64,000 nucleotides of DNA. It comes from Myxococcota bacterium. GTDB taxonomy: Bacteria > Myxococcota > JAJVIH01. Below the pieces are notes generated by a model. The model had not been told where the DNA came from and made no database searches. It worked only from the letters and a program-made list of their open reading frames with translations. Location of the stretch: assembly GCA_022072125.1 (NCBI GenBank), contig JAJVIH010000021.1:700-64699 (forward strand), written 5' to 3'. Both the position numbers and the translations under genes were made by a program. Shown here piece by piece: positions 1 to 64,000 of this stretch (its first letter is position 1; every line of letters starts with the position of its first letter).

Positions 1-30
1 TTTCCACGTCGTGACACTCGAAGACGGCTC

Positions 31-425
31 CGGTTCACCCCCACGTGCGTGGGGACAACTTTGCGTTCCTTTGTTAGATGTAATTAGCAACCGGTTCACC
101 CCCACGTGCGTGGGGACAACGCTCCATAACTCAGCAAGTACCAATTGTCCGGCGGTTCACCCCCACGTGCGTGGGGACAACCCCAAGCTGCGCCGTGTCT
201 AGCGCAGCCACGGCGGTTCACCCCCACGTGCGTGGGGACAACGAAAAGGAACCATAGATTGCGCTGTAAAAAAACGGTTCACCCCCACGTGCGTGGGGAC
301 AACTTGTTGGCGATGTCAACGGTTCGCGCGATTTTCGGTTCACCCCCACGTGCGTGGGGACAACAACGCGTAGGTTTTGGTTTTCCGTGAGACGGTCGGT
401 TCACCCCCACGTGCGTGGGGACAAC
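31..425 (-). CRISPR. Type I-E CRISPR array: 7 identical 29-bp repeats and six full 32-bp spacers; truncated by the window start
   Basis: Repeat CGGTTCACCCCCACGTGCGTGGGGACAAC at 31, 92, 153, 214, 275, 336 and 397 (61-bp period). The reverse complement GTTGTCCCCACGCACGTGGGGGTGAACCG has the I-E hairpin and the ...AACCG end. Orientation is from adjacency to cas2 and the AT-rich leader end. Confidence 0.99.
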
Positions 426-443
426 ACTAAAAAAAACCTGTAT
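426..443 (-). promoter_or_regulatory. Very short CRISPR leader remnant (18 bp between the cas2 stop and the first repeat)
   Basis: Minus strand reads TAA-atacaggttttttttagt-GTTGTCCCC; the T-rich ...TTAGT end resembles I-E leader/repeat junctions. Confidence 0.6.
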
Positions 444-716
444 TTACGCCATCCGAACCAGAAAAATCCCCTCGAAGTCTTCGACCGATCGCGCCGATTT
501 CCCCCAGCTCAGGACCCGGAAGCCCTGTTCATTATCACTCGAATGAATCATCACGCAACTGCCTTCACCGGCTTGGCCGCAGGCTTTTTCCCACAGTTTA
601 TCGCGCACCATGGCTGAAACCCTCCCCACGAAGACCCCCGCTTTCGGCTCCAAAAACCACCGTGTCAATTCTCCCCGCAACCCGATTGGCACGCGCTCAA
701 GAATCAGAACCACCAT
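444..716 (-). CDS. cas2: Type I-E CRISPR-associated Cas2
   Basis: MVVLILERVPIGLRGELTRWFLEPKAGVFVG is the typical Cas2e N-terminus; AGGAG RBS before the ATG at 716; overlaps the cas1 end. Confidence 0.95.
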   Translation of the reverse strand: MVVLILERVPIGLRGELTRWFLEPKAGVFVGRVSAMVRDKLWEKACGQAGEGSCVMIHSSDNEQGFRVLSWGKSARSVEDFEGIFLVRMA

Positions 717-1671
717 CGTTCTCCTCCTTTTCATCCGTGTCCACAGCATAGGAGCGTCCGCCCTCCACTTCTCCCTCCACGGGATCCCACAATGGGCCCG
801 GAGCGACGCCAGCTTGGTCGAACGGACTCTCGCCGGAAGTTCCTTTTTTGGGCAGCATCAGCGCATTCTGAATGTCCGGAATGATTCTGGCCAGAAGCCG
901 CGTTGACACAAACAGGTCGCGGCACATGATCCGCACACTTCGTTCCAGGCCGTCCTTGTTCTCCGCCGCCGCGCGAAAAGCCGCCGGTATCGTGATTTCC
1001 GATTTGTAAAGATCGGCGACATCATAAACGAAGGACAACATCTTTCCGGTGTGGATGAAGCCCAGCGCCGGAGAAAATCCCGCCGAGGCGATGGCTGCCT
1101 GGCAAATGCCATAAAGACACGAATTGGCCGCCGACAAAGCCCTGTTCACCGGGTCCGCGTTGGCCCATTCACCCCGGTAATTGCGGCCGGACCAGGGTAC
1201 CCCGGTTTCCCGGGCGGCTCTGGCGTATGCGCTCCTGACACGAACGCCTTCCATCCCGCGGATCTGTTGCAGGGTCAGCTCCGGATCGAACACCTCGGCG
1301 AATCGCAACTGGTATAACCGGCGCACGGCCTTCATATGAAGCTCCGCATCGGCCCAAACCCGCGCCTGATGAAGAAAATTCGCCGCGCTGCGCGTCTTGC
1401 CCATGCCGGCCGCGTAGAACCGGATTCCCTGTTCGCCGCACCAAGTCACCAGACAACCGTGATCCGCCAGCACGGTCACGGCGGCATGCGTGATGGAGAC
1501 GCCTGGTCCCAGCATGAGCAGCGCCAGATTGGCGCAGGGGACCGGCGCCTTGCCGGATTTGTCGTGTATGGCGATTGCCCGGGCTTCCTGGTCAATGCGG
1601 CAATGCTCGACGTAGAGATAGCTCCAGCCGTCGCTGAATTTGGGCAAAACGTGAAGGTCTTGAACTCTCAG
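697..1671 (-). CDS. cas1: Type I-E Cas1 integrase (start ambiguous: CTG at 1671 or TTG at 1647)
   Basis: SYLYVEH, LLMLGPGVSITHAAV, QQIRGMEG.RVR, NRALSAAN..LYG, GFIHTG..LSFVYDVADLYK are Cas1e motifs. Confidence 0.97.
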   Translation of the reverse strand: MRVQDLHVLPKFSDGWSYLYVEHCRIDQEARAIAIHDKSGKAPVPCANLALLMLGPGVSITHAAVTVLADHGCLVTWCGEQGIRFYAAGMGKTRSAANFLHQARVWADAELHMKAVRRLYQLRFAEVFDPELTLQQIRGMEGVRVRSAYARAARETGVPWSGRNYRGEWANADPVNRALSAANSCLYGICQAAIASAGFSPALGFIHTGKMLSFVYDVADLYKSEITIPAAFRAAAENKDGLERSVRIMCRDLFVSTRLLARIIPDIQNALMLPKKGTSGESPFDQAGVAPGPLWDPVEGEVEGGRSYAVDTDEKEENDGGSDS

Positions 1672-2504
1672 ACCGCCTCCTCCGCGCCCGGCACGGCGAG
1701 CGGCGCAACCGAAAGCAGGCCGAACCCAAATGCCTTTCCAGGGCCGATGCCCTGAACCAGCGCCTCGCGAAAGGCGTCTGGGTCCGTGACTTGCAGAATG
1801 CCGTCGAATTGGACGGAAAACAGGCGTATTCCTTTTGGGCCCTTCCCCTTTTGGTTTTCGTCCGCGTTGTCGTTGGCATTGCTTGGCTTGTTCTTGTCCA
1901 CATGGACATAGCTCGAACTGGCCGTGGCGGAGTTGATGGAGAATCCCACTGATTCGCCCCGGCGGGCAAGCCAGTCCACAAGCTGGCAGGCCGGAACGGG
2001 CACGCGCTTTCCGATGGATTCCTGTTTCTTCAAATCCGGTGATTTTTCACTCAGCCGTTTGGTCGGATTCGCCGCGAGGCGGAATCGCAGACGCTGGTCT
2101 TTCGAGAAGCGCGGATCGAATTGTTTCACCCCGGGGGGCGCCGCCAGAAGATAATCCGCATTGTGAAAGGCATAGCCCCAGTCGGGCTCAACGGCGGACT
2201 GCACGATGATCATCACCCGGCCGTTGGAAAGAGGATCAATGCGAAACAGAAAGTTCGAGTCCGAGGAGCGTTTCTTGTGGACTTGATCCTGGTCCGAGGA
2301 GCATTTGATGTAGACTTGATCCTGACCAAACTCATCCGGTTTGAACGGCTGGAGAAAGTCCGGATCGCGGGTCTTTTGGGTTCCGGACGGAAAAGCCATG
2401 CAAAGGCGCTGGTGGACACGATAGCGATTTCGGAGCCACGAGCGTCCGGGCCTGGGCTGGTCTGGGTTGTCTCCTGCATTAATCAATAGACGGGACAGGT
2501 ACAT
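1668..2504 (-). CDS. cas6e: Type I-E Cas6e/Cse3 crRNA endonuclease
   Basis: MYLSRL start, Y..HQRL..AF, FLFRID, LRFRLAANPTK and C-terminal G-rich loop GIGPGKAFGFGLLS. Confidence 0.95.
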   Translation of the reverse strand: MYLSRLLINAGDNPDQPRPGRSWLRNRYRVHQRLCMAFPSGTQKTRDPDFLQPFKPDEFGQDQVYIKCSSDQDQVHKKRSSDSNFLFRIDPLSNGRVMIIVQSAVEPDWGYAFHNADYLLAAPPGVKQFDPRFSKDQRLRFRLAANPTKRLSEKSPDLKKQESIGKRVPVPACQLVDWLARRGESVGFSINSATASSSYVHVDKNKPSNANDNADENQKGKGPKGIRLFSVQFDGILQVTDPDAFREALVQGIGPGKAFGFGLLSVAPLAVPGAEEAV

Positions 2505-2506
2505 GG

Positions 2507-3628
2507 TTATTCCACCTCTTCCGCGGAAAGCCACCGGCGCCGGGTCTCCAGTGAGCGGAACTTGATAATCTCCTCCCGCTTTTCGATGATTCGATCACGC
2601 CAGCGCGGCTCCTCGGGATTGATGCGGTCCATCCCCATGCCAAGGCCGTATTCGATCATGGTGACGGCGTCATGGCATAGCCTGCAAAGCGAACGCAGGT
2701 CTTCCAGGGTTTCGGCTCCCCCGGCCCTCCGGTAGGTGATGTGCTGGACGGTCATGCGCGGTCCGGACGACTTGCAGAAGACGCACAACCCGGCGTCGGC
2801 TTCAATCCGCTCTGCGCGGCGCTTCCGGTATTCCGTATCCTTATAGTTCGCGCGCGGGCGCGGCGGCGCCGGCGTATATTCCTGGACCGGATCGCCAACG
2901 GTCACCCCCACCTCGCCGCGCAGGACAAATCTCGGCTCGTGGACCGGTGGATCGAAGCAAACCGGCGCGTCATACCACACTTCCGCGTCATCGGGGGCGA
3001 CGTCATTTTCAGAGGCGCGCCGCCATTCCACGAGCGTTTGGACCTTCCTGTTCCGTGGCTTGTCGTCGTCCTTGTACCGCGGGCGCCATGGAATGAACTT
3101 CAACGCGGTGTTCAGGTCGTCATGGCTGGCGGGATTTGTCCACGATTCATCCTTGCCGGGCCTTGCAAGCACCGGAACGGACGGCGGGCAGGACTTGCGT
3201 CCAAGGAAAACCGGCCACTTTGGCGCCGCAACCGCCTCAGCGACCTTCTGGATCCACTTCGCATCACCTTGGAGCGCGACGAGAAAGCTCGCGTCGGCCA
3301 AGTATTCCCGGCGCGTGATGAGCGTGCCCTTGGCGCCGGTCCTCACATCACCCCCAGCGGTTGTCATACCGGTTCCGGCTCCCACCGTGTGGTAATCCCA
3401 CCAGAGCGCGCCACGGCGATCCACGCGCACGCCCATCGAAAGAGCATTCAACTCCGGCAGGCGTTGCCGCGCCTGCTCACGCGACAGCCCCATGGCGCAG
3501 CAGACGAGGCCCAGCACACCGGACTTGGTTGGGACATCCATGGTCCGCCGGATGACGAATTTTGACGTGTCGCCCCATGCCTGAAGGGGGCCTTCGAGGC
3601 GCAGGAAGAGGGTGTTGGCTCCGGTCAT
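2507..3628 (-). CDS. cas5: Cas5e fused to a C-terminal HNH endonuclease (Cas5-HNH)
   Basis: Residues 1-~245 are Cas5e (LRLEGPLQAWG, PTKSGVLGL, DYHTV, REYLADASF, FLGRKSCPPS). After a Pro-rich linker comes C282xxC285...QH296ITY...ED310L..LC315xxC318H319, a Zn-binding HNH. Confidence 0.93.
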   Translation of the reverse strand: MTGANTLFLRLEGPLQAWGDTSKFVIRRTMDVPTKSGVLGLVCCAMGLSREQARQRLPELNALSMGVRVDRRGALWWDYHTVGAGTGMTTAGGDVRTGAKGTLITRREYLADASFLVALQGDAKWIQKVAEAVAAPKWPVFLGRKSCPPSVPVLARPGKDESWTNPASHDDLNTALKFIPWRPRYKDDDKPRNRKVQTLVEWRRASENDVAPDDAEVWYDAPVCFDPPVHEPRFVLRGEVGVTVGDPVQEYTPAPPRPRANYKDTEYRKRRAERIEADAGLCVFCKSSGPRMTVQHITYRRAGGAETLEDLRSLCRLCHDAVTMIEYGLGMGMDRINPEEPRWRDRIIEKREEIIKFRSLETRRRWLSAEEVE

Positions 3629-4800
3629 ATTCCCGCCTCCACCGGCGCAGTGGGTGATTCCACTGTCCTCATGACCTCCCCGACAAAGGTGTCGAACTTG
3701 TCAAACTCGCGGGAACCGTCCACGGGTTGTTCCTGCTCGTGTTCCTTCTTCTGCCTGTCGATCCAGGTCAGGCGATGGCGAAGACCCGGCGAGAACCAGA
3801 AACGTTCGGCCTCGACGCCGTAACCTTCAATGAGTTCGTGGGCGTACTGGCCCAGTCTGGCGATGCTTTCGCCGATCAAACCACGTGTGGACTTTTCCGG
3901 CACTGGATCGGCGAAGGCGTTGGCGTAGCTGATCGGCGTGGCCTGCCTGGTTTTGATCTCCACCAGAACTCCGTCGGGCGGATTGAATGCCGCGTGGGAA
4001 TGTTGCTTGCCCGAGGGATTGGCCTTGACCGCTGCTTCGAGGAAGCAGCGGATGGTCGTCTTGGCGAGTTCCTCATCACCCCCGAGGTTCGTCTTCAACT
4101 GCTCGAAGTCAATGACGAAGTGTTTGTAGAAGCAGGCCGAATTGAACATGGCCTCGTTGACGTGGGCGGCGCCGGCGTCCTGGCCGGGCACATCGTCGGC
4201 GGCTGTGAAGTAATCCACCTCGTTGACGACCGCGTGAGTCGAGATGGCGTGAGCGGCGGAGAGCGCGGCCTCGACCGTGAACTTGCCTTTGAGAACCTTA
4301 AACGGCTCCTTTGCATCGAATTCCGTCATACGGCCGCAAAGTGCGATGTCGGGTGTCTTGACAAACTCGCCGATGATCTCGGCGAATTTCTTTCCCAGGT
4401 TACCGTTTCCGTCACGCACGGCAGCGCCCATTTTCTGGATGGCGGATTGGGGGAGAAAGAAGAGCGCATCGAAAGTGTTCTCATCCTTCTTCAGGCCGAC
4501 CCCCCCTTCTTCAAAGACCTTTCGAATGGCCTTGCAATGTTGCTCTTTAGGTGGATTGCCTTCGTCCGCCGCCTCCTTCGCGATGAGTTCGATCAGCCGC
4601 CGTGTACGCACGCCGCCGTCCTTCTCCAAAGCGGCGGAAAACTCCGGGCTGCGCCGGATGCTGCGTTTGAGACACTGGCTGGAGATGCGCGCCCGGGTGA
4701 AGCCGCCAAAGATGCAGGTCTTGGGCGCGCCCAGGTCATCCCGGTTCAGGTTCGCCGGGCCGTGGTTCTGGATCATGTGGATTTCGATCAGCATGTTCAT
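3625..4800 (-). CDS. cas7: Type I-E Cas7/Cse4 backbone
   Basis: IEIHMIQNHGPANLNRDDLGAPK, RARISSQCLKR, DIALCGRM, VDYFTAADD, NPSGKQHSHA. Confidence 0.97.
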   Translation of the reverse strand: MNMLIEIHMIQNHGPANLNRDDLGAPKTCIFGGFTRARISSQCLKRSIRRSPEFSAALEKDGGVRTRRLIELIAKEAADEGNPPKEQHCKAIRKVFEEGGVGLKKDENTFDALFFLPQSAIQKMGAAVRDGNGNLGKKFAEIIGEFVKTPDIALCGRMTEFDAKEPFKVLKGKFTVEAALSAAHAISTHAVVNEVDYFTAADDVPGQDAGAAHVNEAMFNSACFYKHFVIDFEQLKTNLGGDEELAKTTIRCFLEAAVKANPSGKQHSHAAFNPPDGVLVEIKTRQATPISYANAFADPVPEKSTRGLIGESIARLGQYAHELIEGYGVEAERFWFSPGLRHRLTWIDRQKKEHEQEQPVDGSREFDKFDTFVGEVMRTVESPTAPVEAGI

Positions 4801-5414
4801 ATTTCCTTTCTGGTTGTTGAGTTGGTATCTGTTCCGCTTCCACTGTTTTGCTCCGCCGCATCATCCGGAACTTTTGAATTAGCGGCGCCGAGATATTTTT
4901 CCGCCCAGATGTCTCGTACATCGCGTTCGAGGCGGTGCTCCTCGCCCCGGTCCCAGATGGAGAGATGGTCGAGGAGTTTCACCCAGTCAATGCCGTTCAC
5001 ATCCCGCGCATGGGGTACGCGCCCGGCGACGGCCCGGGCGGCCTCTCCCAGCGCCCAGCGCAAATGCGGCTCCAGGGAAGACAAGGACGAGCAAAGCAGG
5101 GCGTCGAATCGTTGCCGGAAGCGCTTGCGGCCATTTTCGTCGCGTGGTTCGCAGCGGCCCAGAACTACAGGCAACCACAGTTCGTCTGAACCGGACGGAA
5201 CGGGGAACGCGCCGAAAAGCTTGGCCACGAGCCATGACGGCTCCCGGCGAGGAGCCGCCTGATTTTCCTTCCGCAGCGGCCACCACAGGCCCGTGAAGAG
5301 GTCGAAACCCGGGAGCGTTTCGTCGAGCGGCCGTCCGGCCAGACGGCGCAACCGCGAGCGTTCGCCTTCCTGCAAGTTTGAAAGCTTCTGGATGTATTCA
5401 GCGGTCGGACTCAT
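4797..5414 (-). CDS. cse2: Type I-E small subunit Cse2/Cas11
   Basis: Helical protein between cas8e and cas7; GERSRLRR, RFDALL, IDWVKLLDHLSIW, WAEKY. Confidence 0.88.
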   Translation of the reverse strand: MSPTAEYIQKLSNLQEGERSRLRRLAGRPLDETLPGFDLFTGLWWPLRKENQAAPRREPSWLVAKLFGAFPVPSGSDELWLPVVLGRCEPRDENGRKRFRQRFDALLCSSLSSLEPHLRWALGEAARAVAGRVPHARDVNGIDWVKLLDHLSIWDRGEEHRLERDVRDIWAEKYLGAANSKVPDDAAEQNSGSGTDTNSTTRKEI

Positions 5415-7156
5415 TTTGAGCCTCCCTTCTTGCGGCCGCGTTTTGCTTTGCCAGGCGCGGCTTCAGCCGCGTCTGCGTTCGATGGTTGATCCGGCTTCTC
5501 TACCAGTTCTTTGATCTTGTTGTTCAGCAGGTATTCCGCGTGTTTCAGCGCGGCGCGCCGGCGAAGCGGTGAGCCGGGTGTGACGGAAGCGACAATTTGT
5601 TCGACGACCGGCTCGTAAAAAACCCAAAGAAACTTGTCGACCTCAGCGTCGGGTTGTTTGAGAGCGGCCCGCAGGCGGGACTCGGCGTCGGGTATAGCCA
5701 ATACAACAGCAGCATTGACTTCGGGGTGATCATCCTTGCCCGTCTTCTTGTTGGGTGTGGTGCACTTGACGAGAGAGCGCAGACCCTCGCGAATGCTCGC
5801 GGAGCGTTCGACGCGCTGACTAGCCGCCTCATTCGGAACGGACACGCTTGTCGCGTCTTGGAACGTGAAATCGTTTACGACGGGACCGATGGCGGATACT
5901 TTGCCTTGGCGTTGACCGCGAAGACGAAGGGCGTCGCGCCAGAACCTGCTTGCTTGAATGCCCGCATCCGCGTTCAAGTCGGGCAAGCCGAGAGCTTCCG
6001 CGTCTTTCAGCAGGTGCGGGTCCTCATCCCAGAACTTCTTGACCTGCGTGTCGTTCTTGCGCAGATGCGGCGCTTCCTGTTTGGTTGCCTTCTTGGTCAG
6101 TTCCTTGATCGCCTGATGATTGGCCGCAGTGAAAAGCTGGTGGAAGACGCGGGCGATTTTCTGTTCATCGGGTTCAGGATTTGGCGCAGCGGCGGCGGGG
6201 GTGTCGGCCGCATCAAGCGCCGCCATTCTGCATTTGCCGATGAGTTGAGCGACCTTGACTACTTTGTTGGCCAGCCTGCGCTCTTTTGTTTCTTTTGACT
6301 TGTAACCATTGTTGATTTTCTGGAACTCGGCCAAGACGTCCTTTCCGAATTGCTGGCCCCGGGTGACGGGAGTGGGCCACCCTCTCTCAATTGATAGGGT
6401 TTTGACAGGCGTTCCAATTTGCCCACAGTTTGCACAAGGACCATTTTCCCCATCGTTATTCAGCCAGAACTTGCGGGGCCGCCAGGCAAGCAGGGCCACC
6501 GTGTCAGGTGAATCCGGCTGCTTGTTGCTTAACCATGGAGCCTGATCAACTTGCGGATTTTTTTCTGGAAGGTTCGCGCAAAGAGTATGGAGCAGGTTCC
6601 TCTCTTCAATCAATGCATAAGCCGCGGAGCCGGGGTTGACTGATGCGGGATAATGCCCGTTGGCCGGAGCCCAGACCGAGAGCCGCAAGATTCCCATCGC
6701 GCAACAAGCGGGGCAAAACCCATAGGAATCATCATACACAACATGGCGCATGTGATTCACCGAATTCGCTCCAGGGAACTCGACGAGCAGATCGCCGATG
6801 GGCCGAGGCTTTATTTTATTTTGCAGCGAGGCGTCCTGATAGAACCTTTTGCCATCGCCCAGCAGATTGAACGCGGCCCGGTTTGCCTCCAGCTTCGCCA
6901 GCCAGTTTTCCGGTATGCCCGCGCTCGACTCGTCCAGTTCCGCAAGGGAAGACTTGGCGTCCTCCTTGCACCACATGAGCACGGCCAACAGAAATCGCAG
7001 GAGCGCCACCCTGTCCATCGGGTTGCTGGCGGCTATCAGCCGGATCTGGTGCGCGCCGGTCAGCGCCTGGAGGATGCCCACGCGATCCACTTTCCCGTTG
7101 CTGTAAAGAACGGGTATCCACTTTTCGCAGAGCAGGTTGTATGATGAAGTACTCAT
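5411..7156 (-). CDS. cas8e: Type I-E large subunit Cas8e/Cse1 (581 aa)
   Basis: YNLLCEKWIPV, FNLLG..RFYQ, FCPACC, NLLHTLCANL, WRPR, CxxC, DPH. True start is the ATG at 7156 after an AAGGA RBS; the upstream part of the 841-aa ORF is not coding-like. Confidence 0.92.
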   Translation of the reverse strand: MSTSSYNLLCEKWIPVLYSNGKVDRVGILQALTGAHQIRLIAASNPMDRVALLRFLLAVLMWCKEDAKSSLAELDESSAGIPENWLAKLEANRAAFNLLGDGKRFYQDASLQNKIKPRPIGDLLVEFPGANSVNHMRHVVYDDSYGFCPACCAMGILRLSVWAPANGHYPASVNPGSAAYALIEERNLLHTLCANLPEKNPQVDQAPWLSNKQPDSPDTVALLAWRPRKFWLNNDGENGPCANCGQIGTPVKTLSIERGWPTPVTRGQQFGKDVLAEFQKINNGYKSKETKERRLANKVVKVAQLIGKCRMAALDAADTPAAAAPNPEPDEQKIARVFHQLFTAANHQAIKELTKKATKQEAPHLRKNDTQVKKFWDEDPHLLKDAEALGLPDLNADAGIQASRFWRDALRLRGQRQGKVSAIGPVVNDFTFQDATSVSVPNEAASQRVERSASIREGLRSLVKCTTPNKKTGKDDHPEVNAAVVLAIPDAESRLRAALKQPDAEVDKFLWVFYEPVVEQIVASVTPGSPLRRRAALKHAEYLLNNKIKELVEKPDQPSNADAAEAAPGKAKRGRKKGGSK

Positions 7157-7175
7157 GATTCTTTCCTTTTCAGAC

Positions 7176-7204
7176 ATATTACAGTGAAATTTCACGCGCT
7201 GCAA
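7176..7204 (-). promoter_or_regulatory. Sigma70-like promoter for the I-E cas operon with an internal 12-bp palindrome
   Basis: Minus strand TTGCAG-N17-TAATAT; GTGAAATTTCAC (7184-7195) lies in the spacer. Confidence 0.5.
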
Positions 7205-7564
7205 GCTGCGCCCGGCGTAAAGGGACCGGCGCCAGCCGGGCGTGGTCCACCGGATATGCGGCCGCGTCGTTGATGGTGTGCGCCAGTCTCCCGGAGGTGT
7301 TGAAACCACTGAAAGCCTGGCGTCCACGATGGAGCGGCTGGAGTGTTTCGCGCGCCGCGACCATGCTCTCGCGACGGTTCGCGGAGAGCGGCGGTGATTT
7401 TGATGGATGTATCCTTGCACCGTGGCCGTCCGGAATGGAAAATGTGAGGTATTGACGGAATCCTGCAACGTGCTCGTGCGGAGCGGGCCCGGAATCTCCC
7501 GTCTCACACGGGAGAGCGGCGTGCGCCGGGACGAGCAAACAGCGCTGTTCGAGGGAGACGAAAG

Positions 7565-8782
7565 ATGAGCACCATGGCGACCACCGAAAGGCGCGCGCAG
7601 CGGCTGGCGCTGCTCGTCGGATCGAACCCGCTCCCCAACTACCTCGCGGCCTGCGCGCTGCGACCGAGCCGCATCGCACTCGTGTACACCGAGCAGACCA
7701 GAGAGGCGAAGGACCGCCTTGGGGGCGAGCTGACCAACATTCTGGGCAGCCATGTCGCCGTCGACGAGCCGTTCGTGGAGGATCCAACCTGCGCCACGAC
7801 GGTCCGTCGAGTCCTCGATCCGTTCATGCGGAGCGAAGCCGGCGGAGAAGTGCTCTTGAACTACACGGGCGGCACGAAGGTGATGGCCGCCCACGCCCGG
7901 CTGGCCTTCTCGTGCTTGGGTGGGCGGCCAGAACATGCGTCGTACCTCGACGAGGGCGGCATGGACCGTCCACCGCGACTGCGCTTCGACGACGGGAACT
8001 CGAAGCCTCTCTCCGACTACCTCGAGATCCCGCTGACGCTAGCTACGGTGCTCGCACTACACGGCATCACGCACAAGCCGCAGGGGACCCCGGCTTCCAC
8101 GACCGACGATGCGTGCCAGATCTTGTGCAAGGTGCTGGCGGACCCGCCCCTGGCGGCCAAGCTCTACAGCGAGCGCAAGCGGCTTCAGAAGCTCGGCAAC
8201 CCGAACAAGGCGATATCGGAGCCCTTCCGGGCGGACCGCTACGGCTTGTCGCTTAGCCTGCAGGAGTTCCCAACGGAGACACAACTCAGTTCATTCAAGA
8301 ACAGCAAAGAGAAGGAGTCCTGGTTCAAGCAGTGGTTCTCCTTCATCGGCGGCGAGTGGCTGGAAATATGGCTTGGCGACCAGATCCGCGCGCTCGAACG
8401 GGATCCAAAGCCCGAAATCACGGTCGGAGTGAACGCATACCGCGGCGACAGTAGGGCGCAGCTCGAGGTTGATGTCGCCGTCGTCCGCAGTCACCGATCC
8501 TACTTCATCTCATGCACGACGGATCAGACAAAATCGCTCTGCAAGTCCAAGTTATTCGAGGTGGCTGTCCGCTCCCGTCAACTCGGAGGAGACCTCGCCC
8601 GGGCCGCCGTGGTCTGCCTCGCTGATGACCAAACGGTCTCCGCGCTACAGAACGATGTCGATGACGTATGGGGTGCCAGCAACACGACCAGGGTCTTCGG
8701 CATCTCGGACGTCCGCGCGTGGTCCGACTGCGAAGGCAAGCAGCCGAGCCGGCAGAAGCTGAAGGAATGGTTGGAGAGCTGA
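7565..8782 (+). CDS. CARF + PD-(D/E)xK-like nuclease effector (Card1/Can2, DUF1887-like)
   Basis: CARF motifs LLVGSNPLPNY and LNYTGGTK; C-terminal GEWLE...EVDVAV...FISCTT; first gene of the type III operon. Confidence 0.85.
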   Translation: MSTMATTERRAQRLALLVGSNPLPNYLAACALRPSRIALVYTEQTREAKDRLGGELTNILGSHVAVDEPFVEDPTCATTVRRVLDPFMRSEAGGEVLLNYTGGTKVMAAHARLAFSCLGGRPEHASYLDEGGMDRPPRLRFDDGNSKPLSDYLEIPLTLATVLALHGITHKPQGTPASTTDDACQILCKVLADPPLAAKLYSERKRLQKLGNPNKAISEPFRADRYGLSLSLQEFPTETQLSSFKNSKEKESWFKQWFSFIGGEWLEIWLGDQIRALERDPKPEITVGVNAYRGDSRAQLEVDVAVVRSHRSYFISCTTDQTKSLCKSKLFEVAVRSRQLGGDLARAAVVCLADDQTVSALQNDVDDVWGASNTTRVFGISDVRAWSDCEGKQPSRQKLKEWLES

Positions 8783-8783
8783 G

Positions 8784-10451
8784 ATGGCGGTGATCACAGG
8801 AATTGATGTCCTCGGTATTCAGAGGTACGTCTTCGCGTCGAACCGGCTCCGGGATGTGCTCGCCGCGTCGTGGATGGTGGATCACGTCCTGGGACGCGAG
8901 GCCGACTCGCTGCTGCAGTGGGGCATGACGGACGACCGCGTCCTGCTCGCCGCTGGCGGAAACGCCGTCGTCAAGTTTGAGAACGTGGAGGACGCAAGAA
9001 CGTGGACCAGGAGGTACACGCGCTGGCTGCAGGACGAGGCGCCGGGACTCGACGTCGTTGTCGCTCACCGGTCATACGATGATCGCCCGCTGGCGTGGGG
9101 GCTCAAAGCGCTCGCCGTGGATCTCGCGCGAGCGAAGCTGGAGCGGCGCCCGAGCGTGCCGCAGCTCGGGCTCAGCGTCACGGCTTCCTGCTCGGTGACG
9201 GGACTACCAGCGACATCGCTCGATCGACACGATCATGCTGCGATCTCGCGCCACATCGAGACGCTCCGACAAGACGAAGTCCAGAGGCGCGCCAAAGAAC
9301 GCTGGGACCGCTACCTGCCGGAGGGGTTGGACCAAGCCCCCGAATGGGCCGCCGGGTTCCCCGACGAACTTGATCTCATGGGCCGCACCCACGGCGACAC
9401 CAGCCTCCTCGGCGTGGTTCACGTGGACGGCAATGGGGTCGGCCAGGCCATCAAGGGGTGGCTCGACCGCTGCCTCAAGGAGGACGTCAAGGACGCGCAG
9501 GTTCGCGCCGAGTTCCGCGAGTGGTCGCGCAGTATCGACGAGCTCGGGGAGCACGTCCTGAGGGCCATCGTCCAGCGGGTCGCGTCCCGCGTCTTCGAGG
9601 AGAACAACGAGCGCGGCGAGAGGCGATTCGTCGTCCGCGGCACGCCGCACGATCTCGGTTTCCCACTGAAGACGTACGAGAAGACGGTGTTTCTCCCGCT
9701 CCGTCCGATTCTCCTTGGCGGGGACGATCTCACCTTGGTGTGTGACGGGCGGATCGCGCTCGACCTTGCCGCGGCGGCACTGAGGGAATTTGGGGTGCGC
9801 CCGATCCCACATCTCGGCGAGAACGGCACCGCGTGGACGCCTACAGCCTGCGCTGGTGTGGCGCTCGTCAAGGCGCACGCACCTTTCCACCGAAGCTACG
9901 ACCTCGCCGAGAGTCTTTGCACGTCGGCAAAGCGTGCGCGGCAGGACGTGAACCAGAAGGGACAAGGATGTTGGCTCGACTGGCACGTGGGCTCGACACG
10001 GCCTGCCGAGACGGTCGAGGACGTTCGCAGGCGCGAGTACCAGGGTGGCGATCTCACGATGCGCCCCTATCCCCTTGCGCCGCTCGATGGCCGTGAGCAG
10101 TCATGGGGCTGGCTCGACACCGAGTTCCTCGGACCCGGCAGCACGTCCGAAACAGCAGGACGAGGCCTCCGCGGTGCAGCATGCTGGGCGGGAAGCCGAA
10201 GCCGCGTCAAGCGGCTCGGCTCGCTCGTACCGGCGGGCAGAGACGATATCCGGCGCCAGATCGAAGCGTGGAACGCGATCGAGGATGGAGTCGCGCTGCC
10301 CGGCGGACTTTTGGGGGATGGGTTTGTCGGGAAGCAGACGCCGCTCCTCGACGCGATCGAGCTGTTGGATCTTCACGTTCGTCTGGAACCCGATCCTACG
10401 GCCGCGGGCTTGGCCGCCAGCGCGGTCGTGAGAGATGAGGAGACCGCATGA
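8784..10451 (+). CDS. cas10: Type III-D Cas10 lacking an HD domain, with an intact GGDD palm
   Basis: Starts directly at IDVLGIQRYVF; CSVTG, VHVDGNGVG, RPILLGGDDL, PFHRSYDLAESL; only 555 aa. Confidence 0.95.
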   Translation: MAVITGIDVLGIQRYVFASNRLRDVLAASWMVDHVLGREADSLLQWGMTDDRVLLAAGGNAVVKFENVEDARTWTRRYTRWLQDEAPGLDVVVAHRSYDDRPLAWGLKALAVDLARAKLERRPSVPQLGLSVTASCSVTGLPATSLDRHDHAAISRHIETLRQDEVQRRAKERWDRYLPEGLDQAPEWAAGFPDELDLMGRTHGDTSLLGVVHVDGNGVGQAIKGWLDRCLKEDVKDAQVRAEFREWSRSIDELGEHVLRAIVQRVASRVFEENNERGERRFVVRGTPHDLGFPLKTYEKTVFLPLRPILLGGDDLTLVCDGRIALDLAAAALREFGVRPIPHLGENGTAWTPTACAGVALVKAHAPFHRSYDLAESLCTSAKRARQDVNQKGQGCWLDWHVGSTRPAETVEDVRRREYQGGDLTMRPYPLAPLDGREQSWGWLDTEFLGPGSTSETAGRGLRGAACWAGSRSRVKRLGSLVPAGRDDIRRQIEAWNAIEDGVALPGGLLGDGFVGKQTPLLDAIELLDLHVRLEPDPTAAGLAASAVVRDEETA

Positions 10452-11095
10452 CGAATGGCACTTCGCCTTCCTTCCTGCAGATCGAGCTGCTCTCCGACAC
10501 CACGTTCAGTCGTGGCGAGGGCGCGGCGGGGGTCGTCGACACCGAGGTCGAGAGGGACAATCTCGGGATGCCGTTCATCGGCGGGAAGACCGTGCGCGGC
10601 CTCCTTCGCGACTCATGGCTCTCCATGTCCCGCCACTTCCCGAGCCTCGTGGACGCGGCCGCGCGGGTCCTGGGGCGGAGCCAGGCCGTCGACGAGTCGT
10701 GTCGGCTGAGGATCGGTGACGCGATGCTGCCTGCGGCGATCCGGGCCGCGGTTCGGGGAGCGGCCGAGCGAGAGGAACACCCGCTCGCGCCGGGAGCCAT
10801 CCTCGACGGCTTCACGAGCATCCGCTACCAGACGGCCGAGGATCGCGAGACCGGCGCTCCGGACGTCACAACGTTGCGGTCGTCACGCCTCGTTCTCCGC
10901 GGCTTCGTGTTGGAGGCGAGTCTCTCCTGGCTCGACGGCTACCGGCCCACAGCGTGCGATATGCGGCTCCTGGCGCTGTGCGCGCTTGCGACCCGTCACG
11001 GCGGGCTGCTTCGGAACCGAGGACGCGGTCATATCCGCATGACCCTGGACGGCGATCTCGAGAAGACGCGGAAATACGCGGAGGCGACGACGTGA
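10448..11095 (+). CDS. cas7: Cas7-group RAMP (Csm3-like)
   Basis: IELLSDTTFSRGEG..GVVD.EVERD..GMPFIGGKTVRGLLR and C-terminal GLLRNRGRGH loop. Confidence 0.9.
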   Translation: MTNGTSPSFLQIELLSDTTFSRGEGAAGVVDTEVERDNLGMPFIGGKTVRGLLRDSWLSMSRHFPSLVDAAARVLGRSQAVDESCRLRIGDAMLPAAIRAAVRGAAEREEHPLAPGAILDGFTSIRYQTAEDRETGAPDVTTLRSSRLVLRGFVLEASLSWLDGYRPTACDMRLLALCALATRHGGLLRNRGRGHIRMTLDGDLEKTRKYAEATT

Positions 11096-12834
11096 GCTCT
11101 TCGGCCGCCCCGACCTACCTCCACTACAGGCTGCAGCTTCGGTCACCAGCCATCGTTTCGACCTTGTCGGGCGATCCCAACAGCATAGCCACGCAGTCCT
11201 TCATTCCAGGGGGCGCGCTTCGCGGCGTCTTGGCCGGTCGGCTTCTCGCGAGCGGCGTCGGTGGAGACGACGAGGAGTTTCGGCGGCTCATCCTCTCCGG
11301 TGAAGTCCGCTACCTTCATGCATTCCCCGAACTGGCAGGAAAACGCTCCCTGCCCAGCGCTTTATCCTGGAAGACCAACAAGGTGGATCCGGCCCGCGTG
11401 ATCGACCTTGCCGCGTTCAGTGGAGCGATCGATACGGCTGTCGATGCCGAAGACTTCAAGAACGTTTGGCCGGAAGAGGGGCTGGCCGCCGTTTCCGCCC
11501 CGTTCGCAGCCGTGTCGGTTTCCAGTGGAGCCCGCGACATCGCGGCTCCATCAATCGGCTCCCGGATCCACCAGCAACGGGATCGCATCAAAGGGCGGCC
11601 ATGGAAGGATCGCGAAGAACAGCCTCATGGCGCGCTCTTCGTCTACGAGTACCTGGAGGCCGAGCAAGTCTTCCGCGGCGCCATCCAGGTCATGCCAGCG
11701 GCTGCCGGAGACATCGAGATCATCAAGCAGTTGCTCGTTTCTAGCCCCATTCTGATCGGGCGATCCCGCCGGGCAGGATACGGTGGTGAGGCTGCCGTCG
11801 AGTTCACCGGGCAGGTGCGGCGAGAGTACGAGAACGTATCCGAATCGGTTTCCCAGGATGTCGCCGCTGGCGAATTGTTCAGGGTGCTTCTTGCCTCCGC
11901 GTATGTGGGCCGCCACCCGGAGACGGGACAGCTCGATCCGAGCGCGCTTCCAGACGAGCTTCTCAGCCGGTTGGGCGGCGCCGCGACGGTCGAGCGCACG
12001 TGCTGGACCTTCGAGGTCGTTGGAGCGTTCAACCAGAAGTGGCGCCTCGAGGTTCCGCAGGCGCAGGCGGTCGCGGCTGGGGCCGTGCTCGTTCTCAAGG
12101 CGACGTCTGCGATCCCCCTGGCCACGCTGCGCGCCATCGAGCACGAGGGCCTCGGCGAGCGGCGGGTCGAGGGCTTCGGTCGGGTGCTGTTCCTGGAGCA
12201 CTCCGACGACCGCGGGACGATTCGGCTGCGGCGCGCCGAGGATCACGAGCAGACGGACGCCACGGCGGCCACAGCCCTCGCGCCCCAGGGCGAGCAGTCT
12301 CGTCGCCAGCTTGATCTCCTGGAACGGAGGATCGTGCTCGCGGCTGCGCGGGCGGAACTGGATCGAGTTGCCGCGCTCGACCTGGCCGCCAAGGCGAAAG
12401 GCAAGCGACCGACGAATAGCCTGCTTGGTCGGCTTCGGACCCTGTTCCGGCGGTCCATGGACGAGCAGGCCGCGCAAGCGGCGCTGGCGAACCTCCGGAT
12501 CTGGTGCAGCGACGACGACGACCATGCTCTCAAGAAGAACGCGCGTGAGCAGCTCGATCGCTGCCTAGTCAACCGCGAGGGGTTCGGCTGTGAGGAGTTC
12601 CGCCGTTGGCTTCGCCGGCTGGCCGAGTCGGATCACGGCGAGCCTGGCTGGGAGGCCCTGGTCCTGGCCTCCGGGAATCAGGCCACGCTGACAGGACTCG
12701 CGGCCAGGAGCCACCTCACCACTGGTGCCGAGGCTGAAGCCGTCCTGCACGAGCACTCGGCACTGCTGCGCGTCCACCTTGTCGACGCGGTCCTGGGCGC
12801 CATGGCCCGCCTGAACCGGAGAGGTGCGACATGA
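11092..12834 (+). CDS. csx10: Csx10 (double RAMP, Cas5-like) with a C-terminal helical Cas11-like domain
   Basis: GTG start overlaps the upstream TGA. FIPGGALRG, IGRSRRAGYG, second RAMP with GLGERRVEGFGRV, then ~170 aa helical tail with RPTNSLLGRLR. Confidence 0.8.
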   Translation: MSSSAAPTYLHYRLQLRSPAIVSTLSGDPNSIATQSFIPGGALRGVLAGRLLASGVGGDDEEFRRLILSGEVRYLHAFPELAGKRSLPSALSWKTNKVDPARVIDLAAFSGAIDTAVDAEDFKNVWPEEGLAAVSAPFAAVSVSSGARDIAAPSIGSRIHQQRDRIKGRPWKDREEQPHGALFVYEYLEAEQVFRGAIQVMPAAAGDIEIIKQLLVSSPILIGRSRRAGYGGEAAVEFTGQVRREYENVSESVSQDVAAGELFRVLLASAYVGRHPETGQLDPSALPDELLSRLGGAATVERTCWTFEVVGAFNQKWRLEVPQAQAVAAGAVLVLKATSAIPLATLRAIEHEGLGERRVEGFGRVLFLEHSDDRGTIRLRRAEDHEQTDATAATALAPQGEQSRRQLDLLERRIVLAAARAELDRVAALDLAAKAKGKRPTNSLLGRLRTLFRRSMDEQAAQAALANLRIWCSDDDDHALKKNAREQLDRCLVNREGFGCEEFRRWLRRLAESDHGEPGWEALVLASGNQATLTGLAARSHLTTGAEAEAVLHEHSALLRVHLVDAVLGAMARLNRRGAT

Positions 12835-14357
12835 GTCCGAACCCGCTCAACGATGCCATGCCGCCCCGCGCTCTAGTAGCGCGGTGGGTCATCCGAGGAA
12901 CGCTGACCATCGACACCGCGCTCCATCTCGGAGGGGAGGGAACCGAGCGGGTGGACATGCCGGTGCTGCGCGATCCCCGTGACGGCAGACCCTTGCTCCC
13001 GGGTACAACCATCGCCGGAGCTTTGCGCAGCGCGCTGGCCGACCGGCTGGCGGGCTACGGACAAGCCGAGCCCAAGGAGGTCGCCGCTCTATTCGGTGCT
13101 GCTCGCGGGGACGACGAAGGCGGCCAGAGCCCGCTCATCGTCTTTGACAGCCTGGGCGCGTTGCCAGAAAACCAATCCGTCGAGATTCGCGACGGGGTCG
13201 CGATTTCCCCGGCAACCGGAATCGCAGAGGACCATAAGAAGTACGATTACGAGGTGCTCCCGGCTGGAACAACGTTCCCGGTTCGGCTCGACCTCCTGTT
13301 GCCCGGCCCATCCACGGATCGCAATGATGCTCGTCCGGAAGAGAAAGAGATCCTTGAATGTCTCGCGGCCGCCCTCGATGCGTTTACTCACGGCGAGAAT
13401 GGATTGGGCGCCAAGCGATCGCGTGGCCTCGGGCGAGTCAGTGCGCGGTGGACCGCGAAACGCTTCGGTCTCGACTCTCGCGAGGGCTGGATACAATGGC
13501 TTATCTCTGACCACGAGCATCCGGTCGTAGCGACCCCGGACCAGGCCTGCATCCGCGACGCGCTCGAGGCCGCTGCGCCGGAGTCTCTCAGGCCGCTCGC
13601 ACTGCCCGGCGACGTACGCACGAGGGTCGTGATCGACCTGAATTTGGAGGTCGGCCATGACATCCTGGTCCGCAGCCCGGGCACGGATCCTGGCGCCCCC
13701 GACGTCTCGCACCTGCACAGCGGGGGCACCGCGATCCTCCCCGGGACGAGCGTCGCGGGAGTGATGCGCGCACAGGCGCTGCGCATCGCGAAGCTGGTCC
13801 GGGAAGGCAAGAACGACGCTAATGAATGGATCGATCGTCTATTCGGCCCGCGCTTTGAGGGGCAGCGTCCCTCGGGAAAGCTGAGCCCCCGCGCGGCGCG
13901 ACTGCGCTTCAGTGAGGCGCGGCTTAAGGGCGGCAGGCCGCAGCGGCAGACGCGGATCGCCATTGATCGCTTCACTCAGGGAGTCGTTGATGGCGCGCTC
14001 TTTGACGAGCAGACGGAGATCGGCGGCCGCGCGATCGTACGGTTGGAATTGCGGAATCCCGAGCCTGGCGAACTGGGTCTCGTGCTCCTCGTGTTGAAGG
14101 ATCTGCTCGATGGGGCGCTGCCCGTCGGCGGCACGGCCAGCGTGGGCCGCGGCGTTCTTCGTGGTTCCGCTACCGTTACCTGGTTCGATGGGACTGGGCC
14201 CCGCCAGCGTTCTGCCCGGATCCAGCCGGGCGAACAACCGGACGGCGATGCGGCTGCGGACATTGATGAGGCGATCCGCGTCTTTCACGAGGCGGGCGCC
14301 CGGGCAGGTGAACCGGCTGACGGGGCGGCGGGCGCCGGAGTGGGGGACTCGATATGA
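12831..14357 (+). CDS. cas7: Tandem Cas7-Cas7 RAMP fusion
   Basis: Two Csm3-like units: LHLGG...VDMPVLRD...PGTTIAGALR...GAKRSRGLG and LPGTSVAGVMR...RIAIDRFT...GGTASVGRG. Confidence 0.9.
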   Translation: MSPNPLNDAMPPRALVARWVIRGTLTIDTALHLGGEGTERVDMPVLRDPRDGRPLLPGTTIAGALRSALADRLAGYGQAEPKEVAALFGAARGDDEGGQSPLIVFDSLGALPENQSVEIRDGVAISPATGIAEDHKKYDYEVLPAGTTFPVRLDLLLPGPSTDRNDARPEEKEILECLAAALDAFTHGENGLGAKRSRGLGRVSARWTAKRFGLDSREGWIQWLISDHEHPVVATPDQACIRDALEAAAPESLRPLALPGDVRTRVVIDLNLEVGHDILVRSPGTDPGAPDVSHLHSGGTAILPGTSVAGVMRAQALRIAKLVREGKNDANEWIDRLFGPRFEGQRPSGKLSPRAARLRFSEARLKGGRPQRQTRIAIDRFTQGVVDGALFDEQTEIGGRAIVRLELRNPEPGELGLVLLVLKDLLDGALPVGGTASVGRGVLRGSATVTWFDGTGPRQRSARIQPGEQPDGDAAADIDEAIRVFHEAGARAGEPADGAAGAGVGDSI

Positions 14358-14998
14358 ACGAGACCGGATCGCCTTGCGCCCTCGCAGGTTGTGACCTGAC
14401 ACCCCTCGATTCCCCGGCCTGCGAGCGATACGTCTCGTGGCTGCTCGGCGAGGAGAACGCCGTCGCGCCCGGGAGCGCAACTAGGCTTGCCTGGGCGCTC
14501 GCCCACTCCGGCGATGGCGTGACATGGGGCCGTTACGATGCGCAGAAAGGAGTTTGGCTCCTTGGGAACCAGGCGGCATCCGATGTGTCGCCGCCGGTCC
14601 GCGCGGAGACGCTGCAAGAACTGCGGCTCTTCGGTGATGGTGGCGAGGTCCTCATTTGGCGGACCGGCGCGGGGCTCCGGGGACGCATGCTTCGTGATAC
14701 CGATCCCGCGGCGGGTTGCGGCGACGAGGCCAATCCCCTACGCCCATCGGAGGAGTGGCGCATCCTGCGCGGCGACCGCATCATCAAGGACGCTGGCCAT
14801 GACTTCACGCATATTGGCGACGGCGCGGGTGCGGAGCAGGTGCTTCCGCTGGCCGTCAGCAGCAACGAACAGCTTCGAGCCCGTCAGGTTCAGCTCGCAG
14901 TGCGCCACTACTACGAGTCCGACGTGCATACGGGCGCCGTCCGCATCGCGGCGACACGCCTCGTCACGCTCAGGTCGGGAGGCGGCCATGGCGCTTGA
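14354..14998 (+). CDS. csx19: Csx19 (TIGR03984-like) type III-D subunit
   Basis: WALAHSGDGVTWG, LQELRLFG..GEVLIWR, VRHYY; position between Cas7x2 and TIGR03986. Confidence 0.85.
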   Translation: MNETGSPCALAGCDLTPLDSPACERYVSWLLGEENAVAPGSATRLAWALAHSGDGVTWGRYDAQKGVWLLGNQAASDVSPPVRAETLQELRLFGDGGEVLIWRTGAGLRGRMLRDTDPAAGCGDEANPLRPSEEWRILRGDRIIKDAGHDFTHIGDGAGAEQVLPLAVSSNEQLRARQVQLAVRHYYESDVHTGAVRIAATRLVTLRSGGGHGA

Positions 14999-16778
14999 GA
15001 AGGGGATCCTCCGTGTGTCCAAGTCTGGTTCGGTGCAGATCGAGGTCGCCACGAAGAAGGGAGGAACCGCGAAGCTGAGCCCAAGCGAGGGCGAGATCTC
15101 GCAAAGCGTGCTCGACCGTCTCGCCGACCTCGCCGGCAAGGAGGTCGAGTTCGAGCGCGTGGAAGGCCAGCCGAAGAAGGTCCGGGAGGCTGGTGGATCC
15201 TTCGTCCCGCCTCGCCGCGAGACCCGAGAAGGTGATCGGGAGAAAGGGCGCGCGGACCGTAGTGGCGGCTTCCAGCCGGGCCGCCGGCAAGAGCGTCAGG
15301 ATCGGAGGGAGGAGATGCCTTGCCGTCAACCCGACTTCCACAACCCCTACAACTTCGTGCCGGCCCCTCCTCGGAACGTCAGCGATCCCGACCTGGGTGA
15401 TCATCGGCCCGTCGACCAGGACGTCTTCCTGGCCGACCGCTACTCCGGCTGGATCCGCGTACGGATGACCGCGAAGACGCCCTTGCTCGTTCCAGATACC
15501 GAGGGAGCCCAGGAGAGCCCGAACGGACACAAGACCTTTCCGCTGCGCGTGGGAGCGGACGGGAGACCGCTCATCCCGGCCTCCAGCGTTCGCGGGATGC
15601 TCCGCGCCGCCTACGAGGCCATCACGAACTCGCGCTTCGGTCGCTTCTCCGAGTCTCACAAACAGAAGCTGAAGTTTCGGCAGAATCATAAGCCGTTCAA
15701 GAAAGTAGACTACAAAACGTCAGCCTGGGACCTGCTCGACGAGTCGCTCCGGCCCGCTGTTGCCATCAATCAACTCTCGCCTGCCGACCGGGTCTTCGGC
15801 TGGGTCAAGGTCGATGCGGACACCGGACCGCGATCGAGGGGCGAGCGCGTGGCGGCCCGGGGGCTCTTACGCGTCGGTCCGGTGCGCTGCATATCGAGCA
15901 CGGCCAATGCAGTTGAGCGGTTCCAGGAGCCGGGGGTTCCGCTCGCCATTCTGTCGGCGCCCAAGCCCCAGCAGGGGCGCTTCTACGTCGCCCGGTCCAC
16001 GAAGGGTGAGGCGCAGAAGAACGGCCTATCCAAGCAGGAAGCGGGCTATTCGGCGGGCAAGGGGCTTCGCGGCCGCAAGGTGTACCCGCATCAGCGCCAC
16101 GGCCACTGGGATGATCCGACCGCGGACCGGACGCAGCAAGCGCACGGTACGCCAACCCACCACTACCAGGAATATCGGCGCCCTCGCAGGGGTGGCCACG
16201 AGCAACGCGACGATCAGAACCGCTCGATCCTCGGCTGGGTCAAGCCTGGCGCGAAGTTTGGCTTTGACCTCCACGTTCAGAACCTGTCAGCCGTCGAACT
16301 TGGCGCGCTCTTGTGGCTCCTTGGCCTCCCGGACGGCTGCTTTTTGCGCTTCGGCGGCGGCAAGCCGCTCGGCTTCGGCAGCGTAAGGCTCGACGTCGAA
16401 TCTCTCGATGTGCGAACTGGAAACGACCTTCGCGCGCGCTATGGCGCGTGGTGCGATAGCACGCCGTCAGCGAACCCGTGCATCACGGTGATTCAAGCCT
16501 TTCAAGAGGCTGTAGTGCGCGCTTACCATGTGGAAAATGGCGGCTTCGACAGTGTGCCCTTCATTGCGGCCTTTCTGACCGCCTGTCAGGGGCATGGGGA
16601 TGGCCTTCCGATCCACTACCCCCGGGCCACGGCGAACGGCAAGCCGGGGCCGCCGCGTCCCGATGGTGAGTCGTTCAAGTGGTTCGTGGCGAACGAGCGG
16701 GATGGAGCGCGATATACGCTGCAAAACCTTGTGAATGATCCGGGGCTTCCCACGCTGCCAGAAAAGGACCGGAAATGA
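14988..16778 (+). CDS. cas7: TIGR03986-type Cas7 RAMP of type III-D
   Basis: FHNPYNFVP, TPLLVP, IPASSVRGMLR..YEAITNS, SPADRVFG, LRGRKVYPH, ELGALLW, GGGKPLGFGS. Confidence 0.9.
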   Translation: MALEKGILRVSKSGSVQIEVATKKGGTAKLSPSEGEISQSVLDRLADLAGKEVEFERVEGQPKKVREAGGSFVPPRRETREGDREKGRADRSGGFQPGRRQERQDRREEMPCRQPDFHNPYNFVPAPPRNVSDPDLGDHRPVDQDVFLADRYSGWIRVRMTAKTPLLVPDTEGAQESPNGHKTFPLRVGADGRPLIPASSVRGMLRAAYEAITNSRFGRFSESHKQKLKFRQNHKPFKKVDYKTSAWDLLDESLRPAVAINQLSPADRVFGWVKVDADTGPRSRGERVAARGLLRVGPVRCISSTANAVERFQEPGVPLAILSAPKPQQGRFYVARSTKGEAQKNGLSKQEAGYSAGKGLRGRKVYPHQRHGHWDDPTADRTQQAHGTPTHHYQEYRRPRRGGHEQRDDQNRSILGWVKPGAKFGFDLHVQNLSAVELGALLWLLGLPDGCFLRFGGGKPLGFGSVRLDVESLDVRTGNDLRARYGAWCDSTPSANPCITVIQAFQEAVVRAYHVENGGFDSVPFIAAFLTACQGHGDGLPIHYPRATANGKPGPPRPDGESFKWFVANERDGARYTLQNLVNDPGLPTLPEKDRK

Positions 16779-18088
16779 CGCAGACCCCATCCACGCTCCT
16801 TATCTGTACGGTAGGCGGCAGCCCAGAGCCGATCGTCAAGGCGCTGATCCACTGGCAACCCATCAGAGTTTGGTTCGTCCCGACGGCTCAGACCAGGGGA
16901 AGCATCGAGCATGACAGCGTTGACCGTGGGAAGACCATACCAAGCATCCTTGGCGCAGCCAGGATTGCCGGGTTTCCGCTCGACCCTGGCCGATATGACA
17001 TCCATGAGTTGAGCAACGGGGAAGACCTTGCCTTGTGCTTGACCGAACTGCAGCGTTTGACGGGCTGTGTTGAGCAATGGGTCAAGCGAGGCGAAAACTT
17101 TAACGTGGTTGTCGATTTCACCGGCGGCACCAAGTGCATGTCGGTGGCGGTTGGGCTCCAGGCCAGCCGATGGCCATGCGTGTTCTCATACGTTGGTGGT
17201 GCACAGCGGACCAAGGACGGCGTAGGAATCGTCGAGTCCGGTCATGAGCGCGTTGTGCATCATGCGAACCCGTGGGATGCGCTCGGCTATCAAGCCGTCG
17301 AGGACTTCATCGTGCTGTTCGATCAGCGCGCATTTCTCGCGGCTGCGAATGTCGCTGAGGTGGCGAAGAAGCATATGAGCCGCGAGGATCGGAAGCGTGA
17401 GTTCGCCGCCTTGGAGCATCTCGCGAAGGCGTACGACGCCTGGGATCGATTCGAGCACGCGGCGAGCAACACCTGTATCGAGAAGGTCGCAAACTCGGCC
17501 AACGATCTGCGCGCCGTGCTCGGTTCAATCAAGGGCGACCGGGTTCTCACCAGCAGAGACCGTCTCACTAACCATCTCGGCGCGCTGTGCCAGGCAGATC
17601 CGCCAAGCCGCCATCACGTGCTCGACCTGTTGGCGAACGCGAAACGTCGAATGGAAGAAGGCCGGCTCGATGACGCCGTCGCCAGGCTTTACCGCGTGAT
17701 CGAAGCCGTGGCTCAGGTGGCGTTGAAGGAGCAATATAATTTCGAGAGCACCGGGAAGATTCCACTTGATCGCGTTCCGGAGCCGCTTCGGGGGCTGTGG
17801 GCATCGCGGGCGAACGAAGGCGCCGCCGCGCTCGGCCTCCAAGACACGTACGCGCTCCTTGGGGCCTTGGGCGATCCGCTCGGACAAGAGTTCAAGAAAA
17901 AAGGGCTCGATGGCGAGAAGTCGCCGCTGATGGCCCGGAATCGCTCCATTCTCGCGCACGGCTTCGATCGGGTCTCAGGCAAAGTCTTCGACACGCTGTG
18001 GACCGCGGCGCTTGCGCTCGCCGACGTCAAGGAGGCGGACCTGCCGTCCTTTCCCGTCCTCGGAAACCAGTTGAAGAGCGAGGGCTGA
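16775..18088 (+). CDS. CARF-HEPN ribonuclease effector (TIGR02710 / Csm6-like)
   Basis: CTVGGSPEPI, VDFTGGTKCMS, DAVARLYR..E and HEPN motif RNRSILAHG. Confidence 0.88.
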   Translation: MTQTPSTLLICTVGGSPEPIVKALIHWQPIRVWFVPTAQTRGSIEHDSVDRGKTIPSILGAARIAGFPLDPGRYDIHELSNGEDLALCLTELQRLTGCVEQWVKRGENFNVVVDFTGGTKCMSVAVGLQASRWPCVFSYVGGAQRTKDGVGIVESGHERVVHHANPWDALGYQAVEDFIVLFDQRAFLAAANVAEVAKKHMSREDRKREFAALEHLAKAYDAWDRFEHAASNTCIEKVANSANDLRAVLGSIKGDRVLTSRDRLTNHLGALCQADPPSRHHVLDLLANAKRRMEEGRLDDAVARLYRVIEAVAQVALKEQYNFESTGKIPLDRVPEPLRGLWASRANEGAAALGLQDTYALLGALGDPLGQEFKKKGLDGEKSPLMARNRSILAHGFDRVSGKVFDTLWTAALALADVKEADLPSFPVLGNQLKSEG

Positions 18089-18097
18089 TGGCCATCT

Positions 18098-18166
18098 GAC
18101 CTGCTTGGGAAAATCGCCAAAAGCACCCAGCTGACAAGAAAGACCATCGCTGAAGTTTTGAGCGGC
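18098..18166 (+). pseudogene. Relic fragment resembling a type III restriction enzyme Res subunit
   Basis: Translates DLLGKIAKSTQLTRKTIAEVLSG with no start codon; resembles the DLxGKIAxxTxLTRxTIxxIL segment of Res proteins (recognised from memory, not searched). Confidence 0.55.
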
Positions 18167-18261
18167 GAACGTGCTCCGGCCGATGGGCCGGCCGCCGGAT
18201 GATTCGGATGCGCTTGCCGCCGAGACGGTCGGTTTGAGTGTGCGTTCGAATTATTCTGAAG

Positions 18262-18297
18262 CCCCCCAATGTTGTATGTATTGGGGGGGGGGGGGGG
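18262..18297. repeat. Inverted repeat plus a G15 homopolymer
   Basis: CCCCCCAAT-gttgtatgt-ATTGGGGGG 9-bp stem; G run at 18283-18297. Confidence 0.85.
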
Positions 18298-18440
18298 TCG
18301 TTTTATGCTTTCTATCTGAAAAGAATCGAAATTTTGATTTATATTTATGCTATTGGAAAAAATCGGAATGATCGCATAGAATCTAGGCGTGTGGTTGTTT
18401 TTGTTTGTTATTAATAGGGTTAATCTACCGAGGAATCGAT

Positions 18441-19271
18441 ATGGACATCGCCAATCAGTTGAGACCGGGACAATTTAGTTTCAATGTTATTCGTGAAATC
18501 GGACGCGGTGGACTCGGTGTCGTGAATGAAATAGAGGTAGTTGCCTCTAATCAATGCTATCCTATTGGCACTCATCTTGCTCAAAAAAAGCTAAATAGCC
18601 AGTGGAGAAATCATCCAGAAGCTGTTGAAAGATTTGAGAGAGAAATTAATGCCGTAAGACAAATGTCCCACCCAAATATTATTCCTTACAAGGGCGAGAA
18701 TCTAAGCAATGGCTCTGAGCGTTTCTATTGCATGCCTCTCTATCCAACCAGCCTTCGTCATCATCTTTTTCAGCACCCTAGTGGATTTCATTGGTCTCAA
18801 ATTTCTCAATTTGGATTGATACTAGCTAAAGCTCTCTCATACGCGCATAATCTTGGATTTATTCACAGAGATCTTAAGCCAGAGAATATTTTGCTTGACC
18901 AAAGGGGAAATCCAGTCATTGCAGATTGGGGTCTAGGGTATTTTGTTCACAAGGCTTCAAAGGTCTTGGCTCCACTAACGAGAGGAGGGATGGGCACAGA
19001 ATATTACTGCTCTTTAGAACAATGGAACACGGGAAAATGCGATCAAACTGGAGATATTTACTCTCTTGGCATTCTCCTTGCCGAACTTGCAACAGGAGTA
19101 CAGAATCAATTGAAGTATGTGGGAGGAGGCATTCAGGAAAACATTGTCAATCATACAAGCTTCAGAGCATCAAAATTTAACACATTAATTCAAAAAATGA
19201 CCCAGTTGTTGCCGGAGCGACGATTGCAAACGATGCGAGAAGTGTCTCTCGCTATTAGCGCATTAAAGTGA
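18441..19271 (+). CDS. Stand-alone Hanks-type Ser/Thr protein kinase (AT-rich)
   Basis: GRGGLGVV, AQKKL, ERFEREI, HPNII, IHRDLKPENILL, DWG, GTEYY, DIYSLG; no transmembrane or sensor domain. Confidence 0.93.
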   Translation: MDIANQLRPGQFSFNVIREIGRGGLGVVNEIEVVASNQCYPIGTHLAQKKLNSQWRNHPEAVERFEREINAVRQMSHPNIIPYKGENLSNGSERFYCMPLYPTSLRHHLFQHPSGFHWSQISQFGLILAKALSYAHNLGFIHRDLKPENILLDQRGNPVIADWGLGYFVHKASKVLAPLTRGGMGTEYYCSLEQWNTGKCDQTGDIYSLGILLAELATGVQNQLKYVGGGIQENIVNHTSFRASKFNTLIQKMTQLLPERRLQTMREVSLAISALK

Positions 19272-19383
19272 CTGGAATTTCATATAGAGTGGTTGGTATC
19301 TTCCCCCGCCTTGGAGTGCGTTGAATAAGCGTCCCCTGCTGTTTCCAGCCTTACAAAACACTCTATCAACTTTCCCCCCAACC

Positions 19384-19518
19384 CTCCGCCTCGATGATAT
19401 CCGGCGTCAGCAGCGTCAGCCGGGGAATGCGGCCAGCCAGGAACCATCCATCGTGAATGCCCTGGCGAGGCCGGGGCGCGTCCCTGTGCTTGCCCTAATC
19501 TGGAATCTCCCGCCAGCA
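19384..19518 (-). pseudogene. Degraded mobile-element gene fragment (RLTLLxPDIIEA family)
   Basis: Minus frame CWREIPD*GKHR...GRIPRLTLLTPDIIEA with an internal stop; resembles small proteins found beside serine recombinases in integrative elements. Confidence 0.5.
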
Positions 19519-19638
19519 CCCTTGGCTTGAAGACAGGTGTTTTCCGGTCCGGTTTGTCCCGGTTGATTGGGCCGATGGCCGCGTGACTCCACCGCAAAAC
19601 TCCACCCGGTGATGGTCCTGTGGTAACCAGATGGCGGT

Positions 19639-20331
19639 ATGAAGAAGGTCGCCATCGTCCAGTCCAACTATATTCCGTGGAAGGGGTATTTCGACCTCAT
19701 CGCGGCGGCGGATGAATTCATTCTCTACGACGACATGCAGTACACCCGCCGGGACTGGCGCAACCGCAATCAGATCAAGACCCCCCAGGGCGTGCAGTGG
19801 CTGACCGTGCCCGTGCTGGTCAAGGGCAAATACCACCAGAAAATCCGTGACACGGAAATTGACGGAACCGGCTGGGCGGAAGCCCACTGGCGCTCGCTGG
19901 AAATGAACTACAAACGAGCCCCGCATTTCCCGGAGATCGCGGCCTGGGTCGAGCCCCTCTACCGGGAATCCCACACCCTGCTGACGCGGTTGAACCGGCG
20001 CTTCATCGAGGCCATCTGCCAGTACCTGGGGATTCGCACACGCATCACCAATTCATGGGATTACACGCTCTCCGAAGGCAAAACGGAACGGCTGGCCGAT
20101 CTGTGCCGGCAGGCGGGGGGAGACGAGTATATCTCCGGTCCTTCCGCCCGGGACTATATTGACGAGCGGGTCTTCGCGGAGCGGGGCCTGCGCCTGACAT
20201 GGTTCGATTACGATGGATATCCGGAGTACCCGCAACTGTGGGGCGAGTTCGTCCACGGGGTGAGCATTCTGGATTTGCTGTTCAACTGCGGCCCGGATGC
20301 ATACCGGTACATGAGGCATGTGAAGCGATGA
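19639..20331 (+). CDS. WbqC-like family protein
   Basis: [59 protein letters not shown]. Confidence 0.92.
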
Positions 20332-21254
20332 AACTGTCGGTTGTCGCCACGCTGTACCAGTCGGCGCCCTATATCGCCGGGTTTCACGAGCGGGCCAGCG
20401 CCGCCGCGCGCGAACTGGCGGGCGACGATTATGAGATCGTGCTGGTCAACGATGGCTCGCCCGACAACAGCCTGGACATCGCGGTGGGGCTGACACGGGC
20501 CGACAGCCATGTGGTGGTGGTGGATCTGTCTCGCAACTTCGGCCACCACAAGGCGATGATGACCGGGCTGTCCCACGCCCGCGGCGAACGGGTTTTCCTG
20601 ATTGACGTGGACCTGGAGGAAGAGCCCGAACTTCTGCTCTCCTTCCACCGGCAGATGGCGTCGCAGTCCTGCGATGTCGTGTACGGCGTGCAGGAACAGC
20701 GGAAGGGCGGCTGGTTCGAGCGCTCCACCGGCGGGCTCTTCTGGAAGCTGATCGGTTTGCTCTCCGGCCTGCCGCTTCCGGAAAATGTATTGACCGCGCG
20801 CCTGATGACCCGCGCCTACGTGGATGCGCTGGTCCGCCACCAGGAGCGCGAGGTGTTCATGGCGGGGTTGTGGTTCATCACCGGTTTTGATCAGCGTCCG
20901 CAAACCGTGCGCAAGCTGGACAAGGGGGTTTCCACGTACACCTTCCGGCGCAAGCTGGCGCTGTTCGTCAATTCGGTGACCTCGTTCAGCAATTTGCCGC
21001 TGGTGGTGATTTTCTGGACGGGCATCGTGATCTTCTGCCTGGCGTGCGGATATATCGGATGGCTGGTGTTGAACTGGCTGGTGTTTTCGTCGCCGCCGGC
21101 CGGCTGGACCTCGGTGATGGCGTCCATCTGGTTTTTGGGCGGGCTGGTGATCTCATTCATGGGCGTAATCGGGATTTATCTCTCCAAGGTGTTTTCCGAG
21201 ACGAAACAGCGTCCATACACGATTGTGAGGAAGGTGCATGGCCGCGGCGAGTGA
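20328..21254 (+). CDS. GT2 polyisoprenyl-phosphate glycosyltransferase (ArnC/GtrB-like)
   Basis: [25 protein letters not shown] and two C-terminal TM helices. Confidence 0.92.
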
Positions 21255-21948
21255 AGCCAGGCGGATTGTTTTTTTGTGTTCGGGGGGCGGCGGCAACCTG
21301 GCCTTTGTTCATGAGGCCATCCAGCGCGGATGGCTGCCCGGGGCGCAACTCGCGGGGGTGCTGACAGACCGGAACTGCGGCGCCAACGCCTTCGCGGACA
21401 GGGCGGGGCTGTTCAACCGGACCGTCCACTTCCAGACCGCGGAACAGGATGAGGTGCTGGAAGGCTTGCGGGCGTTGCAGCCGGACCTGATCATCACCAC
21501 CGTCAACAGGATTCTGCGCCCGCCGGTGGTGAGCGCCTTTCGCGGCAGGCTGCTCAACCTGCATTACTCGCTGCTTCCGGCCTTTGGCGGAAGCATTGGC
21601 GTCAAGCCGGTGCAGGCCGCCGTGGCGTACGGGGCCCGGTTCGCCGGGGTGACCGTCCACGAGGTGGATGAGAGCCTGGACGGCGGCAAGCCGGTGGTTC
21701 AGGCGGCGATTCCATTGCAATCCGGCGAAGCGAATTTCGATGAGTTGATGAACCTGGTTTTCCGCTGCGGATGCCTGGCCCTGCTGGCCGCCATGGAACA
21801 GGCGCTTCCGCGGGAGCCGCCGCCGCCCGCCGCCGTGATCATCATGATGGGCCGGACCTGCCTGTTCAACGGCGGCTTCCGTCCGCGTTCCAGCTTCGAG
21901 GATGAAGCCTTCTGGCGGGAGATCGCCAGGGCGGCGAAGGGGGATTGA
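21238..21948 (+). CDS. Formyltransferase (PurN/ArnA-like), probably acting on a nucleotide sugar
   Basis: FLCSGGGGNL, LNLHYSLLPAFGG, GVTVHEVDESLDGG. Confidence 0.85.
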   Translation: MAAASEARRIVFLCSGGGGNLAFVHEAIQRGWLPGAQLAGVLTDRNCGANAFADRAGLFNRTVHFQTAEQDEVLEGLRALQPDLIITTVNRILRPPVVSAFRGRLLNLHYSLLPAFGGSIGVKPVQAAVAYGARFAGVTVHEVDESLDGGKPVVQAAIPLQSGEANFDELMNLVFRCGCLALLAAMEQALPREPPPPAAVIIMMGRTCLFNGGFRPRSSFEDEAFWREIARAAKGD

Positions 21949-22322
21949 TGCACCGGGCGTTCGATTATCTCTATATCGCCGCCACCATTGGACTGACCGT
22001 GTATGGCCAGCTCATCATCAAGTGGCGGATAGGCAAGCTGGGGCCGATGCCGGCGGAGGGCCTGGAAAAGATCAAATTCCTGTTCTCGCTGTTGCTGGAT
22101 CCGGGGATTTTTTCCGGCTTCGCCGCCGCGTTCCTGGCTTCGCTGACGTGGATGGCGGCCATGACCAAATTCGATTTAAGCCACGCCTATCCGTTCATGA
22201 GCCTGAATTTCGTGATTGTGCTGATACTGGGCGTCTGGCTGTTGAGCGAGCCCCTGAGCCTGTTCAAGGTGCTGGGCGTCGCCTTGATCGTCATTGGCGT
22301 GATTGTGGCCTCGCGCGGCTGA
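21945..22322 (+). CDS. SMR/EamA small membrane protein (ArnE/F-like flippase)
   Basis: 125 aa, four hydrophobic helices, DLSHAYPFMSL. Confidence 0.8.
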   Translation: MMHRAFDYLYIAATIGLTVYGQLIIKWRIGKLGPMPAEGLEKIKFLFSLLLDPGIFSGFAAAFLASLTWMAAMTKFDLSHAYPFMSLNFVIVLILGVWLLSEPLSLFKVLGVALIVIGVIVASRG

Positions 22323-22432
22323 GCCGCCGGCGTTCCTTGCCTCCGCGCCGGCTTCGGGTTGATATCGCGGGCGGACAGATGGCGTTTGCATTCCCCGTTC
22401 CGGGAAGCGGGCGCCGCGTGGAGAGCGAAGTG

Positions 22433-23629
22433 GTGAGTGACGAAAATATCCCTTTCAACCGCCCGTACATGACTGGCAAGGAGTTGGACTACATCGCCCA
22501 GGCCCATTCTGGGAACATGCTGGCGGGCGATGGCCCGTTCACCCGCCGTTGCCACCGCTGGATCGAGGAATATTCCGGGAGCCGGAAGGCCCTGCTGACC
22601 CATTCCTGCACGGCGGCCCTGGAGATGGCGGCGCTGTTGCTGGATATCCAGCCCGGCGACGAAGTGATCATGCCGTCGTTCACCTTCGTATCCACGGCCA
22701 ACGCCTTTGTGCTGCGCGGCGGCGTTCCGGTTTTCGTGGACATCCGGGAGGACACCCTCAACCTGGATGAACGCCTGATCGAGGACGCGATCACTCCCCG
22801 GACCCGCGCCATCGTTCCGGTCCACTACGCGGGTGTGCCGTGCGAGATGGACGCCATCATGGAAATCGCCCGGCGCCGCGGCCTGAAGGTGGTGGAAGAC
22901 GCCGCCCAGGGAGTGATGTCATCGTATCAAAACCAGTCCCTGGGCTCCATTGGCGATCTGGGCGCCTTCAGCTTTCACGAGACCAAGAACGTCATTTCGG
23001 GGGAAGGGGGCGCGCTGCTGGTGAATGACGGGGCGTATTCCCTGCGCGCGGAGATCATCCGCGAAAAGGGGACGGATCGCAGCCGGTTTTTCCGCGGCGA
23101 GGTGGACAAATACACTTGGCAGGAAGTGGGTTCGTCCTTCCTCCCTGGAGAGTTGATCGCCGCGTTTTTGTGGGCGCAACTCGAAGAGGCGCGTTCCATC
23201 ACCGCCCGGCGCATGGAAATATGGAACCGCTATCATCAATTGCTGGCCCCGCTGGAGGAACAGGGCGTGTTGCGCCGTCCCATCATTCCGCACGGATGCC
23301 GGCACAACGCCCATATGTATTATGTGCTTCTCACGGAAGAGACGGATCGGCAGGCCGTGCTGGCGGAGATGAAAACCCGCGGCGTTCAATGCGTATTCCA
23401 CTATGTTCCCCTGCATTCCTCGCCGGGCGGAAGGCGGTATGGCCGGGCGCATGGCGCCATGGAAATGACCGGCCGGCTTTCCGGGCGGCTCATCCGTCTT
23501 CCCTTGTGGATTGGGCTCACCGCCGGGCAGCAGGAGCGGATCGCGCAATCGCTTTCCGCCGCCATTGGCGGACATTCCGGCAGGCGGTCTCCCGGAACAA
23601 TCAGTCCGGCCGCTGGGCAATCCGGATGA
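22433..23629 (+). CDS. rffA: dTDP-4-amino-4,6-dideoxygalactose transaminase
   Basis: IPFNRP, LLTHSCTAALEM, EVIMPSFTFVSTANAF, EDAAQG, FSFHETKNVISGEGG, WQEVGSSFLP. Confidence 0.92.
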   Translation: MSDENIPFNRPYMTGKELDYIAQAHSGNMLAGDGPFTRRCHRWIEEYSGSRKALLTHSCTAALEMAALLLDIQPGDEVIMPSFTFVSTANAFVLRGGVPVFVDIREDTLNLDERLIEDAITPRTRAIVPVHYAGVPCEMDAIMEIARRRGLKVVEDAAQGVMSSYQNQSLGSIGDLGAFSFHETKNVISGEGGALLVNDGAYSLRAEIIREKGTDRSRFFRGEVDKYTWQEVGSSFLPGELIAAFLWAQLEEARSITARRMEIWNRYHQLLAPLEEQGVLRRPIIPHGCRHNAHMYYVLLTEETDRQAVLAEMKTRGVQCVFHYVPLHSSPGGRRYGRAHGAMEMTGRLSGRLIRLPLWIGLTAGQQERIAQSLSAAIGGHSGRRSPGTISPAAGQSG

Positions 23630-23788
23630 TGTCCAGACAGTTGCCGGGGGGCGGGAAATATGCCATGAGTCTGCGCCCTGAAACCGCCCGGTTCATTGTT
23701 CGCCGGTTCATTCCCCGCTTGAAATGGGGATGATAACCGGCGGACTCCGGGAGCAGCACACGCGATTCGCCACAGGAACCACACGGGT

Positions 23789-24754
23789 ATGAAACGCCGC
23801 TTTCTTGATTTCCTCGATGCTTCTTCGCAACCCTGGGAACTGATTCCTTCCAAATCCGAAGGGGAGGAAGTCATCGAAGGCCAACTCAAACAGGGCGCCC
23901 GCGTGGTCAAGGTGGTGCGCGGCATGCCGCGCTTCGTACCCGATGACAACTACGCGGGCAATTTCAGCTTCCAGTGGCAGAAGTTCAAGCGCACCCAGAG
24001 CGAAGGCGAACTGCGCGAGCAGTCGCGCAAGGCGTTTTGGGACAAAACCGGTTTTGATCGCGAGCGCGATATCGCGGGCAAGTTGGTGCTGGATGTAGGC
24101 TGCGGCCAGGGCCGTTTCGCCGACTTCGCCCTGGAGGCGGGCGCGGAAGTGGTGGGGGTGGACCTCAGCTTCGCGGTGGAATCCGCGTACTCCAACATGA
24201 AGCATTACTCCAAGGCGCATATCGCCCAGGCCAATGTCTTCGAGTTGCCGTTCAAAAAGGAATGTTTCGACACCATCTATTCCCTTGGGGTGCTGCACCA
24301 CACGCCCGATTGCAAGGCGGCCTTTGAAAAGCTGATACCGCTGCTGAAGCCGGGCGGACGCATCGCCATCTGGGTGTATGGGGCCTATGGCTGGAACTAC
24401 GGCGATATCCGCGACACCTTCGATTTCTGGCGTTCGCGCACCGTCAACTGGGATACGGACAGGCTGATGCGCTGGTGCCGCGCGGTGTTGCCGCTGTATC
24501 ACCTGCAGAAAAACCCCACCGTGTGGAAGACCATCCACAATTCACTGCCCGGATTCCTGTTCCACAAGATCCCGCTGGTCTCCGCGTCTGAAAACGCGGA
24601 ACAGCGCCTGCTTGACACCTTTGATTTCTACGGGCCGAAGTACCAGTCGCTGCACACCTATCCGGAGGTATTCGGCTGGTTCAAAAACGCCGGCCTGACC
24701 GATATCCATGTGCTGGAGTTTCCCGTCTGCGTGATTGGGACCAAGCCCGCCTGA
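23789..24754 (+). CDS. Class I SAM-dependent methyltransferase with a Trm112-like N-terminus
   Basis: VLDVGCGQGRF, GVDLS, GVLHHTPD, LKPGG. Confidence 0.85.
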   Translation: MKRRFLDFLDASSQPWELIPSKSEGEEVIEGQLKQGARVVKVVRGMPRFVPDDNYAGNFSFQWQKFKRTQSEGELREQSRKAFWDKTGFDRERDIAGKLVLDVGCGQGRFADFALEAGAEVVGVDLSFAVESAYSNMKHYSKAHIAQANVFELPFKKECFDTIYSLGVLHHTPDCKAAFEKLIPLLKPGGRIAIWVYGAYGWNYGDIRDTFDFWRSRTVNWDTDRLMRWCRAVLPLYHLQKNPTVWKTIHNSLPGFLFHKIPLVSASENAEQRLLDTFDFYGPKYQSLHTYPEVFGWFKNAGLTDIHVLEFPVCVIGTKPA

Positions 24755-25074
24755 CGCACGGCGTTCGCGCCATCCACTTGCCCCCTGATCGGGGTGGGAC
24801 GGGCGGGTCCGGAAGTCGCGGTTTCCACGCCCTGATGATTCCCGCGGAATACGCGGTTTCCCCTTGGTTCGAGGCGGCGGCGATCTCCCAATCACTGGTA
24901 TGGAATTAACGCCGCTTTTGCCGGAAAGTGGTGTAGGATTTCCCCGGCGTGACGGCGTTGACCGAGGGCATCCAGTCCATTTTGCGGGAGAACCGGAAAG
25001 CGGCTCCCGATCCGTGAGCCGCCGCCGCGGGCTGCAAGCTGGATATTGGGGACAACGCCTTTCAGGGTGGGAGC

Positions 25075-26070
25075 ATGGAGACAGAAGCGCTCGCAAGAAA
25101 GGAAGCCGCCAAATGGCCGCATCCAGTGCTGGGCGTCGCGATTACCGGCGTGGCGACAGGCTTGTTGTGGACCGCATCCGGCATGGTTCAGGATACCATC
25201 GCGCTGGCTGGCCTTGGCGTGGCCTTGCTGTTGATCTTTCTATCCGTCGAATACCTGCGCCGTTGCCTGATTCAGGGATCGTTGCTGGTGGTCATCGCCG
25301 GAGGAGCCTGGTGGATGCTGAAAAAACAGGCGGATCCGGCCGCCGTGGGCGCCGATATCCGGCATTCCGCCAGCCAGGCGGTGGAATCGGCCAAACGCAT
25401 GTTGCCGCAGGCCGTCACCCAGGAAATCCCCAGTGAAGCAGCCGGCGGGAGCGCGCCGTTGAATATCGGATTTTCCGGCGGCGGGGAGGCCGTCAACAAC
25501 GCCCCCGCGCCGCCCAATCCGCGTTCCATTCTGAAGCGGATCGCCTTGCGGGATGAATCCCTGCGCAAGCTGGCGGCGCAACAGATTACGGGCTGCCGCG
25601 GCCATGATCAGCTTTGCCAGTTCACGCGCATCCTGGAGTTTGTGCTGGCGGAAATCCGCCTGCCGCAGCCGGGGATGCAAAAAACCGGACCGGTTCAGAC
25701 GCCCTCGCAGACACTGAAGGAGAAAAGCGGCGATCGCCTGGATCGGGTGGTGCTGCTGATGTCGCTTGCGGGAGCGGCGGGGATACGGACCTATCTGGTG
25801 TCCGATCACGAACAGCCCTACGCCTTGGCGTGTTTCCGCAAGAAGATCGAGATGCACTTGGCGGAAATGGCCAACCGGGGGGAACCCACCGTCTGGCTGG
25901 ACGCCTATCAATCCCGGCTGGTTGCTCCGCCCGTTCCGGTCATGATCCGGCTGGAGGCCTGCTATGCGCCGGAACTGGATGTTCATGGCGGCTGGCTGGT
26001 CCGTCCGCCAGCGCGATCCGGATCGAATGTGTATGATCCGGAAAGCGGCGATCTGGTGGTTTCGTTCTGA
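25075..26070 (+). CDS. Membrane protein with a degenerate transglutaminase-like domain
   Basis: N-terminal TM helices; QTPSQTL...GDRLDRVVLLMSL resembles the TGase-like GDC.D motif. Confidence 0.5.
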   Translation: METEALARKEAAKWPHPVLGVAITGVATGLLWTASGMVQDTIALAGLGVALLLIFLSVEYLRRCLIQGSLLVVIAGGAWWMLKKQADPAAVGADIRHSASQAVESAKRMLPQAVTQEIPSEAAGGSAPLNIGFSGGGEAVNNAPAPPNPRSILKRIALRDESLRKLAAQQITGCRGHDQLCQFTRILEFVLAEIRLPQPGMQKTGPVQTPSQTLKEKSGDRLDRVVLLMSLAGAAGIRTYLVSDHEQPYALACFRKKIEMHLAEMANRGEPTVWLDAYQSRLVAPPVPVMIRLEACYAPELDVHGGWLVRPPARSGSNVYDPESGDLVVSF

Positions 26071-26228
26071 TAGAGCCGGACGGGCAGGGCGCTGTCCGGG
26101 CTCCCGTTATGGTCCGGGCGTGATTATCCTCTTCCAGCAGTGAGGAAAAACACAGGAAAACCCTTGGCTTGAAGGCATTGGCCGGATGGTGATACTGCCC
26201 ACCTGAACCACGGGGACAAGGAGCCATC

Positions 26229-27572
26229 ATGCAGCCGAAGATCGAACCCGGGCGCGTACACGAACTGCTCAGCCGCTGGGTGCTCACCAAGGGCTATGAC
26301 CTCGTTCTCGATCTGGAAAACAGCCGCGGCTCCTGGATGGTGGACGCCCGCAACGGCAAGCGGTACGCCAATTTTTTTTCGTTTTACGCCGCGCTTGCGC
26401 TGGGGTTCAATCACCCCAGGCTCAACAATGAAGAGACCCGGGCCATGCTGGCGGACGCCGCCCTGCACAAGCCCTCCAACTGCGATGTGTACACGTGGCA
26501 ATACGCCTGGTTCGTGGATGTGTTTTCCCGCCTGGCCATTCGCGATCGCTTCAGCCACCTGTTTTTCATCGAAGGCGGATCGCCGGCCGTCGAAAACGCC
26601 CTGAAGACCGCCATTGACTGGAAGGTCAAGCACAACCTTGCTTCCGGCCATGGGGAAAAAGGCTTTCAGGCCCTGCATTTCCGGCATTGTTTTCACGGGC
26701 GCACCGGCTACGCGCTGTCGTTGACCGATTCGCCAGACCCCCGCAAGACCCGGCATTTTCCGCGTTTCAACTGGCCGCGCGTCTCCAGCCCGGCCATTGA
26801 TTTCAGCCTGAAGGATTTTGCGATGGATGAAGTCCGCGAGCGGGAAAAGATCGCCCAGGATGAAATCCTCGACGCGCTGGAGTCGAATCCGCACGACATC
26901 GCCTGCATCGTTATTGAGCCCATCCAGTGCGAAGGAGGCGACCGGCATTTCCGTCCGGAGTTTCTGCAATGGCTTCGCTCTTGCGCCGACGATCATGATG
27001 TGCTGCTGGTCTTTGATGAAATCCAGACCGGCATGGGCATGACCGGAACCTGGTGGGCCTTTGAACAGATGGGCGTTCATCCGGATATCATCAGCTTCGG
27101 CAAAAAGTCGCGGGTATGCGGCATCGCCGCCGGTCCGCGGCTGGATGTGGTGGACAGCGTGTTCCGTGAGTCCTCGCGCATCAGCAGCACGTTCGAGGGC
27201 AACCTGGTGGATATGGTTCACTGCGCCCGCACCTGTCAGATCATCGAGGAAGAGGGGCTGCTCGCCCACGCCGCGCGCCAGGGCGTGAAAATCCTGAAAC
27301 GCATTCAGGAAATGAGCGGGCGCGTGCCCGAAGTGACGGCGGCGCGCGGACGCGGTCTGCTGGCGGCGTTTGATTTGCCCGATCAGGAAATCCGCAACCA
27401 GGTGTTGAACCGCGCCTTTGACAAAGGGGCGATCTTCCTGGGGTGTGGCGTGCGCAGCATCCGTTTGCGTCCGGTGCTGGACGTGGATGACGAAGTGATC
27501 GACGCTGGCATGAAGATTCTCGAGGAAGCGATCAAGGAGACCCTCCATGCGGTTCGTGGCCAATCATCCTGA
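26229..27572 (+). CDS. lat: L-lysine 6-transaminase
   Basis: FIEGG..AVENALK.A.DWK, AFHGR.GY.LSLT, IEPIQ.EGGD.H, FDEIQTG, ISSTFEGNLVDM. Confidence 0.9.
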   Translation: MQPKIEPGRVHELLSRWVLTKGYDLVLDLENSRGSWMVDARNGKRYANFFSFYAALALGFNHPRLNNEETRAMLADAALHKPSNCDVYTWQYAWFVDVFSRLAIRDRFSHLFFIEGGSPAVENALKTAIDWKVKHNLASGHGEKGFQALHFRHCFHGRTGYALSLTDSPDPRKTRHFPRFNWPRVSSPAIDFSLKDFAMDEVREREKIAQDEILDALESNPHDIACIVIEPIQCEGGDRHFRPEFLQWLRSCADDHDVLLVFDEIQTGMGMTGTWWAFEQMGVHPDIISFGKKSRVCGIAAGPRLDVVDSVFRESSRISSTFEGNLVDMVHCARTCQIIEEEGLLAHAARQGVKILKRIQEMSGRVPEVTAARGRGLLAAFDLPDQEIRNQVLNRAFDKGAIFLGCGVRSIRLRPVLDVDDEVIDAGMKILEEAIKETLHAVRGQSS

Positions 27573-29163
27573 AGCGGCGTGTTATGGAAAATCCATCGCC
27601 GGAGCGAACTTCATCAATGGCCGTTGGGTGGAGGCGGCCGGCGGCGGATTCGAGCGCCGCAATCCCGCCAACCGCCTGGACCTGATCGGTTCGTTCCCGC
27701 TGTCGGGCAGGGAAGAGGTGCGGGAAGCGGCGCGCGCGGCCCGCAAGGCGTTTGAAAAATGGAGCGCCACCCCGGCGCCTGTGCGCGCGGAGGTGATCGG
27801 CAGGTTCGGCGACCTGATTGCGAAGCACAAAGGGGATTTGTCCCGTCTGCTCACCCGCGAAATCGGCAAAACCCCGCGCGAAGCCGGCGGGGACGTGCAG
27901 GAAGCCGTGGACACCGCCCGTTTCTTTCAGTCGGAAGGCCGCAGGCTCTACGGACAGACGGTTCCCAGTGAGATGCGCCGCAAGGAACTCTTCACCTACC
28001 GCCGTCCGCTGGGGGTATGCGGCATGATCACGGCGGGCAATTTTCCGGTCGCCGTGCCCTCATGGAAGATCATTCCCGCGCTGATATGCGGCAACACGGT
28101 GGTGTGGAAGGCGTCTGACGATGCTCCGGGCTGCGCCAGCCTGTTCATGCAGTTGCTGGCGGAGGCGGGGGCGCCCGCGGGCGTGGTGAACCTGGTGCAT
28201 GGCGGCGGCGGGAATGGGGCCGGCCAATACCTGGTCGAACTCGTGCATGAGGGACTGATTGATAAAATTTCGTTCACCGGCTCCACGGCGGTGGGGCGCT
28301 GGATTGGCGCGGAATGCGGCCGCGCGTTGCAGATTCCCTCGCTGGAGTTGGGCGGCAAGAACCCGATGATCGTGACGCCCAGCGCCAACCTGGATCAGGC
28401 GCTGGAAGGTGCGCTGTGGGCGGCTTTTGGCACGGCGGGCCAGCGTTGCACCTCGCTGGGCAACCTGATTCTTCATGAGGACATCGCCGGGGATTTCACC
28501 CGGCGGTTTGCGGAGCGGGCCGGACAAATCCGCATCGGTGATCCCAGCCTGCACGGGGATGTGCTCTACGGCCCCATGATCAATGAGCGGTTCATGCAGG
28601 GCTTTCTCGAACACCTGCAATGGGGAAGGGAAGAGGGCGCCATCCCCCTGATGCATGAAGGACGCATCACCAGGGAAAACGCCTGCCGCCTCTTCGAGGG
28701 AGACGCAGCAGCGGGGCTTTATGTCTGGCCTGCGGTGTGGAGCGGCGTGACCATCCAGATGCGTCTGGCGCAGACCGAAATTTTTGGTCCTACCGTAAAT
28801 ATCATCAAGGCCCGCGACTTTGATGAGGCCATGGCGTTCGCCAATGGCACGCCGTACGGGTTGTCATCCGCCATTTACACCAATGATCCGGTTGAAATGC
28901 ACCGCTTCCGCACGGAGATTCAAGCGGGCATGTCGAGCATCAACAACTCGACGACAGGCGCCGAGGCGCACCTGCCTTTTGGCGGAGTGAAGGGGTCGGG
29001 CAATGGCACGCGGGAATCCGGCGTGTGGGTGATTGACGCCTATTCTCGCTGGCAGGCGGTCAACGCCGATTATTCCGGCGGCCTTCAACTCGCCCAGATT
29101 GACACCGAAACGGTCGAAGCATCCGCGCCGCCCGTGGATTTCAGCGCTTTGTGGATCCCTTGA
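27547..29163 (+). CDS. Aldehyde dehydrogenase (probable aminoadipate-semialdehyde/P6C dehydrogenase)
   Basis: ITAGNFP, FTGSTAVG, LELGGKN, GQRCTS, EIFGP; adjacent to lat. Confidence 0.88.
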   Translation: MRFVANHPEAACYGKSIAGANFINGRWVEAAGGGFERRNPANRLDLIGSFPLSGREEVREAARAARKAFEKWSATPAPVRAEVIGRFGDLIAKHKGDLSRLLTREIGKTPREAGGDVQEAVDTARFFQSEGRRLYGQTVPSEMRRKELFTYRRPLGVCGMITAGNFPVAVPSWKIIPALICGNTVVWKASDDAPGCASLFMQLLAEAGAPAGVVNLVHGGGGNGAGQYLVELVHEGLIDKISFTGSTAVGRWIGAECGRALQIPSLELGGKNPMIVTPSANLDQALEGALWAAFGTAGQRCTSLGNLILHEDIAGDFTRRFAERAGQIRIGDPSLHGDVLYGPMINERFMQGFLEHLQWGREEGAIPLMHEGRITRENACRLFEGDAAAGLYVWPAVWSGVTIQMRLAQTEIFGPTVNIIKARDFDEAMAFANGTPYGLSSAIYTNDPVEMHRFRTEIQAGMSSINNSTTGAEAHLPFGGVKGSGNGTRESGVWVIDAYSRWQAVNADYSGGLQLAQIDTETVEASAPPVDFSALWIP

Positions 29164-29291
29164 GACGCCTGACAAGTTTGACATGCGGCTTTTCCCTCCG
29201 TGCTGGCGGGCGGAAGAACCCTGCGGCAGATTTCCGGCATGAGGGACGGTTTCTTTTCCCGCGCCGGTTTTACCGGCGTTGATGATGTTCC

Positions 29292-30533
29292 ATGAGCGCG
29301 GGCTGGAAAGCATGGCTGTCGCCGCGCGTGCGGGTGTTGTTGCCGCTGGGACTGGTTTCCGGCCTGCCCTTGCCGTTGACCTCGGGAACCCTGCAGGCCT
29401 GGCTGGTGGACAGCCAGATCGGCGTTGGAGAAATCGGGGCCATCACCGCCTTTGTCGGACTGCCTTATTCCATCAAGATTTTCTGGAGCCCGCTGGTGGA
29501 TGCGGCGCCGTTCGGTTTTCTCGACCGCCGCCGCGCCTGGATGTTGTCCAGCCTGATCGCGGCCGCCCTGTGCGTGCTGGCGCTGTCGTGGCTGCGGCCA
29601 GACCAGGCCCTGCTGCCGGTGGTGCATATGGTGCTGGCGCTCGCGGTCTTCAGCGCCACCTTCGATATCGCTTTTGATGGTTACCGGGCCGCCACCCTGC
29701 GCGGCGACGCCGAAAGGGGAGCGGGCGTGGGCGCCAGCGTCTTCTCGTACCGGATAGGAATGCTGCTTTCCGGCGCGGCGGCGTTGTGGATGTCGGAAAG
29801 CCTGCCCTGGAGCCAGGTATTCTGGGTACTCGCCGGCGTGATCCTGGTGTTTGGCGCCGCCGGCGTATTCTGGGCGCCCGCCGCGGACGATGATTCTCAA
29901 CGTCCGCGCACCATCCGGGAAGCGGTGGTGGATCCCCTGCGCTCGTTTTTCGGCCAGTCCGGCGCGTGGATAGCCCTGCCATTCATTCTGTTCTACAAAC
30001 TGTCCGATATTTTCGCCGGCCTGTTGACGACGGCCTTTCTGCTGTCCGTGGGCTTCACCAAAGGCGATGTGGCGGTTGTTTCGAAGGGTGTGGGGCTGAT
30101 GGCTTCCATCGCGGGCGGCGTGGCGGGCGGGGTGCTGGTCTCGCTATGGGGACTCCGCGCCTCGTTGTGGGCGGGCGCCGTTGTCATGACCCTGTCGAAC
30201 CTGGGTTTTCTGGCGTTGACCTGGACAGGGGCCGATTCCCTTGTGCTCGCCGCCGTGGTCGTGATCGAAAACCTCGCCGGCGGGGTGGGAACCGCCGCCT
30301 TCGTCGCCTATTTGCTGTCGCTCACCCAGCGCCAGTTCGCCGCCACCCAATACGCCGCCCTGACTTCCCTGATGGTGCTTCCGCGGTTGATGGTGGGGAA
30401 CGCCGGGTACCTTCAGGAGACATGGGGTTGGCGGGCGTATTTTCTGGCTTCCGTGGCGGCGGCGCTTCCGTCCTTTCTGCTGATTCCCTGGGCGGCCCGG
30501 GCAAAACCGGACCAGCCTTCCGAAGCGGTCTGA
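29292..30533 (+). CDS. ampG: AmpG family muropeptide MFS transporter
   Basis: LG..SGLP..L...TLQAWL, WSPLVD, RRRAW, SATFDIAFD.YR, ATQYAALTSL. Confidence 0.9.
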   Translation: MSAGWKAWLSPRVRVLLPLGLVSGLPLPLTSGTLQAWLVDSQIGVGEIGAITAFVGLPYSIKIFWSPLVDAAPFGFLDRRRAWMLSSLIAAALCVLALSWLRPDQALLPVVHMVLALAVFSATFDIAFDGYRAATLRGDAERGAGVGASVFSYRIGMLLSGAAALWMSESLPWSQVFWVLAGVILVFGAAGVFWAPAADDDSQRPRTIREAVVDPLRSFFGQSGAWIALPFILFYKLSDIFAGLLTTAFLLSVGFTKGDVAVVSKGVGLMASIAGGVAGGVLVSLWGLRASLWAGAVVMTLSNLGFLALTWTGADSLVLAAVVVIENLAGGVGTAAFVAYLLSLTQRQFAATQYAALTSLMVLPRLMVGNAGYLQETWGWRAYFLASVAAALPSFLLIPWAARAKPDQPSEAV

Positions 30534-30633
30534 TCCGCCAGGCGGTTTTCCGGACGCGCGATATTTGTTCCTCGCCAACTGATGGAACCGGCTTCCCATG
30601 GCGTGGGGATATTCCGGATGTTAATGTCACGGG

Positions 30634-31350
30634 GTGGATGGAGAACAATCCAGCGGAGAGCGCCTGTCGCCCATCGAACGCCTTGCGCTCAGCCTGACGG
30701 TCGCCGTGGGGGTGGTGGTGGTCGCGTGCATGTCCGCGAATGTCCGTTACGCGGGCCACAGGACATGTGATGGCGAGACGCGGGATCGCCGTCTTCAGGT
30801 GCTGGAGGAGGGCCGCCGGCGTTACGCCGCCGCCTGGAACCATGAGGTCGCGCGTTCGGAACAGGTGCTGGCCATATCGTTCGCCCAGCGGGGCATTCTC
30901 GGGGAAACAGCCTACATCAAGGTGTTGCGGGGACCTGACGCCGAAGCCAACAAGGCCAAATCGCTGGCTGCGATAGCGGAGTACCGGGGGGAGATGAAGG
31001 GCTTCGAGGATAGCCTGCTGGCGCTGGATGCTTCATTTGATCCGGCGGCGTCCATGGATCCCGTGCTGGACTCACTGGAAAAACTGGCCAGTCCGGACAT
31101 GAAAAGCCAGGTCTCCAAACATCGCGCATTGGCGACGACATTCCACCGGAGGTTCGCGGTATCCCCGCCCGAGGACAAGGACTCGCCGATTCTGGACATC
31201 AAGCCTTTCCGCTGTCCCATCGGGTGTGTGACCGATGAATACAAACGGGACAAACTGGCGCTGGAAAAGTCCTGGACGGAGCTATCCCGCGCGCTGGAGG
31301 CGGATATCCTGCTTGGCACGGGTTGCCGTCCCGATTCCGGAAAGATGTGA
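30634..31350 (+). CDS. Hypothetical protein with an N-terminal membrane anchor
   Basis: 238-aa ORF with a hydrophobic N-terminus; no recognised motif. Confidence 0.55.
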   Translation: MDGEQSSGERLSPIERLALSLTVAVGVVVVACMSANVRYAGHRTCDGETRDRRLQVLEEGRRRYAAAWNHEVARSEQVLAISFAQRGILGETAYIKVLRGPDAEANKAKSLAAIAEYRGEMKGFEDSLLALDASFDPAASMDPVLDSLEKLASPDMKSQVSKHRALATTFHRRFAVSPPEDKDSPILDIKPFRCPIGCVTDEYKRDKLALEKSWTELSRALEADILLGTGCRPDSGKM

Positions 31351-31477
31351 GCGCGGGTTCATTGGCGTCCAGGGAAATCCGGACGGGAGTGTTCCCGGCC
31401 GCGCATCATCTCCCGGCTTTTCCTGCCGCCTGCGCCGGCAGGTGAGACGCCTCTCCTAAGTCTGGAGACATCTCCGG

Positions 31478-31508
31478 AAAAAATCAGGGGCCCCATCGGG
31501 GCCCCTGA
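31478..31508 (-). terminator. Rho-independent terminator downstream of the large lipoprotein gene
   Basis: TCAGGGGCCCC-atc-GGGGCCCCTGA 11-bp stem followed by T6 on the minus strand. Confidence 0.8.
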
Positions 31509-31533
31509 AACATGATGAACCTGGACGGCGGGC

Positions 31534-33831
31534 TTACGGGATGAAGTTTGGCAAGGTCCACTTGCCGTTCTTCCGCGTCAGCGGGACGATCTTCTCCGCG
31601 TTCTTCTTGCCCAGATTGACGGTGTAGGATTTGGCGTTGACCTTGCCGCTCTCCTTGCTGGTGGCCACCAGTTGCAGGGTGACTTCGATACTGCCCGAGT
31701 CGAAGCAGATGGTCCCGCCAATCGAGGTTTTGCAGTCCTCCTTGTAGAAGATGCGCAGGTTGTACGAGCCATCGCCCTTGTCGCTGGCCTCCGTATAGGT
31801 ATGGCTGATGGATTCGCTGTTGTTGCTGTTGGCCGTGTGGGTGCAACGCCCAAAAACGCCCCAGTTGCTGCTGGGCGGGCATTTGAACAGGTCCTTTTGC
31901 AGGAACAGGTCCACATCGCGGTTGTCCGTGATAATGATGATTTGTCCACCCGTCGAGGCGCTCATGGTGACATCGAGGGTTTCGTTGTCGAACTGCTCGA
32001 AGCCCTTGCCCACCACCTGGATATCGGCTTTGGGATTGTCCGCGTCATTGCTGCGCACCTGCAGGGTCGCGGTGTATTCCTGGATATCGGGCGGCGCGAA
32101 CTCAACCTCAATCACCACTTCCGCGTTGGCCGCCACCGTGGCGGGCAGGGAAGGAGGATTGAGAATCTTGAAGGTGGATGATCCGACGAGATTGACCTCG
32201 GTCAGGGTCAGGGTTCCGCGCGGGGTGTCGTTCTTGATTTTGACCGCGAGGGTTTTCTTCCCGCTGATCCGCTGGACTTCCTCGAAATCCAGTTTGAGGT
32301 CCGTCTCCACTTTGTCAATGGTCAGAATCTTCATTTCCGGGTCCACCGGATTGGCCTTGAGATCAATGGTCACCTCGGGACGGTTGGGATCGTCGCTGAC
32401 CAGTTTGAGCTGGTTGGCGTTGGGATTGCCGAGGTCCTTGGGTTCGTAGGTGATCTGGATCTCGACATTGCCCCTGGGGGGAATATTCGCGGGCAGGTTC
32501 GACACGGTGAACGGGGTTTGCGGAATCACAAGCCCGGATTTGGAGGTGTCCAGCGTCAGCACCGCGCCGCCCGTATTTGACAAGATAACCTTTTCCAGAC
32601 CGGGTTTGTTGTTGGGAGTCTTGATGAGTTGCACATCGCCGAAGTCAATGGCGGTGCGGGAGATTTCCAGTCCAGGGGGGACAAACCCCGCCCGGCCCTT
32701 GAGGGTGATGGAGAGTTCGGTGTCGCCCGGGGTGCCGTCCTGGTTGGCGTCGGTGTCATTGGATTTGATGGTGAGAATCGCCTCGTCGCTCTCGTCGCGG
32801 GCAGGGGTATAGGTCAGGTCCACCTGCACCTGCTCTCCCGGATTCAGGAAGATGGGGTCGGGCTTCGCGGCCTTTACCGTGAAATCCTGGGCGGAGCGGC
32901 CCGACAGGGCGAATCCGTTGATTGAGAGAATGGCGTTGCCGTCGCCCGCGTTCTTGATCAGGAAGGACATGGATTTGCTGTCTCCGCCCTTCACGTCTCC
33001 GAAATTAAAGACCAGGTTTTTGTAGCCGTCCTGCGGGTGGGCGTAATCCGCGCCGCTGGCGCTGTCGAAGAGGCGCAGGTCCGGTTTGCCCTTGAATTCA
33101 GTGGCCATGGGCACGCTGACCTTGGGAGAGTTGGAGGAGTCATTGATGATGTCAACCGCGCCGGTGTCCGGCACGCCGTCGTCGGGCGTGTAGGAAATCT
33201 CGACCTTGGCGGTTTCTCCGCCCTTGAGCACCAGATTTTTGCCTGGCTGCTGGACGAATTTGAAAACATTCTTGTTGGTGGATGAGTCGAAGGCCACGTC
33301 AAAAATCGTTAAATCGGACGTGCCGGAGTTGCGGATGGTGATCTCGCGGGTGACCGCGGCGCCGAAGGCGACGGAGCCGAACACGATGTCCTTGGGATTC
33401 ACCTCGATGGTCTTGTCTCCGCCGGAGACGCATTTCTGGCTCTTGGGATCGCAGACCAAGCCATTGGCGCAGTCGTTGTTGCTGGTGCATTCCGGGCCCG
33501 CGTCAGCGGAAGGGGCGTCGCCGGTGGATGCATCCTCGCCCGCGGAACGGGGGGTGCAGATTCCTCCCACGCATTGTTCTTCGGCGGGACATTCCAGATC
33601 TCCGGTGCAGGAGCCGCCGCTGAGCTGGTCCTTGCACACCTTTTCCGCCGTGTCGCAGAATTGACCCTCCCCGCAATCCATGTCCAGTTCGCATGCGGCG
33701 TTGTTCTTGTTGCCGCCGCCAAGTCCCCCCACATCGGGAATCCCGGGGGCCGTGGGATCATCCCCACAAGCGGACAACACAAGCGCCGCCGCCAGAGCGG
33801 TCAACGAAATCTTCAATCCGGTTCCGAACAT
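31534..33831 (-). CDS. Large surface lipoprotein with Cys-rich repeats and several ASH/choice-of-anchor-D Ig-like domains
   Basis: Lipobox LSAC; three CxxDxxC repeats; repeated IDFG.V...I.N.G...L.I..SND units. Confidence 0.8.
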   Translation of the reverse strand: MFGTGLKISLTALAAALVLSACGDDPTAPGIPDVGGLGGGNKNNAACELDMDCGEGQFCDTAEKVCKDQLSGGSCTGDLECPAEEQCVGGICTPRSAGEDASTGDAPSADAGPECTSNNDCANGLVCDPKSQKCVSGGDKTIEVNPKDIVFGSVAFGAAVTREITIRNSGTSDLTIFDVAFDSSTNKNVFKFVQQPGKNLVLKGGETAKVEISYTPDDGVPDTGAVDIINDSSNSPKVSVPMATEFKGKPDLRLFDSASGADYAHPQDGYKNLVFNFGDVKGGDSKSMSFLIKNAGDGNAILSINGFALSGRSAQDFTVKAAKPDPIFLNPGEQVQVDLTYTPARDESDEAILTIKSNDTDANQDGTPGDTELSITLKGRAGFVPPGLEISRTAIDFGDVQLIKTPNNKPGLEKVILSNTGGAVLTLDTSKSGLVIPQTPFTVSNLPANIPPRGNVEIQITYEPKDLGNPNANQLKLVSDDPNRPEVTIDLKANPVDPEMKILTIDKVETDLKLDFEEVQRISGKKTLAVKIKNDTPRGTLTLTEVNLVGSSTFKILNPPSLPATVAANAEVVIEVEFAPPDIQEYTATLQVRSNDADNPKADIQVVGKGFEQFDNETLDVTMSASTGGQIIIITDNRDVDLFLQKDLFKCPPSSNWGVFGRCTHTANSNNSESISHTYTEASDKGDGSYNLRIFYKEDCKTSIGGTICFDSGSIEVTLQLVATSKESGKVNAKSYTVNLGKKNAEKIVPLTRKNGKWTLPNFIP

Positions 33832-33975
33832 TCGAGATATCCTCCCGTTCCCTCGCGGAATATCCGCCAGGGCCAGCCTGTGCAGGCCAGTTGGGCACCC
33901 AGTTTCCCCCTATATATTGCACAGGTGGAAGGCCGTGCAAATCGGTCAAGTTGAGGGCGCGTGAATGTGATGGCC

Positions 33976-33993
33976 GTCACGCCGCGGCGTGAC
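33976..33993. promoter_or_regulatory. 18-bp perfect palindrome in a divergent intergenic region (candidate operator)
   Basis: GTCACGCCGCGGCGTGAC. Confidence 0.35.
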
Positions 33994-34048
33994 CCCGGGT
34001 TTTCGCGGACGCGCCAGGGCGGAAATCACCTCCGGAAACCCTTCAGGA

Positions 34049-34077
34049 TTGACCTCGGGCGCCGCCCTGTGTATGAA
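34049..34077 (+). promoter_or_regulatory. Sigma70-like promoter for the XRE-S24 repressor
   Basis: TTGACC-N17-TATGAA. Confidence 0.5.
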
Positions 34078-34149
34078 AATTTCGGTTTTGTATAGTCCGG
34101 GTAACCGGAAATATATGCCCCGACAAACTCAACCAGGCCAGATACTGCG

Positions 34150-34860
34150 GTGAAGAAGAAGCCCAGGAAACTGAACGCCTTCGCGATCCGGATCCGTGAA
34201 CTGCGCGAGGCGATTCACATGCAGAAGAAGCAGCTTGCCCGGGGCGCTGGAATCTCCGACTCCTATGTCACCCGCATCGAGAAGGGAGATATCATTCCTC
34301 TGGATGCGGTGGTCATGCGCATGGCGCGCATGTTGAACACCAACGAAGCCGAACTGGTGATGCTGGCGCGGCGTGAAAAGGCTCCCGCCGAACTGCGGGA
34401 CATCTATCGTCCGGAGGAAATCGTGGATTTCCTCAACGGGCTGCACGCCGCCAATACCGGAGAGCGCGCCGGCAACATGGTGCCCGTTCTCAACCTGGCG
34501 GCCTGCGGCGAATGGATGGAGGCCAATGACAAGGATATGCCGCCTGGCGAGGCCGATTATTACCATCCCATGGCGACGCGGGATCTCAACGCATTCATCG
34601 TCAAGGCCAAGGGGGATTCCATGAGCGGCGGGCGCATCGAGGAAGGAGACCTCCTGCTCATCGAACCCAACCGGCAGGTGGAGAACGGCGATATCGTGCT
34701 GGCCCGGCTGGATGGTCAGGTCACCATCAAGAAGTTTCACCGCCAGGGCAAAAATGTCATTCTCCAGCCGATGAACGAGAAATACCCTCCCATCGTGCTG
34801 GGCCCGGAGGCGGAAGACCTGCGTGTGTACCGCGTCGGCCGCATTGTCATCACACTCTGA
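34150..34860 (+). CDS. XRE HTH + S24 peptidase repressor (LexA/CI-like)
   Basis: IRELR...LAR.AGISDSYVTRIE.G; catalytic Ser (GDSM) and Lys (TIKK). Confidence 0.92.
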   Translation: MKKKPRKLNAFAIRIRELREAIHMQKKQLARGAGISDSYVTRIEKGDIIPLDAVVMRMARMLNTNEAELVMLARREKAPAELRDIYRPEEIVDFLNGLHAANTGERAGNMVPVLNLAACGEWMEANDKDMPPGEADYYHPMATRDLNAFIVKAKGDSMSGGRIEEGDLLLIEPNRQVENGDIVLARLDGQVTIKKFHRQGKNVILQPMNEKYPPIVLGPEAEDLRVYRVGRIVITL

Positions 34861-34887
34861 TCGATCCGTCCGTCACGGCGTCTCAAG

Positions 34888-35529
34888 ATGTTACAGGCTC
34901 TGATATTTGATTGCGATGGCGTGCTGTTCGAGACGCACCAGGCCAATATCGCCTTTTACTCGGCGATCGTGGATCATTTTGGCCGCGAACCGCTGGATGA
35001 ACGGGAAATCCGCGAGGTGCAATACCTGTCCAGCCATGGCGCCATTGAAATGCTGCTCCGCAATCAACCCGGGCGGCTTCAGGAAGCCTTCGCCTACGCC
35101 CGCCAGATCGCCTCGACGCCAGAGGCCGCCCTGCGCCATGTCCGCCCGCCCAGCCAGATGCGTGAAGTGTTGCATGAACTATCCCGGCGGCGGCGCCTGG
35201 GCGTGGTGACCAACCGCGGCCCCAGCCTGCATGTTCTGCTCAACCACTTTGATATCGCCGGATTATTCTCCACCGCGGTGCATATCGGCCGGGTGAGGAG
35301 CCCCAAGCCCGATCCGGAAGGCCTGGAACTGGCCCTGGCGGAACTGGGTTTGTCCGCGGGAGAGGCGGCGTATATCGGGGATTCGCCGGTGGACGCCCAG
35401 GCGGCCCAGGCGGCTGGCGTCTGTTTTATCGGTTTTGGCCCCTTGATGCGCGGCCAGCGCCATCACGCCGGGGACTGGCGGCAGTTGCCCGGCGTGGTCG
35501 AGGCCGCCAGACTGGAGCAGGGCGGGTAA
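34888..35529 (+). CDS. HAD-family phosphatase
   Basis: FDCDGVL, VVTN, KPDPEG, YIGDS..D. Confidence 0.9.
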   Translation: MLQALIFDCDGVLFETHQANIAFYSAIVDHFGREPLDEREIREVQYLSSHGAIEMLLRNQPGRLQEAFAYARQIASTPEAALRHVRPPSQMREVLHELSRRRRLGVVTNRGPSLHVLLNHFDIAGLFSTAVHIGRVRSPKPDPEGLELALAELGLSAGEAAYIGDSPVDAQAAQAAGVCFIGFGPLMRGQRHHAGDWRQLPGVVEAARLEQGG

Positions 35530-35664
35530 CGGCCGGCGCGGCGAGGCCTGGTCTGGAATCCGGCCTGACGCCGGTTCTCCATGGGCTTGACTTGCCGGGC
35601 CGGGCGTGATTTTATCCTCGCCCCGCGCCTGTGCGCCGGGCAATATTTTTATGAGGAGTGCGTC

Positions 35665-35892
35665 ATGGCCCGCCGTTGTGAATTGACTGGCAAGCGTCCC
35701 CTGGTTGGCCACCGGGTGAGCCACGCCAACAACAAAACCAAGATGCGTCAGCTTCCCAACCTTCAGACCAAGCGCATTTGGGACGCCGAGACCGGCCGTT
35801 GGGTCCGTTTGCGCGTCTCCGCCAACGCCCTGCGCAGCATCAGCAAGCTGGGGCTGTCCGCCTTCGCCCGCAAGCAGGGCGTCGAAATCTGA
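35665..35892 (+). CDS. rpmB: 50S ribosomal protein L28
   Basis: [26 protein letters not shown]...PNLQ. Confidence 0.97.
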
Positions 35893-35910
35893 CCCGTACG
35901 GAGCGCCGCC

Positions 35911-36150
35911 ATGCCGATCTATGTGTATGAACACGTGGACGCCATGGGGGATCAATGCCCCGAAGCGTGGGAAGAACTGGAATCCATGTCGGCGGAGCCG
36001 CTGGCGAAATGCCCATGGTGCGGCTTGCAGGTTCGCCGGGCGCCCACGGGGTTTCATGCGTCCGTCAATATCCTGACCACCCGCAACATCAAGGAAAAAG
36101 GCTTCACCACGCTGGTTCGTAAGGGCAAAGGCCACTACGTCAAGGTATAG
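35911..36150 (+). CDS. FmdB-family zinc-ribbon protein
   Basis: MPIYVYE...CPWCG...KGFT. Confidence 0.75.
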   Translation: MPIYVYEHVDAMGDQCPEAWEELESMSAEPLAKCPWCGLQVRRAPTGFHASVNILTTRNIKEKGFTTLVRKGKGHYVKV

Positions 36151-36174
36151 GGCCGGCGTCCGGCGCCGCCTCCC

Positions 36175-37365
36175 GTGGTTTCCATGAAAAACCGGGATCG
36201 AAAGCGAAAGCTGCGGCGCAGGGCGGAAACCATTGGCGTTTTGCCTGGTTCGCTGGTGGCCGATCCGTCGGCCCATGTGCCGGTTGTGCGCGTGATGGCC
36301 TACGGCCCCGAAGCCCTGCTCGAAAAACGCATTGAACACCTGGACCAGATTCTGGAGTGGCGGGGGAAATACCCCGTGTTGTGGGTGCATGTGGATGGTC
36401 TGGGCGACGTCACCACCATCGGAAAACTAGGCGAGATATTCAATCTGCACCGGCTGGCGCTGGAAGATGTGGTGAATGTCCACCAGCGCGCCAAACTGGA
36501 GCAGTATCCTGATTACCTGTTTTTCGAGGCGCAGGTGTATCACTGCCGTCCCGCGGTGGAAACCGAGCAGTTCAGCATGTTCATTGGCAAGGATTTCGTG
36601 CTGACCTTTCTCGAAAGGCCGGGGGATTTCCTGGAGCCGGTGCGCGAACGGATCCGCCATTCACGCGGAAAATTGCGGGTCTGCTCCGCCGATTATCTGT
36701 CCTATTCGCTGATTGATCTCATCATGGACAATTATTTTCCGGTGCTGGAAACCTTCGGCGAAGCGCTGGACGCCATCGAAAACGCCATCATCAAGCGGCC
36801 GCACGAACTGGCGATGGAGGACATCCTCGCCGTGAAGCACCAGTTCCTGATGCTGCGTCGCGCCCTGTGGCCCGTGCGCGACGCCATCAACTCCCTGTAC
36901 CGCGAGCCTTCCATGATCATCTCTGAAGGCACGCGCGTCTATCTCCGCGACTGCTACGACCATGTTATCCAACTCATTGACCTGCTGGAAACCTATAGAG
37001 AAATCACTGCCGACCTGATGGACATGTACCACTCCTCGCTGAGCAACCGCATGAATGAAACCATGCAGGTGCTCACGGTGATCTCGACCATCTTCATTCC
37101 GCTCACATTCATTTCCAGCATCTACGGCATGAACTTCAACACAGAGACCTCGCCGTGGAACATGCCGGAGTTGAACTGGAAATACGGTTATCCCGCCGTG
37201 ATGGGACTGATGTTCGTCATCGCCATCGCCATGCTGATGGTCTTCCGCAAGCGCGGATGGCTCTCGCGCAAGGCGCTCCGGCGCATCGGCTTGACAGAAC
37301 GGCCCCCGGACGAGCATAGGAACGGCCCCCCAGGTGGAAACGATCAGGAAAGACCATCGTCATGA
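36175..37365 (+). CDS. corA: Magnesium/cobalt transporter CorA
   Basis: LHRLALEDV, QRAKLE, YGMNF signature and two C-terminal TM helices. Confidence 0.95.
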   Translation: MVSMKNRDRKRKLRRRAETIGVLPGSLVADPSAHVPVVRVMAYGPEALLEKRIEHLDQILEWRGKYPVLWVHVDGLGDVTTIGKLGEIFNLHRLALEDVVNVHQRAKLEQYPDYLFFEAQVYHCRPAVETEQFSMFIGKDFVLTFLERPGDFLEPVRERIRHSRGKLRVCSADYLSYSLIDLIMDNYFPVLETFGEALDAIENAIIKRPHELAMEDILAVKHQFLMLRRALWPVRDAINSLYREPSMIISEGTRVYLRDCYDHVIQLIDLLETYREITADLMDMYHSSLSNRMNETMQVLTVISTIFIPLTFISSIYGMNFNTETSPWNMPELNWKYGYPAVMGLMFVIAIAMLMVFRKRGWLSRKALRRIGLTERPPDEHRNGPPGGNDQERPSS

Positions 37366-38768
37366 CTCAGCCAAGGGTGCGTTTTGCGCCTTCGCCAACC
37401 GGATACCTGCATATTGGAGGAGCGCGCACGGCGCTATTCAATTACCTCTATGCGCGCCGTTTTGGCGGCAAATTCATCCTGCGCATTGAAGACACGGATT
37501 ACGAGCGATCCACGGAGGCCTCGGTGCAGGCAATTCTGGATGGGATGGCCTGGCTGGGCATTGATTTCGACGAAGGACCGTATTTCCAGTCGCGCCGGAT
37601 TGATCGCCACAAGGAGATGGCAGCGAAACTGCTGACCACGGGCCATGTTTACAAATGTTTTTGCACCAAGGAAGAAATCGCCGGACGGAAGGCCGAGTGG
37701 GAAAAAGAAAAAAAGGTCTGGCGTTATGATCGCAAATGCCGCGGCCTGCGGCCGGACCAGCATCCGGACAAACCATACGTCATCCGTTTCAAGACGCCGC
37801 TGACGGGCATGACCGCCTGGGATGACGGCATCCGCGGCCGGGTGTCATTCGCCAATGAAGAAATTGAGGATTTCGTGCTGGTGCGTTCCGATGGCACCCC
37901 GGTCTACAATTTCGTCGTGGTGGTGGACGATGTGGACATGGATGTGAACCTGGTCATCCGCGGCGAGGACCATATTTCCAACACGCCCAAACAGATCCTC
38001 ATCTATGAAGCGCTGGGGGCGGCGGTTCCCGGTTTCGCCCATTTGCCGCTGATTCTCAACAACGCCCGCCAGAAATACTCCAAGCGCGACGGCGCGGTCA
38101 GCGTGATGGGGTTCCGTGACGAGGGATTCCTGCCCCATGCGCTCTTCAATTACCTGGCGCGGCTGGGGTGGTCCCACGGCGACCAGGAAATCTTTTCCCG
38201 CGAAGAGTTGATCCAGTACTTCGATGTGAAGGATGTGAACAAGGCTGGCGGCGTTTTCAACATGGAAAAGCTGTTGTGGCTGAACAACCATTATATCAGG
38301 CAGCTTTCACCAGAGGAGTGCGCCCGCGAGGTGGTTCCTTTTCTGGCCGCTCTGGGGATAGACGCGGTGGATGATCCGCGGCTTCCCGCCCTCGTCAAAA
38401 GCCAGCAGGAGCGCGTGAAAACCCTCAAGGAACTGGCGTCCAGCCTGCAATTCTACTTCGGCGATGAAGTGGCGTTTGATCCAAAGGCGGCGGCGAAGTT
38501 CCTGACGCCGGAATATCTGCCGCTGTACGAGGAATTGCTGCGCCGCGTGGAGGCCGTTGGCGACTTCACCGAATCCAGCCTGGAGCCGCCTGTCAAGACG
38601 CTGGCGGAGGAGCGCGGCGAGGGACTGGGCAAGGTTGCCCAGCCGCTGCGCGCCGCCCTGACCGGGACCACGGTCAGCCCCGGTATTTTCGAGACCATGG
38701 TGCTGTTGGGGAGAGAGCGCTCATTGAAACGTTTGGGCGCCGCCATCCGGAAAATCCGGGGCCAGTGA
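37362..38768 (+). CDS. gltX: Glutamate-tRNA ligase
   Basis: VRFAPSPTGYLHIGG, LRIEDTD, IRGEDH, KYSKR (KMSKS-equivalent). Confidence 0.97.
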   Translation: MTQPRVRFAPSPTGYLHIGGARTALFNYLYARRFGGKFILRIEDTDYERSTEASVQAILDGMAWLGIDFDEGPYFQSRRIDRHKEMAAKLLTTGHVYKCFCTKEEIAGRKAEWEKEKKVWRYDRKCRGLRPDQHPDKPYVIRFKTPLTGMTAWDDGIRGRVSFANEEIEDFVLVRSDGTPVYNFVVVVDDVDMDVNLVIRGEDHISNTPKQILIYEALGAAVPGFAHLPLILNNARQKYSKRDGAVSVMGFRDEGFLPHALFNYLARLGWSHGDQEIFSREELIQYFDVKDVNKAGGVFNMEKLLWLNNHYIRQLSPEECAREVVPFLAALGIDAVDDPRLPALVKSQQERVKTLKELASSLQFYFGDEVAFDPKAAAKFLTPEYLPLYEELLRRVEAVGDFTESSLEPPVKTLAEERGEGLGKVAQPLRAALTGTTVSPGIFETMVLLGRERSLKRLGAAIRKIRGQ

Positions 38769-38879
38769 AAATTTCACTTTACAATTGGGTGAAAGTTGTG
38801 ATGATCCTCCGCCCGCGCCAGGCTGCACCGATTGGTTGAGGGAAAGTCCGGAACCCTACAGGACGCTTCGATCTTATTT

Positions 38880-39302
38880 ATGCAGAAGAAACCCCGTTTT
38901 CCGCACTCCCAGGAGTTGTTCCGGTTTGCAAAGGCCGTGCGCGCGCACCGGACAGGGGCCAAAAATGTCTCCGAAGTGGCTGATTATGAAGTAGGGCAGT
39001 TGCTGGGTTTTTCGCGGGACCTGACCTCGCGATTCAAAACCGGCGATCGCGATTATACCTCCGCCGCCGTGATTCACCGCCTGGCCGCCAGGTTGGAGAT
39101 GGATTGCGAACTCTTGCTGCGGGTCGCGGTGGGCGAACTCGACGCCGATCAGGCGATGAAGCTGCTGCAGAAAGGCGGGGGCGGCGAGGTGGTGCGCAAC
39201 GCCAATGGCAAGGCCATGTGTCGCATCACCAACCAGGGACTCAAGGTCGAGGATTTCCGCTGGATTCTGGAAAAAGTGACTTCCATCGCCCGCGGGGGAT
39301 AA
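38880..39302 (+). CDS. Hypothetical HTH-like protein
   Basis: PRFPHSQELFRF...EVGQLLGFS..LTSRFK.G is XRE-like helix spacing. Confidence 0.55.
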   Translation: MQKKPRFPHSQELFRFAKAVRAHRTGAKNVSEVADYEVGQLLGFSRDLTSRFKTGDRDYTSAAVIHRLAARLEMDCELLLRVAVGELDADQAMKLLQKGGGGEVVRNANGKAMCRITNQGLKVEDFRWILEKVTSIARGG

Positions 39303-39314
39303 GGCGGCCGCGGC

Positions 39315-40250
39315 ATGGGTGTTCCGGGGGCGATTCTGTTGGGACCGCAACGCTATGAGCCCACGTTGCGGGAGGCGGAGGGACGAATCCAGGCGGAGGG
39401 GCCCTGCGCGCTGATCACCGCCGGATGGCAGGACCGGGAAAACGACGACAAGGACATCCGCCAGCAGTTGACGGGCGAGGTTCGCAATCTGCGCCTGCAC
39501 GCCCGCAGCGACGCCGCCTTTCACGAGGACCGGGAACTCTTCCTCGCCCATCGCGCCAAGCAGGATCGCCTGCGCAAACTCCAGGAAATCTACCGCCTCC
39601 GTCTGGATCATCTGATTGACAGCCACCAGGAACTGTGCCGCTTTCAGGCCCCGGCGGACCTGCTGGAGCCGGCCAAGGATGGCCTGGTTCAGGCCATCCG
39701 CGATCTGGAACTGGAGCACCTGGTGCGTATCCGGGAAATCCACGCGGAATTCGAGGATCAGTGGAAACCGCTGGAGCGCCAGGCGGTCGCCCGCCAGATC
39801 CGCGAGATCGAGGATGCGGTCAGGGAGTGCCCGGTCATCGTGGTGGCGGGCGGAAATGTGGCGGTGTTGCTCAACCGCATGCGCCTGTTCGATATCGGAC
39901 GCTGGGTGGAAGGCAAGTGGATCATCGCCTGGTCGGCGGGGGCGATGGCGATTTCGGAGCGGCTGGTGCTGTTCCATGACAATCCGCCGCAGGGGACGGG
40001 GCACGCCGAACTCTTTGACGCCGGGGCGGGGATTTGCACCGGCCTGATTCCCTTGCCGCATGCGCGATCCCGGCTGCGGCTGGACGACAAACTCCGGGTT
40101 TCGCTGCTGGCCCAGCGATTCGCCCCCGATCTGTGCATGACGCTGGATGATGGATCCATGCTGGAGTGGCGGGACGGCCGCTGGACCAGCGCGGAGCATG
40201 TGCAGGTGCTGCGCCGGGACGGCCGCGTGACGCCGGCGGTGGAAAGATGA
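39315..40250 (+). CDS. Peptidase S51 / class I glutamine-amidotransferase-like protein
   Basis: VVAGGNV, nucleophile elbow WSAGA, IPLPHA. Confidence 0.75.
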   Translation: MGVPGAILLGPQRYEPTLREAEGRIQAEGPCALITAGWQDRENDDKDIRQQLTGEVRNLRLHARSDAAFHEDRELFLAHRAKQDRLRKLQEIYRLRLDHLIDSHQELCRFQAPADLLEPAKDGLVQAIRDLELEHLVRIREIHAEFEDQWKPLERQAVARQIREIEDAVRECPVIVVAGGNVAVLLNRMRLFDIGRWVEGKWIIAWSAGAMAISERLVLFHDNPPQGTGHAELFDAGAGICTGLIPLPHARSRLRLDDKLRVSLLAQRFAPDLCMTLDDGSMLEWRDGRWTSAEHVQVLRRDGRVTPAVER

Positions 40251-41383
40251 GTCTGGCGATCCGGCAGTTCCTGGCCTCGCCCAAGGTGGATGAGCCGGCG
40301 GTGGATCGCTTCCTCGCCTCCCACCGCTTTCCGGTTTGCGAAGGCACGACCACCACCTTTGTCTGGCGCGGCGAGGCGGAAGACGTGCAACTCCAGCACT
40401 GGGTGTACGGACTTCCCTCGTCTCAGAAATTCGAGCGGATAGCGGGAACCACCCTATGGTACCTGATCATCGAACTGCCGCCAGGCTCCCGCATTGAGTA
40501 CAAACTCAACGTGGTGCGGGACGGCAAGACCCAGTGGATGCAGGATCCGCTCAACCCGCTGCTGGCGCACGATCCCTTTGGCGCCAACTCGGTGGTGCAA
40601 TGTCCGGGATACGAGGTTCCTGACTGGATTCACCACGATCCGCAGGCGATGTCCGGCGAGTTGTTGGACTTCCACCTGCACAGCAAATGCCTGGCGGACC
40701 GGAGAAGGCTGACGGTCTATCTGCCGCCGCGTTTCCGCAAAACCCGGCGTTATCCGCTTCTGGTGGTTCACGACGGCGGGGATTACCTCAACTTCGCCCG
40801 CATGAAAGTGGTGATGGACAACCTGATCCACCGCCTGGAAGTGTCTTCCATGATCGTGGCGTTCACCTATCCGGAGCACCGGCTGGTGGAGTATCCCGAC
40901 AATCCCTTTCATGCGAAATTCATCGCCGAGGAAGTATGCCCGTTCATCGAGGGGCGTTTTCCCATCAATGATTCGCCGGCGGCCCGGGGGTTGATGGGCG
41001 CCAGCTTCGGGGCGGTGGCCTCGCTGGCCTGCGCGTGGCGGTATCCTGGCAAGTTCGGGAGATTGCTGCTGCAATCGGGCTCGTTCGCCTTCACGGATAT
41101 CGGCACGCACTGGCGCGGCCCCACCTTCGAGCCGGTGGTGCGGTTCGTGAACGCCTTCCGCGACAATCCCGGCCGGCCCAGCGATCGCATTTACCTCAGT
41201 TGTGGGATGTACGAATCGCTGATATATGAAAATCGTTCCATCCTTCCCTTGCTCCAGGCCACGGGCATGGAGGTCAAGTACACGGAAGTGCGCGACGGGC
41301 ACAACTGGGAAAACTGGCGCGACCGCTTGCGCGAAGGGTTGTCCTGGTTGTTTCCGGGACCGCTGTGGATGGTATATGAATAG
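40247..41383 (+). CDS. Alpha/beta hydrolase (enterochelin-esterase-like) with an N-terminal Ig-like domain
   Basis: RIEYK, DPLNP, VYLPP, GASFG, DGHNW. Confidence 0.85.
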   Translation: MSLAIRQFLASPKVDEPAVDRFLASHRFPVCEGTTTTFVWRGEAEDVQLQHWVYGLPSSQKFERIAGTTLWYLIIELPPGSRIEYKLNVVRDGKTQWMQDPLNPLLAHDPFGANSVVQCPGYEVPDWIHHDPQAMSGELLDFHLHSKCLADRRRLTVYLPPRFRKTRRYPLLVVHDGGDYLNFARMKVVMDNLIHRLEVSSMIVAFTYPEHRLVEYPDNPFHAKFIAEEVCPFIEGRFPINDSPAARGLMGASFGAVASLACAWRYPGKFGRLLLQSGSFAFTDIGTHWRGPTFEPVVRFVNAFRDNPGRPSDRIYLSCGMYESLIYENRSILPLLQATGMEVKYTEVRDGHNWENWRDRLREGLSWLFPGPLWMVYE

Positions 41384-41403
41384 TTCCGACCGAGGAGGGA
41401 GTC

Positions 41404-42660
41404 ATGGCCAACGTCACCCGCCGCATTGGCCTGTCACTGGGCGCCGACCTGTGCTGGCCCGCCTGTTACGAGGAAATCCTCAAGCGGCTCAAGTTATCCA
41501 TTCCGGTGGATGGCGACGCCGTTTCATTCGAGACCGAACGGGTCACCATCGAGCCTTTTGATCTGTCTCAGCCGGTCAAATACGACCTGATCATTGACCG
41601 CTTGACCCACTGGCTGCCCATCACCCGCGAATGGATCAAGAAAGCAGTGGTGATGAACGGCGCCTACGTGCTGAATAATCCCTTCGCCATCCAGGCGATG
41701 GAGAAGAACACCACCTACGTGGCGATGATGCACCTGGGTCTGCCCGTGCCGCCCACGTGGATGATCCCCAACAAACAGCACAAATACCACGCTGATCTGC
41801 AGGTCACCCTGAACCGGTACGCGCGGTTGTTTGACCTTGGCGAGGTGGGCGAGAAGGTGGGGTATCCGCTGTTCATGAAGCCCTACGACGGCGGCGGATG
41901 GCAGGGGGTCAGCAAGATAGACAACGAACAGGAACTGCGCGTCGCCTATGAAAAGAGCGGCGAATACCTGATGTTGCTGCAGAAGGCGATCACGCCGTTT
42001 GATCTCTTCGTGCGCTGCGTCGGCGTGGGCCCGCAGGTCAACGTGATCAAGTACAACCCGGACGCGCCGTTGCACGACCGGTACACCGTCGCGTTCAATT
42101 TCGTGGACGCGGAAGAATGGTCGCTGCTCACCGACATGACGCTGACCATCAACACCTTTTTTGGCTGGGATTTCAATTCCTGCGAAGCCCTGCGCAAGGA
42201 CGGCATGTTCTATCCCATTGATTTCGCCAATGCCTGCCCGGATTCGCAGGTCACCTCGCTGCATTACCATTTCCCGTGGCTGGTCAAGGCGATCATGCGC
42301 TGGACCATCTTCTGCGCCGCCACCCGGCGCCAGATGCCGCGCATGCTCGACTGGCAGCCGTTCTATGACATCCAGCAGCAGGACCTGCCTTTCCGCGAAA
42401 AACTCCGCGCCTACGCCGATTTGGGCCGCAAGCGCCTGGAGGCGGATCGTTTCGAGGAGTTTTGCCAAAAGCACCTCGCCCACCTGGACGAAGCGGCCTG
42501 GGAGTTTTTTGGCTCAGACCGGGCGAAGGAAATTGTCCGGGCCAAGACCGCGGCGCTTTATCCGGCGCACGAGGTGGAGCAGTTCACCGAACATTTCTTC
42601 GGAATGGTGGGTTTCTGGCGGAAGACCGAATCCGACCGGCTGGCTTTGGGGAAATCATGA
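41404..42660 (+). CDS. RimK-like ATP-grasp ligase
   Basis: IIDRLTHW, NNPF, PPTWMIP, GYPLFMKPYDGGGW, PIDFAN. Confidence 0.82.
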   Translation: MANVTRRIGLSLGADLCWPACYEEILKRLKLSIPVDGDAVSFETERVTIEPFDLSQPVKYDLIIDRLTHWLPITREWIKKAVVMNGAYVLNNPFAIQAMEKNTTYVAMMHLGLPVPPTWMIPNKQHKYHADLQVTLNRYARLFDLGEVGEKVGYPLFMKPYDGGGWQGVSKIDNEQELRVAYEKSGEYLMLLQKAITPFDLFVRCVGVGPQVNVIKYNPDAPLHDRYTVAFNFVDAEEWSLLTDMTLTINTFFGWDFNSCEALRKDGMFYPIDFANACPDSQVTSLHYHFPWLVKAIMRWTIFCAATRRQMPRMLDWQPFYDIQQQDLPFREKLRAYADLGRKRLEADRFEEFCQKHLAHLDEAAWEFFGSDRAKEIVRAKTAALYPAHEVEQFTEHFFGMVGFWRKTESDRLALGKS

Positions 42661-43388
42661 ACAAGGAAGTCATGCGCTGGTATTCCCCGCGCATTCAGCA
42701 GCACATCACGGCGGTCCGGTGGGGTCATTACGGCAAGCCGGTTCTGATTTTCCCCACCGCGGGAGGCGACGCCGAGGAAATCGAGCGCTTTCACCTGATC
42801 GGGGCCATCCGCCACCTGATTGATGCCGGCCGCATCAAGGTGTATTCCTGCGACAGCGTGTCAGGCCGCGTGTGGACCGATGGCAAGAGCAGCGGCCAGC
42901 ACCGCGCCTGGATGCAGAACCGCTACGACGAGTTTATCTGTCACGAGATGGTTCCCGCCATCCGCATGGATTGCCGCGGCGCGGAATCGCCCATCACCAC
43001 GGTTGGCGCTTCCATCGGGGCGTTCAACGCGGTGGCGGCCGTCTGCCGCCATCCGGAAATCTTCCACACAGCCATTGGCATGAGCGGCACCTATGATCTG
43101 GAGAAGTGGACAAATGGACAGGGTGGTCCGGAATTTTACTTCTGTTCGCCCATGCACTTCCTGCCCAACCTGGGAGAAGGCCCGCACCTTTCCGCCTTGC
43201 GCAAATGCTTCATCCTGATGGCTTATGGCGAGGGGAGGTGGGAGAACCCAGCCCATTCGTGGCGGCTGGCCGGTATCCTGGGCGCCAAGGGCGTTCCCAA
43301 CTACGTGGACAACTGGGGTCCGGGCTGGGATCACGACTGGCCAAGCTGGCGGAAATTCCTTCCCGGTTATCTGGAGCGGATGTCGTAA
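42657..43388 (+). CDS. Putative esterase (alpha/beta hydrolase)
   Basis: WGHYGKPVLIFPT.GG, GASIGAFNA, HDW..W. Confidence 0.85.
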   Translation: MNKEVMRWYSPRIQQHITAVRWGHYGKPVLIFPTAGGDAEEIERFHLIGAIRHLIDAGRIKVYSCDSVSGRVWTDGKSSGQHRAWMQNRYDEFICHEMVPAIRMDCRGAESPITTVGASIGAFNAVAAVCRHPEIFHTAIGMSGTYDLEKWTNGQGGPEFYFCSPMHFLPNLGEGPHLSALRKCFILMAYGEGRWENPAHSWRLAGILGAKGVPNYVDNWGPGWDHDWPSWRKFLPGYLERMS

Positions 43389-43396
43389 GGCGGCCC

Positions 43397-44617
43397 ATGA
43401 ATATCATTTTCATCGCTCCCCATTTTCCCGCCAATCAGGTGCGTTTTGTCCGCGCACTCAAGGATGTGGGCGCCCACGTCACGGGCGTCGGCGACGCGCC
43501 GGAGCACGCCATCCATTCCGGCGTTCGCGAATGTCTGGATGACTGGATTGAAATCGCCAATGTCACCGACGCCGGGCAACTGGAAAAGGCGGTCCGTCTG
43601 GCCCAGCGCCGGCGCTGGATTGACCGGCTTGAGGCGGTGGTCGAGGCCCATATGCTTCCCGCCGCCGTGGTGCGGGAGCGCACAGGTATTCCGGGGCTGG
43701 ATGTCCGTCAGGTGACGTTATGCCGCGACAAGGCCCTGATGAAGGAATTCCTCCGGAAGAATGGAGTTCCCTGCGCCCGCAGCGCCGGGGTTTCGACAAT
43801 CGCGGAGGCGGAGGCCTTCGCCCAGGAAACCGGCTTTCCGCTGATCATCAAGCCGCGGGATGGCGCGGGGGCGCAGGGCGCCGCCAAACTGCACGACATG
43901 AACGAATTGCGCCGGGCCTGCGAATCCTACCGGCTGGGAAAGGGCGGAACCGCTGTCATCGAGGAATTCAACGAGGGCCAGGAGGGCATCTTCGACACCC
44001 TGATGTGCCGGGGCGGCGTGGCGTTTGAAGGCGTGGCTTTTTATTATCCGGGCGTGTTGCCCGCCATGCGGAACCGTTGGGTCAACCCTCAGATCATCGC
44101 CGATAACCGCATCAACCGGCCGGATTATGATGAAGTCCGTGCGCTGGGCCGCAAGGTCAACGCAGCCCTCGGTCTGACCGACACCGCCACCCATATGGAG
44201 TGGTTTTTCGGTCCCAAGGGGTTGCGCTTTTCGGAAATCGGCGCCCGACCGCCAGGGGTGTCGTTCTGGGACTGCTACAACGCCTCCAACGACTTCGACA
44301 TTTACCACCACTGGGCTGAAATGGCGGCGCTGGGCCGCACGTTTCCCAATCCGTCGCGGCGTTATGCGGCGGGGCTGATGGCCCTGCGCCCCAACAAGGA
44401 CGGCGTGATCGCGGGGTATTCGGGCGTGGAGGAGTTGCAGGCCCAATACGGGGAGCGGGTGTTCAAGGCCCATCTCCCGCCGCCGGGAACGCCCACCCAG
44501 CCGGTGGAGCATGGCTTCATGGCCAACGCCTGGGTGATGGTGAAACACCCCGATTATGACCAGCTTCGCCTGATCATGGATGACATTGGACGGCGCCTCA
44601 AGGTATGGGCCCGCTGA
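43397..44617 (+). CDS. ATP-grasp domain protein (second ligase)
   Basis: CRDKALMKE, GFPLIIKPRDGAGA, IEEF, HMEWF, FSEIGARPPG. Confidence 0.85.
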   Translation: MNIIFIAPHFPANQVRFVRALKDVGAHVTGVGDAPEHAIHSGVRECLDDWIEIANVTDAGQLEKAVRLAQRRRWIDRLEAVVEAHMLPAAVVRERTGIPGLDVRQVTLCRDKALMKEFLRKNGVPCARSAGVSTIAEAEAFAQETGFPLIIKPRDGAGAQGAAKLHDMNELRRACESYRLGKGGTAVIEEFNEGQEGIFDTLMCRGGVAFEGVAFYYPGVLPAMRNRWVNPQIIADNRINRPDYDEVRALGRKVNAALGLTDTATHMEWFFGPKGLRFSEIGARPPGVSFWDCYNASNDFDIYHHWAEMAALGRTFPNPSRRYAAGLMALRPNKDGVIAGYSGVEELQAQYGERVFKAHLPPPGTPTQPVEHGFMANAWVMVKHPDYDQLRLIMDDIGRRLKVWAR

Positions 44618-44630
44618 CCGGAAGACACCG

Positions 44631-44888
44631 ATGAATCGCCGCGAGTTTCTGATTATTTCCGCCGTGACCAGCGCCGCCGCCGCCATTCCGGATGCGGTCA
44701 TGGGCGTGGAAACGCTTCCGGGTCTGGAAAAACCGGACGCAAAGGTGGAACCGCCCGGACCTTTCGCCATCACCGGCGGAGCCTATGAAGGATTTGAACA
44801 TGGAGATGGTTACGGCGCATTCCGCCGTTCGGTGGATTGCGGCGTGTTGAACCATTCCATGGGATGTTTGCACTGGTCGCGCAGTTAA
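44631..44888 (+). CDS. Small (85 aa) protein with a twin-arginine signal peptide
   Basis: MNRREFLIISAVTSAAAAIP is a Tat motif plus hydrophobic core; the ORF fills the gap before tldD, which has its own GGAG RBS. Confidence 0.6.
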   Translation: MNRREFLIISAVTSAAAAIPDAVMGVETLPGLEKPDAKVEPPGPFAITGGAYEGFEHGDGYGAFRRSVDCGVLNHSMGCLHWSRS

Positions 44889-44911
44889 ACCGGTTGACCG
44901 GGAGCTCACTC

Positions 44912-46390
44912 ATGCCAGACGGCGTATTCAATATCTTTGACGATCTGCTCCAGCGGGCGGTTGGCGCGGCCCAGAAGGCCGGCGCCTCCTACGCGGACGC
45001 CCGGTGGGGACGCTACCGCAAGCAATATGTCTCCTGCCTGGATGATCACCTGGATCACCTCGCGGACGACGAAAGCATGGGCATGGCGGTGCGCGTGCTG
45101 GTGGATGGCGAATGGGGGTTTTCCGCCAGCCTCGCGGCGACGCCGGCGGAGGCGGATCGACTGGCGGCTTCCGCGGTGGAGATGGCGAAAGCCAACGCCA
45201 AAATGCGCGGGGAGCCGGTGCAACTCGCTCCGATCAAACCCGTCGCCGCCTTCTGGCAGACCGCCATGAACGTGGATCCGCTGCTGCGCGTGCCGCTTCA
45301 GCGCAAGGTCAATGATTTGCTGGAGTTGAACAAGTCCGCGCTGGCGGTTAAGGGCGTCAGGCGGGCCGCCTCGTCCCTGAACCTGCAGAGCGAGGAAAAA
45401 TGGTTCTTCTCCAGTGAGGGCTCGCGGATTGAACAGTACCTGGTGCGCATCAATCCCAACTTCGTGGCGACCGCGACCGACGACAAGGGGGATTTTGAAT
45501 CCCGGTCGTCGGATATTCCGCCGCGCGGAGCCGGTTACGAGCACCTGGAGCAGTCCGGCTTCTTCGAGGAAGGCAAGAAAATCGGCGAGTTGGCGGTGGA
45601 AGGACTCAAGGCCAAACCGGTCACGCCCGGGCAATACGATCTGGTGATTCATCCCAATAATCTGTGGCTGACAATTCATGAATCAGTGGGGCACCCCACC
45701 GAACTGGACCGGGTTCTGGGATACGAAGCGGACTTCGCGGGAACCAGCTTCGCCACCACGGACAAACTGGGCAAATTCCAGTACGGCAGCCCCATGGTGA
45801 ATATCTACGCCGACCGCACCACGCCTGGGGGACTGGCCACCGTGGGATATGACGACGAAGGCGTTCCCGCGAAAAAATGGGATCTGATCCGGGGCGGCAG
45901 ACTGGTGGGGTATCAGACCACGCGCGAACAGGCGATCTGGCTGCGGCAGAAGGAATCCACTGGTTGCTCCTATGCGGATCACTGGTCGTCGTTGCAGTTC
46001 CAGCGCATGCCCAATATCTCGCTGGAGCCCGCGCGGACCGAAACCACGCCGGAAGACCTGATGAAGGACATCAAAAACGGCGTGTATATCGCCGGCCGGG
46101 GAAGCTGGAGCATTGACCAGCAACGCTACAATTTCCAGTTTGGATGCGGCAGCGCCTATGAAATCAAAAATGGCAAGCTGGGCGCGCCCCTGCGGTCGGT
46201 GATGTACCAGTCCAACAGCGTGGACTTCTGGAAGAATTGCGATGGCCTGACCGATGGCCGCTACTGGGAGATGGGCGGTACGTTTTATGACGGCAAGGGC
46301 CAGCCCGGACAGGTCAACGCGGTCAGTCATGGATGCAGCCATGGGCGTTTCCGCAAGGTCAATGTGCTCAATGCGCGGAGGGAAGGCTGA
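44912..46390 (+). CDS. tldD: TldD metalloprotease
   Basis: TIHESVGHPTELDR (HExxxH), YDDEGVP, QRMPNISL, IDQQRYNFQF, SHG. Confidence 0.93.
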   Translation: MPDGVFNIFDDLLQRAVGAAQKAGASYADARWGRYRKQYVSCLDDHLDHLADDESMGMAVRVLVDGEWGFSASLAATPAEADRLAASAVEMAKANAKMRGEPVQLAPIKPVAAFWQTAMNVDPLLRVPLQRKVNDLLELNKSALAVKGVRRAASSLNLQSEEKWFFSSEGSRIEQYLVRINPNFVATATDDKGDFESRSSDIPPRGAGYEHLEQSGFFEEGKKIGELAVEGLKAKPVTPGQYDLVIHPNNLWLTIHESVGHPTELDRVLGYEADFAGTSFATTDKLGKFQYGSPMVNIYADRTTPGGLATVGYDDEGVPAKKWDLIRGGRLVGYQTTREQAIWLRQKESTGCSYADHWSSLQFQRMPNISLEPARTETTPEDLMKDIKNGVYIAGRGSWSIDQQRYNFQFGCGSAYEIKNGKLGAPLRSVMYQSNSVDFWKNCDGLTDGRYWEMGGTFYDGKGQPGQVNAVSHGCSHGRFRKVNVLNARREG

Positions 46391-47712
46391 TGCTCGAGAT
46401 CGAACGGGTGCAGGCCATCACCGCCGGAATTTTCCGCGCCGCCACGGCGGATTCGGTGCGGATCTGGATCGAGGGCGGAACCCGCGCCTTCACGCGCTTC
46501 GCCAACAACGAAATCCACCAGACCGGCGAAGCCGTGGACCTGCGCATCGCCATCACCTGCGCTTTTGGTTCGCGCCACGCCACGGTCAAACTCAACGGCG
46601 CCGACCCGGCGATGATCGAGGCGAAGGTCCGGCTCTGCGAGGACCTCGCCCGCATGTTGCCGGAAGACCCGGAGTATGAAGGCGACCTCGGACAACAGAA
46701 GATCAAGAAAATTGACGCCTGGTTTGACGACACCGCGCGCATGACTCCGGCGGATCGCGTGGAAGGCGCCATCCAGATCGTCAACAAGGCGAAGGAATTC
46801 AAACTGTCCGCGGGCGGTCTCATTGAGAATCGCAATGAATTCACCGCGGTCGCCCACCGCGCCGGGCTGTTCGGCTACCACCGGCGCACCGAGTTGGAAC
46901 TGAACACCACCCTGCGCACGGCGGATGGCCAGGGCAGCGGATGGGCCCAGGACATCTCCACCCAGCGCGGCGACATCAACTTCGCGCTTCTGGGCTCCGC
47001 CGCCGCGGAAAAGGCCCGGGCTTCCGCGGGCGCGAAGGAATTGCCGCCCGGCGCCTATACCGTGGTGCTGGAGCCCGCGGCTGCGTCCACATTCCTGACC
47101 GGTTTGTCCTATGCGCTGGACGCCCGCGCCAACATGGAAGGACGGGGTCCGTTTTCAGCGGGCAAGGGCAAAACCCGGCAGGGTGAAAAACTGTTTTCCG
47201 GGAAACTGACGGTGCGGACCGCGCCGGATTCGCCCCTGTTGCTGGGGCGTCCGTTCGCGCCTTCGGGCATGCCGCAAACCCGCACCGACTGGGTGAAGGA
47301 GGGCGTGCTGTCCACGCTGTTTGTCTCGCGCTCATGGGCGAAAAAATCCGGCGCCGCGGCCACCTGCGAGCCGCGCGATCTGATCATGAGCGGCGGCGAA
47401 AGCACCCTCGATGAAATGATCGCCGGCGTGGACAAGGGATTGCTGGTCACCCGTTTCTGGTACACCAACCTGGTGGACCCGCGCACGGTCACCATGACCG
47501 GCCTGACCCGTGATGGTCTCTTCGCCATCGAGGGCGGCAAGGTCGTCCATCCGGTCAAGAACATGCGGTTCAACGAAAGCATGCTGAGGGTGTTCAAGGA
47601 CATGGACGCCCTGTCGGAACCTGTCCGCATGCCGGGTTGGGACGATATGCGCGCCGTTCCCGCCATCCGCGTCAAGGACTTCCGTTTCACCAGCACCAGC
47701 GACGCGGTATAA
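46390..47712 (+). CDS. tldE: TldE/PmbA partner subunit
   Basis: TRFANNEI.Q, YTVVLEP.A, LLVTRFWY, TGLTRDG, PVKNMRFNES. Confidence 0.9.
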   Translation: MLEIERVQAITAGIFRAATADSVRIWIEGGTRAFTRFANNEIHQTGEAVDLRIAITCAFGSRHATVKLNGADPAMIEAKVRLCEDLARMLPEDPEYEGDLGQQKIKKIDAWFDDTARMTPADRVEGAIQIVNKAKEFKLSAGGLIENRNEFTAVAHRAGLFGYHRRTELELNTTLRTADGQGSGWAQDISTQRGDINFALLGSAAAEKARASAGAKELPPGAYTVVLEPAAASTFLTGLSYALDARANMEGRGPFSAGKGKTRQGEKLFSGKLTVRTAPDSPLLLGRPFAPSGMPQTRTDWVKEGVLSTLFVSRSWAKKSGAAATCEPRDLIMSGGESTLDEMIAGVDKGLLVTRFWYTNLVDPRTVTMTGLTRDGLFAIEGGKVVHPVKNMRFNESMLRVFKDMDALSEPVRMPGWDDMRAVPAIRVKDFRFTSTSDAV

Positions 47713-47750
47713 TTCTCCGGCCAGCCAACCGGACCGGAGCAACCGCGGCC

Positions 47751-48356
47751 ATGTACAACCGGGATCATGATACGCCCGTCAGCCCCGCTTCCCTGTTGCA
47801 GGCGGAGATGGAGCCAGGGGAGCACTTGTTGTGGTGGGGCCAGCCGGATCCCAAACGGGCCTCGCGCAAGGGCTGGTGGCTCTGGCTGTTTTTCGCGCCG
47901 TGGACCCTGTTTTCCTTGTTCTGGGAAGGCGCCGCCATCTACGCCGTCACCCAGGCCGCGGAAACGGAGATGGGTTGGTTTGTCATCATCTTTCCTGTTT
48001 TTGGCGTTCCATTCGTGCTGACAGGTTTGTACATGCTGGCCACGCCCTGGCGCGCGTACCGCGAGGCGGAGCGCACCTGGCACGCCGTCACCAGCAAGCG
48101 GGTCATCACCCTGGTGGACGGCCGCGAGCGCAAAATCCTGTCGCTGGATCGCGGCGCCATCCGCAATATCCACCGCATCGAGCGTTCGCCCACCGATGGC
48201 GATATTCTTTTCGAGACCACGGATATGCCCGTGGTCGGCGGATTTCCGCCGGGGCTTGCGTTCGCCGCGAAGGGCGCCGCCAACGGATTCCTGGGCATCC
48301 GCGAACCGCGGCAAGTCGAGCGCCTGCTTCGCCGCGCCGAAACGCCGTCATCCTGA
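47751..48356 (+). CDS. Membrane protein with a bPH-like C-terminus
   Basis: GEHLLWWGQP, two TM helices, HAVTSKRVI. Confidence 0.65.
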   Translation: MYNRDHDTPVSPASLLQAEMEPGEHLLWWGQPDPKRASRKGWWLWLFFAPWTLFSLFWEGAAIYAVTQAAETEMGWFVIIFPVFGVPFVLTGLYMLATPWRAYREAERTWHAVTSKRVITLVDGRERKILSLDRGAIRNIHRIERSPTDGDILFETTDMPVVGGFPPGLAFAAKGAANGFLGIREPRQVERLLRRAETPSS

Positions 48357-48494
48357 AGCCGGATGATGCCGCCCATGCCGCGCCCCGCCGGAATCGGGTG
48401 AACATGCGGCATTCCGGCGCCGGAAGAGCCATCCGCCGATTTCCCCGTCCATCAACGAAGCCGTGCGATTCAGGTCTGGCGCGCCGCGTCCTGT

Positions 48495-48522
48495 TTGACA
48501 GCGGGCGGCGCTTACCTATAGT
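48495..48522 (+). promoter_or_regulatory. Sigma70 promoter for aspS
   Basis: TTGACA-N16-TATAGT about 50 bp upstream of the start. Confidence 0.7.
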
Positions 48523-48572
48523 CACGGCGCTTTTCGGTCCGCGAAAGGACCGGGAACCGGAGGAGTTTCATC

Positions 48573-50369
48573 GTGGGCGAATTTGTCAGCCAACTCAAGC
48601 GCACGCACAACTGCGGCGAATTGCGGAAGGAACACATCGGTCAGACGGTGGTTCTCATGGGGTGGGTGCAGAACCACCGCGACCATGGCAAGACCGTCAT
48701 GGTGGATTTGCGCGACCGGGGCGGCCTGACCCAACTTGTGTTCGATTACGCCATCAGCCCGGAAGCGCTGAAAACCGCCGAATCCATGCGATCCGAATTT
48801 GTCATCGCGGTGCAGGGCGAGGTGGCCAGCCGCGGCGAGGCGATCAACCCCAAACTCGCCACTGGCGAGATTGAAATCAAGGTGCGCAAGGCGGAGATTC
48901 TCAACCGGTCGGAACCGGTCCCCTTCGCCATCGAGGATGAAACCGGTGTCAATGAAACGTCGCGCCTGAAGCACCGCGTTCTGGATTTGCGCCGCTTCCC
49001 CATGCAACGCAACATCATGATGCGCCACCGCATCAGCAAGGTCATGCGCGACTATTGCGACGGCCTGGGTTTCCTTGAACTCGAAACCCCCATGCTGACC
49101 AAAAGCACTCCGGAAGGCGCCCGCGACTTCCTGGTTCCCTCGCGCATCCATCCGGGTGAGTTCTATGCGCTGCCCCAGTCGCCGCAACTCTTCAAGCAGT
49201 TGTTCATGGTCGCGGGTTATGACCGTTATTTCCAGATTGTCCGCTGCTTCCGCGACGAAGACCTGCGCGCCGACCGGCAGCCCGAATTCACCCAGTTCGA
49301 CATGGAGATGTCCTTCGCCAGCCAGGAGGATATTTTTCAGGTGGTGGAAGGGCTCATCCGCAACATCTGGAAGGTGGTGGAGGGCGTGGACCTGCCCGCG
49401 CGGTTTCCGCGCATGACCTGGCGGCAGGCCATGGATGATTACGGCATTGACAAGCCGGACACCCGTTTTGGCCTGCCGCTGCGCGAGGTGTCGGAAATCG
49501 TCGCCGACAGCGATTTCAAGGTCTTCCGCGAAGTGGTGAAGGGCGGCGGAATCGTGAAGGGGCTCAACGTCAAGGGCGGAGTGTCCATGTCGCGCAGCGA
49601 ACTGGATGAACTTTCCGCCTTCGCCCAGCAGTTGGGCGCCAAGGGAATGGCCTGGGTCAAGGTCAACCCCGATGGCTGGCAATCGCCCATCGCCAAATTC
49701 CTGTCGGATGGCGAAAAACAGAAGCTGGCGGAAAAGCTGGCGCTGGAGACCGGCGACCTGGCGATCTTCATCGCCGACCGGCATCACCTGGCCAACCAGG
49801 TGTTGGCGCAGATTCGCCTGCAACTGGGCCGCCAACTCAAGCTGATTGACGAATCCCGCTGGAATTTCCTGTGGGTGGTGGATTTTCCCCTGTTCGAGTG
49901 GGACGACGCCAACATGCGCATCAGCCCGGCGCACCATCCCTTCACCTCGCCAGTCATTGAAGACGCCGGTTTTCTGGAGACCAATCCGCTCCAGGTGCGC
50001 GCGCAGAGTTACGACCTGGTGCTGAATGGCAACGAACTGGGGTCGGGCAGCGTGCGCATCCACAATTCGGAATTGCAGTCGAAGATTTTCGACCTGCTGG
50101 GCATCGGCGAGGAGCAACAGCGCGTGAAATTCGGTTTCCTGCTGGACGCCTTCCGCTTCGGCGCGCCGCCCCACGCGGGCATCGCCCTGGGGTTGGACCG
50201 CATCACCATGTTGTTGGCCCGCGCCACCTCCCTGCGCGATGTCATCGCGTTCCCGAAAACCGCCCGCGGCCAGTGTCTGCTCACCAGCGCCCCCAGCCTG
50301 GTGGATGATGACCAACTCAAGGAGTTGGGGCTGCGCATCGCCCACACAGCCAAACCGCAGGCTGTGTGA
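48573..50369 (+). CDS. aspS: Aspartate-tRNA ligase
   Basis: RTHNCGEL, STPEGARDFLVPSR, LPQSPQLFKQL, CFRDEDLRADRQPEFTQ, GAPPHAGIALGLDR. Confidence 0.98.
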   Translation: MGEFVSQLKRTHNCGELRKEHIGQTVVLMGWVQNHRDHGKTVMVDLRDRGGLTQLVFDYAISPEALKTAESMRSEFVIAVQGEVASRGEAINPKLATGEIEIKVRKAEILNRSEPVPFAIEDETGVNETSRLKHRVLDLRRFPMQRNIMMRHRISKVMRDYCDGLGFLELETPMLTKSTPEGARDFLVPSRIHPGEFYALPQSPQLFKQLFMVAGYDRYFQIVRCFRDEDLRADRQPEFTQFDMEMSFASQEDIFQVVEGLIRNIWKVVEGVDLPARFPRMTWRQAMDDYGIDKPDTRFGLPLREVSEIVADSDFKVFREVVKGGGIVKGLNVKGGVSMSRSELDELSAFAQQLGAKGMAWVKVNPDGWQSPIAKFLSDGEKQKLAEKLALETGDLAIFIADRHHLANQVLAQIRLQLGRQLKLIDESRWNFLWVVDFPLFEWDDANMRISPAHHPFTSPVIEDAGFLETNPLQVRAQSYDLVLNGNELGSGSVRIHNSELQSKIFDLLGIGEEQQRVKFGFLLDAFRFGAPPHAGIALGLDRITMLLARATSLRDVIAFPKTARGQCLLTSAPSLVDDDQLKELGLRIAHTAKPQAV

Positions 50370-50432
50370 CGCCCTGACGCATACGGATTTCCGGCTTTCC
50401 TCGCGCTGATTCAGGGGCGGGTTTCGTCCGCT

Positions 50433-50966
50433 TCACGGGCTTCGTTCCAGGGGGACGCCAAACAGCGCTTCGATGGTTTTCCAGTAGGCCGCTGCTCCGG
50501 GAGAACCTTCGGCTGGGGCCCACGGGGCGAAATCCTTGTCAGAGGCGGGCTGATAGGGACCCGTCTTCGCCTCGAAGATCACCGTGTCCGGCGCCAGCGC
50601 CACGAAGGTGTGGAATACGCCCGGACGGATATCCACCCCGAATACCGCTCCGCCGGGCTCCAGCAGGGCATGCTCCGTGGGCGTTCCGTTTTCATCGAAA
50701 AACACCACGCCGGTTTTGCCGCGCACGCACAGGATGACCTCGCTTTTCGGCGGGTCCAGGTGCTTGTGCGGGCGGACATAGGTGCCCGGCTGCATGGCGT
50801 TGAACATGCGGTGGGTGGGGTCCCCGGCGCCGTCGTGCAGAGGCAGGATAATGCGTCCGCGCGGGCTGGCGCGGGACATTTCGATGGCGTGGGTCAATGT
50901 ATCATTCCGGAGCAGGGCGTAGGGACCTTCCGGACGGGGAAGCGCGCGTGGAAATTCGCCAGCCAT
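50433..50966 (-). CDS. WbuC-family cupin metalloprotein
   Basis: RMFNAMQPGTYVRPHKH, EAKTGPY, WAPAEG. Confidence 0.85.
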   Translation of the reverse strand: MAGEFPRALPRPEGPYALLRNDTLTHAIEMSRASPRGRIILPLHDGAGDPTHRMFNAMQPGTYVRPHKHLDPPKSEVILCVRGKTGVVFFDENGTPTEHALLEPGGAVFGVDIRPGVFHTFVALAPDTVIFEAKTGPYQPASDKDFAPWAPAEGSPGAAAYWKTIEALFGVPLERSP

Positions 50967-51054
50967 GGCAGTCGGTATTACAGTTGAAGGAATTGAAGGC
51001 TGAGGTTAGGATTATCAATCAGGCCCGTGGCTTATTTTGTGAAGGAGACCATGA

Positions 51055-52557
51055 ATGGCCGAATTCTTCAAGAACTATGTTGCTGGTGAATTTCATTCCC
51101 CGCCGGGGGCGGAGAGATTTTTTTCGGTCAATCCGGCGAGAACATCCGATGTTCTTGGCGAGTTCGCCATCACGCCCGCGGAAGAGGTGTCGCGCGCGGT
51201 GGAAGCGGCCCGCCAGGCCTTTCCGGCGTGGAAGGCGGTCTCGCGCCCGCTTCGCGCGGAAGTGATTGATCGCTTTGTCCAGCTTTGCAAGAAGAACCAG
51301 GAAGAACTCGCCAAACTTGTCACCCGGGAATGCGGCAAGCCCGAGGGGATGGCGGATGTCATCGAAGGCATCCACATGAGCCAGGTGGCCGCGGCCTTTG
51401 GCCGTTTGCCCTACGGCGAGGTCATCGGCAGTGAAATCGCCAGCAAGGACGCCTTCCTGCTGCGCCGCCCGGTGGGGGTGATCGCCGCCATCAGCCCCTG
51501 GAATTTTCCTTTCGCCATTCCGCTCTGGCTATTCCAGATCGCCATGGTGGAAGGCAACACCATTGTCTTCAAACCATCCGAAGACACCCCCCTCTGCGGC
51601 CAGCGTATCGCCGGGATGCTGCATGAGGCGGGCGTTCCGCCCGGTGTTTTCAATCTGGTTCATGGAGACGGCGCCACTGGAAAGGCGCTGGTCGAACACG
51701 AAGATATCAACGCCGTCTGCTTCACCGGCAGTTATGAAGTGGGGCGGCTCATCCGCATGCATTGCGCGGCCCATCCGCACAAGCGCGCCGCCACGGAATG
51801 CGGCGGAAAATCCGGATTGATCATCACCAAACACGCCAACCTGGAACTGGCGGTCAACGCCGCCGTGCTGGGATGCTTCCGCACGGCGGGGCAGCGTTGT
51901 GTTTCGACCTCGCGCCTGATTGTGGACGAGTCCATTCTGCCCAAATTCGTTCCGGCGTTCATCGAGCGGACGAAGCAGATTCGTATCGGCGACGCCTTGC
52001 GCGATCCCAATGTATTCTGCGGCCCGCAGATCAACCGGGAAGCGGTGGAGAAGGTCGAGCGTTACAACCAGATGGTCCGCGATTCGGGGCGCAAGGTGCT
52101 ATTGAATGGCGGTCCATCCGCCGCGCCGGAACACCGGGAAGGGCATTTTATGTCGCCCTTTGTGTACCAGATGGATCAATACGACTCCTCTTTCCGTCCG
52201 CTGCAGGAGGAGATTTTTGGCATGAACGCGGGGATCATTCCCTATCCGGAAGGTGATTTTGAAGAAGCCCTGCGTATCCACAATGACACGGAATACGGGC
52301 TCGCCGGCGCCATCATTACCGATGACATGCGCGAGGCCAGGGAGTTCAAGGAGCGCGCCGAGGTGGGGTTGATGTATATCAACCTGCCAACCATCGGCGC
52401 CGAGGTTCATCTGCCCTTTGGCGGTCTCAAGCGCAGCGGCAACGGACATCCGTCCGCCATCACCCTGCGGGAGTTCGTGACCGACAAGGTGGCGTTGACC
52501 CATAATTTTTCATCCAGCATCCAGTTGGCCCAGGGGCTGTCGGCGAAGGTGCAATGA
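51055..52557 (+). CDS. Aldehyde dehydrogenase
   Basis: ISPWNFP, FKPSEDTP, FTGSYEVG, GQRCVS, EEIFG. Confidence 0.92.
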   Translation: MAEFFKNYVAGEFHSPPGAERFFSVNPARTSDVLGEFAITPAEEVSRAVEAARQAFPAWKAVSRPLRAEVIDRFVQLCKKNQEELAKLVTRECGKPEGMADVIEGIHMSQVAAAFGRLPYGEVIGSEIASKDAFLLRRPVGVIAAISPWNFPFAIPLWLFQIAMVEGNTIVFKPSEDTPLCGQRIAGMLHEAGVPPGVFNLVHGDGATGKALVEHEDINAVCFTGSYEVGRLIRMHCAAHPHKRAATECGGKSGLIITKHANLELAVNAAVLGCFRTAGQRCVSTSRLIVDESILPKFVPAFIERTKQIRIGDALRDPNVFCGPQINREAVEKVERYNQMVRDSGRKVLLNGGPSAAPEHREGHFMSPFVYQMDQYDSSFRPLQEEIFGMNAGIIPYPEGDFEEALRIHNDTEYGLAGAIITDDMREAREFKERAEVGLMYINLPTIGAEVHLPFGGLKRSGNGHPSAITLREFVTDKVALTHNFSSSIQLAQGLSAKVQ

Positions 52558-53447
52558 CCTCGAATTTCAAACCCACACCGCGATCCGTCGCCGGACCTTC
52601 CAGTCCGTCCATCCCGATCCACAAGAAGATCACCTTCATTGGTTCTGGAAACATGGCGGAGGCGTTGATCCGCGGTCTGATCGAGGTGGCCGGAACGCCG
52701 CCCGAAAATGTCATTTGCACCGACACGCGGGAAGATCGCCTGGAAGTCCTGCGCATGCGGTATGGCGTGCGAACCTCCACCGCCAATACCGCCCCCCTGC
52801 AGGTGTCGGATATCCTGGTGCTGGCGGTGAAGCCACAGGTCATGTACGAGGTGCTGGAGGAAATCCGTCCCATGGTGCTGCCCAAGCATCTGGTGATTTC
52901 CATCGCCGCCGGCATCCCCATTCACGCCATTGAAAGCGCCCTGGGAGGCGCCCAGCGGATTATCCGCGTGATGCCCAATACCCCGGCGCTGGTGGGCGCG
53001 GGGGCCACCGCCATCGCCCCGGGACGTTTCGTCGCCGAAGGGGATGTCGCCCTCGCCCGCGAATTGTTCAATTCGGTGGGCAAGGTGGTCCGGGTGGATG
53101 AGGAAGCCCTCGACGCGGTGACAGGCCTGAGCGGATCGGGACCCGCCTATGTCTTCATGATCATTGACGCCCTGGCTGACGCGGGGGTCAAGGTTGGCCT
53201 TTCCCGCGATATCGCCCTGCTGCTGGCGGCGCAGACGGTGATGGGCAGCGCCCAGTTGTTGCTGGAGACCGGGGAGCATCCGGGACGGCTCAAGGATATG
53301 GTCACCTCTCCCGGCGGCACCGCTATCGCCGGATTGCATACCCTGGAACAGGGCGGTCTTCGCACCACGTTGATTAACGCGGTGGAAAAGGCGGCCCAGC
53401 GTTCCGCGGAGTTGGGCAGCATGTATGATGTTGTCGAAGGCGGGTAG
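52554..53447 (+). CDS. proC: Pyrroline-5-carboxylate reductase
   Basis: FIGSGNMA, LAVKPQ, RVMPNTP, SGSGPAY, VTSPGGT. Confidence 0.96.
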   Translation: MTSNFKPTPRSVAGPSSPSIPIHKKITFIGSGNMAEALIRGLIEVAGTPPENVICTDTREDRLEVLRMRYGVRTSTANTAPLQVSDILVLAVKPQVMYEVLEEIRPMVLPKHLVISIAAGIPIHAIESALGGAQRIIRVMPNTPALVGAGATAIAPGRFVAEGDVALARELFNSVGKVVRVDEEALDAVTGLSGSGPAYVFMIIDALADAGVKVGLSRDIALLLAAQTVMGSAQLLLETGEHPGRLKDMVTSPGGTAIAGLHTLEQGGLRTTLINAVEKAAQRSAELGSMYDVVEGG

Positions 53448-53712
53448 CCTTCACCGGCGTATTTCCACCTGCTTTTGATCTCCATTGCCGGACCACTGCT
53501 TTCCGCCGCGATTTTCCGGCCCGGATGGCCAAAGACCCCGTTTTACAACGAAGCGGGGTCCGCAGTTCGTGGTGTGAAATGGCGGGGACAACGGAGATAA
53601 TGAAGTCTTTTCAGTCCAGGCGGCGTGCGACCGTGAGTTTTCTGGCGCCCGCTGGTTGACAAAACGCCCTTGTAAGTCCAAAATAACGCCCCGCGTTATT
53701 CAGGGAGGCCAG

Positions 53713-55326
53713 ATGTCCGCCACAAATTCCCTCAGCCGGTTGAAAATCCTTGGGCATATGACCCCGGAATTCCAGGAAATCCTGACTCCGGAGGCGCTCG
53801 AACTCGTGATCCAGGTGGTGGACCGGAGCCGGGATCGGGTGGGGCAGTTGCTGGAAGCCCGCAAGGCCAATCAGGCCCGGATTGACGCGGGGGAGAAGCC
53901 GGATTTCCTGCCGGAAACAAAGGATATCCGCTCCGGCGACTGGACGGTCGCGCCGCTCCCCGCGGATTTGCAGGATCGCCGGGTCGAGATCACCGGTCCG
54001 GTGGACCGCAAGATGGTCATCAACGCCCTGAACTCGGGCGCCAATGTCTTCATGGCCGATTTTGAAGACTCCAACGCCCCGACGTGGAGCAACAATATCC
54101 AGGGGCAAATCAACTTGCGCGACGCGGTCCGCCGGACCATTTCCTGGCAAGACCCTTCGACCGGGAAGCAATACCAACTCAATGACAAAACCGCTGTGCT
54201 GCTGGTGCGCCCGCGCGGCTGGCATCTGCTGGAAAAACATGTCCGGCTCGACGGCAAGCCCATTCCCGGCGGACTCTTCGACCTGACGCTGTATTGCTTC
54301 CACAACGCCCGGGAGTTGTTGGCGCGCGGCTCGGGCCCGTATTTCTACCTGCCCAAGATGCAGCACCATCTCGAGGCCCGTCTGTGGAATGATGTATTCC
54401 TGCAGGTGCAGGAGGCGCTGGGTCTTCCGCGCGGAACCATCAAGGCGACCGTGCTGATTGAGACGCTTCCCGCCGCCTTTCAGATGGATGAAATTCTCCA
54501 CGAACTGCGGGAGCATTCCGCCGGTCTGAACTGCGGCCGCTGGGATTATATTTTCAGTTACATCAAGACCTTCCGGAACGACCCCACGCGCGTGCTGCCC
54601 GACCGCGTGCAGGTGACCATGACGCAGCCGTTCATGCGGGCCTATACGCAACTGGTCATCAAGACCTGCCACAGGCGGAATGTCCATGCCATGGGCGGCA
54701 TGTCGGCGTTCATCCCGGTCAAGACGGATCCGGCGGCCAATGAGAAGGCGCTGGAGCAGGTGCGCGCGGACAAGCTGCGCGAGGTCACTGACGGCCACGA
54801 CGGCACCTGGGTGGCCCATCCGGGGCTTGTGCCGGTGGCAAGGGAAATCTTCGACCAGCACATGAAGGGCTCGAACCAGATCCATCGCAAACGCGAGGAT
54901 GTGAATGTCACCGCCGCCGATCTGATCGCGGTTCCCACGGGAACCCGCACCGTGGAAGGTCTGCGCCACAACATCCGTGTGGGCGTGCAGTATATCGAAG
55001 CCTGGTTGCGCGGGGTGGGGTGCGTTCCTCTCTACAATCTGATGGAGGACGCCGCCACCGCCGAGATTTCCCGCACCCAAGTCTGGCAGTGGGTTCGCCA
55101 TATGGCCGTGCTGGATGACGGCCAGGCGATCACCCGCGAGCGTTTCCAGACCATCATGCGCGAGGAAATGGAGCGGGTGCGCAAGGAAATCGGCGACGCG
55201 AAGTTTTCCGGGGGCCGTTTCCCGGAAGCCATCCAGATGTTCGAGGAGTTGTCCTTCGCGGAGAACTATTCGGATTTCCTCACATTGCCCGCCTATGATC
55301 GCATCGTGGAGCCTGCGGCCGCGTGA
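53713..55326 (+). CDS. aceB: Malate synthase A
   Basis: [40 protein letters not shown]. Confidence 0.97.
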
Positions 55327-55393
55327 CAGCGGTCACCGCCAATTGTCCAGCCGTCAGTTAACCATTGCTATAACAACGAGAAGGAGCAGCCTG

Positions 55394-56677
55394 ATGTCGC
55401 AGCAGTTCAAGGGGAGTAAAGCAGACGAATCCATTCATTCGCCGGAGGTGCGCTGGAAGGGCGTGGTTCGTCCTTACAAGCCCGAGGATGTCAAACGGCT
55501 GGCTGGCACGCTGCCGGTCGAACATTCCTGGGCGCGCGCCGGCGCCCGCCGTTTGTGGGAACTGCTGCACACGGAGGATTTCGTGGCCGCCCTGGGCGCC
55601 CTGACCGGCAACCAGGCCGTCCAGCAGGTCAAGGCCGGCCTGAAGGCGATTTACCTCAGCGGCTGGCAAGTGGCCGCCGACGCCAACCTGTCCGGCCATA
55701 TGTATCCGGACCAGAGCCTGTATCCGGCCAACTCGGTGCCCCACGTGGTCCGCCGCATCAACCAGGCCCTGCAGCGCGCGGATCAGATTTCGCACAGCGA
55801 GGGCGATGACAGCGTCTATTGGTACGCCCCCATCGTCGCCGACGCCGAGGCCGGATTTGGCGGTCCGCTCAACGCCTTTGAATTGATGAAGGGCATGATT
55901 GAGTCGGGCGCCGCGGCGGTGCATTTCGAGGACCAACTCTCCTCGGAGAAGAAATGCGGACACCTGGGCGGCAAGGTGCTGGTTCCCACCCAGGCCGCCA
56001 TCCGCAACCTGATCGCCGCCCGTCTGGCGGCGGATGTATGCAACACGCCCACCATCATCGTGGCCCGCACGGACGCCAACGGCGCCCAGTTGCTGACCAG
56101 CGACGTGGACGAACGTGATCGTCCGTTCTGCACGGGCGAGCGCACGATGGAAGGCTTCTACCGGGTGCGCGCGGGCATTGATCAGGCGATCGCCCGCGGC
56201 CTGGCCTATGCGCCCTACGCCGACCTGATCTGGTGCGAGACCTCACACCCGGATATTGACGAGGCCCGCAAATTCGCGGAAGGCGTCCACGCGAAATATC
56301 CGGGCAAACTGCTCGCTTACAACTGCTCGCCCTCGTTCAACTGGAAAAAGCATATGGACGAGAAGAAGATGAAGGCCTTCCAGTCCGAACTGGCGAAAAT
56401 GGGATACAAATTCCAGTTCGTCACCCTGGCCGGATTCCACGCCCTCAACTACAGCATGTTCGAGTTGGCCCGCGCCTACCGGGACGACGGCATGCTTGCC
56501 TACTCCCGCCTGCAGGAAGAGGAGTTCTCGGCGGAGAAGTTCGGCTACACCGCCGTCAAGCACCAGCGCGAGGTCGGCACGGGCTATTTCGACGAGGTGT
56601 CCATGGTCATTACCGGCGGCGCTTCATCCACGCTGGCCTACGGCGGATCGACCGAAGCCGAGCAGTTCAAACACTGA
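55394..56677 (+). CDS. aceA: Isocitrate lyase
   Basis: [49 protein letters not shown]. Confidence 0.98.
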
Positions 56678-56706
56678 TTCCGGGCGCCCGGCGCCCTGGA
56701 GGGGAA

Positions 56707-56740
56707 GGGGACGGCCCCAGGGCCGTCCCCGTTATTTTTT
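56707..56740 (+). terminator. Rho-independent terminator after aceA
   Basis: GGGGACGGCC-ccag-GGCCGTCCCC then GTTATTTTTT. Confidence 0.85.
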
Positions 56741-56932
56741 CCGGTGTCCGCAAGCCGCGGCGCCTGGCTGTTTCTTCCGCGAACACCTGTGCGCCTGGCG
56801 ACGCCGGGGTTCATATTTCCCGCCGTCTCGCAGGCGGTAAACGCCTTGCCCTTCATCAAAGGGTGGTTAGATTCCGTCCGAACCGGGGTCTGGAACGTCC
56901 AGATCCTCTAAAAGCATTGAGTCAGAATCACC

Positions 56933-57607
56933 ATGAGCACCACCCAGGAAAATCATCCCGATTTCACCGTTCAGCCGGTAGATTCCGGCGAGTCTGGAGC
57001 GGCGGCGAATCCGCTTCCTCCTTCCGCTGAAGCCAGGGGCAAGGATGAAGGCCCCGGGTTTGTGGTCAAGGAGCGCCGGTTTTGGTCCGATGACACCCCG
57101 GCCTCCGAGACCATCGAGACCAAAACCGCCTATGTGAAGGAACTGGAGAAGAAGATTGCGGAGATGGAAGAGAAGGTTCAGCAGACTCTGACCGCCTACC
57201 GCAACATGCAGCAAAGCCAGGACGCCTTCCGCGAAAGGCTCCGCCGGGATCAGGACCAGCAGCTTCAGTCGCGGCTGGGCGGCATGCTGGAAAACCTGCT
57301 TCCCGTGCTGGACAATTTTGATCGCACCATCGAGGCGGGGGAGAAAAACACCCAGGCCAACGCCCTCCTGGATGGGGTCAAACTGGTGCGCGCGCAGTTT
57401 GAACAGGTTCTCCGGAGCCTCGGGGTGGAGCGGATTGAAGCCGCGGGCTCTCCGTTCAATCCCGCCGAACATGAAGCCATTTCCACGGCTCCCGCGCCAA
57501 CGCCTGAACAGGATGGTCAGGTGCTCTATCAGGCCCGTGCGGGATACCGGTTTGGCCAGCGCCTTCTGCGGCCGGCGCAGGTGGTGGTGGCGCGGAGTTC
57601 ATCGTGA
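56933..57607 (+). CDS. grpE: Nucleotide exchange factor GrpE
   Basis: [32 protein letters not shown]. Confidence 0.93.
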
Positions 57608-58725
57608 GCAAGCGCGATTATTACGAGGTGCTGGGCGTCGCGCGCGACGCGAGTCCGCAGGAACTCAAGAAAGCCTATCGCCAACTGGCGATGAAGCTGC
57701 ATCCGGACAAAAATCCGGGCGACAAGCAGGCCGAGGAAAAATTCAAGGAAGCCGCCGAAGCCTATGAAGTCCTGAGCGATGAAAACAAGCGGCGCATGTA
57801 TGACCAGTTTGGTCACGAAGGTTTGCGCGGCGCGACCGGTCCCGGGGCGGGCGGATTTCATCACCAGGGCGGGTTCCGCGACATCAACGATATCTTCTCG
57901 GCGTTCAGCGATATCTTTGGGGATTTCGGCGGCGGGTTTGGCGGGCGGAACCGCCGCGGGCCCATGCGCGGCGACGACATCCAGATGGGGCTGGAGGTTT
58001 CCTTCAAGGATTCAATCCTCGGCGCGTCCTATCCGCTGAACCTGAAGCACCACAAAACCTGCGAGTCCTGCAAGGGGTCCGGCGCCGCGAAAGGAAGTTC
58101 GCCCATCACCTGTAACCGCTGCGGCGGACGCGGCCAGGTGACCATGGCCAAGGGCATCATCATGTTCTCCACCACGTGTCCGGACTGCCGTGGCGCGGGC
58201 AAAACGGTGAAGGACAAATGCCCGGATTGCCATGGCGCCGGGATTGTTCCCGAGACCGTCAAGTTGGACTTGAAAATTCCTCCCGGGATTGAAGACGGCA
58301 TGAGCCTGCGCATTGGCGGCAAGGGCGAGCCCAGCCGCAACGGCGGCGAGCCAGGCGACCTGTACGTGGTGATCCACGTCCGCCCCGACGAACATTTCGA
58401 GCGCCATGGCAATGATCTTCATTGCGAGGTGCCGATCAGCTTCACCCAGGCCGCGCTGGGCGCAACCGTCAAACTGCACCTGATTGACGGCGCGGAACAG
58501 GAACTGGAGATTCCCGCCGGGGTCCAGCCCGGAGAGACCATCAAGGTGAGGGACAAGGGGGTGGAAGACCTTCGTGGACGGCGCAAGGGGGATTTGATAT
58601 GTCATATCGCGGTCAAAATCCCCAAGAAGCTCACGGGCAAGCAGAAGGAACTGCTCCGCCAATTCGCCGAAGAGACCGGTGAAAACGGCGCCCGCAAGAG
58701 CTTTTTTGAACGGTTGATGGGTTGA
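57604..58725 (+). CDS. dnaJ: Chaperone DnaJ
   Basis: J-domain with HPD, G/F region, four CxxCxGxG-type repeats. Confidence 0.97.
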
Positions 58726-59153
58726 TGCGCTGCTTTCAGATCATATTCGCCGCCGTATTGCTGCTGGGATGCGGGGGAGGCGTCAGTTCCCTTGGCGCGC
58801 CGTTGGGCAGCGCCTGCAACTGGAACGTGGATTGCGCGGTGGGGCTGACCTGCTACACCGGCCCCGATTTTCCCGGCGGTTACTGCGCCCGCCTGTGCGA
58901 AAAGGGCAATTGCCCGGACAACGGCGTTTGCACATCCGTCAACCTTTGCATGAAGGGCTGCGAGGACGACTCCAGTTGCAAGTCGGGTGAAAACCGCTGC
59001 CTCGCCACGCTCGATGGCAAGATGGTCTGCGCTTCTCCGAAGAGCCGGTCTCCCGTGTTTGTGGCGCCAGGGAACGGCGAGGATGACGCCGGCGGACAGG
59101 ATGACGATCGTTCCGCCACCGGAACGGATGCGTCCAGGCCAGACGCGAGATGA
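58722..59153 (+). CDS. Small Cys-rich lipoprotein
   Basis: Lipobox LLGC; about ten Cys in myxobacterial-style repeats. Confidence 0.65.
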
Positions 59154-60160
59154 CTGCCGCGGCGGCCACGGCTGAATCCCTCAACCGGCCGGTCTGGGAT
59201 GGCGTTCGCGGCGGCTGGTACGAAGTCTATTACCTCAAGTTCAACCTGCCGTCCGAACAGCGGGCCTTCTGGATCCGTTACACCATGACCGCACCCGTTG
59301 GCGAAGGCGCGGTTCCGCGCGGGGAGTTGTGGGCCATCGCATTTGACGAGGCCGGAGGCAAGCACAGGGCGTGGAAACAGGGGTTTGAACCCGGCCGGTT
59401 TTCGTTCACCGGATCAGGAGTCCGCATTGGGGATGCGGCGTTCAATCACCATGGCGCACGTGGCATGGTGGGCGGACCAGATGGATTATCCTGGAATCTG
59501 GTATTCGAGGAAGGCCTGCCGGCGTTCAGCCATTTTCCGCATGACTGGATGTACAGCGCGCCGCTTCCCAAAACCAAGGTGGTCGCGCCTCATCTGTCCA
59601 TGAAGTTGTCCGGACATGTGGTGGTGGAGGGAACCCGGTTGCAGTTCGCCCGCATCCCCGGGCACCAGGCGCATATCTGGGGGACCAAACACGCCCAGCG
59701 CTGGGCGTGGGCCAATTGCAACCAGTGGGAAGGCGGTGAAAACGCCGCGCTGGAATTGCTGACCGCCCAGGTGAAGGTGGGAAAATGGCTGACCCCGCCG
59801 CTGACGGTCGCCGCTCTGCTGACCCCCGAACGGCGGCTGGCGTTCAACCGGCTGTCTCAATGGCGAAGCAACCAGTCAGAATATGGTTTGGAACGCTGGC
59901 GCTTGCAGGCGGAGGATGGAGAGCACCGCCTGACATCCGCCATCACCTGCAAACCGGAATGGATGGCGGGCGTGCGCTATGAAGACCCGGATGGCGAACC
60001 GCGGATCTGCCACAATTCCAAAATCGCGGATTGCGAAGTGGTGCTGGAGCGGAAAACCGGCGCCGCATGGCAGGAAATCCAGCGCTTGCGCGCCACCCGC
60101 ACCGCTGCTTACGAAGTGGTGGAGCCCCAGGCGGACCCGCGTGTTTCCGTGCTGATTTGA
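59150..60160 (+). CDS. Tocopherol-cyclase/AttH-like beta-barrel protein
   Basis: WYEVYY, FWIRYT, GHQAHIWG.KHA..W.W. Confidence 0.55.
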   Translation: MTAAAATAESLNRPVWDGVRGGWYEVYYLKFNLPSEQRAFWIRYTMTAPVGEGAVPRGELWAIAFDEAGGKHRAWKQGFEPGRFSFTGSGVRIGDAAFNHHGARGMVGGPDGLSWNLVFEEGLPAFSHFPHDWMYSAPLPKTKVVAPHLSMKLSGHVVVEGTRLQFARIPGHQAHIWGTKHAQRWAWANCNQWEGGENAALELLTAQVKVGKWLTPPLTVAALLTPERRLAFNRLSQWRSNQSEYGLERWRLQAEDGEHRLTSAITCKPEWMAGVRYEDPDGEPRICHNSKIADCEVVLERKTGAAWQEIQRLRATRTAAYEVVEPQADPRVSVLI

Positions 60161-60187
60161 TGGGGGAGCGGGAAGGAACTTCCAACG

Positions 60188-60745
60188 ATGAAATGGTCTC
60201 TTTTTCCAGTGCTTGTTCTGGCGATTGTGGCGTGGACAGCGGCCTGCGAGGACAAAAACCTCAGTTCCAACCCCGCTCCGGGCGGCGCCCCGCCGGTCGT
60301 GATTCCGCCTTCCGCGCCCGCTTTGCCGCCCGGCCATCCGCCGATAGATGGTCCTCGCGGTGGTGCGGCGGCGCCGCCTTCCGTCCATGCCCCAGTGGCG
60401 CCCCGTCAACGGGTGGTGAAGGTGGACCCGGCGATCATCGCCCAGTACAAGACCGCGCGGATTGAAGTTAGCAGCAAGACCGGGGAAGCGCCGTCCATGA
60501 CGGAGATTCCCGTCGCTGGGGGCGAAGGCAAACTTCCCGATGGTTCGGTGGTCAGGTTGCTGGCTTTCACGCCGGATTTCATCATGGATGGCGATGTCAT
60601 CTCGACCAAAGGGAAGGAACTGGGCAACGCCGGGGTGCAGGTCGAAATCAACGGCGCCCGCTTGTGGATATTCAAGGATTTCGTGATGCCGCCCAGCTAT
60701 AGCCACCCCAAATACAATTTCCGCCTCGCCGGCGTGGAGAAATAA
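60188..60745 (+). CDS. Pro-rich lipoprotein (DUF2155-like)
   Basis: Signal peptide ending TAAC, LPPGHPP, C-terminal W.FKDF...SHPKY. Confidence 0.6.
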   Translation: MKWSLFPVLVLAIVAWTAACEDKNLSSNPAPGGAPPVVIPPSAPALPPGHPPIDGPRGGAAAPPSVHAPVAPRQRVVKVDPAIIAQYKTARIEVSSKTGEAPSMTEIPVAGGEGKLPDGSVVRLLAFTPDFIMDGDVISTKGKELGNAGVQVEINGARLWIFKDFVMPPSYSHPKYNFRLAGVEK

Positions 60746-60884
60746 AGGCGTCCGGGATGGTGGGGGAATGAACCGGAGTCACCCCCGCCGGGGCGAAGCC
60801 TGATCGCGCAAGGCAATGAACAATCACGGCGGAACTTGGCGGCGCAGGGGGGGACGCCTCGCCGGGGAAAGCGTTGGATACAGA

Positions 60885-61184
60885 CTACTGGAACAACTGC
60901 GGGTCTATGTTGATCCGGATTCCCATGATGCGGGTCAACAGCAGATAGGCCAGCATGGCGGCGAAAATCACCGCGGCGAAGCCGGTGATCGCCAGGCCGC
61001 TGGCGAGAATCAGCCCGGCGGCGGTGAAGAGTCCGAGCACCGGTTGCAGGGCATGGGGGGTCTGCTGCACCAGGGCGGGGCGTCCCAAGGCGGTCTGTTC
61101 GCTGGCTTTCCAGCGGTAACGCAGTTCTTCCAGTCCGCGTCCGAGCAATTCCTTCAGGCTATCCGAAGTGATGTCAATGGCCAT
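60885..61184 (-). CDS. Small membrane protein
   Basis: 99 aa with a long hydrophobic hairpin. Confidence 0.6.
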   Translation of the reverse strand: MAIDITSDSLKELLGRGLEELRYRWKASEQTALGRPALVQQTPHALQPVLGLFTAAGLILASGLAITGFAAVIFAAMLAYLLLTRIMGIRINIDPQLFQ

Positions 61185-61217
61185 GGCCGCCTCCGCGATG
61201 AATGGACTCTGATCCGG

Positions 61218-62711
<1,494 letters not shown>

Positions 62712-62820
62712 TCATGCGGAATACTATCCGCAAGCCCGTCTCCGCGACAAGAGCACGTGAGGGTGGGGCGCGGAGGATGCGCCGGATGGCGGGCGCCGCT
62801 CCGGAGGAGGCCCCGCCGGA

Positions 62821-64000
62821 TCACATCACAGGGAACGGCGAGGTCTGGAGCCACTCTTCCAGGGATTCGCGGGCGCGGCGGGCGATGAAGGATTTCCGTT
62901 CGGATTTATGAATGTCCGCCGGCGGCGCGGGAAACAGGCCGGCGTGGATATTCATGGGATCAAACGGGCGGTTGGAGGCCCCCTCGCGCAAATACCTGCA
63001 AAGCGCCCCCAGGGCGGTTTCCGGCGGCGGAGGCGGCAGGTTCTTTCCGGACAATCGAGCCGCGGCGAACAACCCCGCCAGCAATCCGATCGCCGATGAT
63101 TCCGTATACCCCTCGACGCCGGTGATCTGCCCCGCCAGACGGATCCACGGCGCGGCCTTGAGTTCCAGGGTGGGACCCAGCAGGCGCGGGCTGTCGAGAT
63201 AGGTATTGCGGTGGATGGATCCAAAACGCAGAAACTCCGCGTTTTCCAGCCCCGGAACCATGCGGAAGATGCGGGACTGTTCGGGCCAGGCCAGGCGGGT
63301 CTGGAACCCCACCAGGTTGAAGGAGGTTCCCTCGCGGTTTTCGCGGCGGAGTTGAACCACGGCGTGGGGGCGGCGTCCGGTGCGCGGGTCAATCAGCCCC
63401 ACTGGTTTCATGGGACCGAAGGCGAGGGTGCGTTCGCCGCGTTCCGCCATGACCTCGATGGGAAGGCAACCCTCGAAATATTTCGCATCCTCGAACTCGC
63501 GCGGCGTCACCTTGCGGGCGGCCAGCAGTTCCCGGACAAACGCCTCGTATTCCTCGCGGCTGAGGGGGCAGTTCAGGTAGTCGCCTTGCTCTTCACTGCC
63601 TTTGTCATAGCGGGATGCGGTGAACGCGATATCCCGGTTGATGCTGCCGGCGTCCACGATGGGGGCGATGGAATCGTAAAAATACAACCGGGTTTCGCCG
63701 ATGCGCTCCGCCAGCGCGCGGGCGAGGGCGTCCGAGGTCAGGGGACCCGTGGCGATGATGGCCAGTCCCTCGCTTTCTTGCGGCAGGGCGGCGGCTTCCG
63801 CGCGCTCGACGGCGACCTGAGGCTGGGCTGTCAGGCGATCCGTGATGAACGCGCTGAAGCGGTCGCGATCCACCGCCAGGGCCTGGCCCGCCGCCACGGC
63901 GGATTCATCGGCCGCGGCGATGATCAGGCTGCCCAGGCGGCGCATTTCGTCCTTGAGCAGGCCCGGCATGCTTTCCGGGTCCTTGGATTTCAGGGAATTG
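62821..64000 (-). CDS. trmFO: tRNA (uracil-54) methyltransferase TrmFO/Gid, 5' end outside the window
   Basis: ALAVDR, IATGPLTS, YFYDSIAP, YLNCP, FGPMKPVGL, NLVGFQTRL, AGQITGVEGY. Confidence 0.95.
   Translation of the reverse strand, partial: NSLKSKDPESMPGLLKDEMRRLGSLIIAAADESAVAAGQALAVDRDRFSAFITDRLTAQPQVAVERAEAAALPQESEGLAIIATGPLTSDALARALAERIGETRLYFYDSIAPIVDAGSINRDIAFTASRYDKGSEEQGDYLNCPLSREEYEAFVRELLAARKVTPREFEDAKYFEGCLPIEVMAERGERTLAFGPMKPVGLIDPRTGRRPHAVVQLRRENREGTSFNLVGFQTRLAWPEQSRIFRMVPGLENAEFLRFGSIHRNTYLDSPRLLGPTLELKAAPWIRLAGQITGVEGYTESSAIGLLAGLFAAARLSGKNLPPPPPETALGALCRYLREGASNRPFDPMNIHAGLFPAPPADIHKSERKSFIARRARESLEEWLQTSPFPVM

Follow-up and report, generated by a model that had tools for sequence, protein, structure and literature searches.

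A Cas5-HNH type I-E system and a type III-D cassette lie back to back at one end of the window, that is, the whole stretch of 64 kb of Myxococcota DNA that was analyzed (Table 1). As the first-pass annotation had stated, the two operons diverge from a 408-bp gap, in which a sigma-70 consensus, a terminator, a cas remnant and an obvious shared operator were all searched for and not detected.

Table 1. Features of the I-E/III-D locus, with positions counted from the first letter of the window
Feature	Position	Strand	Remarks
type I-E CRISPR array	31-425	(-)	seven exact 29-nt repeats, six 32-nt spacers, 61-bp period
cas2e	444-749	(-)	Cas2e match, E 6e-35
cas1e	697-1647	(-)	PF01867; 50-83% identical across I-E-HNH relatives
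cas6e	1668-2504	(-)	likely start is the methionine of MYLSRL; catalytic-His motif YRVHQRL conserved
cas5e-HNH fusion	2507-3628	(-)	HNH/zinc motif CxxC...H...CxxCH intact; PDB 8YB6, E 2e-135
cas7e	3625-4800	(-)	PF09344, E 3e-91
cse2 (cas11e)	4797-5414	(-)	family profile match
cas8e (cse1)	5411-7156	(-)	581 aa
divergent intergenic region	7157-7564		408 bp between cas8e (-) and card1-like (+)
CARF + PD-(D/E)xK nuclease (Card1/Can2-like)	7565-8782	(+)	conserved first cassette gene in nearly all relatives
cas10d	8784-10451	(+)	555 aa; no HD domain; GGDD cyclase motif (LLGGDDL)
cas7	10448-11095	(+)	small, 215 aa; counterpart of Cas7 in the Cas7-Cas5-Cas11 fusion of III-Dv
csx10 (type III-D Cas5)	11092-12834	(+)	GTG start overlaps the cas7 stop codon
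cas7-2x (double Cas7)	12831-14357	(+)	8S9T_D, E 3e-25
csx19	14354-14998	(+)	TIGR03984, E 2e-23, over cut-off
cas7-insertion (TIGR03986 RAMP)	14988-16778	(+)	596 aa; 8S9T_E, E 6e-122
csm6 (CARF-HEPN)	16775-18088	(+)	R-x4-6-H motif RNRSILAH, residues 388-395

All five I-E effector genes (cas8e, cse2, cas7e, cas5e and cas6e) were matched by Pfam, NCBIfam and PADLOC models. The HNH domain occupies the C-terminus of Cas5e, with PF09704 covering residues 6-196 and PF01844 residues 282-322, and its Cys4 plus His motif was invariant across 23 homologues. The cas8e open reading frame (ORF) as listed, reaching to 7936, proved too long; the Cse1 match does not begin until residue 267, and a start from the ATG at 7156 gives the protein its usual N-terminus. 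A Cas3 family match was not obtained for any ORF of the 64-kb window. Cas6e contains a variable insert that holds an 11-aa tandem duplication (DNA positions 2259-2324); the insert was considered as a hand-over adaptation and rejected, since all I-E-HNH relatives vary in this region and the 11-aa duplication alone is special here.

A partial spacer occupies positions 1-30, so that the array extends past the left end of the window and the number of repeats is at least seven. Read along the crRNA strand, the repeat is GTTGTCCCCACGCACGTGGGGGTGAACCG, which forms a hairpin (7-bp stem, 4-nt loop) and leaves over an 8-nt tail, GUGAACCG. A hairpin-bearing 29-nt repeat combined with 32-nt spacers is a feature of type I-E, and the same repeat was found in 40 or more related I-E-HNH loci, in which its 3' end, GTGGGGGTGAACCG, is conserved. 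Because the array begins 18 nt past the cas2e stop codon, a spacing that is alike in I-E-HNH relatives, the leader overlaps cas2. Comparison of the six full spacers (every sixth base masked) with IMG/VR gave no exact matches. The I-E system is an intact, Cas3-less Cas5-HNH variant that has Cas6e, an array and adaptation genes of its own, and it shares its gene set (cas8e-cse2-cas7e-cas5HNH-cas6e-cas1-cas2, no cas3) with the type I-E Cas5-HNH Cascade (Altae-Tran et al., 2023, PMC10910872; structures 8YB6 and related, PMC11794572).

The facing cassette carries both type III-D markers, csx10 and csx19, and its genes matched III-D models at full length. Csx10 was recognized by TIGR02674 with E 2e-25, which is under the curated cut-off (90 vs 177 bits), and by the PADLOC model Cas5_IIId with E 5e-89; Cas10d matched the PADLOC Cas10d model (E 2e-102), and its GGDD motif was invariant in 28 homologues. 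None of the eight reading frames is broken, neighbouring genes abut tightly or overlap, and the catalytic motifs are conserved. With its GGDD motif, two CARF effectors and trace in-situ RNA, the cassette looks functional. Within the 64-kb window we found no array, cas6 or cas1/2 belonging to the III-D cassette, which bears out what had been claimed for positions 7565-18088; the array search returned no CRISPR array besides that of the I-E system, and PADLOC analysis of the ORFs agreed with the earlier statement that the sole Cas6 is also type I-E. The III-D cassette must get its crRNAs in trans, and the same window holds a type I array and Cas6 alongside this type III module, to which no array, cas6 or adaptation genes belong.

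The closest solved complex is III-Dv of Synechocystis sp. PCC 6803 (PDB 8S9T-8S9X; PMC11026444), with which the cassette shares the order cas10, cas7/cas5 part, cas7-2x, csx19 and cas7-insertion. The Cas7-2x, Csx19 and Cas7-insertion subunits are all present here, both systems have an HD-less Cas10 that keeps the GGDD motif (profile match between the two, E 1e-40), and CARF accessory genes lie alongside in each. The Cas7-Cas5-Cas11 fusion of III-Dv, however, is replaced by separate, overlapping cas7 and csx10 genes. Csx10 alone gave no match against PDB by sequence; since some PADLOC models, among them PDLC02091, span both Cas7 and Csx10, fused and split forms evidently coexist in the family. 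A further difference is that Synechocystis has Cas6-2a, adaptation genes and a 37-nt-repeat array of its own, and the III-D locus has none of the three. [quoted passage not shown] The present cassette likewise encodes Cas10, Cas7, Csx10, Cas7-2x, Csx19 and Cas7-insertion once each. Signalling of the III-D2 type by SAM-AMP (PMC13294483) was considered and rejected for the present cassette: its accessory genes encode CARF proteins, and the window's CorA is a Mg2+ transporter of the ordinary kind (E 2e-63 with Pfam, only 8e-7 with PADLOC).

The pairing of the two modules did not recur in any of 160 related loci; the recurring partner of the III-D cassette was type I-G. The first-pass annotation had proposed to look for the same I-E-HNH/III-D synteny elsewhere; I-E genes were found within +/-10 kb of 0/80 related III-D loci, and III-D genes at 0/80 I-E-HNH relatives, of which 27 show at least 1.5 kb and 20 at least 4 kb upstream of cas8e. 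The type III neighbour sets this locus apart from its 80 I-E-HNH relatives. Because each module has 70-81% identical relatives in unrelated phyla, none carrying the other module, the earlier suggestion that the two were acquired separately is supported by the sequence comparisons. The difference in codon style noted at the same time is real (codon-usage distance 0.109 between I-E and III-D, against 0.046 in a host half-versus-half control) but modest in size, with GC3 values of 0.70 for I-E, 0.77 for III-D and 0.77 +/- 0.03 for host genes. Composite I-B/III, I-A/III and I-C/III loci likewise combine one adaptation module and one array with DNA- and RNA-targeting effectors (Vink et al., 2021, PMC8482600; Bernheim et al., 2020, PMC7145637). 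Unlike these, I-E and type III never occurred with a shared repeat in the large survey of Vink et al. (PMC8482600), which recorded such pairs with distinct repeats only (n=3) and a bias of I-E spacers to the template strand.

The III-D cassette belongs to a highly mobile family that moves horizontally across phyla. The window falls in a 10-member clade (SH-aLRT 99) that has short branches and spans five or more phyla, and the III-D proteins stay 70-85% identical between phyla, which implies strong purifying selection. An array was seen at 12/80 related III-D loci and at 0/9 of the closest; Cas6 and Cas1-2 are likewise usually missing from the family, which therefore depends on guides produced in trans. 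Type I-G genes (cas7g, cas5-6g and cas3g) flank the cassette in seven relatives (L172, L173, L002, L019, L022, L032 and L046), the first three of which belong to the closest clade and its close kin, as does L165, where a stand-alone Cas6 flanks the cassette. In L172 the cassette sits within the I-G operon, between cas5-6g and cas3g. Wherever a partner was visible among the III-D relatives, it was I-G or a PF10040/PF01881 Cas6, never I-E. Partners that make guides lie beside the cassette far more often than chance would allow, which argues for functional coupling; since arrays are rare and I-G docking is repeated, guide supply in trans by type I systems would seem to be a habit of the family. 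The arrays that lie beside relatives have 35-37-nt repeats and tags ending in ...AAC, ...AGC or ...GAC, for example AUUGAAGC, as against GUGAACCG for the I-E tag.

For the locus described here we infer, at a little under an even chance, that the III-D cassette loads and uses Cas6e-made crRNAs of the adjacent I-E array, which would be the most likely guide donor in the genome. Cas6e would cut the pre-crRNA into units made up of the GUGAACCG tag (8 nt), one spacer (32 nt) and a hairpin (21 nt), and part of these RNAs would be captured by Csx10, Cas10d and Csx19 and shortened from the 3' end to some 37 nt. A 32-nt I-E spacer is long enough, given that the III-Dv complex binds a 37-nt crRNA. The I-E Cas5-HNH Cascade would supply DNA-cutting immunity; the III-D complex, on meeting a complementary transcript, would make cyclic oligoadenylate, by which the Card1-like DNase/RNase and the Csm6 RNase at the flanks of the cassette would be switched on. 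Shared spacers would in this way steer PAM-dependent DNA cutting as well as PAM-independent RNA sensing.

The nearest precedents are the III-B system of Marinomonas mediterranea MMB-1, which works with Cas6f-made I-F crRNAs, and the chimeric cmr + cas6f + I-F array of Marinomonas sp. MWYL1 (Silas et al., 2017, PMC5576922). The case of M. mediterranea, which the first-pass annotation had cited as established, has indeed been demonstrated by experiment, and Cas6f too stays bound to the hairpin (PMC5576922). MMB-1 resembles our proposal in that a horizontally acquired type III effector uses the guides of a normally hairpin-bound type I Cas6 and provides a PAM-independent back-up for a DNA-targeting type I system. 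The present locus departs from it in its would-be donor, I-E (Cas6e, 29-nt repeat, tag GUGAACCG) instead of I-F, in its III-D effector where MMB-1 has III-B, and in the Cas3-less HNH variant as type I partner, and its guide use is a prediction. Several points speak against I-E loading, namely the absence of synteny at 160 loci, the differing tags, the relative L165 with its own Cas6, the survey result that I-E/type III pairs never share repeats and that I-E spacers favour the template strand (PMC8482600), the lack of RNA contigs on the III-D core genes, the fact that Cas6e normally stays on the crRNA hairpin as a Cascade subunit (PMC5965381), and the finding that III-A of Serratia does not use I-E or I-F crRNAs (PMC5576922). 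No other published experiment has asked whether a type III system uses I-E crRNAs, and the Serratia result was negative.

A distinct possibility, though one that we lean against, is that the cassette is fed by another array and processing enzyme outside the 64-kb window (a stand-alone Cas6, or an I-G Cas5-6g), its adjacency to the I-E-HNH system reflecting defence clustering or an integration hot spot. Such an outside donor has left no trace in view: I-G, Cas3 and PF10040-Cas6 remnants were absent from the first 20 kb even at E<=10, and the 39 ORFs of 19.5-64 kb, a housekeeping region, matched no Cas family in PADLOC at E<=1e-3, leaving the other 44 kb without a cas gene. Moreover, the partner directly abuts the cassette in three close relatives, a distant partner being the rarer arrangement where a partner is seen. 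The outside donor would, on the other hand, agree with the I-G or Cas6 partners of III-D relatives, with the 35-37-nt repeats and AUUGAAGC-type tags of their arrays (a donor array might have repeats of this length ending in, e.g., ATTGAAGC/ATTGAAAC), with the uniqueness of I-E/III-D synteny to this locus and with the negative Serratia result.

It is improbable that the cassette is a recently landed, currently unguided passenger, whether silent and decaying or guide-independent. Metatranscriptome contigs with 0 mismatches covered I-E genes, the cas2/leader stretch 425-619 and card1 (8385-8603), and they are regarded as RNA and not DNA carry-over because the coverage of housekeeping genes is patchy. 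That none were seen on cas10d through csm6 would suit a passenger, as would the extreme mobility of the family and the fact that most of its loci have no array or partner in view; yet the eight intact frames with their junctions and catalytic motifs, a GC3 equal to that of the host, and the purifying selection implied by the cross-phylum protein identity speak against it. A metagenome assembly chimera of two organisms is very unlikely indeed, for although the genome is metagenome-assembled and both modules have close relatives in many organisms of similar habitats, overlapping small contigs from independent sludge/bioreactor metagenomes of other studies tile 7067-7910 across cas8e, the gap and card1 with no alternative joints, a strain variant spans 7225-8898 in X1, and the window lies on a 132-kb contig. 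The locus is a real composite defence locus of a deep-branching Myxococcota in sludge and bioreactor communities.

Type I-E is the best-studied type I system, and Cas6e is thought to pass its product to Cascade alone. To our knowledge, type III borrowing of type I guides has been described for I-F, I-B, I-A and I-C and not for I-E. At about 18 kb, with one array, one Cas6e and two effectors, the locus is a compact test case provided by nature, and it bears on what back-up a Cas3-less HNH-Cascade, whose cut is single and precise, has against PAM/seed escape mutants. A broader reading, which we offer tentatively and with some doubt, is that the cassette family, itself lacking a guide source, acts as a promiscuous, cross-phylum plug-in RNA sensor that loads crRNAs from any resident type I processing enzyme, which would be Cas5-6g in hosts with I-G and Cas6e in this locus. 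If so, I-E crRNAs would here be seen for the first time to guide a type III effector in nature, and a Cas3-less, precise HNH-Cascade would for the first time be paired with an abortive back-up driven by cOA; and a cassette that takes differently tagged guides could be a portable RNA-sensing module for diagnostics.

The wider pattern may be the more general result: one III-D cassette occurs in at least five phyla, is usually array-less, and lies repeatedly beside or inside I-G operons, in keeping with the view that type III modules are able to spread because their guide use is plastic. We found no description of I-G/III-D composite loci in the literature searched. In the seven composites the same cassette, with Cas10d up to 78% identical and likewise lacking an array or Cas6 of its own, is docked to a type I system, the partner there being Cas7g, Cas5-6g and Cas3g; in L172 the partner has the same orientation as the cassette, whereas the I-E operon of the present locus is divergent.

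Two CRISPR-Cas modules of opposite orientation meet at a 408-bp gap between cas8e and card1. On the minus strand lies a Cas3-less type I-E system with a Cas5-HNH fusion (I-E-HNH), and on the plus strand the gap is followed by eight closely packed genes that make up the III-D cassette (Table). A partial spacer at positions 1–30 indicates that the window begins within the I-E array, which therefore extends further left. The repeat, GTTGTCCCCACGCACGTGGGGGTGAACCG on the minus strand, folds into a 7-bp stem with a 4-nt loop, like the I-E repeats of E. coli, and leaves an 8-nt 3′ tail; cleavage by Cas6e would thus yield the 5′ tag GUGAACCG, bearing out the tag predicted in the first-pass annotation. 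The Cas5-HNH protein matched PDB 8YB6 with an E-value of 2e-135, and the system is a typical member of the described variant. The ATG at 7156 gives Cas8e a normal Cse1 N-terminus; a longer ORF reaching 7936 was rejected as cas8e since it overshoots, the Cse1 match beginning only at residue 267.

Table. Features of the I-E and III-D modules and the adjoining kinase gene.
Feature	Position	Strand	Remarks
Type I-E CRISPR array	31–425	minus (crRNA sense)	7 identical 29-nt repeats, 61-bp period
cas2e, cas1e, cas6e, cas5e-HNH fusion, cas7e, cse2, cas8e	444–7156	minus	family matches; cas8e at 5411–7156
Gap between cas8e and card1	7157–7564
CARF-PD-(D/E)xK nuclease, Card1/Can2-like	first cassette gene	plus
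Cas10	second gene	plus	555 aa, no HD domain, GGDD present
Small Cas7	third gene	plus
Csx10	fourth gene	plus
Double Cas7	fifth gene	plus
Csx19	sixth gene	plus
TIGR03986 Cas7 with insertion	seventh gene, 14988–16778	plus
Csm6, CARF-HEPN	eighth gene, 16775–18088	plus	R-x4-6-H motif
Ser/Thr protein kinase	18405–19271		288 aa

Several minor features of the I-E genes were recorded. Cas8e (581 aa) has a C-terminal tail rich in Lys and Arg (…GKAKRGRKKGGSK) and is less conserved among relatives (36–69% identity) than any other I-E subunit. In cas6e, a 33-bp tandem duplication at 2259–2324 (two copies, 87% matches) encodes an 11-aa repeat, which sits in an insertion region of variable length across all I-E-HNH relatives and leaves the catalytic His motif untouched. 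In the stretch 426–749, the array begins 18 nt past the stop codon of cas2e, the spacing in I-E-HNH relatives being ~15–20 nt, and the leader must therefore overlap the cas2 coding sequence. Contigs from two other metagenome samples (X1 and X2) diverge at repeat borders within 150–300 and carry other spacers; hence spacer content varies between populations of the organism.

No second array was found in the 64-kb window, and none of the 39 ORFs between 19.5 and 64 kb, which encode housekeeping functions, matched a Cas family. The earlier description of the III-D operon as devoid of array, cas6, cas1 and cas2, with the sole array and Cas6 belonging to the I-E system, holds within the window. Among solved complexes, the Synechocystis III-Dv effector comes closest (Cas7-insertion, E 6e-122; Cas7-2x, 3e-25; Cas10 profile, 1e-40), and its parts are all represented in the cassette, with the difference that Cas7 and Csx10 are unfused in the latter. 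In the Synechocystis complex each subunit is present in single copy, the bound crRNA is 37 nt long (an 8-nt tag plus ~29 nt of spacer), and the cyclic oligoadenylate (cOA) produced activates a CARF RNase (PMC11026444). A 32-nt I-E spacer is therefore long enough.

We surveyed 80 species-representative loci of Cas10d relatives and 80 metagenome loci of Cas5-HNH relatives, each with ±10 kb of flank. I-E genes were found at 0/80 III-D loci. Likewise, III-D genes were found at 0/80 I-E-HNH loci, 27 of which have at least 1.5 kb of sequence upstream of cas8e and 20 at least 4 kb. The search for the same I-E-HNH/III-D synteny in other genomes was consequently negative, and the suspicion that the pairing had not been described was upheld, as it is absent from these 160 related loci and from the literature searched. 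The specific pairing of I-E, and of its HNH variant, with III-D is new.

The unit card1-cas10d-cas7-csx10-cas7x2-csx19-cas7ins is kept in nearly all 80 cassette loci. An array was in view at 12 of these (11 of the 47 that have 8 kb or more of flank) and at none of the nine closest; the family arrays have 35–37-nt repeats ending in ATTGAAGC, ATTGAAAC, TTGCGAC, GGAAAC or similar. Type I-G genes recur as neighbors. At L172 (L-numbers denote loci of the cassette's relatives), whose Cas10d is 78% identical, the cassette lies within an I-G operon (592–16325) in the order cas7g (csb1), cas5-6g (csb2), card1, III-D core, CARF gene and cas3g, every gene being on one strand with overlapping junctions. 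At L173 and L002 (=L171) cas3g is directly downstream of the cassette, L173 also having a csb2 fragment upstream, and csb1/csb2 or cas3g adjoins the cassette at L032, L019, L022 and L046, with PADLOC E-values of 1e-50 to 1e-175. A stand-alone PF10040 Cas6 directly follows the cassette of L165, with no array. Six other close relatives showed no partner in their available sequence; one of them adjoins a type I restriction-modification system. Among 232 flanking ORFs of 51 loci, the Pfam counts were Cas_APE2256 8, Cas3 5, GSU0054 5, Cas1 4 and Cas6 2, and I-E families were absent from the 25 most frequent entries of either half of the tally. Given the few arrays and the recurrent type I neighbors, the family normally lives with no guide supply of its own, and its proximity to a type I system that makes guides is far more frequent than expected by chance. 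The window is the only case with an I-E neighbor among the cassette loci examined. No description of I-G/III-D composite loci was found in the literature searched, and their recurrence among the cassette's relatives is new.

The proposal that the two modules were acquired separately is borne out on two counts. The I-E genes have a GC3 of 0.70, against 0.77 in the III-D genes and 0.77 ± 0.03 in host genes; by codon-usage distance, too, each module stands apart from its neighbor and from the host. Cas10d relatives at 70–80% identity occur in Bacillota, Acidobacteriota, Schekmanbacteria, Gemmatimonadales and others, and the relatives of Cas5-HNH number more than 2,600 and, at 65–81% identity, are found in Synergistaceae, Desulfovibrionales, Nitrospirae and Phycisphaerae; the relatives of each module lack the other. 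This likeness to other organisms is the stronger evidence of separate origin. In the Cas10d tree the window falls in a well-supported ten-member clade (SH-aLRT 99) whose short branches span at least five phyla, hence recent and frequent horizontal transfer.

The reading we favor, inferred from the observed anatomy, is that the III-D cassette may borrow guides from the I-E array, as first suggested in the annotation. Cas6e would process the I-E pre-crRNA to a 61-nt product, which would be captured, or released from Cas6e, and then trimmed at its 3′ end; the crRNAs would be partitioned between HNH-Cascade and the III-D complex, and a matching transcript would trigger cOA synthesis and so activate the Card1-like nuclease and Csm6. 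Such borrowing is not new in principle: use of type I guides by array-less type III effectors is already established, and III-B of M. mediterranea does the equivalent with Cas6f-made I-F crRNAs (PMC5576922). Confidence is limited because the I-E tag GUGAACCG is unlike every tag beside family members, because one close relative has its own Cas6, because III-A of Serratia uses neither I-E nor I-F crRNAs (PMC5576922), and because I-E/type III pairs in a large survey had distinct repeats only, the I-E spacers showing a template-strand bias (PMC8482600). Ranked just behind borrowing from the I-E array, a serious contender is supply by a separate donor located elsewhere in the genome. That the cassette is an unguided or decaying passenger seems improbable. 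Demonstration of I-E guide loading would add to the interest of the finding.

In two metatranscriptomes, the window's housekeeping part was covered in patches, so the signal represents RNA and not DNA carry-over. Perfect-match RNA contigs covered I-E genes, the cas2/leader region (425–619, with its end precisely at the first repeat) and the 3′ portion of card1; none lay on cas10d through csm6. These data weakly support in situ activity of both operons. An assembly artefact is very improbable. The organism turns up, at low coverage, in many metagenomes of sludge and bioreactors that come from several studies. Independent runs yielded small contigs that tile the junction at 7067–7910 (cas8e start, gap and card1), none of them showing a competing joint, and a strain variant spans 7225–8898.

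Further variation was seen within the cassette family and next to it. The Cas7-insertion protein is ~596–621 aa in the window, L004, L171, L173 and L175, and ~847–874 aa in L001, L165, L168, L172 and L174 of the same tight clade, which suggests gain or loss of a ~250-aa segment. The upstream Card1-like gene is almost constant, and the gene after the III-D core varies (L001, 18724–19788; L083, 18162–19403): Csm6 in the window and L173, a Cas_APE2256 CARF protein at at least eight loci, an SLFN/AlbA-HATPase protein at L004 and CARF-RelE at L031 (10557–11708). Immediately after csm6 in the window, the kinase gene (GC 0.42, GC3 0.36, versus a genome GC of 0.62) is clearly of foreign origin; in PADLOC it is matched best by the defence-associated kinases mad6, PD-T4-6 and Stk2. 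Large kinase-TPR genes lie directly upstream of the cassettes at L004/L083 and L171.

Follow-up and report, generated by a model that had tools for sequence, protein, structure and literature searches.

The closest described system is the Cas5-HNH Cascade of Candidatus Cloacimonetes bacterium ADurb.Bin088, the prototype of its class, which was discovered by Altae-Tran et al. in 2023 (PMC10910872). The prototype interferes with plasmids in E. coli and uses crRNAs with 32-nt spacers. It needs no Cas3 to cut double-stranded DNA, in vitro or in cells, and its cuts are precise and lie at the PAM-distal end; the activity is lost when catalytic residues of the HNH are mutated (PMC10910872). The same study describes a progressive loss of cas3 (PMC10910872). 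Liu et al. (2025) solved the complex by cryo-EM (PMC11794572; PDB 8YB6, 8YHA, 8ZLU and others). In the solved complex, the HNH sits in the second Cas11 position and its active site is composed of H310, D324 and H333. Neither the H310A nor the D324A mutant cleaves, Q309A has almost no activity left, and the use of Asp in place of Asn in the HNH is conserved across the Cas5-HNH family (PMC11794572). Makarova et al. (2025) named the system variant I-E2, "typically lacking Cas3" (PMC12669027).

The window, by which we mean the whole 64-kb stretch of DNA that was analysed, starts with a locus of this kind. We consider it very likely that positions 1-7156 (minus strand) are a complete type I-E, variant I-E2, HNH-Cascade locus with Cas3-independent interference. 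The gene order is cas8e-cas11-cas7e-cas5HNH-cas6e-cas1-cas2, followed by a CRISPR array with 29-nt repeats and 32-nt spacers, all on the minus strand, and all seven cas ORFs are intact, with operon-like overlaps (Table 1).

Table 1. Positions of the features discussed, numbered from the first base of the window.
Feature	Position	Strand	Details
CRISPR array	1..425	minus	7 identical 29-nt repeats, 61-nt period; runs off window start
cas2 (type I-E)	444..749	minus	PF09707, 1.7e-31; 43% identity to E. coli Cas2
cas1 (type I-E)	697..1647	minus	PF01867; 42% identity to E. coli Cas1
cas6e	1668..2504	minus	PF08798, 2.3e-50; best PDB match 8yb6_B, 3e-52
cas5e-HNH fusion	2507..3628	minus	373 aa, one ORF
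linker and HNH of Cas5-HNH	2510-2845	minus	about residues 262-373
H319 codon	2672-2674	minus	HNH catalytic codon
D310 codon	2699-2701	minus	HNH catalytic codon
H296 codon	2741-2743	minus	HNH catalytic codon
cas7e (Cse4/CasC)	3625..4800	minus	PF09344, 2.8e-91; 8yb6_D, 1.6e-96
cas11 (Cse2/CasB)	4797..5414	minus	separate gene; PF09485, 1.4e-09; 8yb6_K, 1.8e-27
cas8e (Cse1/CasA)	5411..7156	minus	581 aa; PF09481, 2.8e-35; TIGR02547; 8yb6_J, 3.1e-39
intergenic region	7157..7564		between the I-E2 operon and the divergent type III-D operon
type III-D module	7565-18088	plus	head-to-head with the I-E2 operon
Card1-like CARF nuclease	7565-8782	plus	
Cas10	8784-10451	plus	short, 555 aa; GGDD motif; no HD domain detected
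Csm6	16775-18088	plus	
AspRS (host)	48573-50369	plus	

The product of the cas5e-HNH gene is a Cas5e protein with a nuclease domain at its C-terminus. Pfam places Cas_Cas5d (PF09704) at residues 6-196 (2.1e-42) and HNH (PF01844) at residues 282-322 (3.4e-07), and the NCBIfam model casD_Cas5e (TIGR01868) matches the N-terminal part (1.6e-47). The Cas5e body takes up approximately residues 1-250, and the stretch beyond it, the linker and HNH, agrees with the C-terminal HNH of about 110 residues that the original prediction had described. Body and HNH are encoded in a single reading frame, and the alignment to chain 8yb6_A runs from end to end. The HNH residues are C282xxC285, Q295-H296, E309-D310 and C315xxC318-H319, and the residue numbers quoted earlier for this motif were correct. 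A plus-strand ORF of 274 aa (2741-3565) lies within the gene. We treated it as a spurious antisense frame of this 62% GC DNA because the minus-strand frame has homology at E 1e-105.

For all five Cascade subunits, the best match among solved structures is the corresponding chain of 8YB6, and the 8YB6 chains beat the canonical chains from T. fusca, E. coli and T. thermophilus by 20-55 orders of magnitude in E-value. Cas5-HNH matches the prototype chain 8yb6_A at E 3.6e-105 over its whole length (HMMER), with 49% identity overall (BLAST) and 59% in the HNH region. The prototype reads TVQHVNYRRAGG, which contains Q309-H310, D324 and H333; in the HMMER alignment, TVQHVNYRRAGGKEIPEDLRALCRLCHDA of the prototype stands against TVQHITYRRAGGAETLEDLRSLCRLCHDA of the window protein. 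The motif TVQH..YRRAGG..EDLR.LCRLCHDA is common to the two proteins, and Q295, H296, D310 and H319 correspond one-to-one to Q309, H310, D324 and H333 of the prototype. The sole local peculiarity of the window protein relative to the prototype is an insertion of two residues, P290-R291, and this is common to about 10 of the 80 relatives described next.

In a pattern-seeded scan with one genome for each GTDB species, at least 145 species encode close relatives of Cas5-HNH. The best 80 of the 145 relatives are 55-80% identical and span Planctomycetota, Synergistota, Desulfobacterota, Acidobacteriota, Armatimonadota, Chloroflexota, Nitrospirota and others, and in a large protein collection there are more than 120 protein clusters with an identity of at least 63%. 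With such numbers, the class is rare, as it had been called, in a relative sense only.

The original prediction also took the locus to be a divergent member of the class, with QH instead of HH or DH at the catalytic position, and here the family does not agree. The prototype itself has Q309-H310. Among the 80 relatives, Q295 is conserved in 77 and H296 in all 80, so that QH is the family consensus and not a divergence. H319 is conserved in 79 of 80, each of the four cysteines (C282, C285, C315 and C318) in 79-80 of 80, and D310 in 64 of 80, with Glu in 15. Nor is the protein as a whole unusually distant: its 49% identity to the prototype falls inside the range of 40-56% (median 51%) found for the family. 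By these comparisons, the locus is a typical rather than a divergent member of a known variant, I-E2, described in 2023.

The remaining genes of the operon are those of a type I-E system. Cas1 keeps the catalytic residues aligned to E. coli E141, H208, D218 and D221, and the segments GMEGVRVR, GFIHTGK and FVYDVADLYK are aligned. The start of cas6e is likely the ATG at 2504 (MYLSRLL...); the listed ORF starts with a GTG at 2534. Within cas6e, positions 2259-2324 (minus strand) are an in-frame tandem duplication of 33 nt, with two copies that are 88% identical. The duplication encodes the peptide QDQVYIKCSSD/QDQVHKKRSSD, in an insertion of Cas6e ahead of the part that matches PF08798.

The start of cas8e is the ATG at 7156, with AAGGAAAG 5 nt upstream. 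A longer ORF of 841 aa (5411-7936) includes the gene, and we considered whether its additional N-terminal part could belong to Cas8 or be left over from a cas3. We rejected both: this part matches no family and overlaps with the divergent Card1-like gene, PF09481 homology starts at residue 267 of the 841-aa ORF, and Cse1 homology begins at the internal ATG at 7156. The phmmer match of Cas8e to 8yb6_J covers the N-terminal ~250 residues only, and the C-terminal half (residues ~254-581; 5411-6400, minus strand) has no phmmer match to the prototype Cas8 or to canonical Cse1 structures. The C-terminal end of Cas8e is a Lys/Arg-rich tail (KAKRGRKKGGSK). A search of window positions 1-20000 against Rfam at the gathering threshold gave no match.

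In canonical type I-E systems, cas3 is encoded with the Cascade operon, whereas here it is absent from the 64-kb window, the part of a 132-kb contig that was covered. We built a Cas3 HMM from 119 type I-E Cas3 proteins and ran it on stop-to-stop frames of at least 40 aa from the window and from the 80 related loci. The model gave 1398 bits for the E. coli cas3 control, and it was sensitive enough to detect an HD remnant of 70 aa in one relative (L079) and, more weakly, one in another (L007). In the six-frame translation of the 64-kb window, it had no match at E<10. The 20 largest other ORFs of the window, scanned with Pfam, matched no helicase or HD family and only housekeeping families, which include aminotransferases, aldehyde dehydrogenases, GluRS, AspRS, TldD/PmbA, malate synthase and isocitrate lyase. 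Three frames across 7157-7936 match no family and no Cas3 HMM, so the gap upstream of cas8e gives no sign of a cas3 remnant. The HMM, Pfam and gap-frame scans, none of which gave a cas3, uphold the claim that neither cas3 nor a remnant is present in the operon, the 7157-7564 gap or the rest of the 64-kb window. Together with the preference of all five subunits for 8YB6, they support, for the 64-kb window, the central proposal of a Cas3-less type I-E HNH-Cascade.

The relatives have the same layout. The order cas8-cas11-cas7-cas5HNH-cas6 is constant in the 80 loci and is followed by cas1-cas2 and an array where these are present. None of the 50 relatives with at least 3 kb of DNA upstream of cas8 has cas3. 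Just upstream of cas8, two loci have Cas3 HD remnants (PF18019; L079:6461-6889, 8.8e-11, and L007:5090-5380, 2.2e-05), which are traces of cas3 loss and fit the progressive loss described previously (PMC10910872). The large ORFs that recur in the flanks of the 80 loci were checked as a possible hidden cas3 and rejected; they encode histidine kinases, WYL regulators, transposases, an ABC ATPase and PutA/aldehyde dehydrogenase.

Directly upstream of cas8, two loci that we scanned encode WYL-WCX-HTH regulators (L002:4046-5104 and L011:3801-4898), and a protein from a third locus (L026:2927-3937) belongs to the same similarity cluster. These three proteins are candidate transcriptional regulators of the operon. 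No WYL-WCX-HTH regulator is present in the window.

That cas1, cas2 and an array are kept had been singled out as a trait of this locus that might make it competent for adaptation without Cas3. All three are indeed present, and keeping them is the family norm rather than an unusual trait: both cas1 and cas2 are kept in 45 of the 50 loci with at least 1.5 kb of DNA after cas6. Naive adaptation in type I-E systems needs only Cas1-Cas2, and Cas3 is needed only for priming. Competence for adaptation without Cas3 is thus expected and not surprising.

How the locus works depends on whether the HNH is its interference nuclease and whether the locus is active at all. It could be a canonical, Cas3-dependent type I-E system in which cas3 lies outside the window, the region that our cas3 search covers, and in which the HNH is an accessory or back-up nuclease. 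We regard this as very improbable, given that cas3 is next to the operon in none of the 50 relatives and that the two with any trace of it have only decayed HD fragments, which indicates loss. Some other I-E nuclease fusions, for example Cas11-PD-(D/E)xK (I-E3), do sometimes keep Cas3 (PMC12669027). However, the HNH of the prototype is alone sufficient and necessary for cleavage, and in the solved complex it takes the second Cas11 position.

Seven intact cas ORFs that overlap like an operon, identical array repeats, and the conservation of all catalytic and zinc-binding residues of the HNH and of the Cas1 active site argue against an inactive or decaying locus, in which Cascade binds DNA like a transcriptional silencer without cutting it, or the operon goes unexpressed. 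Such a locus would be in keeping with two of our results. No protospacer match was found in the phage, plasmid and IMG/VR collections, and no sigma-70 consensus site or terminator was found in 7157-7564, although a simple sigma-70 scan is uninformative for a deep-branching lineage of 62% GC. We give an inactive locus as little chance as a distant cas3, and continue with the reading that we prefer, a complete I-E2 locus with Cas3-independent interference.

For the activity of the locus, its PAM, its cut sites and adaptation, we reason from homology to the prototype. Cas6e, a homolog of the prototype protein, would cut the pre-crRNA at the repeat hairpin and leave an 8-nt GUGAACCG 5' handle. Cas8e, one Cas11, six Cas7, Cas5-HNH and Cas6e would assemble on a 61-nt crRNA; Cas8e would read the PAM, and an R-loop would form over the 32-nt protospacer. 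The HNH, tethered to Cas5, is predicted to fill the second Cas11 slot and to use H296 as the general base and D310 and H319 as metal ligands, with two CxxC zinc knuckles holding these residues in place. Once the PAM is recognised and the R-loop has formed, the HNH would cut first the target and then the non-target strand, both past the PAM-distal end; in the prototype, the cuts fall 3-4 bp (target strand) and 8 bp (non-target strand) beyond this end. With an HNH on Cas5 in the second Cas11 slot, interference should need no Cas3. Cas1-Cas2 would insert new spacers where the array adjoins cas2.

The array has six complete spacers of 32 nt and one that is cut by the window start. The repeat, which reads GTTGTCCCCACGCACGTGGGGGTGAACCG on the minus strand, folds as a hairpin with a 7-bp stem and a 4-nt loop. 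Because its orientation matches that of the E. coli I-E repeat, we infer that transcription of the array runs the same way as that of the cas genes. Sixty relatives have nearly the same repeat, which in all of them ends in GTGAACCG or ATGAACCG.

The position of the array relative to cas2 leaves little room for a leader. The first repeat starts 18 nt past the cas2 stop (with window positions 426-443 in between), the distance is 20-30 nt in most relatives, and a T-rich stretch ending in AGT precedes the first repeat. Since degenerate repeats, where present, are at the cas2-distal end of the array, the leader end would be the one that adjoins cas2, and it must then overlap the conserved 3' end of cas2 (...GACTTCGAGGG.CTTTT...). 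An array that abuts cas2 appears to be a trait of the I-E2 family (L002-L079). Because the array starts 18-30 nt past the cas2 stop in most members, the family may carry its leader within the 3' end of cas2.

Comparison of the array with phages by blastn gave no match, and comparison with plasmids gave only other I-E arrays, through similarity of the repeats. Four spacers, with every sixth base masked, had 0 matches in IMG/VR. With no protospacer in the phage, plasmid or IMG/VR collections, no PAM was inferred.

Facing the I-E2 operon head-to-head is the type III-D module, which encodes, in addition to the proteins in Table 1, Csx10, a Csx7-like double RAMP, Csx19 and a TIGR03986 RAMP. The window contains no array, cas6 or cas1-cas2 that belongs to the module, and the module may therefore rely on the I-E2 array. 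We speculate, while thinking it rather unlikely, that the module loads I-E2 crRNAs processed by Cas6e and, separately, that the I-E2 leader lies inside the cas2 3' end. If the first is true, a single array would drive both a precise DNA cut by the HNH and cOA signalling, activated by RNA and acting through the effectors Card1-like and Csm6. Near the 80 related loci, there are no close homologs of the type III-D genes, apart from a weak match to Csm6 (29% identity) in L013, and the pairing of I-E2 with III-D therefore seems particular to this genome.

No protein in the collection is more than 59% identical to the AspRS of the host, and among named proteins those closest to it are from MAGs that are Deltaproteobacteria- or Myxococcota-like. 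By this marker, the host is from a poorly sampled lineage. In contrast, Cas5-HNH is 79-81% identical to proteins of Synergistaceae, Desulfobacterium and Aminicenantes MAGs. Because Cas5-HNH is as much as 81% identical to proteins of unrelated phyla while AspRS reaches no more than 59%, the CRISPR locus was probably acquired horizontally.

The locus adds one intact, uncharacterised ortholog to a family that was discovered in 2023, solved in 2024-25 and classified as I-E2 in 2025, and it has little importance beyond cataloguing. It could serve as a candidate for a compact, Cas3-free Cascade for genome editing, possibly with a different PAM. The census, in which cas1-cas2 are kept in 90% of loci, cas3 is absent from 50 of 50, HD remnants occur in two and the array abuts cas2, may help those who study spacer acquisition by I-E2 systems in the absence of Cas3-dependent priming.

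Among known systems, the locus most resembles the Cas5-HNH prototype. The two have the same five Cascade genes in the same order, an HNH at the C-terminus of Cas5e with the same Q-H, D, H and two CxxC, no cas3 (here, in the 64-kb window), 29-nt repeats and 32-nt spacers. They differ in Cas11, which has 205 aa in the window and 174 aa in the prototype, and in the C-terminal half of Cas8e, which here has no detectable similarity. With the canonical type I-E system of E. coli K-12 (cas3-casABCDE-cas1-cas2), the locus shares the Cascade architecture, processing by Cas6e, the repeat hairpin and the logic of the 8-nt handle. However, the nuclease here is on Cas5, and in the prototype the HNH replaces one Cas11; whereas the canonical system shreds its target processively, precise double-strand cuts are expected here. 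The type I-F4 Cas8-HNH Cascade of Selenomonas sp. (PMC11459484, PMC11480323) is likewise a Cas3-less type I Cascade with an HNH, but its HNH lies within Cas8f and not on Cas5, it was acquired independently, the backbone is that of type I-F, and the cut geometry is different (5' overhangs).
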